Positions 1-49,379 of a DNA stretch of 49,379 nucleotides are shown here, one piece after another. The DNA comes from a virus (taxonomy: Duplodnaviria; Heunggongvirae; Uroviricota; Caudoviricetes). The notes beneath the pieces were generated by a model. It saw nothing but the letters and a program-made list of their open reading frames with translations, had not been told where the DNA came from and searched no databases. Numbering within the stretch: the stretch's first letter is position 1; every line of letters starts with the position of its first letter. The DNA is taken from positions 1 through 49,379 of the IMG/VR virus record IMGVR_UViG_3300028832_000101; one strand, written 5' to 3'. The translations under genes and the position numbers were made by a program.

Positions 1-115
1 CTTCAACTTTTTTAATTTCTTCATTTATTTTTAATTTTAGACTTGAATAAGTTATTTTTGCCATAACTAATTCCTCCTTTTCTCTCTTATATAAATTATA
101 ACATAAATTTTTTTA

Positions 116-1600
116 CTATGCAACTTTGTCTAAATTTAAACTTAATTCCATAGTAATATTTCTATTTCTAATATCATTGATAATCATTCGACTACGAGTT
201 TCGCCTTCTTTGTTACTAGTAGGATCAGTTTCTTTTTGATAATATCGATTATGAGCATTTTTTATATTATATTGATGCTTTTGAAGATCTGATGAAACAT
301 AACTTTGATCATCCTTCTCATTAGAAATTTTTTCCATGATTTCTGCAACATTATATACTTTATCATTAATTACCATAAATCATGCAAAATCATCTTTATC
401 AAGTGATCCCGCTAATGCTAATGGTAAAAATGCAGCATGGAAATAATCATACATATCTTGCATTGCATTTTGCGCATCTTTATTTAATTCTGCTGGTAGT
501 TTCATTTTTCTTCCAGGTTTAATAATTGCCATATTATAGTCTGCAAAAGCATTGTAAAATTGAACTAAAGGAACACTAATTTTTGCATTATCTAAAAAAT
601 TAGATAAAGTTGCATTTGATTTAATATGAATATTTGCAACATTATTTTTAACATTCGTTCTCTTTAATGTGATACCTGGAAGTCTAACAGAAATAAGTCC
701 TTCTGCTTGTCCATTTACCATTTTTGGAATATCACATTGAATAGAGATATCTTCAGTCTTTTTATTAAATATTGATGAACTTCCAGTACCTTCAGCTGAA
801 ACTACTAATTTCATATTTTTATCTATAACATTTATTTTATCCATGATATATTTAGGTAAATATTCTGCTAGCTTATCTTCAGATACGAAACCTACCATTC
901 TATTGATTATATTCCAAGTAGAAAATAAAAAAGCCTCAATAGTTTTACTCTGAGTTTCTTTTCCAAAAGATTTCATTCCTCCGCCTTCAATAGCTTGAAT
1001 TGCGGATAAATTTGCTAACATTTTATTTATTTCTCCTTGATGACTAGCAATAGCTCTACTATAAGAATTATCTACTTTAAAAGTAGTTCCATTATTTAAA
1101 TATGCATCTCTATAAGTCTTTTTAATAGCATCAATAGAAGTGTCTCCATTTAACATTTCTTGTGTTAATATAGGTAAAGGGTTTGTACTAAAAGTACCCC
1201 CTGTAATTTGCTCTAGTACTTCAGAAAAACGATTTACAATTTCTTGTAATTTTTGTACATCATATTCGGCGGAAGCTATATCTCCTCTTGAGACTCCCGC
1301 AGTTTCTATCGAATTAGCCATTTCTTGTGCAGCTTTACTAATCCCATCATTTTGAATATCACTTAATAATTTAAAAAATTCATCTTCACCTATTGTCTTT
1401 CCATTTATTTTTATTTTTTGTCGATAAATAGTATTTAATTTAGCTTTTAAATCTTTAAGAGATATTTCATATTGTTTTTTTACTCGGTCATGACTAAAAG
1501 TTTTCGCTAAATAAGCGGCATTATCACTTGGACTATCTCCATTACTTAAATGACTATATTGATAGTGAACATAATCTCCTAATGCACTCATTCTTATCAC
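116..1600 (-). CDS. Hypothetical tail-region protein, 494 aa with one TGA read as Trp
   Basis: ORFs 380..1600 and 116..376 are in frame across TGA at 380-382 (LDKDDFA-W-FMVIND); ends TAG. Confidence 0.8.
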
Positions 1601-1620
1601 CTATTTTCTTTTTCAAAAAT

Positions 1621-1648
1621 AAAAAAGGAGGCCAATTAAGGCCTCCTC
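1621..1648 (-). terminator. Intrinsic terminator after tail tube gene
   Basis: Minus strand GGAGGCC-TTAATT-GGCCTCC followed by a T run. Confidence 0.8.
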
Positions 1649-1686
1649 CATCCATTCAATCCCAAAGTTTTATATATTTATATTAA

Positions 1687-2574
1687 TTAGATTGATGATT
1701 CATCGTCACCAAGATGTTTCATTACTGATTCGATTTCTTTAGTAGCAGCTTCTGAGTCATCTATAACTTGCATTACACATAAAACTTTTTTAGTTTTATT
1801 GAAGTAAGTATATCCAGGGAATGCGTCCATAGTAAATGTAAATGTACTTGGATCTCCTGTAGCAGCCATAGAGAATGAGAAGTTAGATTGAATCTTAACA
1901 TTTGGTAATGTAATTTCTGCAGGTAAATCTTTTCCTGTAGCTTGGTCTCTGAATAATGTTGAAGCTTCAACATAGTAAGATCCAGCGAAGTTTTCTGCAT
2001 CAATTTGTAATTCTGCAGCATGGTTAGCTTTCTTAATGATATAGAAATCAACTAATACAGTTGCACCATTGTATTCACTTTCAATTCCTGTTAATGATTT
2101 TCCGTCAGCAGATACACTGAAGCCTTCAATTAATTCACCTTTAACAGATCCATCTTCTTCAGTTAATGCAGCAAAGATTGCAGCAGTAGAATCGATAGTT
2201 TCAGTTTCTCCTAATGAAGCACTTAAATCAATAGCTCCATTAATAACGATTGCAGATGAAGTTACATGAACGTGAACATCTTGTTCTGCATTGTTAAATA
2301 ATCCAGCACCTGATAATACTGAGAATCCAATTGGAGATAATAAAGCGTCTTCAACTGTGAAAGTTAAAGTCTTTTCACCTTCCCATGCGATTAAACGAGT
2401 ATTTCCTCTACCACCTGTAGCGTATACTGTTGTAGCAGCACCTTCAAGAGTAGATGTTTTAGCTGTATCAATATATAATACTGGTTGTCCAGCTTTGAAT
2501 GTAGAAGTTCCGATTTTTACATCAGATTTAGCTTTGAAAACTACATTACATATTTCTCTTACACCAAATTTCAT
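1687..2574 (-). CDS. Putative major tail tube protein, 295 aa
   Basis: Position after neck genes, own terminator, beta-rich sequence with GGRGN and GDPSTF motifs seen in siphophage-type tubes; no TGA. Confidence 0.6.
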   Translation of the reverse strand: MKFGVREICNVVFKAKSDVKIGTSTFKAGQPVLYIDTAKTSTLEGAATTVYATGGRGNTRLIAWEGEKTLTFTVEDALLSPIGFSVLSGAGLFNNAEQDVHVHVTSSAIVINGAIDLSASLGETETIDSTAAIFAALTEEDGSVKGELIEGFSVSADGKSLTGIESEYNGATVLVDFYIIKKANHAAELQIDAENFAGSYYVEASTLFRDQATGKDLPAEITLPNVKIQSNFSFSMAATGDPSTFTFTMDAFPGYTYFNKTKKVLCVMQVIDDSEAATKEIESVMKHLGDDESSI

Positions 2575-2662
2575 AGTATTTTCCTCCTTTATAGATATTA
2601 TTTTTTCCTTGTATCACTTAATAAGTTCTGCTTATTTGCTAAGAACTTATTTTAGAGTTTTA

Positions 2663-3424
2663 TTAAGAACTCTGGCTTCCATCAACATTAGAGTGAATAT
2701 CTTCCATCCAGTCGTCGACTTCTTGTAAATCCTTTGCTCCGGCAAGTTGTGCCTTCAAATGAATATCCCAATTAATTTTTAATTGGTATCTCTTAAATTC
2801 ATCAAATAATTGATAAATTGTATAATTAAGCAAAGTATTCATGTCTTTATTTTCTCCTACTGCAAGGACAGATACATATCGACTCAAAATAGCAATTTTC
2901 TGATTTTCTTTTCCCTGAGCCGCCAATTTTGCATGGCGATCTTTCAGTTTTTCTGCAATTTGTCTTGCTAATGACCCAGACGGATTATAATTAGAAGAAG
3001 TGTCGCCGCCTAGGCATAATATTTCATTCAATGATTTAACAAAAGCATCATAGTTATTTGAATTAAGTTCAAATTCCATTTCCTCTTGTTTAAATACTAT
3101 ACGTAATTTATCAGTATCTAATTGAATTTGATAAGTAGGAAATAATAGAGATAATACCATTAAAGCACAAGTTTTACTCTTTTGCATACTTGGATTTTTT
3201 TCTCTCATCATTGACATTATTATTTCAAAATTTCCTATGCTCTCTAAATGACTTCTGTCCTCTTCACTTAAATTATTTTTTGAAAATCGTAAAAATTCAC
3301 AACCGGAGAAGAAAGCCTCTTCTCCAATTAGTGCTATTTCTTTTATTGTTGGTGGATGTAATAATAAATTTATTTCTTCAATAGGGATATCGTTACCAGA
3401 TAATAAAATTAAATCATTTAACAT
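2663..3424 (-). CDS. Conserved-looking morphogenesis-region hypothetical protein, 253 aa
   Basis: Clean ORF coupled to upstream gene; function from position only. Confidence 0.7.
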   Translation of the reverse strand: MLNDLILLSGNDIPIEEINLLLHPPTIKEIALIGEEAFFSGCEFLRFSKNNLSEEDRSHLESIGNFEIIMSMMREKNPSMQKSKTCALMVLSLLFPTYQIQLDTDKLRIVFKQEEMEFELNSNNYDAFVKSLNEILCLGGDTSSNYNPSGSLARQIAEKLKDRHAKLAAQGKENQKIAILSRYVSVLAVGENKDMNTLLNYTIYQLFDEFKRYQLKINWDIHLKAQLAGAKDLQEVDDWMEDIHSNVDGSQSS

Positions 3425-4014
3425 TATTCTTCTTCATCATCTGGAATGCGGTCATCACTACCATGTACCGCTTTATATGTTAACGTATATCCAGATAAAA
3501 CTTCATCTAAAACTAATTCTTGACATCCGACAAAATTTAATGTTCCAATACCTGTTAATTTTGAATTATTTAATATTCCATCTATATAACCTGCAATTTT
3601 TAAAGGTCTAATTTGATAATTATCCATAGTCCAATAATCTGTATGACAAATTATATCAAAATGAATTACACAATCTCTAAATTGAGGATTAGTGTGATTA
3701 GGTGAGAAACTATCAAATGAAATAATAATATAAGATTTTACCTTTTCATGTTCAGGCATTGGTATTTTTGGCGCCAACTTAATATATCCATCTTTCATTA
3801 AAGTAGATAAAGTTGTTTCTTCAATTACCTTCTTATATTCTTCATTTGTTAAATTTGTTAAACAGTCCTTCATAGGAATTACTAATAATCTTAATAATTG
3901 TTTATTTTGGACTTGATGATCAAAGAATAGTTTTGTTAATATTCTTTCTATATCCTTTTCAATAGATAAGAATGATGAGTTTAGATCTGGTACTTCTATA
4001 ATATCTCTTTTCAT
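3424..4014 (-). CDS. Putative tail completion/neck protein, 196 aa
   Basis: Clean ORF with AAAGGAG RBS; function from position only. Confidence 0.5.
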   Translation of the reverse strand: MKRDIIEVPDLNSSFLSIEKDIERILTKLFFDHQVQNKQLLRLLVIPMKDCLTNLTNEEYKKVIEETTLSTLMKDGYIKLAPKIPMPEHEKVKSYIIISFDSFSPNHTNPQFRDCVIHFDIICHTDYWTMDNYQIRPLKIAGYIDGILNNSKLTGIGTLNFVGCQELVLDEVLSGYTLTYKAVHGSDDRIPDDEEE

Positions 4015-4035
4015 TTTATCTAGCTCCTTTTATCC

Positions 4036-5010
4036 CTATAAAGATGCTATCGTAATAGTTTTTACAATAATATCTTCATCATTAATTTTATATTTTAAAT
4101 CAAATTGTCCGCTTTTAGCAGATGTAATGATTATATTTATTTTTGATTCACTTTGTGATTCTATTTTCGCCTTTGATGTTTCTAAAATCCAGCTTCCGCC
4201 AGAAGCATTTTCAATTTCATATGAAACTTTATCAAAAGGATAAACAGTATCATATCCAACGATCGCGGCTGTTGTGTCATCAATAACTGGATTAACATCA
4301 GGTGTTTCCGCATCATCGGTAGTGTTTGTTACAGGGTCAAATTCATTTGTAAATGTTTCCTTTAGATAAACAATTAACATTGTATCTGAAGTTATATCAT
4401 TAACCATTTGAACTTCCCATACTCTATCTCGAATTTCAACTTTTTGAAATCTATGGAAGAATTTTTCTGTTGTTTCATCTTTAGTAACATATAAAACAAC
4501 TTCATATCCCATCTCACTCCAAGAATTAGTTTTCTTAGTATGCCATAGTTCGCCTTTTGTTCACTTACCAAGATAACCATAATAAGTATTGCCATCAATA
4601 ACAATTTCATCTTCAGCTTTTCTTATAGTTGCTCTGAAATAAGCATTTTCTTCCAAAATTTCTTGAATAACAATCCATCTAGTAGAAGTTTCTTTTCAAG
4701 TAAAGGTATCTCCTACCTTCATCCCGATTATTTCTTCTCCTTCATGGGTTTTATCATATATTTTTTTTCTATTTAAACATATATCTTTATATGGAATAGA
4801 TATAATTTTATCATCATAATCTTCTTTTAATTTATCATGATTAATTAAACATCTAAATTCTCTACCATCAGTTAGAATTGCAGTTTGCGCTTGATAAGAA
4901 TATAATAATGCTTTTTTAAGACTTCTTAATTTATCACTATTCATTCTTTCTTCTTGATTAGGGCCACCTGCATAATTTACTCGAGTTTTAAGATTATCTA
5001 GACTCGACAT
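4036..5010 (-). CDS. Putative head-tail joining protein, 324 aa with two TGA read as Trp
   Basis: 4696..5010 and 4036..4512 join in frame through TGA at 4696-4698 and 4561-4563 (GDTFT-W-KETSTRW; YLGK-W-TKGELW). Confidence 0.75.
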
Positions 5011-5314
5011 ATTTTTTTACCTTATTTAATAAGTTTAGACATTCAAAAATAGTTCTTCTAAAACTGAAGAAATCATCTTGTTCTAAACTCTTTAATCCTT
5101 CTAATTTACATAGTAGGCTCAGAATATCTGACCCTAGATTTTCATTGAATATGGCGGCCATCCCCGCAATCTCCTCAGTAATGGTTGCTAAAGGAGTCTC
5201 CCAATCAATTCCTTCTTCTCTGTTTGGTAGTAATTTATATGTTTGATTAATTAATCTTTTTAAATTAAAATCTATTACATTATTATCTATCTCTACATCA
5301 TATTTTGACATCAT
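4994..5314 (-). CDS. Hypothetical neck-region protein, 106 aa
   Basis: ORF overlapping both neighbours in operon. Confidence 0.7.
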   Translation of the reverse strand: MMSKYDVEIDNNVIDFNLKRLINQTYKLLPNREEGIDWETPLATITEEIAGMAAIFNENLGSDILSLLCKLEGLKSLEQDDFFSFRRTIFECLNLLNKVKKYVESR

Positions 5315-5868
5315 TATTTAGACCCTCTTTCTTTATAGGGCTTCATAATAATATCTAAAGTAGACTTAATATGACCAGTTTTATCAACTGTTCTTCTTTT
5401 ATATAATCTTTGTAAATGAAATCCTTCAACTGTATATTTATCTTTTAAAGCAGATAACTTTTGAATATGATTTGCTTGAGAAGTAAATTTAAAATCAGTA
5501 CCACTAAATTTCATTCTTGTATTTTCTATACTGGCTAATTGTTGCCCTATCCATTCTACTACCATATAGGTTGCTAATATATTAATTTCTTCCATTGAAA
5601 GTTGCGCATTAAAATAGCCAACTTCATATTCGTTGGCTTCATTAATATATCCTGTTTCATCAAGTTCCCCATGGATAATATCTTTCCCTAAAACATAATC
5701 AAATAAATTAACTCTAGGGAATTCAAATTTAGGAATACTAGAAATAAGAAGATCTTGTAATAATTTATAAGTATCTTCCTTAGTTAATTCCATATACATA
5801 TCATCTGTTATCTTTGATAAAAAATTTTCATATATACTAGAAAAAGGTGTTGTATTATTATCGTCCAT
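5314..5868 (-). CDS. Putative head-tail adaptor
   Basis: ATG after GGAGGTG RBS; helical protein two genes after capsid; function from position only. Confidence 0.5.
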   Translation of the reverse strand: MDDNNTTPFSSIYENFLSKITDDMYMELTKEDTYKLLQDLLISSIPKFEFPRVNLFDYVLGKDIIHGELDETGYINEANEYEVGYFNAQLSMEEINILATYMVVEWIGQQLASIENTRMKFSGTDFKFTSQANHIQKLSALKDKYTVEGFHLQRLYKRRTVDKTGHIKSTLDIIMKPYKERGSK

Positions 5869-5886
5869 ACTACACCTCCACATCTA

Positions 5887-6453
5887 TTATTTTATAATTA
5901 CATTTCTATATCTACTATTGCCGCTAGTAGTTGAATTTGTCTCATTAGCTGCCATAGGGGCACTTCTTCTAAGACTTGTAGCCGCATTAGTTTTAATAGA
6001 ATCATCTTCTTTTGATAATTCTATAGCATTGGTTACATTAAAATTAGTAGCCTTTTGGATTGCTTCTCTTTTAACACTACTATCTAATTTTAAGTCTACA
6101 GCCTCATTTTTAATTAATTCTTTTACTCCTGAAGGTCCAAACTCTAAAGCATCTTCTAGTTGATCTAAAGTGCCTTCTCTTAATAATTTATCTACAGTTT
6201 CTTTAGTATAGAAATATTCAGGTTCAACTTGTCCTAAAATTTCTTCTGCAGCCTCTTGGTCATTAATAATTAAATAATTTTTTAACATTTCTTTTCCACC
6301 TGGTGCCCAAGATAATTGTTCTAGTTCATCAAATGTAATTGTTTTTGTTTCTCCGGCAGTGAAACTTCTATGAATATGACTATCAGGAATAGTATATCCC
6401 ACAGAGCCTGTATCTCTATTAGTTACTTCAATAGGTTTATCTTTTGCTATCAT
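5887..6453 (-). CDS. Hypothetical protein after capsid gene, 188 aa
   Basis: Clean ORF with AAAAGGAGG RBS. Confidence 0.7.
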   Translation of the reverse strand: MIAKDKPIEVTNRDTGSVGYTIPDSHIHRSFTAGETKTITFDELEQLSWAPGGKEMLKNYLIINDQEAAEEILGQVEPEYFYTKETVDKLLREGTLDQLEDALEFGPSGVKELIKNEAVDLKLDSSVKREAIQKATNFNVTNAIELSKEDDSIKTNAATSLRRSAPMAANETNSTTSGNSRYRNVIIK

Positions 6454-6616
6454 GAGTATCCTCCTTTTATCTCCTTTTTATATCTTTCCTTATAAATAAT
6501 ATACAATAAATTTCACTTTTTTTCAAATTTTCCAACAAAAAACTAGGGAAGATTAATCATTATAATCAATCTTCAAAAGTTAATTATAATATTATTTCTT
6601 CCCTAATATTAATATA

Positions 6617-7648
6617 TTAAATTGAATCGTTAATTGTTAAACTTGTGTTTCTATATACACAGATGTTGTTAGTAATTAATGTAGCAACACCGAATTTTTT
6701 ATAAACTCTGAATTCTCTTGACCAATCTTGATTGTCAACTTCTTTAACAGCAGTAGGTCCTTCGAAAGCGATTTTAACTGGTTTATAATCTCCACCAGGA
6801 ATAATCCAAGCATAAGATGGATCGATAACTTTTTCAGTATTAGTTTCATCAGTATAAGATTGATCTAATACGATTACGTTATGTCCTTTATAGTTAGCTA
6901 AGTAACCATTGTTCCATCTTTGATCTTTCATAGCGTCAGATCTCCATCCTTCATTTGGAACCATAGTAGCTGCGAATTCATAAGTACAATAGATTGTAGC
7001 TTTTCCATAAGAATCTGCAACAGCAATTAATCTGTCCATTTCAGCTTCAATAAATTGAGTTTGTGAAGTTTTGTTAGCACCTTGTAATGTTTCAACAGAT
7101 GCGATTAAAGCTTTAGCGATTTCTTTATAAACTGCTTCATCTAAGCCTTCCATAACGATATCTACTAATTCAGCAAAGTCAGCTCTACCATCTAAGAATT
7201 CTTCGAATCCGATTTGAGCAGCTCCACCCCAAGCTTCAGTTGTTACGTCGATGTATTTTCCATCTAATTTGAATACTTCATAAACACCTGCTAAACCAAC
7301 TCTAGTAACAAATTGTTTTGCTCTTCTTTTAGCAGCTGTAGTAATTTTTTGAACGAATCTAGGTTTGTCTCCTTGAGCAAAAGTTTTAACTTCAGCAAAC
7401 ATACCATATTCTTCTAAAACTTTTTTAGGTAATACATCAGAAATTACTTCTTCAATTAATGCGAAGATAGTATTTTGATTTTCTCTATATAATGCATAGC
7501 TTCCTGCTAATTCATTTAATTCACTTCTTAAAGTTTCATTCATTGCTGAATAACTTAAAGTAGTGTCTCCATAAGAATAAGTTGAAGAAGGTTCTGCTTT
7601 AGCAACAGTTTTTGCTAATGTAATTAAATCAGTTTTATTTAATGCCAT
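6617..7648 (-). CDS. Major capsid protein, 343 aa
   Basis: Size, strongly biased codons, GAAGGAGG RBS, order portal-protease-decoration-capsid resembling SPbeta-like modules; no TGA. Confidence 0.75.
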   Translation of the reverse strand: MALNKTDLITLAKTVAKAEPSSTYSYGDTTLSYSAMNETLRSELNELAGSYALYRENQNTIFALIEEVISDVLPKKVLEEYGMFAEVKTFAQGDKPRFVQKITTAAKRRAKQFVTRVGLAGVYEVFKLDGKYIDVTTEAWGGAAQIGFEEFLDGRADFAELVDIVMEGLDEAVYKEIAKALIASVETLQGANKTSQTQFIEAEMDRLIAVADSYGKATIYCTYEFAATMVPNEGWRSDAMKDQRWNNGYLANYKGHNVIVLDQSYTDETNTEKVIDPSYAWIIPGGDYKPVKIAFEGPTAVKEVDNQDWSREFRVYKKFGVATLITNNICVYRNTSLTINDSI

Positions 7649-7668
7649 AATTATTTCTCCTCCTTCAA

Positions 7669-8178
7669 TTACGCGATTCTTTGAATCTTAACAGCTTCTT
7701 GTCCGTCAGCCATAGTATAAACTTTAGCTACTTTAAATTTAATATCACTGTTTGCGTCTTTCTCTAAATATCCATTATCATTAATTCCTAGAATATCTCC
7801 TGCGTCTAAGTCAGTTAAATCATCAATTTCAGTTTTTCCATCGATAGATGCTTTTTCTAACATATTAGTAGTGTAAATATCACCTACATTAGTTTTAAAT
7901 ACTCTTGGATAAATTTTTCCATCAGAACTGTCTGTAACTTTTTGAGCAAAGTCTTTATAAGTTTGATAGTTTTCATATAATTTTACTTCGTTGAATACTA
8001 ACATCCATTCTCCAGCACCAGTTTTGTTAACTTCGTTGTTAGCATAGTCATATTTAACGAATTCACCATTTTCTAAAGTCTTGATAGCTTCAGTAGCAGG
8101 TAATTGAGCGTAAATTTGACCAGTTCTTTGTGCAGATAAATGATTTGGTTCAACTTGTCCATATCCTAATCTTTTCAT
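7669..8178 (-). CDS. Putative capsid decoration/accessory head protein, 169 aa
   Basis: Between scaffold and capsid genes, biased codons, GAGGAGG RBS. Confidence 0.5.
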   Translation of the reverse strand: MKRLGYGQVEPNHLSAQRTGQIYAQLPATEAIKTLENGEFVKYDYANNEVNKTGAGEWMLVFNEVKLYENYQTYKDFAQKVTDSSDGKIYPRVFKTNVGDIYTTNMLEKASIDGKTEIDDLTDLDAGDILGINDNGYLEKDANSDIKFKVAKVYTMADGQEAVKIQRIA

Positions 8179-8195
8179 AGTCTTTCCTCCTCTAA

Positions 8196-9590
8196 TTATT
8201 GTATGCTATTTTGAGTGCTTATACAAGCAGAAACCCAAGCTGGTAACGCACTGCCATTATCAGCAATGTTATATGTAGTTACACTTGAATTTTCTTCTTC
8301 TATACTATTTTCATTTTTTGCCTTATCCTCTGAATCAAAATTAACCTTTTTTCTTACACAAATTACAGATAATTTTGCTTCAATTTCTTCAAGGCTATAG
8401 TTTGCAATATTTTCTCTAACTTCAGCTTTATCTTCGTCAGATAACATATAGAAACTATTTATTAAATCTTCTTTTTCTTTCATTTCAACTTGATTTTTAA
8501 ATTCTACTAATTCATTATATTTTTTTTCTAAATCAGCATATAAAGCTTGATAATCAACTGCAGCTTCTTCACTTTCAGTGATTTCTTCTTCAGCTGGTTC
8601 TTCAACTTCTATTTCTTCACTACTAGCGTCTTCTTCTTCAGAAGGAGTTTCTTCTTCTCCGTCTTCAGATTCTTCTTCTTCGCTAACTTCTTCAGCAGCT
8701 TCAGTTTCAATTTCTTCTTCTTCAGCTACAGGTTCTTCATCAGCTTCAAGAGTTTCTTCAACACTTTCTTCAATAGAAGTTTCTTCTGTTTCAATAGAAC
8801 TTTCTTCTACGATTTCTTCAGTTTCAGCAACTGGTTCTTCAGTAGTAACGATTTCTTCAGTAATTTCGTTATTTTCTATTTCCATGTCTTTTCCTCCTTC
8901 TAATGCGAATTTTAAATCTTGCATCATAGTAAATAATGTTGTTTTGAAATCATCATCAACTTTACTAAATGATGAACTTACTTTAGGAGCTGTAACACTA
9001 GCACCTTCAAAACAAGGTTCTACATCTTCTCCTAAGATACATAATTTTGAGAAAATTGCATCGTTGATAATAAAGAAATCCATTCCAGTTTGTGAATTAG
9101 TTGACCAATGTCCATCTAAGGTAGCTTGATCTAATTCCATAGATTGATTATTTCCTTTATCAATAACACGTTGAGCTTCTTCAAATTGACCTGTCCATAA
9201 ATAACCAGTAGTCATTAAATACTCTCTAGTTATTTCATTTCCAAACTCATCTGTATCTTTAAATTCTTGGAACCATACTTTAGCATCAGGAGAAACAAAA
9301 CCATAAGGTTTTGTTAAGCAATTAAATTTGATACCTTCATCATCAAAAATTACTTGTTCTCCATGATCTGCGAAGTCTTCTTTTTCTTCTTTATAGTATC
9401 CAACAATAGGAGCTCCTCTTAAAGTTTTTGCCATATCTGCGGCAACGTCTTTAGTAATGTAACTATGATTTCTATTTTCTCCTACATATAAAACTTTAAT
9501 TTCACATTTAGACATCAAAGGATTAATATCTAAAGGTTGTAAGTTTATAAATTCAGGAGAGCTAATTGTTGCAATAGATTGATGCATCAT
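8196..9590 (-). CDS. Prohead protease/scaffold fusion, 464 aa
   Basis: N-terminal domain with DFADHG, QSMEL and EPCFEGA motifs, then a very Glu-rich linker and helical C-terminus. Confidence 0.65.
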   Translation of the reverse strand: MMHQSIATISSPEFINLQPLDINPLMSKCEIKVLYVGENRNHSYITKDVAADMAKTLRGAPIVGYYKEEKEDFADHGEQVIFDDEGIKFNCLTKPYGFVSPDAKVWFQEFKDTDEFGNEITREYLMTTGYLWTGQFEEAQRVIDKGNNQSMELDQATLDGHWSTNSQTGMDFFIINDAIFSKLCILGEDVEPCFEGASVTAPKVSSSFSKVDDDFKTTLFTMMQDLKFALEGGKDMEIENNEITEEIVTTEEPVAETEEIVEESSIETEETSIEESVEETLEADEEPVAEEEEIETEAAEEVSEEEESEDGEEETPSEEEDASSEEIEVEEPAEEEITESEEAAVDYQALYADLEKKYNELVEFKNQVEMKEKEDLINSFYMLSDEDKAEVRENIANYSLEEIEAKLSVICVRKKVNFDSEDKAKNENSIEEENSSVTTYNIADNGSALPAWVSACISTQNSIQ

Positions 9591-9653
9591 AGTTTATTCC
9601 CCCTTGACTATATTAATATTAAATTTTCTTTAATAAAATTATTACTTTTTGTC

Positions 9654-11276
9654 CTAAGATTGAGATTCTTTATTTTGAATTGTTTTCTCAGCAACTTCTT
9701 TTCCTTGAGACTCATTTGTAGGTCTACCGGCTTCGTTGCCATCAGTATTTCCGGGATTATTTTTTGTTTCTTTATTTTGTTGATTTACTCTATTTAATAC
9801 ATCAGAGTTCATTGTACTAGACATCATTGGTGGTATAAATACATTAACTAAATCTAATACATCATTTTCGAAATATGCATTTGCAAGTATTGAACTTTGT
9901 GATTGACCAAGTGCAATTTGCGCAAGTAACTTACTATAACCAAGTTGCATTTGTTCCTTATACAATTTTGCCATTTCTTTATAATTGTAAATTGTAGTAG
10001 TCAATAATTGTATTCTATAATATACTTGTTTAGGTTTAGTATTAAATTTTTGAAGTAAATAATTTAAGAAATCTTGGAATTGTAATAATAAATTATACAT
10101 TGAAGATTCATCATTTAAAATTGATTTTTCAAGTGCTAAATTTCCATCTGTATTAAATTGCATTTGTGAAACACCTGCTTCATTATATACAGTTCTTTCA
10201 ACCTTTTTTAAATCATCTACTGTTGTTGTAGTATTTCTATCAGCCATATCCGCAACATCTACGTCTGCAAATGTTGTTAATACATCAATACCAATAGCTT
10301 TACCTAACATAGCAACTGCATTGTTATGCAATTGTTGAGCTTCATCAACATCAAAGACTAAATCTCCATTCTTGTCAACTGGCATTTTTTGGATTATAAT
10401 CTTTAATAATTTTTGAGCCATTTTCTTTCTGTCTAACTCTTGTGCTTCCGCTAAATCAATTATAGCAGGAATGACTGAAATTAAAGCTGGGAAATCTTCT
10501 CCATTAATATTAAATTTAATAGTCTTATCTATTTCTAATAAATACCAACTTGCAGAGTCTCCCGCAAAATCAGGAACTAATTTTCCTTCTTTATAAAGGA
10601 TATAACCTTTTTTAAATTCTTTAGGAAATAAATTTAATACTTTAACTCTTTGAGTAGCATCTTTAAAAGCATTATCAAAGTATCTCATATCAAATTCAAC
10701 TGCAGGTCTACCATTTACACTGAATCTGGAGCGACAGTATCTAACTGGAAGTTCTTGTATTTGAACCTTGTCTCCTTCATCAATTATGTAACCATAATAA
10801 CAACCATTTCTAATAACTTTTAATGCAACATCTCCAAAATATTCTTTAACTCCGAAATTATCAAAATAATTTAAGATTTTGTAAAAATTAGTTAATAATT
10901 TTTCATTTTTAACTTTTTCATCATTAATGTATGGAGTTACCATCCAGTCATATCTATACATATATGCTAAATATCTGCATAATCTATTATAGATACCGCT
11001 AACTCTATAAAAGAAATTAGAAACATCTCTCATTGTCTCTAAATCATTTTGAGCAATAGCTCTTAATACTGTTTCTTTATTTGCTAATCTTGGATCAATT
11101 CTTTTTAAAGGATTAATAGCATCTAAAGTAGCATCATTCAATGATTTTAAACCTACTTGAATTTTACTAAATTCCGTAGGAACATAAGATTCGTCATGGT
11201 TTATGGTGTCATTAGAAATCATACTAAAACCTTTTCGTTTTATTTCTTCCATTCTATTCTTTATCAAAGCCGACAC
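9654..11276 (-). CDS. Portal protein, 540 aa
   Basis: Size and position between terminase and protease. Confidence 0.7.
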   Translation of the reverse strand: MSALIKNRMEEIKRKGFSMISNDTINHDESYVPTEFSKIQVGLKSLNDATLDAINPLKRIDPRLANKETVLRAIAQNDLETMRDVSNFFYRVSGIYNRLCRYLAYMYRYDWMVTPYINDEKVKNEKLLTNFYKILNYFDNFGVKEYFGDVALKVIRNGCYYGYIIDEGDKVQIQELPVRYCRSRFSVNGRPAVEFDMRYFDNAFKDATQRVKVLNLFPKEFKKGYILYKEGKLVPDFAGDSASWYLLEIDKTIKFNINGEDFPALISVIPAIIDLAEAQELDRKKMAQKLLKIIIQKMPVDKNGDLVFDVDEAQQLHNNAVAMLGKAIGIDVLTTFADVDVADMADRNTTTTVDDLKKVERTVYNEAGVSQMQFNTDGNLALEKSILNDESSMYNLLLQFQDFLNYLLQKFNTKPKQVYYRIQLLTTTIYNYKEMAKLYKEQMQLGYSKLLAQIALGQSQSSILANAYFENDVLDLVNVFIPPMMSSTMNSDVLNRVNQQNKETKNNPGNTDGNEAGRPTNESQGKEVAEKTIQNKESQS

Positions 11277-11294
11277 CTTCCTTTACTATAATTA

Positions 11295-11663
11295 TTAAAT
11301 TCCTCCAAGAGAATAATATGCGTTCATAATATAATCATAATTTAATATTCCTTCATCTGTATAAGGAACTGCAATTAAAATAATATTATGTTTACGACAA
11401 TAATTTCTTTTTAGCATATCATTATATTGTTGTTTCTTTAATCCACTATTGCCGCCAAACTTACTTTTTGCAATATAATGTTGAATTCCTTGATATTCCA
11501 GTAGAAACATCAAATCACCTTCATCATCAAATACTGCAAAATCAAATCTTAGAGGTCTACCATTCGAACTATATAAATCTGGAAATGAATATTCTTCACT
11601 AAAATTTAAACCGGCTGATTGTAAAATTTCTTCAATTTTAATTTCTCCTCGACTTGCTCTCAT
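11295..11663 (-). CDS. PD-(D/E)XK / Vsr-DUF559-like endonuclease, 122 aa
   Basis: SRGE..I, LRFDFAV and EYQGIQHY motifs. Confidence 0.65.
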   Translation of the reverse strand: MRASRGEIKIEEILQSAGLNFSEEYSFPDLYSSNGRPLRFDFAVFDDEGDLMFLLEYQGIQHYIAKSKFGGNSGLKKQQYNDMLKRNYCRKHNIILIAVPYTDEGILNYDYIMNAYYSLGGI

Positions 11664-11759
11664 ATTATTCTCCTTTCAGGAGATATGATAATTATCTTTC
11701 ATATTTCTAAATTATTATTAAAAATCACTTTTATAAATGAGCCTGCTATGCCCAAAAAG

Positions 11760-13517
11760 CTATTTCTTTGAAAAAAACATCATATCTGAAATATTTCTCT
11801 TTTTTCTTTTCTTTTTTCTATCTTCTTCTTGCTTAATATAATATAGTCCATATTCAAAAGCAGAAAACTTATCTTTAGGAATACTTCTACTAGATTGCTT
11901 CAATATAATATTTACACCTTCATTTTCTTCTACTAAATTAAGCATTTGTTCTCTTAAAATTGTAGTTAAAGTAAAAGGCATTAAAAATTCAGCACGTTTA
12001 TCCGCATCCATATTTTGTCCTACTTTTGTACTCATTAATTTTACTTTTGCTTGACCTTCGTCAATTAAGAATTTTATTTTACCACTAAATAATTGAGTTT
12101 GAACATAACTATGAGCTTCAGTATTTATTGGCGCATTTGCCTTAATTAAATACATAGCATTTTCTTCTACTCCAGGACCTTTTATTTTTTTATAAGGTTC
12201 TAAAATATCTTCAGCAGTTCCGCCTTCAACTCCAAATGGTGGTAGTTCTTCTCCTGTTTCTGGATCCATTTGACCTTTAGTCATAAAATCTACAAATCCA
12301 GCACCAAGACCATTCGCATCGATTGCAATTATCTTCGCTTTATATTTATAAAATAATTTTTTAACATTGATTGCTTGTTTTTCAAAATCTTCTGCTTCAT
12401 ATGAATATAAATTTACAAGAGTCTTCAAAGCAGCGCCTTGAACTTGCGGAGTTACTTTAAACACACAAACTTCGGTAGTACATTTAAAACGTCCAACATC
12501 GACTCCAAGTACATAATAAGCACTTTTGCTACTTCTCCCACTAAATTCATATTCTGGTTGTAATAATACTCTATGTTTATCAAATTTCTCTGCAGAGAAG
12601 AATGCATTTTCTGCATCTCCAGACCACTCTGATTCATATTCACGAGCAAAAGAACTATCATTATAAGTTCCATCTAATTTTAATTCTTCAATAAAAGATT
12701 TTTTCAACAAACCTTCAATTACTGGGACGCGCCAGGTTCCGCCTAGAACGACCGCTTCCGCAGGTTCAATTATTTGTTGGATAAGTATTTGTATTAATTT
12801 ATCATATGCAAAACTATTTTTTCATCCCGCAGTAGTTACATATATTTGAGATTTATTAACAGTTTCTTCTTCAATTCTTGTTCCATCCGCCAATCTTCGG
12901 TCAACGTTCATGGTTGGAATAATAACTTCATTTAATAATGTTTGGTCTATTAAGATACACTCTTCCATCAAACCTCCAGTAGCACGTTTACCACGGGAAC
13001 TTTGTTGAGCAGCCATAATATCTAATTTACTACCATTTTTAAATTTATATTCAACCATATTCTTACTTGCTTTTGTTTGACCTCTTGTCCAGTCAATTTC
13101 ATTTTTTAAACCTGGAATTAATTTACAAAGCTCTTCCGCTTTTTCTCTTGCTATTCCAGCAGCTTGTTCTTTTCCTCCAGTTGTAACGAATAAATGTGCG
13201 CCTGGGAAAAGTACACATCTTAACATTAAAATTAACACAGATAAGAAAGATTTTGAATAGGCACGAGGAAAGGTTGCATATGCATATCTATGACGCATTA
13301 CCGCCCTTAAGAATACTCTTTGATAAAAGAATAAACTAAAATTTTCAGGATTATTTTCTCCGCAAAGGAATTCCACAAACATATCAGGATATTCACGCCA
13401 AAAGGAAACATACTGTCTAATTATAGGTAAATTATCTTTTATTCTTTCTTCAGATATCCCTACTTTTTTTAGCATACTTTTATCTTTAGATAATTCCATT
13501 AAATCAGAAAGAGCCAT
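11760..13517 (-). CDS. terL: Terminase large subunit, 585 aa with one TGA read as Trp
   Basis: ATPase half (FPRAYSKS, GLMEE, YVTTAG) and nuclease half (GVDVGR, IAIDANGLG, KDKFSA) join through TGA at 12822-12824 (VTTAG-W-KNSFAY). Confidence 0.9.
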
Positions 13518-13518
13518 T

Positions 13519-14772
13519 TTATATCTCTCCTTCCTCATCAAGGCCGAATTCATTATTTTCTATTAAAATATTGTTATCTTGTTCTTTTTGTGCTTCAACT
13601 TCTTCCATGAATGCAGCATAATCTTCATCTTCAAGTTCTAATGCCCCATCTTGTGCTGCGGCCTCTGCCTCATTCATTTCTTTTTGAATTTGAATTTTCT
13701 TTAAAGCATCTTCTATTTGTTGTCCAAAACCTAAGTCTTGAGTAACTAATTTATGTAAATAATCATTCATATCTTTTAAAGTTAAATCAACTTTATCTTG
13801 TGGAATATCAGTTGCATATCTAGGAATAAATCCTTCTCTTTCACACATAGCAACTAATTCTCCAACGCTATCTACGAAATCATTTTTATCTTCTTTATTT
13901 TGAGCTGCTGTAAATTTAGCTGATTTTCTTAAACTTTCAGATACTCTTGATAATTTTTGATAACTATCAATATCTTCCATATCTAGAGCATGGTTCATTT
14001 TTAAATTTGTTTTACAAATTAGAATTAATGTATTAATTGTATCCGCATCTTGAATATCAAATGACTCTGTCATTTCATTATACATTCTTTCTAATTCAAC
14101 CCATTCTGAAGGTTTATAAAAACGACCTCATTTCATAACTAGATAAATTTTATCATCATCAGTTAAATCTGCACCTAAATCTACCATATCATCTTCGCTC
14201 ATATATTGAGAATCGTCTAATCCGATAGATCCTCCAACCATTGGAACTTGTCCTATTGGTTGACCTGGATTTACAAAATCTTGAGCAGGCATTTCCGCAT
14301 GTTTTGTTTCAGTTTGTGTTAAAGTTTTATATTCAGCTTCACTAATTTCTCCATTTTCAAATCTTTCTTTAGCTTCAGCTTCTCTTTCCGCAACTTCTTT
14401 TGCATGTTCTTCTGCTCTTGCCGCATATTCTTGTTGTAATCTTTCAGTGTCTTCCCAACCAAATTCGCGCCATTGTTTTAGTTTCATTTTAGATAAATAT
14501 CTACCAAAAACAGATTGACAAGTTAATTTGCTAGGGTCTTTTTCATAAATTCTATCTCTTAATGTATTTCATTCTTCAGGAATATAAGGAACATTCATCT
14601 TTTCTAATAACCATAGAAATGATTTCTCATCAAAATTATCAATGTGCATTGTCAAACATTTTTTACACATTTCAGTTTTCGTTCCATCTTTATAAGTGAA
14701 AAACTGATTTTCATCCATAGTCTTTCCGCATTTAGTACAATAATATCTTGGTTTCTCATTCATAATATTCAT
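13519..14772 (-). CDS. Packaging-region protein with N-terminal Zn ribbon, 417 aa with two TGA read as Trp (small terminase candidate)
   Basis: Three ORF fragments join in frame via TGA at 14569 and 14128 (YIPEE-W-NTL; LVMK-W-GRFYKPSEW); CxxC...CxxC at N-terminus; abuts terL. Confidence 0.75.
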
Positions 14773-14780
14773 CTCCTATC

Positions 14781-15848
14781 TTACTTCTTTTTATTTCTAC
14801 ATTCTTTACAGATACTATAGAATCCATCTTTTGAAGTTTTATTTTTTGAAAAATAAATATTATGAGCTAACTTTACTTGTCCACATCTAGAACACTTTTT
14901 CCATTTTCCGCGTTCTTTAAAAGTATAATACCAGTTCAAATATTCTTTGACCGCTGTCTCCGCAATAAGTTTAGGTATTTTATTTCTTCATAGTGAACTT
15001 ATATATTCAACAGAATGTTTAATTCCATATTTTAATTCTAGTAAAAATTGGATTTCCGCATTACTTCTACCATCAATTTTATAAATAACTAAATCATAGT
15101 ATAAAGGATAATCATCTTGTAATGCATGGTCTACTAAATTTTCTAAATCATACATCATATAATAGCAGTCATTATCAAATTTATCCATTGTTTCACCTTT
15201 TAAGGCACTATAATTACAAAGTAATGCTGATATATGTTTAGGATTAAAAAAAGAACATAATCCATCACTTACAGGCATATTGTTTTCATCTAAAGTAATT
15301 GTTTCTTGTAAATCCGCTCTAGAAAAAGATTTTACCGCATTTGAACTAAATACAGGTTGTTTAACATTATTTTTTATTGTATATTGTTCTTGACACATTT
15401 CAATTAAATGTTTTTTTAATAAATATTTTCTTTTACCTGTTGCTCTTGTGGCTTGATCTCTTACAGATTCAATAGCCTCGTTCAAATCTTTTAGAGCAGG
15501 GATCTCCGCAATATCTTTAGGTGTTATCGCAATTTTAGGAGTTAATAAAACATTTTTATCATTATCTATTGTTATGTTATATAAACCATCTTCTCCATTT
15601 TCAAATTTACTAACTAAATTTTGATATGAGGTTTCCCGCTTATTTATTGTTATCATTCTATTATCAGTTAAAATATTTTTTTCTTTTTTCTCTTGTTTAT
15701 CCATTGCAAATATAATATAATTACTTAATATTTCCATATATCTTTCAGTTAATTGATTAGGAGGAGTTTGCTTGATTATTTCTTCTACTAAAGCTTTTCT
15801 TTCTTCTGGAGTTTTTAATGAGTAATCTAATTTAATTTTATTCTCCAT
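14781..15848 (-). CDS. Hypothetical DNA-binding protein with C-terminal Zn finger, 355 aa with one TGA read as Trp
   Basis: Readthrough of TGA at 14988 (YISSL-W-RNKIPKL) adds CSRC...CKEC and ends at TAA 14781. Confidence 0.8.
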
Positions 15849-15975
15849 ATTTAATTAAGCTCCCTTCTTAATCATTTTTGTCCTCTTTGTTATAAATATT
15901 ATAACTAAAATTTTTTGTTTTGTCTACTTGACTTTGTAAAAAATTTCCGCAATACTATAGTTGTAGGAGGGTGAA

Positions 15976-16260
15976 ATGATAAACAGTGAACAATTAAATT
16001 ATGACTATGAAAATCATCCAAAATATAATGTGATTGATTTCTTTTTAAAAGATGAATTTGGGACTTATAAATTTCAAAAGCGATATAAAGATGATGAAAT
16101 TGCATGGATTCCCGCAGATTTAGATAGATATTTTTTACCTGAATGAATAGGTTTCTTACTTGTTGGAAGAAGCGCTGAATTCGGAGACTTTGGTGTTGAT
16201 AGTGGCGATATAGTACAAGAGAGAAATAAAGGTAAAGTAAAAAGAAGAGTCCGTAATTAG
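15976..16260 (+). CDS. Hypothetical protein, 94 aa with one TGA read as Trp (absent from ORF track)
   Basis: TTGACT promoter, GGAGG RBS, TGA at 16144-16146, TAG at 16258, then hairpin terminator AAAACTCATA-TGCG-TATGGGTTTT. Confidence 0.7.
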
Positions 16261-16346
16261 AAAACTCATATGCGTATGGGTTTTTTATTTTGATTACTTA
16301 AAAAATAAGTTTTATAATAATTATAATAAAAAGGAATGATATAGAT

Positions 16347-16862
16347 ATGAAAAGAAAAATTTTAATTATAATAATATTTTTAATTGCGGTAATAAATATA
16401 ATGATGGTTGCGCAATATTGTCATTTATATAATATACAAGAGCAAACAGTAAAGATTAATAATAAAATATATAATGGCGGAGGGAACCGATCAGAGAGTC
16501 AGGAAATGCAAATATTGAAGTTAGTGAACGAGGCTAGAGAAAAAGAAGGGCTACAACCGCTTAAATATAATGATAAGGTTGCCGCAGTTGCGCAACTTAG
16601 AGCAGATGAAATGAATAAAAATAAATATTTTGAACATGAAAGACCTAATCATACAAGTTGGGTGACTGCTTATCAAGAATTAGGTGTTGATTATACTATT
16701 GCCGCAGAAAATATTGCACGCGGATTTAGTCAACCTGAAACAGTGGTTGCCGCATGGATGGTATCTGAAGGACATAGAAAAAATATATTAAATCCAAGAA
16801 TAGAATATATGGGAATAGGGATATCTGGATATTATTACGCACAAGAATTTATAAAACCGTAA
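16347..16862 (+). CDS. Secreted CAP/SCP-domain protein, 171 aa
   Basis: Signal peptide; LVNEAR, YFEH, AAENIA and WMVSEGHRKNIL motifs. Confidence 0.85.
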   Translation: MKRKILIIIIFLIAVINIMMVAQYCHLYNIQEQTVKINNKIYNGGGNRSESQEMQILKLVNEAREKEGLQPLKYNDKVAAVAQLRADEMNKNKYFEHERPNHTSWVTAYQELGVDYTIAAENIARGFSQPETVVAAWMVSEGHRKNILNPRIEYMGIGISGYYYAQEFIKP

Positions 16863-17267
16863 GATAAGTGAATTGAATTCGTTAATTCGTTAGCTGGGTT
16901 AACTCGTTAATCCATTTTGAAAATGAAGTTAAAGATTTTTGTGTCGTGCCAAAACCATTTTTTAAAAACGAAAAAAATTTTTTCCCATAATACTACCCCC
17001 ATACACCTCGTAGGAATGCTGTGTAGAAACAAAAAAACATTTCTAGATAGCGTGCAAATGCTCGGGTCGCAAACACGCGATGCGATCCGAATTTTTTAAA
17101 TGTAAAGTATTTGTAAAATTTTTGCATTTCAATTTGTCAACTTAACACTTGTTTACATTTTCCTAAAATAAATGTAAAAAAAATAAAAAAATATTAAAAA
17201 AAGTATTGACATTAAATGCTAATAATGATATACTATAATTGTAATAAAGAAAAGAGTTGATTAAATT

Positions 17268-17450
17268 ATGGCAAAAAGTATGTTTAGTAAATATTTTAAG
17301 GTTTGGGTTCAATTTGGTGAACTTACCAATTCAAGAGTTATTATCGGTAAATGTAATACTTACATTGAAGCATGTCATTTACTTGATAAGTGGTTAAAAG
17401 AAAATCCAAATGTTAAATTTCATGCAAAAGGAATGATTTCTTACAAATAA
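17268..17450 (+). CDS. Small hypothetical protein, 60 aa
   Basis: Promoter, AAGAG RBS, TAA stop. Confidence 0.7.
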   Translation: MAKSMFSKYFKVWVQFGELTNSRVIIGKCNTYIEACHLLDKWLKENPNVKFHAKGMISYK

Positions 17451-17650
17451 GTAATCAATTCTCTTGTCAACCTTAATGGGTTGACTTCTCAACTGTTTAA
17501 CTATTCAATGTGATAAGATAAATAAAAGATAATAATAAATAAATGAATTATCACATTGAATAGATAAAATAAATAAAAAAACTATTGACAAATAATAGAT
17601 AAATTGATATAATAATAATGTAATAAATAAATAAGAAATGAGTTGATAAA

Positions 17651-18160
17651 ATGTTAAAATTATTCTTTGATTTAGATGGAACATTAGCAAAGTTCAATAG
17701 TAAAAGAAATGCACTAAAAAGATTTGATAATGAAAAAGGTTTTTTTGCTAATTTAAAACCATTTAAACACATTGAAGTTGTTAATGAATTAGCAAAAAGA
17801 CAAGATATTGAAATCTACATAATAAGTGCAACTCCAAACGAGCAAGCAGACAATGATAAGTTGATTTGGATAAATAAGTATTTGAATAATGTAAAAAAAG
17901 AAAATATTTGTTTTTGTAGATTAGGAAAAAACAAAGCAAAAGAAATCAAACAACAATTAAACATTGACATTGATAAAACTTGTTTATTATTTGATGATTA
18001 CACAAACAATTTAATTGATTGGAAACAATCAAAAGGAATTGGAATAAAAAGATTAACATCAATTGCAAACAACAAAAGCAAAAGATGGAAAGATTATCAA
18101 ATAAAAGATTTAAGACAAATAAATAATTTATTAAATAAGATAATACAAGAAACAATGTAG
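17651..18160 (+). CDS. HAD-family 5'(3')-nucleotidase-like protein, 169 aa
   Basis: FFDLDGTL motif I, ISAT motif II, LFDDY motif IV. Confidence 0.8.
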   Translation: MLKLFFDLDGTLAKFNSKRNALKRFDNEKGFFANLKPFKHIEVVNELAKRQDIEIYIISATPNEQADNDKLIWINKYLNNVKKENICFCRLGKNKAKEIKQQLNIDIDKTCLLFDDYTNNLIDWKQSKGIGIKRLTSIANNKSKRWKDYQIKDLRQINNLLNKIIQETM

Positions 18161-18297
18161 AAAGGTTATTTAAAAACCTTTTCTACTACTTGTAAATTAG
18201 TAGTGTAAACCTTAACAAAAAGTTGTGAAACCATTGACTTTGAGTGAATAACTTGATATAATATAATTGTAATAAAGATAAAGAAAGAGTGATTTAA

Positions 18298-18498
18298 ATG
18301 AAATTAAGATTTGAAGTAAAAGTTGTATTATTTGTATTAGTAATGATTGGAATAGTTGTTGCATTAGGAAAGTCAATTAACTCAATGGAACAAAAGGCAT
18401 ACTCTGATGCAATTACTAGATGTAACGGAGAACAAAATGTAGTTCAAAAATACACATCTCAAGGAGATAAGTATTGGGTTTGCGCTATTGAAAAATAG
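18298..18498 (+). CDS. Small membrane protein, 66 aa
   Basis: N-terminal hydrophobic helix, own promoter. Confidence 0.7.
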   Translation: MKLRFEVKVVLFVLVMIGIVVALGKSINSMEQKAYSDAITRCNGEQNVVQKYTSQGDKYWVCAIEK

Positions 18499-18702
18499 TG
18501 CTTTTTTCTTGCTCGGCTCGCGGGCGCCCACTAAAATCGCTGCGAGCCGCATTTTTTTAATGTAAATGATCTGTAAAGATTTTGTAAACAAAATGTCAAC
18601 TTGCAAATGTGTAAAAAAAATCCTAAAATTGTAAAAAAAGTATTGACTTTTTAATTATTTAATAGTATAATTATTATAGAAAATAGATAAGGAAGTGATA
18701 TT

Positions 18703-18873
18703 ATGATTAGAGAATTATTAATCATCAAAAAACAAGTTTTATTAAATGCTATTGACAATAATGTTAATGACAAAAATAAAATTGCTATCTATTTAAAACA
18801 ATACATTGAAACTGTAAAGAAATTAAAAAATATTGAAAAAAATAATTGACAATGTTGTATTAAAATGATATAA
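18703..18873 (+). CDS. Small hypothetical protein (48 aa if TGA at 18847 stops, 56 aa if read through)
   Basis: Promoter and GGAAGTG RBS; the TGA is part of the next -35 box, so the end is ambiguous. Confidence 0.5.
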
Positions 18874-18905
18874 TTATTATAGAAAATAAAGAAAGAGTTG
18901 ATTTT

Positions 18906-19574
18906 ATGAAATTAAGCAAATTACCATTACCAATTAAATTAATACTTTTTGTATTAGTAAGCATTGTTGCAATAATTATTGATACAATTAGATTTATTGA
19001 TAAATTATTTATTAAATTGCCAAAAGCAATAAGAGTAATATTTGTTTATGGTTTAATTGCTATCATAATTATTAACTACTCTTTTCCAATTGTTAAGGTA
19101 GAAACTAAACAAGTTGAAACTGAAACAATTGTTTACATAGATAGTCAAGAGAGTACTAGAGAACAAGTTAAAGAAACTAGTACTCTTGACTTAAAAAATG
19201 ATAATGCTAATAAAATCTATGCAAAAGCAATAGAATTAGGACTAGACCAAAATCAAGCATTAATAGTTGTTAGTATTTCAAGACACGAAACTGGAAATTG
19301 GACTAGTAAAGCATTTAATAATAACAATAATTTTGGTGGTATAATGACAAATAATGCTACTCAAATTAAAAATTATGAAACTTACGAAGAAGGACTAAAT
19401 GACTTTGTAAGTATTCTAAAAAAATATTATTTTGATTTAGGACTTAACACAATAGAACAAATTGGTGCTAAATATTGTCCTGTTGGTGCTAAAAATGACC
19501 CAAATGGACTTAATAAACATTGGGTTGGTGGTGTTAACACTTTCTATCAAAATTATGTCAACTCTTTACAATAG
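18906..19574 (+). CDS. Membrane-anchored glucosaminidase/lysozyme-fold protein, 222 aa
   Basis: Two hydrophobic segments, then SRHETG, NNNFGGI and IGAKYCP. Confidence 0.75.
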   Translation: MKLSKLPLPIKLILFVLVSIVAIIIDTIRFIDKLFIKLPKAIRVIFVYGLIAIIIINYSFPIVKVETKQVETETIVYIDSQESTREQVKETSTLDLKNDNANKIYAKAIELGLDQNQALIVVSISRHETGNWTSKAFNNNNNFGGIMTNNATQIKNYETYEEGLNDFVSILKKYYFDLGLNTIEQIGAKYCPVGAKNDPNGLNKHWVGGVNTFYQNYVNSLQ

Positions 19575-19807
19575 CAATGTGTAAAATCATTGCTATTTTA
19601 CATTTTTTGTTGGCGGCGCGCGTGCGGCCATCAAAATTGCAGCGCGCCGAATTTTTGTGAGGAACATTTGTTTGGGTTTTTTGATCTGGACTAGGACACG
19701 CCAGGCGGAGTTGCCGCATTCCTGAAAATATTTACAAAAAAATTTAAAAAAGTGTTGACTTTTGTATTTAGATTTGATATAATAATTATAATAAAGAAGG
19801 TGATAAA

Positions 19808-19897
19808 ATGAAAAGATATTATTTTACTGGACTTGTAATTGTTGCATTAACTATTTATCTAGGTGTAAAAATTGCATTAATTTTAATAAATATTTAA
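19808..19897 (+). CDS. 29-aa hydrophobic peptide
   Basis: Promoter 19755, GAAGGTG RBS, single TM-like stretch. Confidence 0.55.
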   Translation: MKRYYFTGLVIVALTIYLGVKIALILINI

Positions 19898-19967
19898 AAA
19901 AAAGTATTGACAAATAATTAAAATAATAGTATAATTATTATAGAAAATAAGAAAAGAGTTGATAACT

Positions 19968-20135
19968 ATGAAAAAAGAAATCGTTCAAGAAATTAAAAAA
20001 TTAGACAAAATGATGGAAGAATTAAACAAAGCATACTTTGATAATTCTTTACCACAAGACGAAATTGATAGAATTGAAAATCTATACAATAGAATACTTA
20101 GAAAAAAAATATTATTAACTTTAAAAATAAGTTAA
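19968..20135 (+). CDS. Small hypothetical protein, 55 aa
   Basis: Promoter 19907, AAGAG RBS, TAA stop. Confidence 0.65.
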   Translation: MKKEIVQEIKKLDKMMEELNKAYFDNSLPQDEIDRIENLYNRILRKKILLTLKIS

Positions 20136-20312
20136 TAATATTTAAAAAAAGTATTGACAATTAAACTATAATTTGATATACTTATAATGTAATAAAGGTT
20201 AGGTAGAAAATGGACGCCGAGTTCGTAAGTCGTCAAAGGTCTTTTCGTAAATCCCACTAAAATCAAAAATCCGACACCCAGTGTACCTTTATTATAAAGT
20301 ATTTGAAAGTGA

Positions 20313-20516
20313 GTGATAATTATGACAATGTATCTTCAAAAAAATTACAATGGCACTTTTGCTATTAGTGTTAAAAACACTATTAAAGATATAGTTTTTA
20401 GAAACTATGATTACCTAGTTGTTATCGACAACCTACCTGGCAAAATGACTTACAAGGCTCTTTGTGAGTTAGTGCAAAAAGAGTTTGGTTGCACAAAGTT
20501 AGTTCTAGATTTCTAG
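20313..20516 (+). CDS. Small hypothetical protein
   Basis: ORF after structured leader. Confidence 0.65.
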   Translation: MIIMTMYLQKNYNGTFAISVKNTIKDIVFRNYDYLVVIDNLPGKMTYKALCELVQKEFGCTKLVLDF

Positions 20517-20531
20517 AACTAACTAAAAATT

Positions 20532-20777
20532 ATGAAAGGTCGTGGAATTATGTTTAAAGCACAAGAATTATTAGAAAGTTTAAATAGAGAATGCTCTATT
20601 GAAGATATTAACGAACTTTACAAAGCAATTATTGCTTATTGTATTGGACTTGACACAATAGATGAAGATAAGTTTAATACAATTATCAATTTCTATTATG
20701 ATAATCCAGTAATTTATAATTTTGCAAATCAAGAATTAATTGATTTTGCAGAAACACTTTACGATGAAGAGATGTAG
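20532..20777 (+). CDS. Small acidic hypothetical protein
   Basis: ORF; stop lies inside hairpin GAGATGTAG-ATT-TACATCTC-TTTT. Confidence 0.7.
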   Translation: MKGRGIMFKAQELLESLNRECSIEDINELYKAIIAYCIGLDTIDEDKFNTIINFYYDNPVIYNFANQELIDFAETLYDEEM

Positions 20778-21077
20778 ATTTACATCTCTTTTACATTTTT
20801 TCGAGCGGCACGGCGGCGACCATAAAATTGGCGCTGTGCCGAAAATTCTGATGTCAATGATCTGTAAAGTTTTCGTCAACAAAATGTCAAATGTAAAAAA
20901 AATTAAAAAAATTCCTAAAAATGCTTGACTTTATTTTTTAAAGTGGTATAATTAATATAGATAAAACAAAAGAGGAGTAAAAATAAATAAATAAAAAAAT
21001 GTAAAATATTTAAAAAAAATGCTTGATTTTGTTTATCTAATTTGTTATAATAATTATAGAAAGTGAGAGTGATAACT

Positions 21078-21206
21078 ATGGCAAAATCAATGAACCCTGC
21101 AAAAAGACACGCAATGCGTGCAATGTACGAGGCAAGAGATAAGGCGAGAAAAGACGCTCGTCTAGGCATCAAACCTCTAAAGGTTAAAAAAGGAAAGAGA
21201 AAATAA
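21078..21206 (+). CDS. 42-aa very basic peptide (MAKSMNPAKRHAMRAMYEAR...)
   Basis: Tandem promoters, GAGAGTG RBS, terminator overlapping stop. Confidence 0.7.
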   Translation: MAKSMNPAKRHAMRAMYEARDKARKDARLGIKPLKVKKGKRK

Positions 21207-21281
21207 TTTCTCTTTTCTTACAAAAACCTATTGACAATTAAAATTAAATAGTGTATAATTAATTTAGAAAATAAAGAAAGA

Positions 21282-22034
21282 GTGATTGAATTGAATAAAA
21301 GAATTGATATTTCAAAAGAAAGATATTTATTATTTGTTGATACTGAAACAATAGGAACATTAAATGTTAAAGATAGTATTTTACCATTTGAAATTGGTAC
21401 AAAAGTTTATGATACTGCAACACAAAAAATTGTTCGTGAAAAAAGTTATTTAGTTAGAAAGTTCTTCAATAATAAATACATAATGTTAAGTACATTTAGT
21501 GCTACAAAATATCCAAAATATTTTGAAAAGTTAGAAAATGATAAAAGATATAAAACTTGTAGTGTAAATGATATAATGCAAGACTTGACAAAAGTAATAA
21601 GTAGATATAATGTAAAGGTTATGGTAGCACACAACGGAAACTTTGACAAAACTGCTATATATCGTTTATGTGAAGATTTTGGAGTTGTAAACCCATTTGA
21701 AAACCTTGATTTACTTGATACAATGGAATTATCAAAAGTGATAACATTTAGTAAAGAATATACTGATTTTTGTATAGAAAATAAAGATATTCTAAACTCA
21801 ATGAAAGATAGTTGCTTTATAACAAATAGTGGTAGAGTTAGAACAACAGCACAAGCAATTTATAGTTTTATAACTCAAAACCCACACTTTGAAGAAGCAC
21901 ACACAGGACTTGAAGATATTGACATAGAAATTGACATTTTCAAGCACTCACTTGACAAGTTAGGAAACACATTAGTTGACTTAAATGTTGCACCAACTTG
22001 GCGTGATTATTCAATAGTACTTGACACTGAATAG
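21282..22034 (+). CDS. DEDDh 3'-5' exonuclease, about 250 aa
   Basis: ExoI VDTET, ExoII AHNGNFD, ExoIII HTGLED. Confidence 0.85.
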   Translation: MIELNKRIDISKERYLLFVDTETIGTLNVKDSILPFEIGTKVYDTATQKIVREKSYLVRKFFNNKYIMLSTFSATKYPKYFEKLENDKRYKTCSVNDIMQDLTKVISRYNVKVMVAHNGNFDKTAIYRLCEDFGVVNPFENLDLLDTMELSKVITFSKEYTDFCIENKDILNSMKDSCFITNSGRVRTTAQAIYSFITQNPHFEEAHTGLEDIDIEIDIFKHSLDKLGNTLVDLNVAPTWRDYSIVLDTE

Positions 22035-22333
22035 TGTCAAGTTTTTGTTTGGCGGCGTGTGGTCGATCGCCACGGGCCCCACACGCCGAATTTTCAGGAA
22101 CTGATCTGATCTGGGTTTTTCGACACGCGTGGCGGCGTTGTAAAGGTGAAAAATTTTTTTCCTAAAATTAAAAAAAATGCTTGACTTTTTATTTTAAAAG
22201 TATTATAATTATTATAGAAAATAAAAGAAAAGCAAAAATAAAAAGTGTAAAAAAATTAAAAAAACTTTTAAAAAATGCTTGACTTTTAAAATCAAAAATA
22301 GTATAATTATTATAGAAAGTGAGAGTGATAGAA

Positions 22334-22489
22334 ATGTCTAAAAAAAGAGTTCAAGTTAAGAAAGTGGTAATTGATAAAAATGCCGCACAATTCATTCGTA
22401 CTGCTGCAAATCTTGCTAGAAAAGGAAAAACTAACAAGAAATTACACGGTCGTAATGCAAACCCTAAAGCAATTAAGTATGCAATTTAA
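22334..22489 (+). CDS. 51-aa basic peptide, paralog of 41832..42086
   Basis: Shares NLxRKGKTNKKL with the 84-aa protein; promoter, RBS and terminator present. Confidence 0.7.
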   Translation: MSKKRVQVKKVVIDKNAAQFIRTAANLARKGKTNKKLHGRNANPKAIKYAI

Positions 22490-22645
22490 TTGCTTTAGGG
22501 AAAACCTCCCAAATGTAAAAAAATTAAAAATATTTAAAAAAAGTGTTGACATCACTTACAAAAAATGTTATAATTAAATTGTAATAAATAAGAAATCCAT
22601 AACTTATTTATTAATAAAAAAATATAGAATAAGGAGAGTGAAATT

Positions 22646-22999
22646 ATGGAAAAGAAAATTACTAAAAGAGATAATTTCAACGAAATTATCAAAATTGCTA
22701 CTGAATTAAATAGAAAGGACTTAATAGAGTTTGCTACTCACGAAATAGAATTATTAGATAGAAAAAAATCTAATGATACTAAAACAAAAGTTCAAGTTGA
22801 AAACGAAGGACTTAAAAATGTTATTGTTGACACATTAACTGAATTAGGTAAGTTCGTTACTATAACTGAATTACAAAATGCTAATGAAGAATTAGCACAA
22901 TTATCAAATCAAAAAATTAGTGCTTTACTAAAACAATTATTTGACAATAAAGTTATCAACAAAAAAGTTGAAAAAAAGAAAGCATACTTTGGTATGTAA
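22646..22999 (+). CDS. Winged-HTH family protein, paralog A
   Basis: TKRD-F...HEIELL N-terminus and LSNQKISALLKQL recognition helix with wing. Confidence 0.8.
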   Translation: MEKKITKRDNFNEIIKIATELNRKDLIEFATHEIELLDRKKSNDTKTKVQVENEGLKNVIVDTLTELGKFVTITELQNANEELAQLSNQKISALLKQLFDNKVINKKVEKKKAYFGM

Positions 23000-23587
23000 A
23001 ATGTAAGTAAAGAGAGTGTCAATTTGCACTCTCTTTACTTTTTTCAGTTTTGATACACCCGGCAGCGTTGGATCGGCCCACTTACGCCCACTTTGTTCAG
23101 CTATGGGCCGTAAAATTAATGTAAAGATCCCTGTAAAGTTTTTGTAAAGCATTGCCGCACTTTACACTATACAATTTTTTTCCTAAAATTATCATTTTTT
23201 TGTTGACTTTTATTTTTAATTTTGTTATAATTATTATAGAAAATAGATAAAGAAAGAAGTGATAAAAAATGTTCTCATTAAAGATTTTTTATAGAATACT
23301 AGAACACTACTACAAAAAAGATAAAAAAAGTTTTGATAGTGTTGTAAAAATATTTTACAAAAAACATAATTTATCTATTGACAATTAAAATATAATTTGT
23401 TATAATTATTATAGAAAAGTTAAGAAAAGACTTTTCAAATAGTATGGTGGCAACTACAAAGCACCTTAAAAAATATTTACATTTATTAAAAAAAAGTATT
23501 GACTTTTAAAATAATAAATGTTATAATATAAATGTAATAAAGATAAGTTAAGACTTTATTACACCATCAAAAAATAGATTAAGGAGA

Positions 23588-23953
23588 GTGATAAATATGA
23601 TGGAAACTAAAAAATTAACTAAAAGAGATTATTTTAATCAATTAAAGGAAATCGTTGGAGACAATGCTGAATTAGTAGCATTTATTGACCACGAAATTGA
23701 ATTACTTGATAAGAAAAAATCAAGCAATACAAAAACTAAAACACAAGTTGAAAATGATAATTTAAAAGAAATTATCAAAGGTATCCTTGTAGAACAAGGT
23801 AAACCACTATCTATCGTTGAAATACAAACTTTTGACGAAACACTTTCAACTTTATCAAATCAAAAAATGTCTGCTTTATTAAAGCAACTTGTTGACAACC
23901 AAGAAATTGGTAAAAAAGTTGAAAAGAAAAAAGCATATTTCTATGCTATGTAA
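23588..23953 (+). CDS. Winged-HTH family protein, paralog B
   Basis: Same family (LTKRDYF, DNAELV, LSNQKMSALLKQL). Confidence 0.8.
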   Translation: MINMMETKKLTKRDYFNQLKEIVGDNAELVAFIDHEIELLDKKKSSNTKTKTQVENDNLKEIIKGILVEQGKPLSIVEIQTFDETLSTLSNQKMSALLKQLVDNQEIGKKVEKKKAYFYAM

Positions 23954-24168
23954 AATAGGGTGTCAATAGACACCCATTTTTTTTATTGACATTTACTTGA
24001 CGGCACCTTCGCGGGCGCTTTGCTGCGAAGGTGCCGAGTTTACATAATACTTTACACTGGGGTATTTTTTGTGTAAACTGACTTCCGCACATTTTTTTTA
24101 TAATTTTTCCTAAAAACTATTGACTTTTATTTTTTATTATAGTATAATTATTATAATAAATAAAGAAA

Positions 24169-24615
24169 GTGAGAGTGGTAGTTATGTTAGACTATGAAAT
24201 CAAAACTGATATTGTTGAAATTACATTAGAAAGTGGCAAAAAAGTTAAGGTTGCTAAAAAGTGGGTTGATAACACTATTGAAGCATTAAAAACTGACATT
24301 GAAGATGTATTGCTAATGTGGTTAGAAGATAATGATTATCTTGTTAATGAAGAACAAGAAGAACTTGACGCAAAGGCAAAAAAGGTTGTTAAAAATGTTG
24401 TAAAATCTTCAAATACTGAAAGAAAGGTAACTACTAGGGAAAGAAAACCTAATGTTCCAAAACAAGAAATAATTTCACTATTAACTCAATTTTTATTAGA
24501 AAATGGTGCATTTTTTAATATAATTGTTGAAAATGATAGCAAAATTATTACTTTTACCTATCTTGGCAAAGATTTTAAGATAGATTTAACTGAAAAAAGA
24601 GTAAAAAAACAATAA
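24169..24615 (+). CDS. Hypothetical protein, paralog C
   Basis: LED..Y..NEEQEEL, ERKPN and KIDL.EKRVKK shared with 26976..27395. Confidence 0.8.
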   Translation: MRVVVMLDYEIKTDIVEITLESGKKVKVAKKWVDNTIEALKTDIEDVLLMWLEDNDYLVNEEQEELDAKAKKVVKNVVKSSNTERKVTTRERKPNVPKQEIISLLTQFLLENGAFFNIIVENDSKIITFTYLGKDFKIDLTEKRVKKQ

Positions 24616-25470
24616 TTTTACTCTTTTTTTGTGTAAATTTACATGTCAACGGCCCATCTGCGCCCGCGCCAGGCCGAATTTTTAAAAAGTCAAGTGTTTT
24701 TGATAAATTTTACACGAATTTTACACTTTTTTTGATAGGCGATTTTTTCCCGAAATTATGCACCAACGCCACCAGGCGTATCAGTGCATTTTGCGGCAAC
24801 CGCCGTAATCTACTATATGGCTCACATCTCTCCGTAAAGCGACCGCGATCCTATATGGCAAAATTTTCTGTTGAAAGTGATCAGATCCAGATCCATCTAT
24901 ATTTTTCCTAGAATCACAAGAGTAAAAGTTGATATATGAAAAATTTTATTATATAATACAAAAAAACGCTAAAATATCACCTGAAACCCTCGATCACAGG
25001 ATATATGAACCGGCTTCCCGCATATTCCTTATAGAATTGACAAAATTAGCTGATCTGAGCCATTTTTATTCATTTTCGCACATTTTTACGTGAGAGACAA
25101 TAGTAAGCAAATAAAGCCAAATGGAGGATAATCTGCTTAGCAAAAAAATGTTTTCTCTCTCACTTTTCTCACAATAGTAAAACAAAAAAATAAAGTGCGG
25201 CAACCGGCACCTTATAATAATACTCTCCCATTATAATTATATAATAATTTTTTAATAAAATCAAATAACATTGACATTTTAAGCCAATTTTATTTTACTA
25301 CAACAGACAAATATACATGAACACAATAGACAAGCAATTAGGGCGGCAATGAGATATGAAATTGCTTAATAAAAATGAAAAAAGAGAGAATAATATTTCT
25401 CTCATTTCTTTTTCGTAATCGTAATTTGAAATATATTATATGGTAGGAGGCGGTCGGCGCCACCGCAACT

Positions 25471-25503
25471 ACACTATTTACACTATTTACACTATTTACA
25501 CTA
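25471..25503. repeat. 9-bp tandem repeat ACACTATTT x3.7
   Basis: Read directly; lies at the junction of the convergent gene blocks. Confidence 0.85.
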
Positions 25504-25511
25504 TATTATCT

Positions 25512-25859
25512 TTAATATAAACTTATATTTCGTATATATGGTGATAATTTATGTTGTCCATGATACTTATCTTCTTCTAAACAAAATTGATTAGTATCCA
25601 TTTCTAATTCATTATTTATCTTACATTTGTAATCATCAATAGCAAAGTCTACTATTCTATATTGATAACATAATCTACCTAAATCTATTAATAAATCTAT
25701 TCTATGTTCATAATCCATTTTAGTTATATCTATATTATATGTTTTAAATAACTCTATAATATCATTCATTATAGCTTCTTTCATCTTAAATACTAACATT
25801 ACATCTGTTTCATTATCCATTCTTATCTTCATATGCGGCATTACCTTCCTTTCTTTCAT
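25512..25859 (-). CDS. Hypothetical protein, 115 aa
   Basis: Clean ORF. Confidence 0.65.
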   Translation of the reverse strand: MKERKVMPHMKIRMDNETDVMLVFKMKEAIMNDIIELFKTYNIDITKMDYEHRIDLLIDLGRLCYQYRIVDFAIDDYKCKINNELEMDTNQFCLEEDKYHGQHKLSPYIRNISLY

Positions 25860-25860
25860 T

Positions 25861-26140
25861 ACTTTGTATGGAATTTGGCGGCACCCTTATACATATAATT
25901 TCCCCGTAGGGGAACATTGTATGTATTTTTGTATTTAATATTTAGGCTTTCATACATACATACATTAGATACATTTGTATGAAACTATACATACACATAC
26001 AATACACACATACATACATTTGTATCCAACTAATACTTACATACATACATTTCATACAAATTAAAACCCATGAAATCCATCAGTGTTTGTATTGTATGTA
26101 TCTTTGTTTGAAACCTGTTTCATACTTTCATACAAATGTT
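25861..26140. repeat. CATA/TACA-rich tract with TTTCATACAAA boxes in both orientations
   Basis: Boxes near 25864, 25975, 26051 and 26128 plus CATACATACATACA runs. Confidence 0.7.
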
Positions 26141-26534
26141 CATTTCTTGTTTTCCATGCATTTCTGGTAGCTATTCTCTTTACATTTGCCCCCAAATAAG
26201 CAATAACTTCTTGTTCCGTAGGATAGCCCCCATTTTTCTTTTCATATAGCTCTTTATATGCCCCCCAAATTTGTTCATCAGTTACCTCAGAAGGTCTTCC
26301 TCCTTTAGTCCCTTTTTCTTTTTGTGCGGCAACATAACTATCTTGCCCCTCAAATAATTTAGCATTTGTTTTAACATACATCTTATCAACCCCAGTTGCT
26401 TCTGGCGGAAACTCTCTATATAGTCCCCAATAACATAAAACATATGTAGCTCTATATCTATCTTCAGGTTCTAAATCCTCAAGAGCTGTTAAAAATTGTT
26501 CTAAATATAAAAATTTATCTCTCATTTCCAGCAC
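26061..26534 (-). CDS. Replication-initiator-like protein (DUF6291-like N-terminus, C-terminal HTH)
   Basis: N-terminal FLYLEQFLTALEDL...YGL pattern recalled from phage initiator N-domains. Confidence 0.5.
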   Translation of the reverse strand: MLEMRDKFLYLEQFLTALEDLEPEDRYRATYVLCYWGLYREFPPEATGVDKMYVKTNAKLFEGQDSYVAAQKEKGTKGGRPSEVTDEQIWGAYKELYEKKNGGYPTEQEVIAYLGANVKRIATRNAWKTRNEHLYESMKQVSNKDTYNTNTDGFHGF

Positions 26535-26777
26535 CTACCCCTCAATACCTTCAAAGTATTCTTTTACGGCAGGATGTGTTTCTAAAAACTCCTTTAGTTC
26601 TTTCAATTGTTGTTCTTCTGGCTTCTCTTTCTCTATAAAAATGGCTTTTTTACCTCTACCTTTTTTCTCTATTAATATCCCATATTTTTTCAAAATCCCT
26701 GCTTGAACTGAAAGGAAATTCTTATATATAGTATTTTCACTATATCCATATTTTTCTGCTAATTCTTTTTGTGTCAT
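26535..26777 (-). CDS. Small HTH protein, 80 aa
   Basis: MTQKELAEKYGYSENTI HTH signature. Confidence 0.75.
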   Translation of the reverse strand: MTQKELAEKYGYSENTIYKNFLSVQAGILKKYGILIEKKGRGKKAIFIEKEKPEEQQLKELKEFLETHPAVKEYFEGIEG

Positions 26778-26975
26778 AAATTCCCTTCTTTCTACTCATT
26801 TATATTATAACAAAAATTTTTCCATAAGTCCAATAGAAGTGATGGAAAAAAGTCGTTTTTTATCGTTCCTCTGTTTTCCATACAAAATCTATACAAAGCC
26901 ATACATCTTAATATAGTATGCGGAAATGCTTGCTTTTACAAGAAAAGGACTAGGTATTTCTACCTAGACCGTATA

Positions 26976-27395
26976 TTAGTTCTTCTTTACTCTTTTTTCA
27001 ACTAAGTCAATTTTCATTGCTTTTCCCTTGAAGTTAAATTCTATTAACTTACCTATGTTAGTTATATTAACATCAGTTACTTCATCTAATTCATTTAAGA
27101 AGTCAGCCAAACTAGCAATTAAATCTTCTTTATCAGGATTAGGTTTTCTTTCAATTTTCTTTCTTTCCTTTTTTTGAGCTTCTGCTTTATGTATAGTTGC
27201 AGTTATCTTATTATCTTTTGCTTTTTGAGTTAATTCTTCTTGTTCTTCGTTTATTTCGTAGCCCTCATCTTCAAGATATACTTGAATAGCATCTTCTCTA
27301 TCTAAACCTAATTTATCCATTAAATTTTCAATAGTCTTTTCATTTATTCTTATTATTTTACCATTTTCTAATTTATAATCAAACATACTAATCAC
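26976..27395 (-). CDS. Hypothetical protein, paralog C'
   Basis: Clear similarity to 24169..24615. Confidence 0.8.
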   Translation of the reverse strand: MISMFDYKLENGKIIRINEKTIENLMDKLGLDREDAIQVYLEDEGYEINEEQEELTQKAKDNKITATIHKAEAQKKERKKIERKPNPDKEDLIASLADFLNELDEVTDVNITNIGKLIEFNFKGKAMKIDLVEKRVKKN

Positions 27396-27398
27396 CTC

Positions 27399-27608
27399 TT
27401 ATTCAAAATCACTTTCTATTCTAAATTTTGGATTTGCATCACCGTCTTGGCAAGTGCAATTATATAAATATATTTCATGTTTTACAACAGATGCACATTC
27501 ATCAAGAGTCCAATATGAACCAATTTCATACCATTCTCCTGCGGGATATATTACATATCCTTCTTCATCTTTAATATCATTTTCTGCATATCTTAAAACT
27601 TTCCACAT
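27399..27608 (-). CDS. Small hypothetical protein, 69 aa
   Basis: Promoter at 27655-27683, GGAGTG RBS. Confidence 0.7.
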   Translation of the reverse strand: MWKVLRYAENDIKDEEGYVIYPAGEWYEIGSYWTLDECASVVKHEIYLYNCTCQDGDANPKFRIESDFE

Positions 27609-27712
27609 AATTTATCACTCCTTTTTTTATTTTTCTTTTTTATTTTATATATATATTATATAATATTTTTAAAAAAAAATCAATATAAATCGTGTGGATG
27701 AAATAAAAAAGT

Positions 27713-28570
27713 CTATGCAGCTAGATCCGCCATATAGACTTTTAATTGTTCACTTCTTATAGGATTTCTCATTTTTCGTAAAGCCTTTTCTTCTATTTGT
27801 CTTATACGCTCTCTAGATAAATCCATATCAGCCCCAATTTCTTCTAATGTCATAGCTTCTCCGCCATTAAGTCCATATCTTTTTATAAGGACTTCTTTTT
27901 CGCGGGGATCTAGACTATCCATTACTTTTAACAATTGTTCTCTTAAATCTTCTTTCGCAACTTTTTGCATTGGTGTTTCATAATGAGTGTCCTCTATATA
28001 ATCTCCAATACAAGTATCTTCATCAACTCCCATTGGAGTATCAAGAGATAAAGCAGTTTGACTTATTTCATTTATATTTCTAACTTCTTCTTCAGTTAGT
28101 TGTAAAAATTCAGCAACTTCTGCATTTGATGGTTCTCTTCCTAAATCAAGAGATAATTGAGCAAATGCTTTCTTTACTTTTAATATTTTTTCTCCTATAT
28201 GAGATGGAACTCTAATAGTCCTACTTTTTTCAGCAAGAGCACGAGTAATTGCTTGTTTAATCCAATATGTAGCATATGTTGAGAATTTATATCCAAGTGT
28301 ATGGTCAAACTTTTCTACTGCGGCAATCAATCCAAAATTACCTTCTTGAATTAAATCTTGAAAACTAATCCCTCTTCCTTTATATTTCTTAGCAATAGAA
28401 ACAACTAATTTTAGATTACTATTAATTATATCATCTCTTAAATGCGGATCACGCGTTTCTCTAAACTTAGCGAACATCTCTTGTTCTTTATCATAATCAT
28501 ATATATCATATTGACCTATTGATTTTAAATACTCTTGTAAATCATTTATAGCATTAACTTTATCTTTCAT
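27713..28570 (-). CDS. sigA: Primary-type sigma70 factor (SigA/RpoD-like, no region 1.1), 285 aa
   Basis: [39 protein letters not shown] and [16 protein letters not shown]. Confidence 0.95.
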
Positions 28571-28658
28571 ATTACTTTTACCTTGCGGCAGCAGCCGTCC
28601 TTTCCATCTTTTACCAAGAATAGGCGAACCTTTTATTGGGTTCGCCTTTTATATGATA

Positions 28659-28991
28659 TTATTCAGCGATTGAATAAACTGCTGTTTTGCCATCTTTTGC
28701 TCTAACAACTTTTCCTGCGTCAACTAATTTCTTAACTAATGCAGATGCTTTTTGTCCAGAAGTTAAACCAAATTCAGTAACGATTTCAGCTATTGTAACT
28801 GGTTTACCAGTTTCAACCATATAGTTATAAATCTTTTCTACTGTTTCAGCATTTTCTTTTTGAGTTTTAGTTTCAGTATTTCTTTTCTTAGAAACTAATT
28901 CAATTTGTCTGTCTAAGAACTCTACTAGTTCAGCGTTGTCAGCAACATATCCTTTTAATTCTTCAAAATATTCTCTTTTAGTCATAATCAA
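28659..28991 (-). CDS. Winged-HTH family protein, paralog B'
   Basis: MTKREYF, DNAELVEF, QKASALVKKL; closest to 23588..23953. Confidence 0.8.
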   Translation of the reverse strand: MIMTKREYFEELKGYVADNAELVEFLDRQIELVSKKRNTETKTQKENAETVEKIYNYMVETGKPVTIAEIVTEFGLTSGQKASALVKKLVDAGKVVRAKDGKTAVYSIAE

Positions 28992-29298
28992 TACACCTCT
29001 TTCTAATTTTTTCTTTTTTGACTAATTTTGTAATATTTATTTTTTATTACACTTATATTATATTATATTTTTTATTATAAATCAATTAGTTAGTTTTTAT
29101 CGGGTTCCCCTAAAGCCGTGATCCCGCGGGAAAACTAATAAACCACTAAACACTCTACTACACCATTAAAACCCTGTAGCCGGTTATATGCAACTTTTGG
29201 TAGACATTCTCATATGAGTATAGTTCACGCTTGCAGTTGCCGCATATATATAGGTCAACTCTTTTTTTATGGGGAGAGTTGTTTAGAACCCCTATTAA

Positions 29299-29658
29299 TT
29301 ATTCAGCAACTGAATAGAATGATTTATTCTTTTCAACTACTTTTATAACTCTTTTAGCATCTACTAATTTCTTTAATAGAGCAGAAATCTTTTGATTAGA
29401 TAAAGTTGAGAATTCTTCATTAGTAGCTTGGATTTCAGTTATAGTAACTGGTTTTGCTAATGCTGCGATTACTTCATAAACTTTTTCAACTAATTCAAGA
29501 TTTTCTTTTTGAGTCTTAGTTAAAGTGTTTCTTTCAGCTCTTTTGTTTAATAATTCAATTTCATGATTAGCAAATTCAACTAAATCAGTTCTGTTTAATT
29601 CAGTTGCAATAGCAATTATGTCATTGAACATATCTCTTTTTGTCATTTTCTTTTCCAT
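29299..29658 (-). CDS. Winged-HTH family protein, paralog A'
   Basis: IATELNRTDLVEFANHEIELL; closest to 22646..22999. Confidence 0.8.
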   Translation of the reverse strand: MEKKMTKRDMFNDIIAIATELNRTDLVEFANHEIELLNKRAERNTLTKTQKENLELVEKVYEVIAALAKPVTITEIQATNEEFSTLSNQKISALLKKLVDAKRVIKVVEKNKSFYSVAE

Positions 29659-30304
29659 AGTATTATCAATTCCTTCCTATAATATTTAGGTTTTTATGAA
29701 CTCCTATAAACATAGGCGGAAATACTTACCCTAATATGCAACATTAGGCTACATATCCTATTGGTAGGTTAATTCCTACTAGTAAGTATTTCCTACAACT
29801 TATTTGGAAGGTAGTTGTCAAACCCATCTCTTTTTTAAGTCTATATTTTTTTGTTAACGGAGAAATGGACTTGCTAGAAGAGCAGCTATCTAAAACTCCA
29901 ATTTATATTTAAACACAGGACTTTACAACCTTAATACGATTTTAATTATTACCCTGATTTTCACAGACGCACTGTATTATTTTGTGTTTTTAATTAAGTG
30001 TGCTTCAATTTACCTTGCTTTTCACGATTGCTGGGAGAAGCGGCCCGGCTAACTCTTTACTCTTTGTTGTAAGTTTGCATACTTACATTTTTCAAAGGCT
30101 TGGTGGCTAACAACCAATATGTTATAACTAGTGTTTTTTGTATTCACGACGACTTAATGCTATTGGTTCCCGTCAGAACTTCTCGCCTCCAACAATATGT
30201 TGTGCTTACTATTTCGCATTTCATTAAGTTATAAGCAGTGTTCGCTTCACTGGTTCTTTTCTTTTTTCTTTTTCTTATATATATTATATAATAATTTTTA
30301 TAAA

Positions 30305-30435
30305 TTGTAAAGTAATTTTTATTAAATGGCTTTTGCTTCCCACTCACAGTTTTTAGAAGCTGATCAGGCTCCCTCACTAGCTAGAACTGTCAGTAAGGAG
30401 CAAAAACCATTTAATTTTTATTACTTTTCTTATTT
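30305..30435 (-). ncRNA. Candidate rod-shaped small RNA
   Basis: 30-nt arms 30321-30350 and 30386-30415 pair, with 3 of 5 mismatches being G.U on the minus strand; own promoter; no credible ORF. Confidence 0.5.
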
Positions 30436-30474
30436 ACAATATAATTATATAATATTTTTTATAAATAATCAATA

Positions 30475-30738
30475 TTATTTTCTTTTAGTTGCTAAGAAAC
30501 TTATTTTATCAATAATAACAATTCCACCTGTACGAAGTTGTCCTTTAATTCCAACTAAGTCTCCTTTATGACAATATTCAATAGTATGTTCAGCAAGTTT
30601 CCCAAATATTTCACATTCAATGAAATCAGTTTCATATATACCCTTTTCATTTTTATAACTTCTTTGAACTGCTAATGTAAGTGTATTACCCTTAATATCA
30701 TGAGCAAGTCTTCCAATTAAATAAACTATATTGTGCAT
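30475..30738 (-). CDS. ssb: Minimal SSB-like OB-fold protein, 87 aa, no acidic tail
   Basis: N.VYLIGRL, LAVQR, ETDFIEC and KGDLVGIKGQL. Confidence 0.8.
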   Translation of the reverse strand: MHNIVYLIGRLAHDIKGNTLTLAVQRSYKNEKGIYETDFIECEIFGKLAEHTIEYCHKGDLVGIKGQLRTGGIVIIDKISFLATKRK

Positions 30739-30810
30739 AATCTCTTTCCTCCTTTTATATTTTCTATATATATTATATTATAATTTTTAATAAAAATCAA
30801 TATAAATATA

Positions 30811-31062
30811 TTAAATTGAATTAGGAACAAAGAACCACTTTTGAATTAATATTTGTTCAGGTAATTCTACGAAATGAATTATATAATCCCCCTCATCAAT
30901 AGAATAAGATATTGTTCCATTAGTTGCGGCAATGCTAAATTCACCATATTTTTCCTCAACAAATTTATATAAATCTTCATCTGTATATATATTAAAGATT
31001 TCTTCTAATATAGGCTTAATGTCCTTTGCATTATATATAATTGGTTTTTTCATATTTATCAT
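30811..31062 (-). CDS. Hypothetical protein
   Basis: ORF in operon. Confidence 0.65.
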   Translation of the reverse strand: MINMKKPIIYNAKDIKPILEEIFNIYTDEDLYKFVEEKYGEFSIAATNGTISYSIDEGDYIIHFVELPEQILIQKWFFVPNSI

Positions 31063-31068
31063 TCCCTT

Positions 31069-31551
31069 CTAAAAATCGGTAGATCCGATCATCTTTATCA
31101 TAGTATCACATTTTTCTTTATGAGTTAAGTAATAATGTACTGCCCAAGTTGTTGCGGCAATCTCTGCTTCTATTTCAAAATATTTAGTGAAGTATTCATG
31201 TTCAGTTTCTATAATACCTTGTTCGTAAAGAAATGTATATATACTATCTAATTTAGCTCTTTGTTCTCTCATTTCTTCTGTATTTGTCATTATATGCCCC
31301 ATTTCATGAAGTATTGATATAGCAATCCAATTATGAATATTAGTATTAAATTTTTTATTTACCCAATTCATAAATATTTTACTAATTCTATCATATCTTT
31401 TGTTTCCTAAGAATATTATTTCTTCATCACAATCAACAGAAAAACTAGAACTTCTACAAACTTTTACATCTTCATCTATATCTAATATAAAGTCTTGAAT
31501 TATTTGTATATCTTTTGTTATAAAATGATTTCTTCTACTCATAATTATCAC
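31069..31551 (-). CDS. HExxH zinc-metallopeptidase-like protein
   Basis: SILHEMGH and a downstream E..A. Confidence 0.65.
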   Translation of the reverse strand: MIIMSRRNHFITKDIQIIQDFILDIDEDVKVCRSSSFSVDCDEEIIFLGNKRYDRISKIFMNWVNKKFNTNIHNWIAISILHEMGHIMTNTEEMREQRAKLDSIYTFLYEQGIIETEHEYFTKYFEIEAEIAATTWAVHYYLTHKEKCDTMIKMIGSTDF

Positions 31552-31644
31552 TCCACTTTCTATTTTTTCTTTTCTTATTTTCTATATATATTATATTATA
31601 ATTTAATAAAAAAATCAATAAAAAAGAGAGGCGGCAATTGAAGA

Positions 31645-33051
31645 TTATTCTTCCTCAATTAGATCCGCTTCTTCTGGATGATGTAATTTATATAATGGAC
31701 AAGTTGCGCAATGATCTGGATTACAATACATTATATTGCTTCTATAAGGGTCTAAATCACCCTCATTTTCAGCTTCATATGCATCTCTATCACAATAATG
31801 ATTTATATCCAATTCACATACTGGATTCTCTCTACACCATATAGCACAGTTGCGGCAATCCCCATCACAATCTATATATTCATCTTGTATTTCACAATAA
31901 TGTTCATAATAGAAATTATCATTGATATGACCTTCTCCTGAATAACACATATCTTTGCAATTTTGAGTTCCTATATAATCTTCTTTACAACCACATGGAC
32001 AAGTTATTGTTTCATTATATATATGAAACTCTTCATAGTTAACAGGAGCATTTAATACATATACATTAGATCCGCTATATTCTCCATAACCATACTCGTC
32101 ATGTCTTCTATAAGCAGTATTATATGCAGAATTAAATTCACTTCTTCTCCATAATAAACCAACTCTTTCAAGTTTTTTATCTATATAATCTTCAACATGG
32201 ACTCTTAATAATTGTTTAAAACTGTCACTATAATTAGCTTTACCTGGATAAGGAGTATTAAAATGTATTGCTGTAAAATTTTTATTAACTGCAATAGTCA
32301 TTCTAATTTTTTTATATCTTATATTTTTAAAGGTATAATTATTATATAAATCAAACTTACCTTCATTATTCCATATATAAGTTACAATAGTGGCTTCATC
32401 AAGAACTCCTGCTAAACAACCATCAGCATGAGATTCACTATTCTCTGTTGATAATCTATAACAAGAAACCCAATTATATGGATTTTCACTAGATAACATT
32501 ATATCAACAGGGTCAATAGATAAAGTATATGTTGCGGAAATGGCTTGGTTTTCAAATATTCTACCTATTTTAGTAACTAGCTCTTCTGGAGCATTTAATT
32601 TACTTCTTAAGAAATGAGTTAATGTTGTTCCTGCTAACACATAACCTGGGAAGCACTTCTTAACTAAATTATCTACTTCATACATACGATAGCTTCCAAC
32701 ATCACTTATTTTATTTTCTTTTAAATGTGAAAACATATCTAACCAAGGATAGTAAATAGGATAATCTCTCCCAATTTCTAGGATAGCTTCTCTATAATCT
32801 ACATCTTCTTCTTTATATTCAATAGGCATATCAACTTTTATAGCCCCAAATAAATCATAAATATACTTTTTACTAGTAGCCCATTTAGTTAAATATTCTT
32901 CTATAACTTCATCTTTTATATCTTGAATATCTAAACCTGCATATTGAGCAATACATTTTGTAAAATCAGGAATATTAACTTCTTTTAACATAGGAGCATA
33001 TTCTTGTCCTAATTTTTCTATTAAAGTTTTTGTTTTTAACATACCAACCAC
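31645..33051 (-). CDS. Hypothetical protein with Cys-rich C-terminus, 468 aa
   Basis: Long clean ORF with own promoter. Confidence 0.8.
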   Translation of the reverse strand: MVGMLKTKTLIEKLGQEYAPMLKEVNIPDFTKCIAQYAGLDIQDIKDEVIEEYLTKWATSKKYIYDLFGAIKVDMPIEYKEEDVDYREAILEIGRDYPIYYPWLDMFSHLKENKISDVGSYRMYEVDNLVKKCFPGYVLAGTTLTHFLRSKLNAPEELVTKIGRIFENQAISATYTLSIDPVDIMLSSENPYNWVSCYRLSTENSESHADGCLAGVLDEATIVTYIWNNEGKFDLYNNYTFKNIRYKKIRMTIAVNKNFTAIHFNTPYPGKANYSDSFKQLLRVHVEDYIDKKLERVGLLWRRSEFNSAYNTAYRRHDEYGYGEYSGSNVYVLNAPVNYEEFHIYNETITCPCGCKEDYIGTQNCKDMCYSGEGHINDNFYYEHYCEIQDEYIDCDGDCRNCAIWCRENPVCELDINHYCDRDAYEAENEGDLDPYRSNIMYCNPDHCATCPLYKLHHPEEADLIEEE

Positions 33052-33175
33052 TTTCCTTTCATATATCTATTTATTTTTTATTACATATATATTATATTAT
33101 AATTTAATAAAAAAATCAAATAAAAAAGAATGCGGCAGCACCCGATCCATACTTCTATAGATCGGGGCCTTTGCA

Positions 33176-33526
33176 TTAATCTTCATCATCAAATACATAT
33201 ATGCCACTAGTTAATATATCATCTATTTCCGCCAAATTCTTTTCAGTTATTGGTTCAAAACTATCCATTAAACGGTATATGTATCTTCTAGCATCTCCTA
33301 CATTATTCTTTAATATAGCTTCCCCACATGCATGTATTGCACTTAGATTTTGCCAATATTTTCTAGTAGGCTCTTTAATATACATTTTCTCATATACTCT
33401 TAATCTTTTTATTTCATTACTCATATGGTCAAAGCGTCTTTCTATACTATCAATAATATAATCTGGTACACCGTATGACTCTAATAATTTATCAAATGGC
33501 ATAATTTTTTTATTCTTCTCCTTCAT
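33176..33526 (-). CDS. Hypothetical protein, 116 aa
   Basis: ORF overlapping upstream gene. Confidence 0.7.
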   Translation of the reverse strand: MKEKNKKIMPFDKLLESYGVPDYIIDSIERRFDHMSNEIKRLRVYEKMYIKEPTRKYWQNLSAIHACGEAILKNNVGDARRYIYRLMDSFEPITEKNLAEIDDILTSGIYVFDDED

Positions 33527-33731
33527 CTTGCTTCTCCTCGACAGGTTCTACCTCTTTAAAGAATTGTCTAAAAACATCTAGCATTTCTTCTTCTTCATAA
33601 AACCATGGGTCTCTAGAACAAGTGCCTAATACATTTACAATTAATTGTCCAAATCTCCAATCTTGTGCATGTTCCTTCCATATTCTTGCAAGTTCAGTAC
33701 AAAATTCATCTATTCTATTAATATCTCTCAT
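33510..33731 (-). CDS. Small hypothetical protein (DWRFGQL motif), 73 aa
   Basis: RBS and ORF. Confidence 0.7.
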   Translation of the reverse strand: MRDINRIDEFCTELARIWKEHAQDWRFGQLIVNVLGTCSRDPWFYEEEEMLDVFRQFFKEVEPVEEKQDEGEE

Positions 33732-33824
33732 ATTAATTCACTTCCTTTTCTTATTTATATAATATTTTATTAAAAAACTAATGCGGCAGTACTCGATCTA
33801 GAAAACATAGGTCGAGTCCTTATT

Positions 33825-34478
33825 TCAATAATAATATGAATCACTAGACCCTCTACCATTATAACTATCATAAGTATCATAATCATAAATAGGAGAGCCA
33901 TGTGAAATTCCAAAATCGTAACATACTAATACACCATCACTATTATAAGCAATATTGCCATCTCTTAAATCAGTTAAGTCAAATCCCATATCTGCAAGAG
34001 CATCAAGTGTCTTTTTATTCTTTTCCATAAAATCCCAGCCTCTAGGCCATCCATAATCATTACCACTTGTGTTATGAATAAATTCTTGCTCTATAATAGG
34101 AACTCCATTTCTATCTAAATAATAATCTTTTATTCTAGCAAAACCTGATATATCATAACCTTGCTTTTCTAATTCAACAAGATGTTCCCATACCATAATT
34201 TCAAATACAATTTGACCAATAGACCAAACTAAACCTTCATGATAATCACATAAATCATCTATAAATTTTCTATAATCAGTTGCTTCATATGGATAATGTA
34301 ATACTTTAGTTCCCATATCTATTTCTTCATATCCTAAAGGTATTTTATAACAAGTTTCTTCTTTTGCATAACCATATTTACTAGCTCCACAATCTAAGAA
34401 TTCTGCTTCACCCATTATTTTTCTTGCGTCAATATCTTCTCTAACTCTAAATACTAATTCCCTTTCCATATTTATCAC
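33825..34478 (-). CDS. Protein-kinase-like fold enzyme, about 214 aa
   Basis: G-loop LDCGASKYGY, beta3 Lys CYKIP, catalytic DLRDGNI, DFG. Confidence 0.75.
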   Translation of the reverse strand: MINMERELVFRVREDIDARKIMGEAEFLDCGASKYGYAKEETCYKIPLGYEEIDMGTKVLHYPYEATDYRKFIDDLCDYHEGLVWSIGQIVFEIMVWEHLVELEKQGYDISGFARIKDYYLDRNGVPIIEQEFIHNTSGNDYGWPRGWDFMEKNKKTLDALADMGFDLTDLRDGNIAYNSDGVLVCYDFGISHGSPIYDYDTYDSYNGRGSSDSYYY

Positions 34479-34564
34479 TCCTTTTATATTATATATTAAT
34501 TATATAATAATTTAATTTAAAAATCAATAGCAAATAAAAAGCGGCGGCCCTTTAATTTAGCCGC

Positions 34565-35293
34565 CTATTTTAATTCTATAAAATCTTTATATAAACATCT
34601 ATAATTATCCCCTAATTTAATATCAGTATGATAATGTCCAAACCACCATTGATTAAATATAATATTATTTTTTAATTTTTCAAGGTTATCTTCACTTTTA
34701 TGAATATTATTATTTTCATTTATATTGCTTAATGTATATAAGAACCCTTTATTATTTTCAACAACGGATCTAGGCCCACAATGACTAAATATATAATAGA
34801 AAGACCCTTTAATATCTTTTATATCATCTTCAGTTATAGTCTCATCTGCCCACCAAGTTTCATGTTCAGTTCTCCACCAAGTGTCAACACTATCAGCGCC
34901 CCCAATAAATAATGCTTTTCTATTTTCTATATGGTCTCCGCAATCGATTTCTATAAAAGTTTGAAAGCCTCTTGGTAAGTAGTGTATATGATTTGAATTA
35001 TCATATATATCTTTATTATTACAATTCCAAGAATTAATTACATCAAAATTTTCATGATTACCGTCAATCCAATATAAATGAACTCCATTACAATTCATTT
35101 CATAATAATCTTTTTTTTCTTGATTTATAGCATCATTATTTTCAAAGAAAACTCCAAAATCTCCTAAAACAATTATATTATCTTCTGGTTGTAAATTAAA
35201 TTTATGAATAAAATCTATTATTTCAGTTAGACTTCCATGAATATCTCCTTTAATAAAAGTTCTTCCAATATAATTCTTTTCCATAAATATCAC
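34565..35293 (-). CDS. Calcineurin-like metallophosphoesterase, about 239 aa
   Basis: GDIHG, LGDFG, DGNHE, FSH and FGHYH. Confidence 0.9.
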   Translation of the reverse strand: MIFMEKNYIGRTFIKGDIHGSLTEIIDFIHKFNLQPEDNIIVLGDFGVFFENNDAINQEKKDYYEMNCNGVHLYWIDGNHENFDVINSWNCNNKDIYDNSNHIHYLPRGFQTFIEIDCGDHIENRKALFIGGADSVDTWWRTEHETWWADETITEDDIKDIKGSFYYIFSHCGPRSVVENNKGFLYTLSNINENNNIHKSEDNLEKLKNNIIFNQWWFGHYHTDIKLGDNYRCLYKDFIELK

Positions 35294-35805
35294 CTCTTTT
35301 ATTTATACATATATTATATAATAATATTATAAAAAAATCAAAATAAAAAAAGAGGTCTAGCAAAAACACTAGACCTCGTGGAAAGGGATTGAATTTGTAA
35401 AGAAGTATAAGAATAATCTTTCTCTTCTTTACAATTATATTATACCAAAAATTTTTGGTATAAGCAAATTTTTATTAAAAAAAATACATAAAATTAGTAT
35501 TTTTTTTAATCTAAGTTTTGTATCCCTCTAAGAAGAGGGATGCCTACGAAAGGGATATACACAGTAATAAAGTCTAAGGTTTCCTGTATTAAGGCTGACT
35601 AACTCATAGACGAAAAATCCAGCCATATATCATGAGTAGTGTATTTATAAAATACACTAGTGAACAAATTACAAGATTCATATAATTTGTTCACTACTAT
35701 ATTTTATAAAGTTTCTACGCAGACCCGAACACACCAAACAGTCTGTGGGAGATTCCAAAGAACATTCTCCGCTTCCAAATAAAGTGAGTGATAATTATTT
35801 AATTC

Positions 35806-36469
35806 TACTTAGTGTGCTTTGATAAAAGAAATAATTTAGGTACTCCTCGTACTAAGACATATATTAAGTCAACATTCGGTCACTAGCGAATATAAAGCCT
35901 CATACAAGGAGCTACCTCGTAATCTTTTATATCCACCTTACGGGCTAAAACTAGATAAGGTTGATACTTACTACTTTCACAGGCGATAGGCTAAATCTTT
36001 TTTCCTCAAAAATCCTTGGCACGGATCGCATTCATGTACTATATACGCAGCTTTCTGCTACTCGCACTTCCATCCCTTCTTATAGTCCATTACTGAACTC
36101 TCAACTGCGTTATGATTTTTTGGCATAGACAATAAATAGATAAACTATAAATTGCCCTGACAAGTACTTTCCTACCCTATACCCGCCACAGGTATCAGGT
36201 GACTTGCTCTACACACCCACTGGGCTGTCGAAATTTCATCACGAAAGGACAGAATACCTTATTCAAATAATATATTCCCACCATCGACACCTCTGTTTTG
36301 CTCTATTAAAGCATCTGGCGGCTATTGTTACCTTTAGTCGCATCTCCGTCCTTCCAGAGTTTCCACCCCAGAATATGAAGGTACAAGGCTGATGTCCACT
36401 CTCGGCTTGCACTCACCGAGTCTTTCAAATGGTTCAAAATTATTTACTTTTATCAAAGAACACTAAGTA
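35806..36469 (-). ncRNA. Large structured RNA, ROOL/GOLLD-like, about 660 nt
   Basis: 23-bp closing helix (36447-36469 with 35806-35828), many internal hairpins, raised GC, own promoter near 36590, no ORF, adjacent to tRNAs. Confidence 0.65.
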
Positions 36470-36740
36470 AGAAGTAATGGCTCTTAATTGGAACATAAGT
36501 TTGAGTATTGACTTAGTTTGAGCAACCCATCTCAAATACCATAACTTTTATTTACTTATTACAAATATATTATATAATAATTTTTTCAAATTATCAACTA
36601 ATATATTTTTATCAATGTCTTTCTGCGACTTTTAAATAATAAGCTATCCGAAACTTACGAAAGGCATTGATAAAAATATATTAATTATTTATTACATAAC
36701 TATTATAACAAAAATTTTTAGTTTTTGCAAATTTTTTCAA

Positions 36741-36818
36741 TGGTTGCGGCGGGTGGGATTTGAACCCACGACCCCTAGGTTATGAGCCTAGTGAGCTACC
36801 AGACTGCTCTACCCCGCT
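36741..36818 (-). tRNA. trnM: tRNA-Met(CAT), initiator-like
   Basis: Cloverleaf, unpaired 1:72, fMet-like D arm, encoded CCA; one extra nt in acceptor. Confidence 0.85.
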
Positions 36819-37371
36819 ATAAATAAGCGTGAGCCTATTTAAGCACCCCAGCTCACAAGGTTCGGTTTCATGTTGCTTTTTTTAAGGGGTTAGAACATCA
36901 CCGCCGCAGTATCCCCAAAAGTTTTAAGTGAGAGTACAGTTTTTATTAGAAATTCCTTTTTTGCACAGGGAGAATTATTTGGTAAACTGTAACCGTTCAT
37001 CCTAACAACCCAAATATTACCTTTAAGTTTTTTGTTGAGAAACTAACCGCAGTAATGTCGTATCAAAACTCTAGTTTCTACTTGAAACTTGGTACTTCAC
37101 TGCTACTAGGTAGCTGATACCTTTAAAGAATTATATAAAACAAGTGGACTTATTGCCTGAGGTTTTTGATAACGGAGAACTCATTGTTTAAGCATTACCC
37201 TGTTCACTCAGTGGGTTTCGCAAACTCCAAAATTAAGATTTTTTCTTTTTTATTACATTTATATTATATTATAAATTTTTTATAAAATCAATTAATCACT
37301 TTTTACCAAAGTTTTTTAATTTCTTTTTTTATTACATTTATATTATATTATAATTTTTTAAAAATATCAAT

Positions 37372-37926
37372 TTATGATTTATAAGTTGCAATTAATTCAT
37401 TTATTTGATCTGAATCTAATACTTTTTCAACTTCTATAAAAACCCCTTTTAATAAATCTTGTTTTAAATTAGGGTTCTTTTCTTTTAATCTATCTAAAAT
37501 ACGATATCCCCTTTTCCCAGGTAGATAATATATTTTTCCATCTAATTCTAATTCAAGAGCATAAACATAAATAGATATATGATTAGAAATAATAGATTTA
37601 ATCTCAGCCTCATCATCAAATGTATCCTTTTTTACAATAGTAAGCATTTTACTTACTTTTGCATCATCTGTATAATATGCTATTTCATAACCTTGATTTC
37701 TGTAATCCATAACAGTTTCTGTTACTGCAATATTATATAGATTAGAATTGGCGGAAATGCCCATATCTATATATTGTTTATTTTGTTTTAGATAATACAT
37801 ATATCTTACTCTGTATCCTTTTGCTCATAGAAAAATTGTGGATATAATTATACATATAAAAAATATTTTTAAAATAAATTTCCATTTTATATATATTTTT
37901 TTCTTATTTAATAATTCATTCGTCAT
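37372..37926 (-). CDS. Membrane-anchored protein, 184 aa with one TGA read as Trp
   Basis: ATG 37926 with GGAGG RBS, hydrophobic N-terminus, TGA at 37825-37827 in frame with ORF 37372..37800. Confidence 0.75.
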
Positions 37927-38061
37927 TCTTTCCCTCCTAGCTTAAACAAGGTTTGAGAAGGTTATAAAACCTTCTCTGTTTAATATATTTTCTTTGGAAG
38001 AAATGAAAATATGAAATTGTTATTATTTATAAAGCATTACAATTTCGCTTTTAAAAATAAG

Positions 38062-38146
38062 TGCCCTTGACCAGAATTGCACTGGATATAAGCGGGTTCA
38101 CTAATAAAAGTGCCATACGCTTGTCTTACTTTTAAACGACAAGGAC
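38062..38146 (-). ncRNA. tRNA-like element with extended anticodon arm, no CCA
   Basis: 7-bp acceptor GTCCTTG/CAAGGGC, D and T arms present, bulged long middle arm. Confidence 0.55.
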
Positions 38147-38420
38147 ATAAATAATGAGAATTTTTTTCTATGAAGAAGGATAATTCTCAAACCAAGTCTC
38201 AATTGAAAAAATAATTTAATAATTTTGGTTATAATAAAAATATTATATAACATATATACCTCGAGTTTATTACAACCGTTCGTAAGTCTTACTAGCGGAC
38301 GTGGCCCCGCTCCCAACCACTATATTAGGATAGCCTCCTTTTAAAAAGGTAATCAAGTGCTGATAGCACCAACCAAAACCCCTAGTTTATAGTCATTGCG
38401 GACTTAATAGAGTTTATTTG

Positions 38421-38491
38421 TGTGAGCCTCAAGAATTGAACTTGACTTCTTCCTTTTTAGGAAGCGTGCTACCATTAACACTAAGTCCCAC
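38421..38491 (-). ncRNA. tRNA-like element with 6-nt anticodon loop, no CCA
   Basis: D arm GTGT/GCAC, CTTCC-TAAAAA-GGAAG, T arm TCAAG-TTCAATT-CTTGA. Confidence 0.6.
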
Positions 38492-38653
38492 ATATATATC
38501 AAGATACCGCAAGCCACTTAAAATCCATAAATTAAAAACTACAATATTGCTTTTGGTATCTTATAATTATTATAATAAAAATTTTAGTTTATTTCAACTT
38601 TCTTTTTTATTTTACAATTATATTATATAATTATTTTTATAAAAAATCAAAAA

Positions 38654-38740
38654 TGGTACCAGCGGTGAGACTTGAACTCACACACCCTTGCGGATACGGC
38701 ATTTTAAGTGCCGTGCGTCTACCGATTCCGCCACGCTGGC
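38654..38740 (-). tRNA. trnL: tRNA-Leu(TAA)
   Basis: CGGCA-CT TAA AA-TGCCG, long variable arm, CCA. Confidence 0.93.
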
Positions 38741-38749
38741 ATATATAAA

Positions 38750-38825
38750 TGGTGGCTTGACCAAGAGTCGAACTTGGATCATCGGATTTTCAGTCCGCTG
38801 CATAGACCAGCTTTGCTATCAAGCC
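38750..38825 (-). tRNA. trnF: tRNA-Phe(GAA)
   Basis: Loop CT GAA AA, CCA. Confidence 0.93.
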
Positions 38826-38828
38826 AAA

Positions 38829-39202
38829 TGGTGGACCCGAGGAGATTCGAACTCCTGTCCTAGTACTGCGTCATATATACTTACTTTCTTACAAGCTTAG
38901 TTGCATTTTAAAAACTCTATTTCTATTTATGCAACACTATTTGAAATAGGTCTTTACACATTAAATAAGATAATATGCCTGTAAAGAAACATATTAAATT
39001 TGTCCCTCTAGATAAGTCTACTATATTTTCACGAGGGTATTACTCATATAATAGTCGCCTACGCAAAAGATAATGCGTTTACAGTAAATAAAGATTTAAC
39101 TTTATTAGCGATTTTTGTTAAAATGTTGTCATTTAATATTTAAGTTTGTTTTGCTTGTTTCAATATATTGGCTACATCTAGTCGAAACCATAAAACGAGC
39201 CC
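38829..39202 (-). ncRNA. ssrA: tmRNA, tag (A)DNILTKIANKVKSLFTVNALSFA
   Basis: 5' GGGCTCGT..GGTTTCGAC, 3' T arm and GGGTCCACCA with G3.U pair; tag ORF 39130-39059 ends TAG. Confidence 0.92.
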
Positions 39203-39212
39203 ATAAATAAAA

Positions 39213-39289
39213 TGGCGGTCTGTACGGGATTCGAACCCGTGATCTCCTGAGTGACAGTCAGACGTGATAGACCCCTACACTAACAGACC
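39213..39289 (-). tRNA. trnD: tRNA-Asp(GTC)
   Basis: Loop CT GTC AC, CCA. Confidence 0.93.
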
Positions 39290-39349
39290 ATAACCCCTCT
39301 TATATAGAGGGTCGGCGGGAATACTCCGGCCTACGTAAATACAATAAAT

Positions 39350-39426
39350 TGGTAGCTCCAATAGGATTTGAACCTATGACCTATGGGGTATGAATCCATT
39401 GCTCTAGCCAACTGAGCTATGGAGCT
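39350..39426 (-). tRNA. tRNA-CAT (elongator Met or Ile2)
   Basis: Loop TT CAT AC, CCA; identity not resolvable by eye. Confidence 0.85.
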
Positions 39427-39433
39427 ATAAACA

Positions 39434-39510
39434 TGGTGCGGGATTGAGGATTTGAACCTCAGACCCTTCGCGTATCAGACGAATGCTCTAACCAACTGAG
39501 CTAATCCCGC
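39434..39510 (-). tRNA. trnI: tRNA-Ile(GAT)
   Basis: Loop CT GAT AC, CCA. Confidence 0.93.
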
Positions 39511-39522
39511 ATATATAAAAAA

Positions 39523-39598
39523 TGGTGTCCGGAGAGAGGCTTGAACTCTCGACCCTCTGATTAAAAGTCAGATGCTCTACCAACTGAGCTACCCGGGC
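39523..39598 (-). tRNA. trnK: tRNA-Lys(TTT)
   Basis: Loop CT TTT AA, CCA. Confidence 0.93.
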
Positions 39599-39605
39599 AT
39601 ATATA

Positions 39606-39695
39606 TCATTAGCTAGGATTCTCACCTAGACCTTTGACCTCCACGGCCAATGTACTAGACAGCATAGCATATATTGCAATTCATCTATACCAATA
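39606..39695 (-). ncRNA. Degenerate tRNA-like element with enlarged D region
   Basis: TTGGC-CGTGGAG-GTCAA arm and CTAGG-TGAGAAT-CCTAG arm; weak acceptor, no CCA. Confidence 0.35.
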
Positions 39696-39777
39696 TAAAA
39701 GTCAGTGGTCATTTAGTTGCATGCTACCTAAACTCCGGACTACCATATATTTATACTACTAATGTAAAAATTCAAAC

Positions 39778-39853
39778 TGGCGCGGGATGTAGGGCTCGAA
39801 CCTACGACCTAACGGTTAACAGCCGTGCGCTCTACCGACTGAGCTAATCCCGC
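39778..39853 (-). tRNA. trnN: tRNA-Asn(GTT)
   Basis: Loop CT GTT AA, CCA. Confidence 0.93.
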
Positions 39854-39856
39854 AAA

Positions 39857-39934
39857 TGGTGACGGGTACGGGATTCGAACCCGTGAGTCCATGCGTGAAA
39901 GGCATGTGTGTTAAGCCGTCTTCACCAACCCGCC
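39857..39934 (-). tRNA. trnE: tRNA-Glu(TTC)
   Basis: Loop CT TTC AC, CCA. Confidence 0.93.
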
Positions 39935-40052
39935 ATAACAGTAAGTAGGAATATATCCTACTTACCAAGATAGTTTCGTAAAACTACCCGCAATTCCTTG
40001 CTTTTCTTTTTTATTACAATTATATTATATTATATTTTTATTGAAAAATCAA

Positions 40053-40649
40053 TTAAATATATTTTAAAGGATTAACCTTTTTTCCTTTTATCATTATTTC
40101 AAAATGTAAATGTGGTCCAGTTGCATTACCAGTAGATCCAACTAAGCCGATTAATTGCCCAGCTGAAACTTTCTGTCCCTTTTTTATCTTATATGCACTA
40201 AGATGCCCATATCTAGAGATGCTTCCATCTGAATGTTTTATTTCAATCAAATTTCCCATATTTCCAGAATACCTAGCAGTTATTACAGTGCCAGATTTTC
40301 AAGCCAGTACTTTAGTTCCTTTTTTTGCTACTAAATCTACCCCTTTATGATAAGCAGTAAATTTAGAGCTTATATATTTATAGTGGGCAATAGGCAAATA
40401 TGTTGTTACTATTGGTTTGTTTTCTGCGGCGGCCGCCTTTATTTCAGGTTGAATTTCAACGACCTCTGTAACTGGAATTTCCTCTGTTTGAGGAATATCT
40501 TCTATTATAGAAGATTTCATTTTAAATGGAAATAATGCTAAAAATAATATTAAAATTGTAATAAATAATAAAAAAATGACCTTCTTATTAATTTTTTCCA
40601 CCCTTAATCCCTTACGGGAGGGGAGGCTACTTTTTTCAATTCTTGTCAT
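40053..40649 (-). CDS. Membrane-anchored M23 peptidoglycan endopeptidase, 198 aa with one TGA read as Trp
   Basis: HKGVD (HxxxD) and YGH/PHLHF halves join through TGA at 40299-40301. Confidence 0.9.
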
Positions 40650-40680
40650 ATCGTGTCCTTTCTTGTACTGTCAAGAAACA

Positions 40681-40761
40681 TGGAGACCGGGGTCAGATTT
40701 GAACTGACGACTTATACATGATTTGCAGTCATGCGTGTTGAACCAACTTCACCACCCAGTC
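40681..40761 (-). tRNA. trnC: tRNA-Cys(GCA)
   Basis: Loop CT GCA AA, U73, CCA. Confidence 0.9.
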
Positions 40762-40771
40762 AACAATTAAA

Positions 40772-40857
40772 TGGTGCGGGATGAAGGACTTGAACCTACA
40801 ATGAATAAATTCGCGAGTTCCTAAGACTCGTGCCTATACCAATTCGGCTAATCCCGC
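40772..40857 (-). tRNA. trnL: tRNA-Leu(TAG)
   Basis: Loop CT TAG GA, long variable arm, CCA. Confidence 0.92.
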
Positions 40858-40861
40858 AAAA

Positions 40862-40936
40862 TGGGGTGAAATAAGGGTTATGCTCCCCTGCATCCAGAGC
40901 CACAATCTGGCGTACTACTATTATACTAATTTCACC
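40862..40936 (-). tRNA. trnH: tRNA-His(GTG) with atypical T loop AGCATAA
   Basis: G-1:C73, loop TT GTG GC, CCA. Confidence 0.85.
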
Positions 40937-40941
40937 ATAAA

Positions 40942-41029
40942 TGGTGGGTGTTGAGAGAATCGCACTCACTCGAACCATAAGATACCGGTTTTACAGACCA
41001 GCCCGCCTGCTTTAACGGATTAAACACCC
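40942..41029 (-). tRNA. trnY: tRNA-Tyr(GTA)
   Basis: Loop CT GTA AA, long variable arm, T loop TGCGATT, CCA. Confidence 0.88.
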
Positions 41030-41032
41030 ATA

Positions 41033-41121
41033 TGGCGCCTAGTAGAGGACTCGAACCTCTAAGCCGAACAAACGACCAACGGTTTTCAAGACCGCCCGAC
41101 TACCAGTTATCACAACTAGGC
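41033..41121 (-). tRNA. trnS: tRNA-Ser(TGA), reads UCN
   Basis: Loop CT TGA AA, long variable arm, G73, CCA. Confidence 0.92.
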
Positions 41122-41124
41122 ATA

Positions 41125-41364
41125 TTATTTTATTCTAACCCTATCCTCTTGTTCTTCTTTTCTTAATTCATGTTCACGATAACCAAATTCATGTAATAAA
41201 TCTCTAAATGGTTTTGATACTCCTGGGACATAAATTCTACATACTAATTCATAAGCACAAATATTTACAATATCTTGCTTTCCTTCTCTATCTGCTTGTG
41301 AAAGCCAATTAATTAATAGAGTTGTTGGAACAGTTTTAAATTCTTCTAATCGTTTATCTTCCAT
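41125..41364 (-). CDS. Hypothetical protein, 79 aa
   Basis: GGGGAAGTG RBS, between tRNAs. Confidence 0.7.
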   Translation of the reverse strand: MEDKRLEEFKTVPTTLLINWLSQADREGKQDIVNICAYELVCRIYVPGVSKPFRDLLHEFGYREHELRKEEQEDRVRIK

Positions 41365-41390
41365 TATTTTTCACTTCCCCTTTTTAAAAA

Positions 41391-41467
41391 TGGTCGGAGA
41401 AACAGGATTTGAACCTGCAACCTCTTGGTCCCAAACCAAGTGCACTACCAAATTGTGCTACTCTCCG
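41391..41467 (-). tRNA. trnP: tRNA-Pro(TGG)
   Basis: Loop TT TGG GA, CCA. Confidence 0.93.
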
Positions 41468-41472
41468 ATATA

Positions 41473-41548
41473 TGGTATCCCCACTAGGACTCGAACCTAG
41501 AATAGACGCCTTAGAAGGGCGTTGCATTATCCTTTGTGCTATGGGGAC
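41473..41548 (-). tRNA. trnR: tRNA-Arg(TCT)
   Basis: Loop CT TCT AA, CCA. Confidence 0.92.
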
Positions 41549-41578
41549 ATAAAAAGACACTATAAATGAAATAGTGTC

Positions 41579-41824
41579 TTACCCCTTAATACCAAAATCT
41601 TTTATATCCTTTATTTGCTCGTCCATTATTTTCTTTTTTATTTTATATTTATTTATTCTATTACCTAGACACCATGGACATTGATTAGCCGCACCTCCGC
41701 GTCTACCTCCATGATTTCTACAAGTTCTATCAACAGACTTACAATAAGGTTGTCCTTTAGTACCATATTCTATTCTATGTTCTTTTCCCGATTTTATCGC
41801 TTTTACAAGAGACATAGTCTCCAC
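41579..41824 (-). CDS. Basic Cys/His-containing protein (CRNHGG..CPWC), 81 aa
   Basis: GGAGGTGG RBS; possible Zn site. Confidence 0.75.
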   Translation of the reverse strand: METMSLVKAIKSGKEHRIEYGTKGQPYCKSVDRTCRNHGGRRGGAANQCPWCLGNRINKYKIKKKIMDEQIKDIKDFGIKG

Positions 41825-41831
41825 CTCCTTA

Positions 41832-42086
41832 TTATGAGGCGGCTTCTACTATTTCATTTAATTTTGCTAAATTTTTTCTATATCTTCTTCCTGAGCCTTT
41901 TGGATGTGCGGCAGCGAATGCTTTTGCAGCTTCCATAATTTCTTGGCTTTTAGAAGTTAAATATTTAGAAGCTTGAGGATTTCTTCTTAACTTTTTATTA
42001 GTTTTTCCTTTTCTATCTAAATTAAATTGAGTTCTTTGATAATGTCCTTCACCTGTATGTGATGCACCTTTTCTTTTCTTTGCCAT
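41832..42086 (-). CDS. Very basic protein, 84 aa
   Basis: Own TTGACA promoter; RKGKTNKKL motif. Confidence 0.75.
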   Translation of the reverse strand: MAKKRKGASHTGEGHYQRTQFNLDRKGKTNKKLRRNPQASKYLTSKSQEIMEAAKAFAAAHPKGSGRRYRKNLAKLNEIVEAAS

Positions 42087-42161
42087 AATCCTTAACCTTC
42101 TTTCTTTTATTTTTCTATATATATTATATTATATTTTTTCTTTACTGTCAACAAAAATAAT

Positions 42162-42257
42162 TGGCAGGGGCTAAAGGATTCGAACCCTTACCTGGAGTTT
42201 TGGAGACCCCACTCTATGGTTTTGAAGACCACTGTGCTGCCTTTACACTAAGCCCCT
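42162..42257 (-). tRNA. trnW: tRNA-Trp body with two tandem anticodon arms: UCA (UGA-reading) and CCA
   Basis: AGGGGCT TA GTGT-AAAGGCA-GCAC A GTGGT-CTTCAAA-ACCAT AGAGT GGGGT-CTCCAAA-ACTCC AGGT AAGGG-TTCGAAT-CCTTT AGCCCCT G CCA. Confidence 0.85.
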
Positions 42258-42266
42258 ATATTAGTC

Positions 42267-42638
42267 CTACTTACTAGATAAGTAGAAACCTTCTTTATCA
42301 AAACCAACTGAATTACCTTCAGTTTCTAACCATTCTTCTAATGTTATATAATCATAAATATTAGGATAATCTACAATAGAAAGCGGTAATTCAAAATCTT
42401 TAATTAAAGTATTATAATTTCTCTTTATAAAATTAAGTAAAGTATCTTTTTGGTCTTCGTCTTTATCTATCATAATATCACTTTTTTTAGTTAATTCACT
42501 AAGAATATCAAAAGCGAATTCTTTCCAAAAACCATTTAATTCAAATAAAGAGATAATACTTAAATCATATTTATTAATATATAAAGTTTTCTTTTTTAAC
42601 CATTCTAATTCATAGTCATCTAATCTTTTAATTAACAT
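42267..42638 (-). CDS. Hypothetical protein, 123 aa
   Basis: GAAGGA RBS; lies between the two Trp tRNA genes. Confidence 0.7.
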   Translation of the reverse strand: MLIKRLDDYELEWLKKKTLYINKYDLSIISLFELNGFWKEFAFDILSELTKKSDIMIDKDEDQKDTLLNFIKRNYNTLIKDFELPLSIVDYPNIYDYITLEEWLETEGNSVGFDKEGFYLSSK

Positions 42639-42657
42639 ATTATTCCTTCTTTCAAAA

Positions 42658-42731
42658 TGGCAGGGCGACAAGGATTTGAACCCTGATACACAGTTTTGGA
42701 GACTGTAGTCCTACCATTGGACGATCGCCCT
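42658..42731 (-). tRNA. trnW: tRNA-Trp(CCA), canonical
   Basis: A1-U72, loop CT CCA AA, G73, CCA. Confidence 0.93.
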
Positions 42732-42734
42732 ATA

Positions 42735-42825
42735 TGGCGCTCACTAGAGGATTCGAACCTCTGTGTCGATCGCTCGGCCTAACTGTTTAGTAGACAGTCC
42801 TCTTCACCAACTTGAGTAAGTGAGC
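42735..42825 (-). tRNA. trnS: tRNA-Ser(ACT), rare A34 anticodon
   Basis: ACTGT-CT ACT AA-ACAGT, long variable arm, G73, CCA. Confidence 0.88.
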
Positions 42826-42829
42826 AAAA

Positions 42830-42906
42830 TGGTGGGAGTACTAGGACTCGAACCTAGGACCCCCTGCTTGTAAGGCAGGTGCTCTAACCAACTGAGCTAT
42901 ACTCCC
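42830..42906 (-). tRNA. trnV: tRNA-Val(TAC)
   Basis: Loop CT TAC AA, CCA. Confidence 0.93.
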
Positions 42907-42911
42907 ACATA

Positions 42912-42986
42912 TGGTTGGCCCACTAGGGTTCGAACCTAGAAATGTCAGAGTCAAAGTCTGATGTGTTACCATTTCACCATGGACCA
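42912..42986 (-). tRNA. trnQ: tRNA-Gln(TTG)
   Basis: U1-A72, loop CT TTG AC, CCA. Confidence 0.92.
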
Positions 42987-43037
42987 ATAAGTAAAGGCTG
43001 CGGCCATCGGTGTTATTATCTTTGACCGCGGCCGCTG

Positions 43038-43241
43038 CTAAATTCTTGTGATGTTCAACTTTGTAATCCCATTAGCTTTTATCTCTCTTTTTGTGAGAGC
43101 TGCTGCAAGTTTAACCATATTGGTAAGTTTATTCCACTTTTTATACCAATATTTAGCAAGTAGTTTTTTCCCTTTCATATCGTATTCACGATATTTACAG
43201 AAAGCCATTTGCTCTTGCATTAAAAGTTCTTGTTCTTTCAT
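43038..43241 (-). CDS. Hypothetical protein, 67 aa
   Basis: ORF between tRNAs. Confidence 0.65.
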   Translation of the reverse strand: MKEQELLMQEQMAFCKYREYDMKGKKLLAKYWYKKWNKLTNMVKLAAALTKREIKANGITKLNITRI

Positions 43242-43280
43242 TGTTTTCTCACTTTCTATAAAATATAATAATTTTCAAAA

Positions 43281-43356
43281 TGGTGGAGGATAGGAGATTC
43301 GAACTCCTGACCCCTACATTGCAAGTGTAGTGCTCTACCAACTGAGCTAATCCCCC
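43281..43356 (-). tRNA. trnA: tRNA-Ala(TGC)
   Basis: G3.U70, loop CT TGC AA, CCA. Confidence 0.93.
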
Positions 43357-43364
43357 ATATATTA

Positions 43365-43748
43365 TTAGGCGGGCATTGCCGCCTTTTTAACTATTTCTAG
43401 TTTAAATATTATATTATTATATTTAAAAGTAATAAACTTTCCACTATTTGTAGTATATTCAATATTATTTTCTTTTAATTTATCACATATTTTTTCAACA
43501 ACAAAATCTTTATCAGTATCTCTTAATGCTTTTTTCCCATCATTAGTAAGTAAAGATGTGCCTTTTTTAAAATCAACTGAATAAATTTTATCATTAACAA
43601 ATATTAAATTGAATATACCTTCTCCTGATAAAGAATATTTTCTCATATAATTATCCCCAAATATTCCTTTAAGAAAATCTAATCCAAATGGATATTCATA
43701 ATCACTAAAATATTCATAATTATCAAAAAATTTTCTCATACTTATCAC
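43365..43748 (-). CDS. Hypothetical protein; C-terminus resembles paralogs C/C'
   Basis: SGKFITFKY...FKLEIVKK versus KIITFTY...FKIDL. Confidence 0.7.
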   Translation of the reverse strand: MISMRKFFDNYEYFSDYEYPFGLDFLKGIFGDNYMRKYSLSGEGIFNLIFVNDKIYSVDFKKGTSLLTNDGKKALRDTDKDFVVEKICDKLKENNIEYTTNSGKFITFKYNNIIFKLEIVKKAAMPA

Positions 43749-43802
43749 TTCTTTCTTATAAATATTATATAATAATTTTATAAAAAAGTAAAATAAGATA
43801 TA

Positions 43803-44032
43803 AAAATGGCAATTTATTGAGCAATTTTATGCCTTAGGTCAAGTAGATTTTCTCCGTGAATTACAGTCCGTTACCAGATCCGCGCTTTCGCTTTAAAACT
43901 CCGACATGGGGTTACCCCTCATATGACTTGATTACCACTTAGTACATACTGTAATCTCAATAAATATCGCTCTAGAAGTTTTCCTTCACAATAATTTGTG
44001 TATATAACTAGAATAGCGTGCCATTATAAATA
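43803..44032 (-). ncRNA. Candidate pseudoknotted ncRNA, about 230 nt
   Basis: Perfect helices 43956-65/43812-21, 43948-55/43860-67 and 43926-31/43839-44; the last two cross. Confidence 0.55.
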
Positions 44033-44037
44033 AAAAC

Positions 44038-44111
44038 TGGAGCGGGTAGTCGGATTTGAACCGGCGTTATCTGCTTGGAAGGCAGAAGTCCTACCACTGA
44101 ACGATACCCGC
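44038..44111 (-). tRNA. trnG: tRNA-Gly(TCC)
   Basis: Loop CT TCC AA, U73, CCA. Confidence 0.93.
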
Positions 44112-44117
44112 ATTAAA

Positions 44118-44193
<76 letters not shown>

Positions 44194-44567
44194 ATAGAAG
44201 ATAGATTAGACGCATCTAATCTATCAGGTGGGATCCGAAGACACTCCACCGCAATTCATTAATATTGACAGCAGTTTATTTAAAATAAACTTACACGAGC
44301 TCTTCTATTTTTTGTTTTACCTTAAAGGTCGCCGAAGATAGGCTGGGGCTGTCATCTCCCATCTAAATGATGTCGTGTACATCGCTACTCAATGAGTATG
44401 TAGAGCCACGTTCTCTACTCGTGCCTTTTTATAGATACTAAATCTACTCCGGGACAGCCTTATAAGTCTGCTAAGCAGTGAACCCTCTGCCGTGTTAAAT
44501 TGGAGAACTTTCCTTAATTTATATTGCGACTTTCAGCCTTCTCCATCCCTGGCCCCGCCCTTATTTA

Positions 44568-44858
44568 TTATTCAACATTTTCTTCTTCTTCGTCATCTAT
44601 TTCAATTTCTTCAATTTTTTCAACTTCATTAAGTTCCCTTACTTTTGATATTTTAAATTTTACTCCTGTAAAATCTTCTGCATCTAGAATAACATCACAT
44701 TTATTCCAAGCATCTTCTACTTTTGATATTGCATCATCTTCATCTTCAGCATATACTTCAACTTTTCTTTTTAAAGTTTCTATAATATTTATAGTATATA
44801 ACTTTTGATTTGGAACTTCTTCTACAAATAATTGAGTAATTTTATTCATATTTATCAT
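44568..44858 (-). CDS. DpnD/PcfM-like small acidic protein
   Basis: Y.I.I.ETLKR.VEV.AE.EDDAI..V pattern. Confidence 0.6.
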   Translation of the reverse strand: MINMNKITQLFVEEVPNQKLYTINIIETLKRKVEVYAEDEDDAISKVEDAWNKCDVILDAEDFTGVKFKISKVRELNEVEKIEEIEIDDEEEENVE

Positions 44859-45065
44859 CTCCTCTTTTGTTTTCTTATAAATATTATATAATTATTTTTA
44901 AAAATAATCAAATAATATTCAAAGTCAGCTGACAATAGAATATAATTTTCTATTGTCAGCCAATGGAAAGAAGGTTTAGTGAAACAATATTTATTGTTCC
45001 ACTATATATATTTCAAAAATTCTTCAATAGACTTATCTAAAATTGACTAATTTGTTAGTTTTCTA

Positions 45066-45140
45066 TGGTGTTCTCTCTAGGACTCGAACCCAGAATTTAT
45101 GGTCCGTGGCCATATGTTTTATCCATTAGACTAAGAGAAC
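45066..45140 (-). tRNA. trnR: tRNA-Arg(ACG) with C33
   Basis: TATGG-CC ACG GA-CCATA, CCA. Confidence 0.85.
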
Positions 45141-45645
45141 AAAAGGCGCGGCAACTGGTTAAGTCTTTCAATGACCTAGATTGATAACTTTCCAATTTGC
45201 CGCTAATATATGTTTTAGGCAAACCTCTATTTTGTTTCACACATTTGTTTACTGCATAGAGTGAGATAGTTTTTCCTAACTTACGATGTTAGTACTCATT
45301 TTCTCGACTTATAAGAGAGACCTTCTCTATAGGTCTAGTCCGTACCATATAGCAAGGGGAGCATTGGCATGACCGTCTCCCGAGCAAATGCAACCATGTT
45401 CATATACCCTGTAATTTTTCTTAAATAGGAATTCGGGTTAAATCTGTACCAAAATCACAAAAGATAGATTTCAATTCCAATCAATATTGATATTTTAAAT
45501 ATTACTAATATTAATAATATATAATAAACCCTAATCTTTCCAAATTTAATACTCTTATAATAAATAATAAATTTTTCTATATATACCATTAATATCTTTT
45601 CATATTTACACTTATATTATAATTTAATTTTTTGTAAAAATCAAA

Positions 45646-45801
45646 CTATCTTTTTGATTTTTCTACTTTATATTCAATATTATATGCTTTTAATATTTCT
45701 TCTAATTGAGGCCCAATAAACCATAATCTAATAGGTTTTCTTTTATTAGGCATTTTTATCTTATACATTTTTTTAACTCCATAATAATGTATTATTCCCA
45801 T
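45646..45801 (-). CDS. Small basic protein, 51 aa
   Basis: GAGGA RBS, TAG stop; below ORF-track cutoff. Confidence 0.55.
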   Translation of the reverse strand: MGIIHYYGVKKMYKIKMPNKRKPIRLWFIGPQLEEILKAYNIEYKVEKSKR

Positions 45802-45886
45802 TTTTTATCGTCCTCTCTTTTTTCTTATAATTATTATATAAAATATTTTTATAAAAAACAAAAAGAGGTTTTTAAACCTCTTATAT

Positions 45887-45982
45887 TTACATACTACAAG
45901 CAACAAAACCTAAAGTAATTAAAGTAATTATAACTATCTCTGCGGTTAATATGCCCATTAATATTAATTTTAATTTTTGCAT
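45887..45982 (-). CDS. 31-aa hydrophobic peptide after transglycosylase
   Basis: Starts 4 nt after upstream stop; single TM stretch; terminator follows. Confidence 0.5.
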   Translation of the reverse strand: MQKLKLILMGILTAEIVIITLITLGFVACSM

Positions 45983-45985
45983 ATT

Positions 45986-46567
45986 TTAATACCAACCATA
46001 TTTTTTAAAATGACTTCATGCTTTACATGGAGAGCCATAGCCTTTTCTCCATCTTATATAATTAACACCCCATCTAATTTGAGCTTGCCAATCATAACTA
46101 CCTTGTTGCGCTTTAATTTTACTACAAGGAAGAGCTTGAGGAATTCCACATGCCCCAGATGATCTGTTTCTAGATCTAGGGTTCCATCCACTTTCTCTTT
46201 GCCATAAATTAATTAAACAACTCATTTGAGTATCATCATATCCGCCTATAGATTTAGCATAATTATAATATTCTTCTCTGCTAGCAGTAGCAACATTTAA
46301 TGGTGAATAATATTTTTTCTTTTTCTTAGTAGTTTTTTTCTTTTTTGTAGATTTTTTAACAGTTTTCTTCTTAGTAGATTTTTTCTTTTTTGTAGATTTC
46401 TTAGATGTTTTTTTCTTATTACTCTTGAGTAATATCTCTTGATTAACAACTGTTTCATATTCAACATTAGTAGAATATGATTTATTTGTATAAAGAACTC
46501 CTCCTATTATCATTAATGTAAACATTAATATAAATAATATCACTGTAATTTTTATTTGTGTTTTCAT
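45986..46567 (-). CDS. Secreted lytic-transglycosylase-like (SLT/Rpf-like) protein, 193 aa with one TGA read as Trp
   Basis: Signal anchor, Lys-rich linker, RESGWNP, GIPQALP; readthrough gives GSPCKA-W-SHFKKYGWY. Confidence 0.88.
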
Positions 46568-46568
46568 C

Positions 46569-47177
46569 TTATTTTTTACCTACCCTTAATATTTCTATTG
46601 ATACATTTTTTTGTATCCCTAATTTGCTTGACTTTTTTTCACTTTCAACAAGTAAATCTATAGTTCTACATCCGACTCCTCTGTCTAGAACAATAGCAGT
46701 CAAATCCCCGCCAAGTTTGTAGTTTTTAATTTTTATAATTGAATATAATTTATATTTACTACACATGGCAACTATTCTTAGTTTTCCATATTTCGAGTCG
46801 TTATAATATATAGTATTCTTTACATTATAACCACTTGCAGTATTACCTCCACATCCGCGGCAATCTGGACCATAATGAGTTAACTTATATGTTCCTGATG
46901 ATTGTGCACTTTTACTATTATTAGTAGTTCTTTTTTTAGTAGTGGTAACTTTTTTCTTTTTTGCAGTGGCTTTTTTTACAGAAGTTACAACTGTAGTAGT
47001 CGTCGTAGTTGTAGAAGTTGTTGTTGTTGGTATAGTAGTTTCAATAGTTGAAATAGTTGTTGTTTCTTCTGTTTTTATAGGTTTATTATTTTGAGATAAT
47101 TTATATATTCCAAATAATGCCCCTATAAATATAAGAACACTTATCCCAATAATTAAAAACTTTTTTATAAAAAACAT
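46569..47177 (-). CDS. Secreted 3D-domain (double-psi barrel) protein, 202 aa
   Basis: Signal anchor, Thr/Lys linker, LTHY..TASG, VLDRG, TIDL. Confidence 0.75.
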   Translation of the reverse strand: MFFIKKFLIIGISVLIFIGALFGIYKLSQNNKPIKTEETTTISTIETTIPTTTTSTTTTTTTVVTSVKKATAKKKKVTTTKKRTTNNSKSAQSSGTYKLTHYGPDCRGCGGNTASGYNVKNTIYYNDSKYGKLRIVAMCSKYKLYSIIKIKNYKLGGDLTAIVLDRGVGCRTIDLLVESEKKSSKLGIQKNVSIEILRVGKK

Positions 47178-47193
47178 CTCCTTAATTTATATT

Positions 47194-47517
47194 TTATAAG
47201 CCTAATGCGGCAAGTAAATCTTTTACATTTGATTTTTCTTCTTCAGTAGGCTCAATTACTTTTTCTTCTTTTTGATTAAAATTAATTGCATTATTGTTTT
47301 CTTTTAAAACAACATTACTAGATCCAGGAATAGCATTATCATCTCCTGGTTCAACATTATCTTTTGCAGCAGTTAAAGTGACTTTAATTTGAACTAATTC
47401 CCCATCTTCCATAATAGGAACTCTTAATTCTTTTCCATCATTATATAAGAAAGCTCCATCAAAAATTGATTGGATTTTCTTCATAACTTCTGCTTTTGCA
47501 ATTTGTCCTCTAGCCAT
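47194..47517 (-). CDS. Hypothetical protein, 107 aa
   Basis: Coupled to upstream gene (TAATG overlap). Confidence 0.75.
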   Translation of the reverse strand: MARGQIAKAEVMKKIQSIFDGAFLYNDGKELRVPIMEDGELVQIKVTLTAAKDNVEPGDDNAIPGSSNVVLKENNNAINFNQKEEKVIEPTEEEKSNVKDLLAALGL

Positions 47518-48338
47518 TATTCTTCCTCCTTTTCCATTGTTACCATTAAACCAGCTTGTTCTAAGTTCTTAGATAAATCTTTTACATGATTACACATTTG
47601 ACAATTTCCGCCTTTCATGCATTCTCGATTGCATCTGATTCTTTTCTTTACGAATCTAGGCACTATATATCTACTATCAAGAGTTTCATGCAAACCTATG
47701 ATTATCTCTTTTAAATCTCCAAACCATTTTTTTTCTTTTTTATATACTTCATATAATACATTAATTTTTTTATTTTCTCCATAGAATTCACATACATCTA
47801 CATAAGGTTCATAAAAATCAATATCTTCAGGTCTAATTCAAAATTTCTTTAAATCATCTAATCCTTCCCAACTTGCTTGTGCAACATTTGGGAATACTCT
47901 AATTTGAATATTATGTTCATGCGCGATTGCCGCAATCTTATCTAGTTCAAATCCTAAACCTTCAACTATATATAAATCTGAAACCCCATAATCAATATAA
48001 CCTAGAACTCGATCTCAATCATTAATTTTTGTATCAAAGAAAAATTTACTATCTGGATATTCATTTAACATTATATCTAATTCTTCATTTCTCATTGGAA
48101 ATCTTATATATAATATTAAATCTGAATGTTCTTTTTGAAAATCTAATATATCTTTTACCTTATTTTCTTGTAAACTTTTTTCTAAATTTTCCATACAAAC
48201 ATTAATTCTTTGATTTTTATGTTCATTACAAAAGGTCAATAAAGCATCTAAATTTTCTACTCTATTATAAAAAATATTTATTTCGTCAGCTTTATCTAAT
48301 AATATACCTTCTTTGTTTCAATCAATACAGTATTTCAT
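47517..48338 (-). CDS. U32-peptidase-like protein with C-terminal Cys cluster, 273 aa with three TGA read as Trp
   Basis: GAAGGAG RBS; TGA at 48318, 48015 and 47838; F-W-IRPED motif; CNREC...CQMC. Confidence 0.7.
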
Positions 48339-48390
48339 TTTAGCTCCTTCTAGTTAAAAAGAGAGGTATAGACCTCCCTTTGTTTAACAA

Positions 48391-48792
48391 TTAAGCAATT
48401 TTATATGCTTTTTTAGTTTTACCATCTTCAGTTTTAATGTCAGCTTTTTCTGCTAACCCATTGGCAACTAATTGAGTTAAACGAGCTCTAACCTTTGCAA
48501 TAGTTAAGTCTTCTACATCTAGTTGTTCAAATATTTCATCAGCAGTTTGTAGTTCATCTGTTAAAACTGATTTAACAGTTTCTCTTAAAGCATCTCCTTC
48601 TGCCTTTTTTGCGGCAGCTCTTTCTTTAGCCTTTTCAGACTTATTATCAATTGATGCGATTTGAGAATTAATGAAGTAGATTATTTCTTCTTTATTTTCT
48701 ACATTTGCATTTTCTACTATTTGCTCTAACATTTCAAAATATTCTCTTTTAGTTATCTTTTTCTTTTCGTCCATACTATTTTCCTCCTTCAT
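48391..48792 (-). CDS. Winged-HTH family protein, fifth paralog
   Basis: KITKREYF N-terminus, TADEIF..LTIAKVRARLTQLV. Confidence 0.75.
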   Translation of the reverse strand: MKEENSMDEKKKITKREYFEMLEQIVENANVENKEEIIYFINSQIASIDNKSEKAKERAAAKKAEGDALRETVKSVLTDELQTADEIFEQLDVEDLTIAKVRARLTQLVANGLAEKADIKTEDGKTKKAYKIA

Positions 48793-48834
48793 TATATTTT
48801 TATTATAGCATAAAATTTTTTAGCTATCAACATT

Positions 48835-49107
48835 TTAGAACTCATCATTATTCATTTTGCATTTTATAATATAAAGTAATTCATGTTCATCAGAGATAGT
48901 TAAATCATCTAAACTATAATCTAATTCATATAAAGCATGTTCTAAAATTTGCATTGGTGTTGCCGCACCATGAACTTTTAATCCTTTTAGAACAACTAAA
49001 ACTTGCTCTTTTACTTCATTACTATTTCTTATATGATAGCGAATACCATCTATAATTGCATTTTGTCCATCTTTACTTGGATCGAATGGATTTTCAAATC
49101 TAAACAT
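48835..49107 (-). CDS. Hypothetical protein, 90 aa
   Basis: GAAGGA RBS. Confidence 0.7.
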   Translation of the reverse strand: MFRFENPFDPSKDGQNAIIDGIRYHIRNSNEVKEQVLVVLKGLKVHGAATPMQILEHALYELDYSLDDLTISDEHELLYIIKCKMNNDEF

Positions 49108-49123
49108 AATTCATCATTCCTTC

Positions 49124-49369
49124 CTATTTATCTTCTATTTTAGTATATTCTCTTACAGAAATTGTGCTGTTTCCTTTTGTACAAACAAGATGTCCTTTAT
49201 TTGTTCCACAATATGAAGCAGTTCCTTTATTTCCTTGATAATCTATATATTCATAATGATTTGAATTAACTGTGCAACAAACAGTTAATATAAACATAAT
49301 TATAATTAATACTGTAACTATTAAACAACCTATTAATATACTCCTATCTTTTTCTTCCATCTGTTTCAC
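49124..49369 (-). CDS. Small membrane-anchored protein
   Basis: N-terminal hydrophobic helix. Confidence 0.65.
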   Translation of the reverse strand: MKQMEEKDRSILIGCLIVTVLIIIMFILTVCCTVNSNHYEYIDYQGNKGTASYCGTNKGHLVCTKGNSTISVREYTKIEDK

Positions 49370-49379
49370 TTCCTTTTCT

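Follow-up and report, generated by a model that had tools for sequence, protein, structure and literature searches.

In-frame TGA codons, probably read as tryptophan, in late genes of a cattle-gut phage whose suppressor tRNA carries a second arm

Do the in-frame TGA codons of this tailed phage from the cattle gut (rumen) end its genes, or are they read through—and, if so, as which amino acid, by which tRNA and in which genes? The window, i.e., the whole 49,379-nucleotide stretch analysed here, is the first (left) third of a ~136-kb genome that is 91% complete. A preliminary description had listed 14 in-frame TGAs in it that rejoin fragments into 10 genes. All 14 were found at those positions, 13 on the minus strand and one (16144) on the plus strand, and translation with table 4 joins the table-11 fragments into 10 open reading frames (ORFs). 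Each encodes a conserved protein, and homologs cross all 14 sites:

116–1600, minus strand: conserved 494-aa protein, function unassigned; TGA 380 is residue 407
4036–5010, minus strand: head-module protein, 324 aa, phrog_31155; TGA 4696 is residue 105 and TGA 4561 residue 150
11760–13553, minus strand: large terminase; TGA 12822 is residue 244 and separates the ATPase half from the nuclease half
13519–14772, minus strand: 417-aa protein, phrog_3314; TGA 14569 is residue 68 and TGA 14128 residue 215
14781–15848, minus strand: sigma-factor-like protein, 355 aa, phrog_5767; TGA 14988 is residue 287
15976–16260, plus strand: small protein, 94 aa; TGA 16144 is residue 57
37372–37926, minus strand: membrane-anchored protein, 184 aa; TGA 37825 is residue 34, where the transmembrane helix ends
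40053–40649, minus strand: M23 metallopeptidase, inside the tRNA array; TGA 40299 is residue 117, flanked by the HxxxD and HxH motifs
45986–46567, minus strand: transglycosylase-like protein, 193 aa; TGA 46016 is residue 184
47517–48338, minus strand: 273-aa protein, function unassigned; TGAs 48318, 48015 and 47838 are residues 7, 108 and 167

While every member of that list is real, it omitted one further TGA, whose role may be that of a stop or of a sense codon:

33825–33827, minus strand: additional TGA, nine codons ahead of the TAG of ORF 33798–34478

The alignment of this ORF with its G003 homolog ends at residue 197 and does not cover the C-terminus. This possible real stop also bears on the earlier statement that confidently ended genes stop at TAA or TAG: among window ORFs no shorter than 100 aa (main strand per block), all 43 do end in TAA (31) or TAG (12), but they were delimited using only these two codons. 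Coding density, offered earlier as a check on the code, does not single out table 4 in the window in a crude comparison, and opening TAA raises coverage more (0.859 vs. 0.765).

Two of the rejoined genes were singled out in the preliminary description, and both bear it out. Specifically, PHROG keeps the terminase halves as two families (phrog_15503 and phrog_24618; residues 28–248 and 365–593) that flank the TGA at residue 244, and TGA 40299 lies between the two halves of the M23 active site in a protein with a Peptidase_M23 Pfam match of 1.4e-35 (residues 100–194). At TGA 380, 16 full-length homologs (445–499 aa) run across the site, and three database entries are truncated precisely at it. 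The N-terminal part that contains TGA 37825 is present in 22 of 23 homologs (148–197 aa), and its start, ATG 37926, is preceded by a strong AGGAGG ribosome-binding site. An AGGAGG site also precedes the ATG of the 94-aa protein, whose one homolog (L004) aligns over residues 1–90, with Asn at the TGA column and conserved sequence downstream.

To which amino acid do these codons correspond? We compared codons by aligning ~85 related phage contigs to the window proteins, and at the window TGA columns the relatives carry TGG 175 times, TGA 45 times and every other codon at most 33 times. Residue 244 of the terminase is TGG in 68 of 81 relatives (TGA 8, TAT/TAC 4, TTT 1), and residue 287 of the sigma-factor-like protein is TGG in 59 and TGA in 3. 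The same two codons occupy both columns of the phrog_31155 protein, residues 68 (TGG 19, TGA 9) and 215 (TGG 20, TGA 11) of the phrog_3314 protein, and, in the transglycosylase-like protein, the conserved motif YGSP..A-W-....GWY (TGG in G005, TGA in G004). In the 273-aa protein, the column of 48015 holds TGG 3 and TGA 2, that of 47838 TGG 2, TGA 2 and TTT 1, and that of 48318 TTT 3, TAT 1 and CCA 1. Genome-wide, five near-complete relatives carry, at TGA columns, TGA 96, TGG 68, TAT 11 and TTT 10, with a single GGA among ~230 aligned codons. Viewed from the relatives' side, in-frame TGAs fall on 130 of 1,367 phage Trp columns (9.5%), vs. 0 of 10,056 Gly, 2 of 10,829 Ser and 3 of 2,051 Cys columns; Gly (the code 25 assignment), Ser and Cys columns are thus almost never aligned to TGA.

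More distant homologs are less uniform. Enterococcus phage H1, which uses the standard code and whose terminase is ~44% identical, has Trp at four window TGA columns (among them residue 105 of the phrog_31155 protein and residues 68 and 215 of the phrog_3314 protein), Phe at terminase residue 244 and Tyr at residue 287 of the sigma-factor-like protein. Non-Trp residues also occur at TGA 380 (Tyr 13, Val 1, Thr 2), at 37825 (Phe 8, Leu 7, Ile 5) and at 40299, where solved M23 homologs have Ala or Ser and one relative has TGA. At such sites the alignments, taken by themselves, show read-through and not the identity of the amino acid. Taken together, the codon-level comparison and the sequence context support the earlier assignment of TGA to Trp; TGA and TGG swap freely at the same columns, in a pattern that looks neutral.

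A candidate decoder is encoded within the window, in a large array:

36746–45140, minus strand: tRNA array, 24 tRNAs (ARAGORN), at least one more (Rfam) and a tmRNA; source of the decoder
42162–42257, minus strand: suppressor tRNA(UCA), 96 nt, with Trp acceptor stem, UCA anticodon arm, extra hairpin, T arm and encoded CCA end
42658–42731, minus strand: canonical phage tRNA-Trp(CCA), ~400 nt from the suppressor tRNA

The preliminary description gave the UCA tRNA a Trp body, which is correct for the acceptor stem and incomplete for the remainder. The acceptor (AGGGGCU/AGCCCCU, then G and CCA) has A1-U72, G2-C71, G3-C70, G4-C69, G5-C68 and G73, i.e., the Bacillus-type set that determines B. subtilis tRNA-Trp (PMC9976931). 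However, tRNA-Trp also combines the anticodon C34-C35-A36 with a short variable loop (~74–76 nt in total), whereas here UCA stands in the anticodon arm and CCA only in an extra arm: a hairpin of 22 nt and 5–6 bp at the variable-arm position, the loop of which, CUCCAAA, is by its sequence a mimic of the Trp anticodon loop and keeps U33 and A37 as in a real one. Folded at minimum energy, the tRNA forms a cloverleaf of five arms, both hairpins having pair probabilities of 0.79–0.94, and removal of either hairpin plus the five-base linker AGAGU leaves a canonical 74-nt tRNA.

This dual-arm design is not peculiar to one phage. In an IMG/VR scan for long-arm tRNA(UCA) whose sole fixed elements were the UCA and T loops, 41 of 55 distinct phage tRNAs have UCCA[A/U] in the extra loop, while the remaining 14 are Sec-like by eye and form a separate group without a CCA loop. 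RNAalifold recovers the extra stem, and both sides have changed in 25, 11, 3 and 10 sequences at its four pairs; the extra stem thus covaries, and the 41 phage tRNAs conserve the design. Some Alphaproteobacteria also have genuine tRNA-Sec with GUCCAAAA in the variable-arm loop, at a rate estimated to be about that of chance.

Use of TGA is module-specific, and its codons stand in frame in conserved genes. Over the whole genome there are ~150 in-frame TGAs, and head, tail and several cell-wall-enzyme genes carry them. As a fraction of TGA plus TGG, TGA accounts for 1/73 in replication genes (the single TGA being the fifth codon of its ORF), 8/44 in the head module within the window (18% of Trp codons), 66/131 and 26/53 in two tail blocks (~half) and 0/26 in one late island (115.6–123.2 kb). 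The earlier claim that recoding extends across the window therefore stands for the in-frame TGAs themselves and fails for their extent: use is patchy, with ~15 TGA vs. ~88 TGG (the majority Trp codon), and the 15.9–24.7 kb block has none in its six genes of 100 aa or more.

These patterns very probably reflect a split code, in which TGA means Trp in late genes and is read by the phage tRNA(UCA) at 42162–42257. Under this model, a host with the standard code would be able to translate the early genes, while TGA in head, tail and several cell-wall-enzyme genes would have to be read as Trp. Searches of the 91%-complete genome gave no match to PF00579 (TrpRS/TyrRS) and none to PF00472 (release factor), and so the host TrpRS would have to charge the tRNA, and the charged tRNA to outcompete host RF2. 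The second arm, a tethered hairpin that copies the anticodon stem-loop of tRNA-Trp, would then offer the host enzyme C34-C35-A36, which is missing from the UCA anticodon, and we infer that it may recruit host TrpRS. In line with this, a PF00579 gene accompanies 0 of 30 dual-arm tRNA records vs. 4 of 19 plain tRNA(UCA) records (one-sided Fisher p = 0.018), where the four positives amount to some two groups of relatives and a large share of the records is fragmentary.

The role of the arm is the part most open to an alternative. It is possible, if rather less probable than recruitment, that the arm is no synthetase decoy and instead allows a dual fold that reads UGG through the CCA arm, or has another partner or use, such as a modification enzyme, as a decoy for an anticodon nuclease or as a processing signal. 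Deletion of arm 1 does yield a perfect 74-nt tRNA-Trp(CCA), the loop retains U33 and A37, and an arm placed where the variable arm stands may have the wrong geometry to reach the anticodon-binding domain of TrpRS. However, a separate tRNA-Trp(CCA) lies ~400 nt away and is present at 14 of 50 loci with a dual-arm tRNA, so that UGG reading is already covered, and a U34 anticodon can usually read UGG by wobble in any case. Many members, moreover, close the extra stem with a non-Watson-Crick pair, and the linkers measure ~3 to 8 nt, which would be less expected of a core anticodon arm than of a hairpin on a tether.

Less probable again is leaky read-through against host RF2, in which TGA acts mainly as a throttle that yields truncated and full-length products. 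The lack of phage matches for TrpRS and release factor, the sparseness of TGA in the essential head genes of the window and the placement of TGA 33825 where a stop is expected are all compatible with it. On the contrary, genes that hold 12–14 TGAs elsewhere in the genome (e.g., 127184–135430 and 108191–109969) need efficient decoding for any full-length protein, and the free TGA/TGG exchange among relatives, which looks neutral, also speaks against it.

That the host itself uses table 4, Mycoplasmatota-like, and the phage merely follows it without a code switch, is improbable. The genome is of low GC (26–32% outside the tRNA array), the nearest metagenome-assembled genome (MAG) bins are Erysipelotrichaceae, relatives of Mollicutes, and Mycoplasma reads UGA as Trp with a tRNA-Trp(UCA). 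Yet TGA is nearly missing from replication genes while making up half of tail Trp codons, most Trp codons are still TGG, and the phage brings along a tRNA(UCA) together with a complete set of tRNAs. Its relatives are Enterococcus phage H1, Geobacillus virus E3 and SPbeta-type phages, and the cultured ones grow on standard-code Enterococcus, Bacillus and Geobacillus. The closest terminases sit on Erysipelotrichaceae and Clostridia MAG contigs (possibly mis-binned phage contigs). The best explanation is a host among the Bacillota of the cattle gut, and its code is probably the standard one, to judge from these relatives, these bins and the module pattern.

The weakest reading, TGA as Gly (table 25), Ser or selenocysteine (Sec), draws on the ARAGORN label of the tRNA (SeC) and on the long extra arm and G73 that are features of Ser and Sec tRNAs, but the column counts given above exclude it for practical purposes, and the tRNA has a 7-bp acceptor and a 4-bp D stem where bacterial tRNA-Sec has 8 and 6 bp. 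The label itself follows from what the tRNA shares with bacterial tRNA-Sec and class II tRNAs—UCA anticodon, G73, long extra arm, ~95 nt—while its Trp acceptor determinants, an extra loop that copies the Trp anticodon loop, and TGA columns that are Trp and not Cys/Sec set it apart.

How does this phage compare with recoded systems already known? In the code-switch model (Borges et al., bioRxiv 10.1101/2021.08.26.457843; Nat Microbiol 2022), the Agate phages (~127 kb; cattle and other guts; predicted Firmicutes hosts) use TGA for Trp in a number of structural modules that lie apart and keep the standard code in replication genes; they encode a TGA suppressor tRNA, and close relatives differ in TGA number (bioRxiv 10.1101/2021.08.26.457843). 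The present phage, matched by description only, resembles them in source, genome size, TGA code and module pattern (1/73 in replication genes vs. 8/44 in the head module vs. ~50% in the tail). Its late island without TGA (0/26) differs from the report that some lysis-related genes are enriched in TGA (bioRxiv 10.1101/2021.08.26.457843). The Jade phage “code change module” combines a suppressor tRNA with TrpRS and RF1 (bioRxiv 10.1101/2021.08.26.457843); UGA would likewise be read as Trp by a phage tRNA in a standard-code Firmicutes cell, but the 91%-complete genome of our phage has neither TrpRS nor RF1, and among the phages sampled TrpRS occurs only beside plain tRNA(UCA), never beside a dual-arm one. 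Mycoplasma and Spiroplasma (code 4) also read UGA as Trp by a UCA tRNA of Trp identity, beside a tRNA-Trp(CCA) gene, although in them recoding extends to the entire genome and the host machinery, with loss of RF2, whereas here certain modules only are affected and the tRNA has an extra arm. The phAss-1 group of the human gut (135,976 bp; terminase 43% identical) has a reassigned stop as well, yet the codon is TAG, not TGA (PMC10607447).

As the TGA-poor replication genes and TGA-rich tail genes repeat the published Agate pattern, the recoding belongs to a known kind, and, since stop-recoded gut phages were already described (as the preliminary description correctly held; Borges et al.), it is not in itself new. 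TGA use may, by this pattern, time the expression of late genes. Borges et al. detected a suppressor tRNA in only 35% of code-4 phages, did not report its structure and left its charging open (bioRxiv 10.1101/2021.08.26.457843). The new part is the suppressor tRNA with a second arm.

The preliminary description held that 14 in-frame TGA codons, read as tryptophan, rejoin the fragments of ten genes. All 14 positions carry TGA on the coding strand, and in each of the ten ORFs the fragments called under table 11 (the standard bacterial code) fuse under table 4 (TGA as Trp). We asked whether homologs continue across each TGA, using 81 related loci for the sites near the terminase, whole records of five near-complete relatives for further ones and protein homologs for the rest. 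Rather than being split, homologs run through the site in 14/14 cases, so read-through is required at all 14. The PHROG matches of two of the genes concerned are as follows.

11760–13553, minus strand: large terminase (phrog_15503 on residues 28–248, phrog_24618 on residues 365–593)
14781–15848, minus strand: sigma-factor-like protein (phrog_5767, 8.6e-53)

At residue 244 of the large terminase (TerL; site 12822), the 81 related loci carry TGG (68), TGA (8), TAT/TAC (4) or TTT (1). Related loci likewise carry TGG and TGA, respectively, in 19 and 9 cases at residue 68 and in 20 and 11 cases at residue 215 of ORF 13519–14772, in 59 and 3 at residue 287 of the sigma-factor-like protein, in 5 and 2 at residue 105 of ORF 4036–5010, and in 4 and 1 (with 2 other codons) at residue 150 of that ORF. 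Relatives have TGG or TGA at 46016, which is surrounded by the conserved motif YGSP..A-W-...GWY, and at both 47838 and 48015; they have TTT or TAT at 48318. Site 380 is crossed without interruption by 16 homologs of 445–499 aa (Y in 13, V in 1 and T in 2), and three database proteins stop exactly there, one of them the window's own table-11 fragment. For 37825, the N-terminal transmembrane segment that contains the site is present in 22/23 homologs (148–197 aa; F in 8, L in 7 and I in 5 at the column), and an AGGAGG site precedes the upstream ATG of the gene. At 16144, a single homolog aligned on both sides of the TGA. The proposed division of an M23 active site also held: the TGA at 40299 falls between the two zinc motifs, HxxxD and HxH (Pfam match of the domain 1.4e-35), in a column that is A or S in solved M23 homologs and TGA in a relative. 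A peptide-pattern locus search with the proteins of 47517–48338 and 116–1600 returned no related loci, likely because the patterns back-translate W to TGG only, and these two were tested instead with the five whole relatives and two protein searches.

The two halves of the terminase belong to separate PHROG families of “unknown function,” of which phrog_15503 stops near the TGA column; this split looks like a database artefact of table-11 calling on recoded phages. The final ~40 residues of the sigma-factor-like protein also match the zinc-finger parts of Lar-like, HNH and endonuclease VII families.

The identity of the inserted residue follows the same columns. Pooled over related loci, the window's TGA columns hold TGG 175 times and TGA 45 times, with every other codon at 5 or fewer. 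Reciprocally, in-frame TGAs of relatives fall on 130 of the window's 1,367 Trp columns (9.5%). Across the five relatives, TGA columns genome-wide hold TGA (96), TGG (68), TAT (11) and TTT (10). Enterococcus phage H1, which uses the standard code, encodes W at four well-aligned sites, and F or Y at another five. This pattern has the signature of synonymous TGA/TGG exchange, as read from aligned codons, and supports the assignment of TGA to Trp. A serine reading could be entertained from the long arm of the tRNA(UCA) described below, yet relatives place in-frame TGA on just 2/10,829 Ser columns, and the codon columns exclude it. Selenocysteine and the glycine of table 25 are excluded by the same columns (3/2,051 Cys and 0/10,056 Gly).

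The extent of recoding is a different matter. About 150 in-frame TGAs occur genome-wide under table 4, with 12 in a 2,748-aa ORF and 14 in a 592-aa ORF. Module shares, calculated as TGA/(TGA+TGG) over ORFs of at least 100 aa, were as follows.

Replication block: TGA share 1/73
Window, 15.9–24.7 kb block: TGA share 0/10
Window, 24.7–38.4 kb block: TGA share 2/29
Window, head and packaging module: TGA share 8/44
Tail blocks: TGA shares 66/131 and 26/53
Late island, 115.6–123.2 kb: TGA share 0/26

Recoding itself was thus upheld, but since these shares are so uneven, its description as running “across the window” is an overstatement: use there is light and varies from 0/10 to 8/44 by block. One TGA absent from the preliminary list, at 33825, stands nine codons before the TAG of ORF 33798–34478 (minus strand); this gene and the block around it are otherwise TGA-free. 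The codon could be a C-terminal Trp or a genuine stop, in which case the suppressor would read through it. Coding density, suggested earlier as a check, favored table 4 genome-wide (154 ORFs, mean 260 aa, coverage 0.88, vs. 197 ORFs, mean 182 aa, coverage 0.78 under table 11). It was not informative within the AT-rich window, because there opening TAA yields more coverage; our conclusions do not rest on this crude comparison, which was run under tables 11, 4, 15 and “TAA sense.”

Other table-4 ORFs with in-frame TGAs were judged spurious or doubtful. ORF 22534–23022 (minus strand) is antisense to a plus-strand gene, the TGA-bearing ORF 36204–36470 (plus strand) is an artefact inside a ROOL RNA, and ORF 43806–43994 (plus strand) is antisense to an OLE-like RNA. 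The TGAs at 40671 and 40749 fall within tRNA-Cys, and that at 11676 lies upstream of a conserved start. Those at 26704, 30569, 41371 and 45455 could be either genuine or spurious. The candidate small ORF 26641–26916 (plus strand), whose TGA at 26704 is also TGA in the relative G002, overlaps ORF 26535–26777 (minus strand), and either strand could code.

The whole record (136,493 bases; CheckV completeness 91%), of which the window is bases 1–49,379, is a single virus with a GC content of 26–32% outside the tRNA array. Its large terminase shares 44–45% identity with its counterparts in Enterococcus phage H1, Geobacillus virus E3 and an Alicyclobacillus phage, and 43% with the one in the human-gut phage phAss-1, which recodes TAG; at least 80 related IMG/VR contigs have terminases 58–93% identical to that of the window. 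Eight studies have cattle-gut DNA metagenome runs in which the phage is present, and the DNA analyzed here may come from one of them; small shares in 5–6 RNA runs were not used as evidence of expression. TGA-to-Trp recoding has been described in gut phages of standard-code Firmicutes, including the ~127-kb “Agate” phages of cattle, in which several structural modules use TGA and replication genes are standard (Borges et al., bioRxiv 10.1101/2021.08.26.457843). Our phage fits this description in cattle source, genome size, code and module pattern. Given this fit, the recoding itself is already-known biology: the observation is confirmed, the Trp interpretation is supported, and the consequences are mainly for annotation, as table 11 splits the terminase, the M23 peptidase, eight other window genes and most tail genes elsewhere in the genome. 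The part worth an experiment is the second arm of the suppressor tRNA.

The window encodes 24 tRNAs by ARAGORN and at least one more by Rfam, plus a tmRNA. As neither PF00579 (TrpRS/TyrRS) nor PF00472 (release factors) is matched in the genome (91% complete), the tRNA(UCA) at 42162–42257 (minus strand) is the only phage-borne recoding part found. Its acceptor stem (A1–U72, G2–C71, G3–C70, G4–C69, G5–C68, with G73) is the same set as the tRNA-Trp determinants of B. subtilis (PMC9976931), so the “Trp body” ascribed to it earlier holds. The 96-nt gene contains, in order, a UCA arm (GUGGU-CUUCAAA-ACCAU), a five-base linker, a second hairpin (GGGGU-CUCCAAA-ACUCC), a normal variable loop and the T arm. 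Without either one of the hairpins and the linker, what remains is a canonical 74-nt tRNA. At minimum energy the molecule folds into a five-arm cloverleaf, and the pairs in both arms have probabilities of 0.79–0.94. Our searches of the open-access literature turned up no tRNA described as bearing a second arm that resembles an anticodon arm.

A strict dual-arm pattern recovered 17 independent viral contigs. A wider scan, constrained only at the UCA and T loops, returned 80 distinct tRNA(UCA) sequences: 25 of ordinary length, 14 long and Sec-like (G1, ...CCGCC ends) and 41 long with G73. All 41 of the latter have U-C-C-A-[A/U] in the extra-hairpin loop, and RNAalifold recovered the extra stem from them, with both sides changed in 25, 11, 3 and 10 sequences at its four pairs. 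The dual-arm design is conserved, and the family that shares it counts at least 41 distinct sequences from phages. In bacterial genomes, matches to the GUCCAAA variant were nearly all genuine tRNA-Sec, at about the estimated chance rate; the two Trp-like matches lie on short contigs binned into Coriobacteriia MAGs. Genuine tRNA-Sec of Caulobacteraceae, Skermanella and a few others (loci L287–L309 among bacterial contigs) carry GUCCAAAA in the variable-arm loop, which we judge to be at chance level given the many selC-bearing genomes and a caveat for motif-only searches.

Three RNAs other than tRNAs lie in or beside the tRNA array.

35820–36456, minus strand: full-length ROOL RNA just upstream of the array (Rfam RF03087, 151.7 bits, model 1–574)
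38829–39202, minus strand: tmRNA (Rfam, 58 bits; ARAGORN tag peptide ANKVKSLFTVNALSFA)
43811–44016, minus strand: strong partial match to OLE RNA (RF01071, 118.6 bits, E 1e-30)

The OLE match spans model positions 284–595 in just 206 nt between tRNA genes and is conserved in the relatives G004 and G005; such a fragment is an unusual find inside a phage tRNA array. The tmRNA sits inside the array of a stop-suppressing phage. Together, the tRNAs of 36746–45140 (minus strand) appear to serve all 20 amino acids. A tRNA at 40865–40935 is found by Rfam and missed by ARAGORN (anticodon GUG, His, by eye; odd T arm), there is a weak extra tRNA match at 38422–38490, and a tRNA-Ser at 42735–42825 has the unusual anticodon ACU. 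An Rfam search of 35.5–45.6 kb (E ≤ 0.01) gave no match to the HDV-like or theta ribozymes described next to the tRNAs of recoding phages (PMC10879173).

What the extra arm may do is suggested by its company. A canonical tRNA-Trp(CCA) lies ~400 nt from the dual-arm tRNA in the window, and 14/50 dual-arm cases have a separate tRNA-Trp(CCA) in the same locus; a CCA arm is therefore not needed for reading UGG. Among published code-4 phages, suppressor tRNAs were found in just 35%, TrpRS with RF1 only in two Jade phages, and the charging of suppressor tRNAs was left open (Borges et al.). In our set, 0/30 viral records with a dual-arm tRNA (8/30 rated 100% complete) have a PF00579 gene, vs. a TrpRS-sized gene in 4/19 records with a plain tRNA(UCA) (one-sided Fisher p = 0.018). 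Because the four records with such a gene cluster into about two groups of relatives, this anticorrelation is suggestive only. Four IMG/VR records with ordinary-length tRNA(UCA) (G035, G038, G048 and G050) encode a TrpRS-sized class-I synthetase of 329–365 aa, within a few kb of the tRNA in the two small contigs. Two of the four tRNAs have A73 instead of G73, a hint that TrpRS and tRNA form a matched pair of non-bacterial type.

We propose that the extra arm may reproduce the Trp anticodon stem-loop, tethered in the variable-arm position, so that host TrpRS would accept a tRNA with a UCA anticodon. The dual-arm molecules would then form an undescribed class of phage tRNA-Trp(UCA) in which a stem-loop mimic presents CCA to the host enzyme in cis and no phage synthetase is needed, a tentative reading that we doubt somewhat more than we favor. 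If true, it would answer how suppressor tRNAs are charged without a phage synthetase, the question raised by Borges et al. Recruitment of TrpRS by the arm would be a natural case of a synthetase identity element moved off the anticodon, as genetic-code engineers attempt by hand, and would explain how most TGA-recoded phages do without a synthetase of their own.

Follow-up and report, generated by a model that had tools for sequence, protein, structure and literature searches.

Phage recoding of stop codons with the help of suppressor tRNAs is already known, as are tRNAs with long variable arms, tRNAs with odd cloverleaves, and anticodon mimics that recruit aminoacyl-tRNA synthetases. The closest described relatives of the tRNA considered here are the phage opal suppressors, which carry a UCA anticodon, are encoded in tRNA-rich parts of the genome, and serve late structural genes in which TGA stands for tryptophan; a host synthetase is presumed to charge them (Borges et al., 10.1101/2021.08.26.457843; PMC12636597). 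How host synthetases charge phage suppressors was left open by Borges et al. (10.1101/2021.08.26.457843), and PMC12636597 likewise leaves open the way in which host TrpRS accepts these tRNAs. Standard tRNA finders recover UGA suppressors in only 35% of the TGA-recoded phages (Borges et al., 10.1101/2021.08.26.457843). Thirty-one phage UCA tRNAs are covered by PMC12636597, and all 13 that were assayed in an E. coli extract inserted tryptophan. Some phages bring a tryptophanyl-tRNA synthetase (TrpRS) of their own, as in the "code-change modules" of the Jade phages and in the AP1 and HF2 pairs (10.1101/2021.08.26.457843; PMC12636597).

Several other RNAs resemble this tRNA in part. The acceptor identity set of bacterial tRNA-Trp comprises G73, A1-U72, and G2-C71 to G5-C68 (PMC9976931). 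The type-II tRNAs (Ser, Leu, bacterial Tyr, and Sec) have a long paired variable arm between the anticodon and T arms, with loops of 3-5 arbitrary nt. Among these, tRNA-Sec has an acceptor stem longer than the canonical 7 bp and bears a tetraloop on its long D stem (PMC5389517), and the allo-tRNAs combine acceptor and T stems in an 8/4 or 9/3 arrangement (Mukai et al. 2017, PMC5389517). Finally, hairpins with an anticodon loop are placed elsewhere in an RNA to bind a synthetase in the E. coli thrS operator, in yeast aaRS mRNAs, and in the BMV TLS-Tyr (PMC9976931; 10.1101/2023.07.08.548219). No tRNA bearing an additional arm that resembles an anticodon arm was found described in the literature searched.

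The tRNA lies in a window of 49,379 nucleotides, the whole stretch of DNA that was analysed, which opens an IMG/VR virus record of 136,493 bp with a completeness estimate of 91%. Its parts, and the ordinary tRNA-Trp gene near it, are as follows.

42162..42257 (-): the whole double-arm tRNA, an opal suppressor of Trp type, 96 nt (ARAGORN, Rfam tRNA model, fold)
42251..42257 (-): acceptor 5' strand AGGGGCU, with its partner strand AGCCCCU at 42166-42172 (fold and covariation)
42234..42248 (-): D arm, a 4-bp stem GUGU/GCAC with the 7-nt loop AAAGGCA (sequence, fold, family alignment)
42216..42232 (-): decoding arm GUGGU-CUUCAAA-ACCAU (ARAGORN, Rfam alignment)
42223-42225 (-): anticodon UCA (ARAGORN, which puts the anticodon at position 33)
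42212..42215 (-): inter-arm linker AGAG, 4-6 nt across the window-type subfamily
42193..42211 (-): second arm UGGGGU-CUCCAAA-ACUCCA, in the variable-arm position, with a 6-bp stem (sequence, fold, covariation)
42201-42203 (-): CCA of the second loop
42190..42192 (-): linker GGU preceding the T stem, conserved as (N)GGU across the window-type subfamily
42173..42189 (-): T arm AAGGG-UUCGAAU-CCUUU (sequence, fold, family alignment)
42165 (-): discriminator G73
42162-42164 (-): encoded 3' CCA
42658..42731 (-): canonical phage tRNA-Trp(CCA), 74 nt, loop CUCCAAA, 400 nt upstream of the double-arm tRNA on the same strand (ARAGORN, Rfam)

Read along the minus strand, the gene is AGGGGCU-UA-GUGU-AAAGGCA-GCAC-A-GUGGU-CUUCAAA-ACCAU-AGAG-UGGGGU-CUCCAAA-ACUCCA-GGU-AAGGG-UUCGAAU-CCUUU-AGCCCCU-G-CCA. 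Between the D and T arms stand two tandem hairpins of 5 and 6 bp, with the 7-nt loops CUUCAAA (UCA) and CUCCAAA (CCA), and the two units of arm plus linker are identical at 16 of 22 positions. The second arm is a copy of a tRNA-Trp anticodon stem-loop. By linear count the arm in the anticodon position presents UCA as U33-C34-A35, with CCA restricted to the variable-arm hairpin. The acceptor stem has seven pairs, A1-U72, G2-C71, G3-C70, G4-C69, G5-C68, C6-G67, and U7-A66. The Rfam tRNA model, whose gathering score is 29, gives the gene 56.6 bits. In its alignment the UCA hairpin takes the place of the anticodon arm and the CCA hairpin is handled as inserted sequence within the variable region, a preference that arises only because the model permits insertions there. 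All five hairpins form in the minimum-energy fold, whose energy z-score of -0.75 carries no information, as is common with tRNAs. The first-pass annotation had described a 96-nt gene with a 7-bp acceptor stem, a 4-bp D stem, a T arm, and two tandem arms, and every detail is borne out by the sequence, ARAGORN, and the fold; it was equally right in placing a canonical tRNA-Trp(CCA) 400 nt away, and in calling this the sole UCA anticodon of the window, a statement that extends to the entire 136,493-bp record (a single UCA tRNA in 136 kb).

The comparison with the described systems places this tRNA near several of them. It shares A1-U72, G2-C71 to G5-C68, and G73 with bacterial tRNA-Trp(CCA), which makes it the Trp-type tRNA it had been taken for, and its second arm bears the CUCCAAA loop of the phage's own tRNA-Trp(CCA); it differs in having UCA at the decoding position, a length of 96 nt, and five helices rather than four. 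With the type-II tRNAs it shares the long paired variable arm, which is why ARAGORN labels 42162-42257 a 96-nt 'tRNA-SeC (tca)', but the loop of this arm is a 7-nt copy of an anticodon loop, and the UCA anticodon, the Trp-type acceptor, and linkers of 4 and 3 nt separate it from the Ser, Leu, and Tyr members. Its 7/5 acceptor/T geometry differs from that of the allo-tRNAs and of tRNA-Sec, and its 4-bp D stem and 7-nt D loop set it further apart from the latter. To the anticodon mimics there is a likeness of principle; those are non-decoding elements of mRNAs or viral genomes, whereas here the mimic would sit inside a decoding tRNA, a matter of resemblance and not of membership. With the phage opal suppressors it has in common the UCA anticodon, the tRNA-rich setting, a host synthetase as the presumed charger, and late structural genes in which TGA means Trp, but a second anticodon-like arm is described in neither account of them (10.1101/2021.08.26.457843; PMC12636597).

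The surrounding array encodes 24 tRNAs and a tmRNA according to ARAGORN. The double-arm tRNA starts 9 nt past the stop of the upstream ORF and, given this spacing, is probably co-transcribed with it. Directly downstream is a near-consensus sigma-70-type promoter (TTGACA, 17 nt, TATAAT; about 42115-42150 (-)), which precedes an 84-aa basic ORF at 41832-42086; this ORF and the two others beside the tRNA (42267-42671 and 41579-41824) gave no match in Pfam or PHROGs. A 91-nt tRNA-Ser with the called anticodon ACU, at 42735-42825 (-), directly adjoins the tRNA-Trp(CCA) gene, and similar ACU-anticodon Ser tRNAs were found in related loci; an ACU anticodon with an unmodified A34 is unusual for bacteria. 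Rfam tRNA matches at 40865-40935 (-) (50.1 bits) and 38422-38490 (-) (32.9 bits), both unreported by ARAGORN, may be further, atypical tRNA genes. The tmRNA lies within the array at 38829-39202 (-) and has the tag peptide ANKVKSLFTVNALSFA (ARAGORN; Rfam 58 bits). Directly downstream of a tRNA-Gly gene, the 3' half of an OLE RNA is matched at 43790-44040 (-) (Rfam RF01071, 129 bits, E 1e-35, model positions about 380-616 of 616), a truncated copy that is unexpected in a phage tRNA array. OLE RNA is a feature of extremophilic and anaerobic Firmicutes, and the fragment hints at a Firmicute host.

Several lines of evidence speak to the meaning of TGA in this phage. Over the whole record, the open frames of at least 100 aa grow from a total of 38,006 aa to 51,542 aa when TGA is read as sense, against 43,891 aa when TAG is so read. 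With TGA as sense, the 85-135 kb region resolves into frames of 956, 831, 1218, 1477, 1311, and 2754 aa, with up to 14 TGA codons each, and these fused frames encode tail, fibre, and receptor-binding proteins; in-frame codons in the 85-136 kb region number about 95 TGA versus 121 TGG. One of the products, a tail protein with a LamG domain, is encoded with 14 TGA and 2 TGG codons. Across 120 full-length homologues, its 14 TGA columns hold W in 913 of 1296 non-gap cells (70%), and four conserved TGA columns are about 100% W against a background of 2.2%; some of these homologues may have been predicted with code 4, but the conserved Trp columns and the matches in the PDB (4qvs and 5hon, with W at two of the TGA positions) are independent of such calls.

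Recoding extends to the window itself, as this gene shows:

11760..13553 (-): large terminase gene with one in-frame TGA, codon 244, at 12822-12824

The PHROG terminase match covers residues 44-448 of this product and spans the TGA, and the presence of that codon in frame marks TGA as a sense codon for the phage. Two further families, phrog_15503 (residues 28-248) and phrog_24618 (residues 365-593), fit the two halves of the product on either side of the TGA and are probably artefacts that arose when recoded genes were predicted with the standard code. In related records, TerL homologues have 2-6 in-frame TGA codons in 8 of 13 cases, and all three LamG homologues contain them, with 4-11 each. 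Judged by these frames and columns, the phage reads TGA as tryptophan. No gene of the TrpRS/TyrRS family and no release-factor gene of the RF-1 family was found in the phage record. Since the double-arm tRNA is the sole UCA tRNA of such a genome, and TGA there means Trp, it is best regarded as the phage's UGA decoder, with tryptophan as its amino acid.

The double arm is not confined to this phage. A first scan of IMG/VR used a pattern that required both loops, UCA and CCA, and returned 106 stretches, with both stems paired in 44 of the 109 matches examined. Because this pattern forces CCA, a second scan was run that left the second loop unspecified and fixed the UCA arm (GGTCTTCAAAACC) and the T loop, with a long gap between them, matches being classified by ARAGORN and hairpin checks. 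It gave 74 distinct UCA sequences with a long variable region, some 45 of them with UCCA in the loop of the variable arm, in the forms CUCCAAA, GUCCAAA, and UUCCAAC and in 9-nt loops such as CUUCCAAAA. The remainder were tRNA-Sec-like (G1, short variable-arm loops) or chance coding matches, and no Trp-type long-arm UCA tRNA without the UCCA motif was seen among the 74. Together the two scans yielded 52 distinct UCA tRNAs of double-arm form, located on independent viral contigs, all with UCCA, 36 with a 7-nt loop, and with stems of 4-8 bp; both censuses use fixed patterns and are not complete counts, and the members are related, so that sequences do not equal independent events. As a control, 114 other long tRNAs from the same loci were examined, and 6 of them have TCCA in the variable region, compared with 52 of 67 UCA tRNAs.

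The pattern of change within the family indicates what is being kept. In an alignment of 27 sequences, 95.9% of cells are paired and both sides change in 23 of 27 pairs, a level of covariation reached by none of 500 shuffles and nowhere near approached by slid controls. Compensatory changes occur in every one of the five helices, with covariation at 7 of 7 acceptor pairs and 4 of 5 pairs of the decoding arm; in the second arm both sides change at all six pairs, which agrees with the earlier suggestion that the two arms are independently paired. The stem of the second arm varies freely and its UCCAA is constant, the C, the A, and their neighbours being invariant or nearly so. About a third of members begin the second loop with G, at a place where tRNAs usually have C or U (position 32). 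G73 is invariant in all 27 aligned members.

The UCCA loop motif is found on two tRNA scaffolds. The first, that of the window, combines a class-I-like D arm with linkers of 4-6 and 3-4 nt, its T stem being preceded by (N)GGU; the second has a D stem of 5-6 bp and short linkers of 0-3 nt, with UCCA retained. The terminases of the carriers are 50-83% identical to that of the window in some cases and about 32% identical in others, and in others again there is no detectable match. In bacterial genome collections there were seven true double-arm matches, among them contigs from bins assigned to Coriobacteriia, Bacillota, Parabacteroides, and Gemmiger. An isolate, Bacteroides neonati MS4 (NZ_HG726020.1, L230:2950-3043 (-)), contributes one of the seven; its tRNA has the loop GUCCAAA on the long-D-stem scaffold and adjoins a DDE transposase and a fragment of the terminase large subunit that contains an in-frame TGA. 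This cultured strain thus probably carries the decayed remains of a recoded prophage at the locus. By blastn against 50,697 GenBank phage records, the 96-nt tRNA gave no match, and a 4-kb query matched only ordinary tRNAs. Taken as a whole, the alignments and scans indicate that the double-arm design is old and widespread, and that purifying selection maintains it on both scaffolds and in several phage lineages. An evolutionary intermediate of recoding, as one early suggestion had it, is contradicted by a conserved design present in 52 sequences, several lineages, and two scaffolds. The further idea that one arm might be excised, or might switch the code on and off, finds no support, no single-arm allele having been found at the site; in bacteria, we know of no short-intron machinery.

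Two other sets of tRNAs deserve mention beside this family. In a different group of viral contigs there are tRNA-Trp(CCA) genes of 86-88 nt with a short extra arm, GGCG-GUAA-CGCC, in the variable region (L015:3603-3688, L025:2646-2731, L060:1307-1392, and others). A scan for a glutamine analogue, in the form of CUA suppressors with a CUG- or UUG-loop variable arm, returned 30 stretches, nearly all of them chance coding matches, and no such family was found with that pattern; within this narrow pattern the double-arm design therefore looks Trp-specific. One ambiguous case is the lone CUA (amber) tRNA at L331:11874-11968 (-), called tRNA-Pyl by ARAGORN, whose variable arm CCUGUU-CUG-AGCAGG has a 3-nt loop with the Gln anticodon CUG; this arm may be the glutamine version of such a second arm, or a coincidence.

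Besides the acceptor stem and G73, the CCA anticodon is the other major identity element for TrpRS, and a tRNA that reads UGA must give it up. The reading that we favour, with a probability of roughly 60%, is that this tRNA-Trp acts as an opal suppressor and uses its variable arm to present the CCA identity element to the host TrpRS. The UCA arm would read UGA and so permit the translation of late genes full of in-frame TGA, and the CCA of the second loop would be shown to the host enzyme in place of the element lost when C34 became U. With this CCA, the Trp-type acceptor stem, and G73, the suppressor would be charged with tryptophan by the host TrpRS. We infer that TrpRS reads the second loop, and likewise how the arms are placed in charging and decoding. 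The first-pass annotation had proposed just such a pair, a CCA arm recruiting TrpRS and a UCA arm decoding: the decoding half stands, the tRNA being the sole UCA tRNA of a recoded phage in which the TGA columns are Trp, and the recruitment half is at present the reading that best fits the conservation of the loop and the missing phage TrpRS gene.

The distribution of TrpRS genes can be set beside this proposal. None was found in the 40 other double-arm records, 13 of which are at least 90% complete, and this record and those 40 differ in that respect from the Jade, AP1, and HF2 phages. Among 20 records with a plain class-I UCA tRNA, three have a TrpRS gene, in one case together with the tRNA gene on a single 23-kb record, which matches the Jade, AP1, and HF2 pattern; 17 have no detectable phage TrpRS, many of these records being fragments. 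The contrast of 0/40 with 3/20 is small and not phylogenetically independent, and is consistent with the proposal but weak.

The alternative that survives best, though we think it unlikely, is that the tRNA is a UGA-to-Trp suppressor whose second arm goes unread by TrpRS, charging proceeding through the acceptor stem and G73 with UCA tolerated. The UCCAAA hairpin might then be there for a modification enzyme (MiaA, for instance) or for some factor of the phage or the host; it might also help the tRNA to compete with RF2 on the ribosome, shield it from an anticodon nuclease, or stabilise its fold. Geometry speaks for this, as the variable arm of an ordinary L-shaped tRNA differs in its placement from the anticodon arm and points elsewhere, so that for TrpRS to recognise the second loop, either the tRNA would have to dock at a tilt or its arms would have to change places. 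Armless class-I UCA tRNAs occur in phages, mostly without a phage TrpRS, E. coli enzymes often charge phage UCA tRNAs with tryptophan (PMC12636597), and tryptophanylation of TGA suppressors in E. coli is cited by Borges et al. (10.1101/2021.08.26.457843); because the 13 tested phage UCA tRNAs all inserted tryptophan, the additional arm is not strictly required. What weighs on the other side is the identity of the conserved letters, which are exactly U33 to A38 of the Trp anticodon loop, held in a 7-nt loop on a stem of anticodon length. The motif is moreover tied to Trp-type acceptors and absent from tRNA-Sec and from the variable arms of Ser, Leu, and Tyr tRNAs. We know of no alternative partner that needs the sequence of a UCCAAA hairpin, and this too counts against an arm that TrpRS ignores.

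A different proposal gives the tRNA two legs, the UCA arm reading the codon and a second, swappable CCA arm being read by the synthetase, with a possible exchange of the legs under the D stem. This we consider doubtful, and somewhat more doubtful still is its fuller version, in which the form with CCA under the D stem is charged as tRNA-Trp and might read UGG and the form with UCA there reads UGA. The tandem layout lends itself to an exchange, since a unit of arm plus a 4-5-nt linker occurs twice and the hairpins share one hinge; in the window-type subfamily the 3' linker (N)GGU, directly before the T stem, has the length of a class-I variable loop, and the arms are similar in length, with stem ends that are nearly identical (GGU...ACC) in many members. 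The second scaffold fits such an exchange poorly, its linkers of 0-3 nt being typical of an ordinary variable arm, yet UCCA is kept. The phage also has a normal tRNA-Trp(CCA) of its own, which makes UGG reading by the double-arm tRNA unnecessary. To our knowledge no natural tRNA has a hairpin between positions 26 and 27, a further count against the swap.

That the tRNA is of Sec or Ser type and inserts one of these residues at UGA is very improbable, in spite of the ARAGORN label tRNA-SeC and of the long variable arm and G73, both of which SerRS uses (PMC5389517). The 7/5 bp acceptor/T arrangement, the 4-bp D stem with its 7-nt loop, and the A1-U72 first pair all disagree with it, and the true tRNA-Sec sequences from the same scan start with G and have no UCCA loop. 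The TGA columns are Trp in homologues, and some 95 in-frame TGA codons in late genes are far too many for SECIS-dependent insertion of Sec; on the Trp columns, the 7/5 geometry, and the number of TGA codons, Ser or Sec insertion was excluded.

An assembly artefact merging UCA and CCA alleles, or a recent and inert duplication or pseudogene, has a negligible chance of being the explanation, for although the two units are 16/22 identical and this contig is known here from assembly alone, the double arm recurs as a conserved, covarying design (52 versions from independent metagenome assemblies plus one isolate genome, stems diverging by compensatory changes around fixed loops, and the sole UCA tRNA in a phage that needs one), which disposes of a merger, a pseudogene, and a transient intermediate alike.

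A conserved spare CCA arm offers a concrete and testable answer to how the suppressors of recoded phages are charged in a host that uses the standard code, and the Bacteroides neonati MS4 copy provides a cultured starting point for experiments. The double arm may also help explain the 35% detection rate of suppressors, because ARAGORN mislabels this tRNA as tRNA-Sec. If the proposal of a synthetase handle is true, a recognition element for a synthetase has been kept but moved off the decoding position, which would be a new principle of tRNA identity and would supply a ready-made design for engineered suppressor tRNAs. Should the more doubtful two-legged reading hold, the two tasks of the anticodon would be divided between two arms of one natural tRNA, and a virus would have a general trick for recoding a standard-code cell by RNA alone, without a synthetase of its own.
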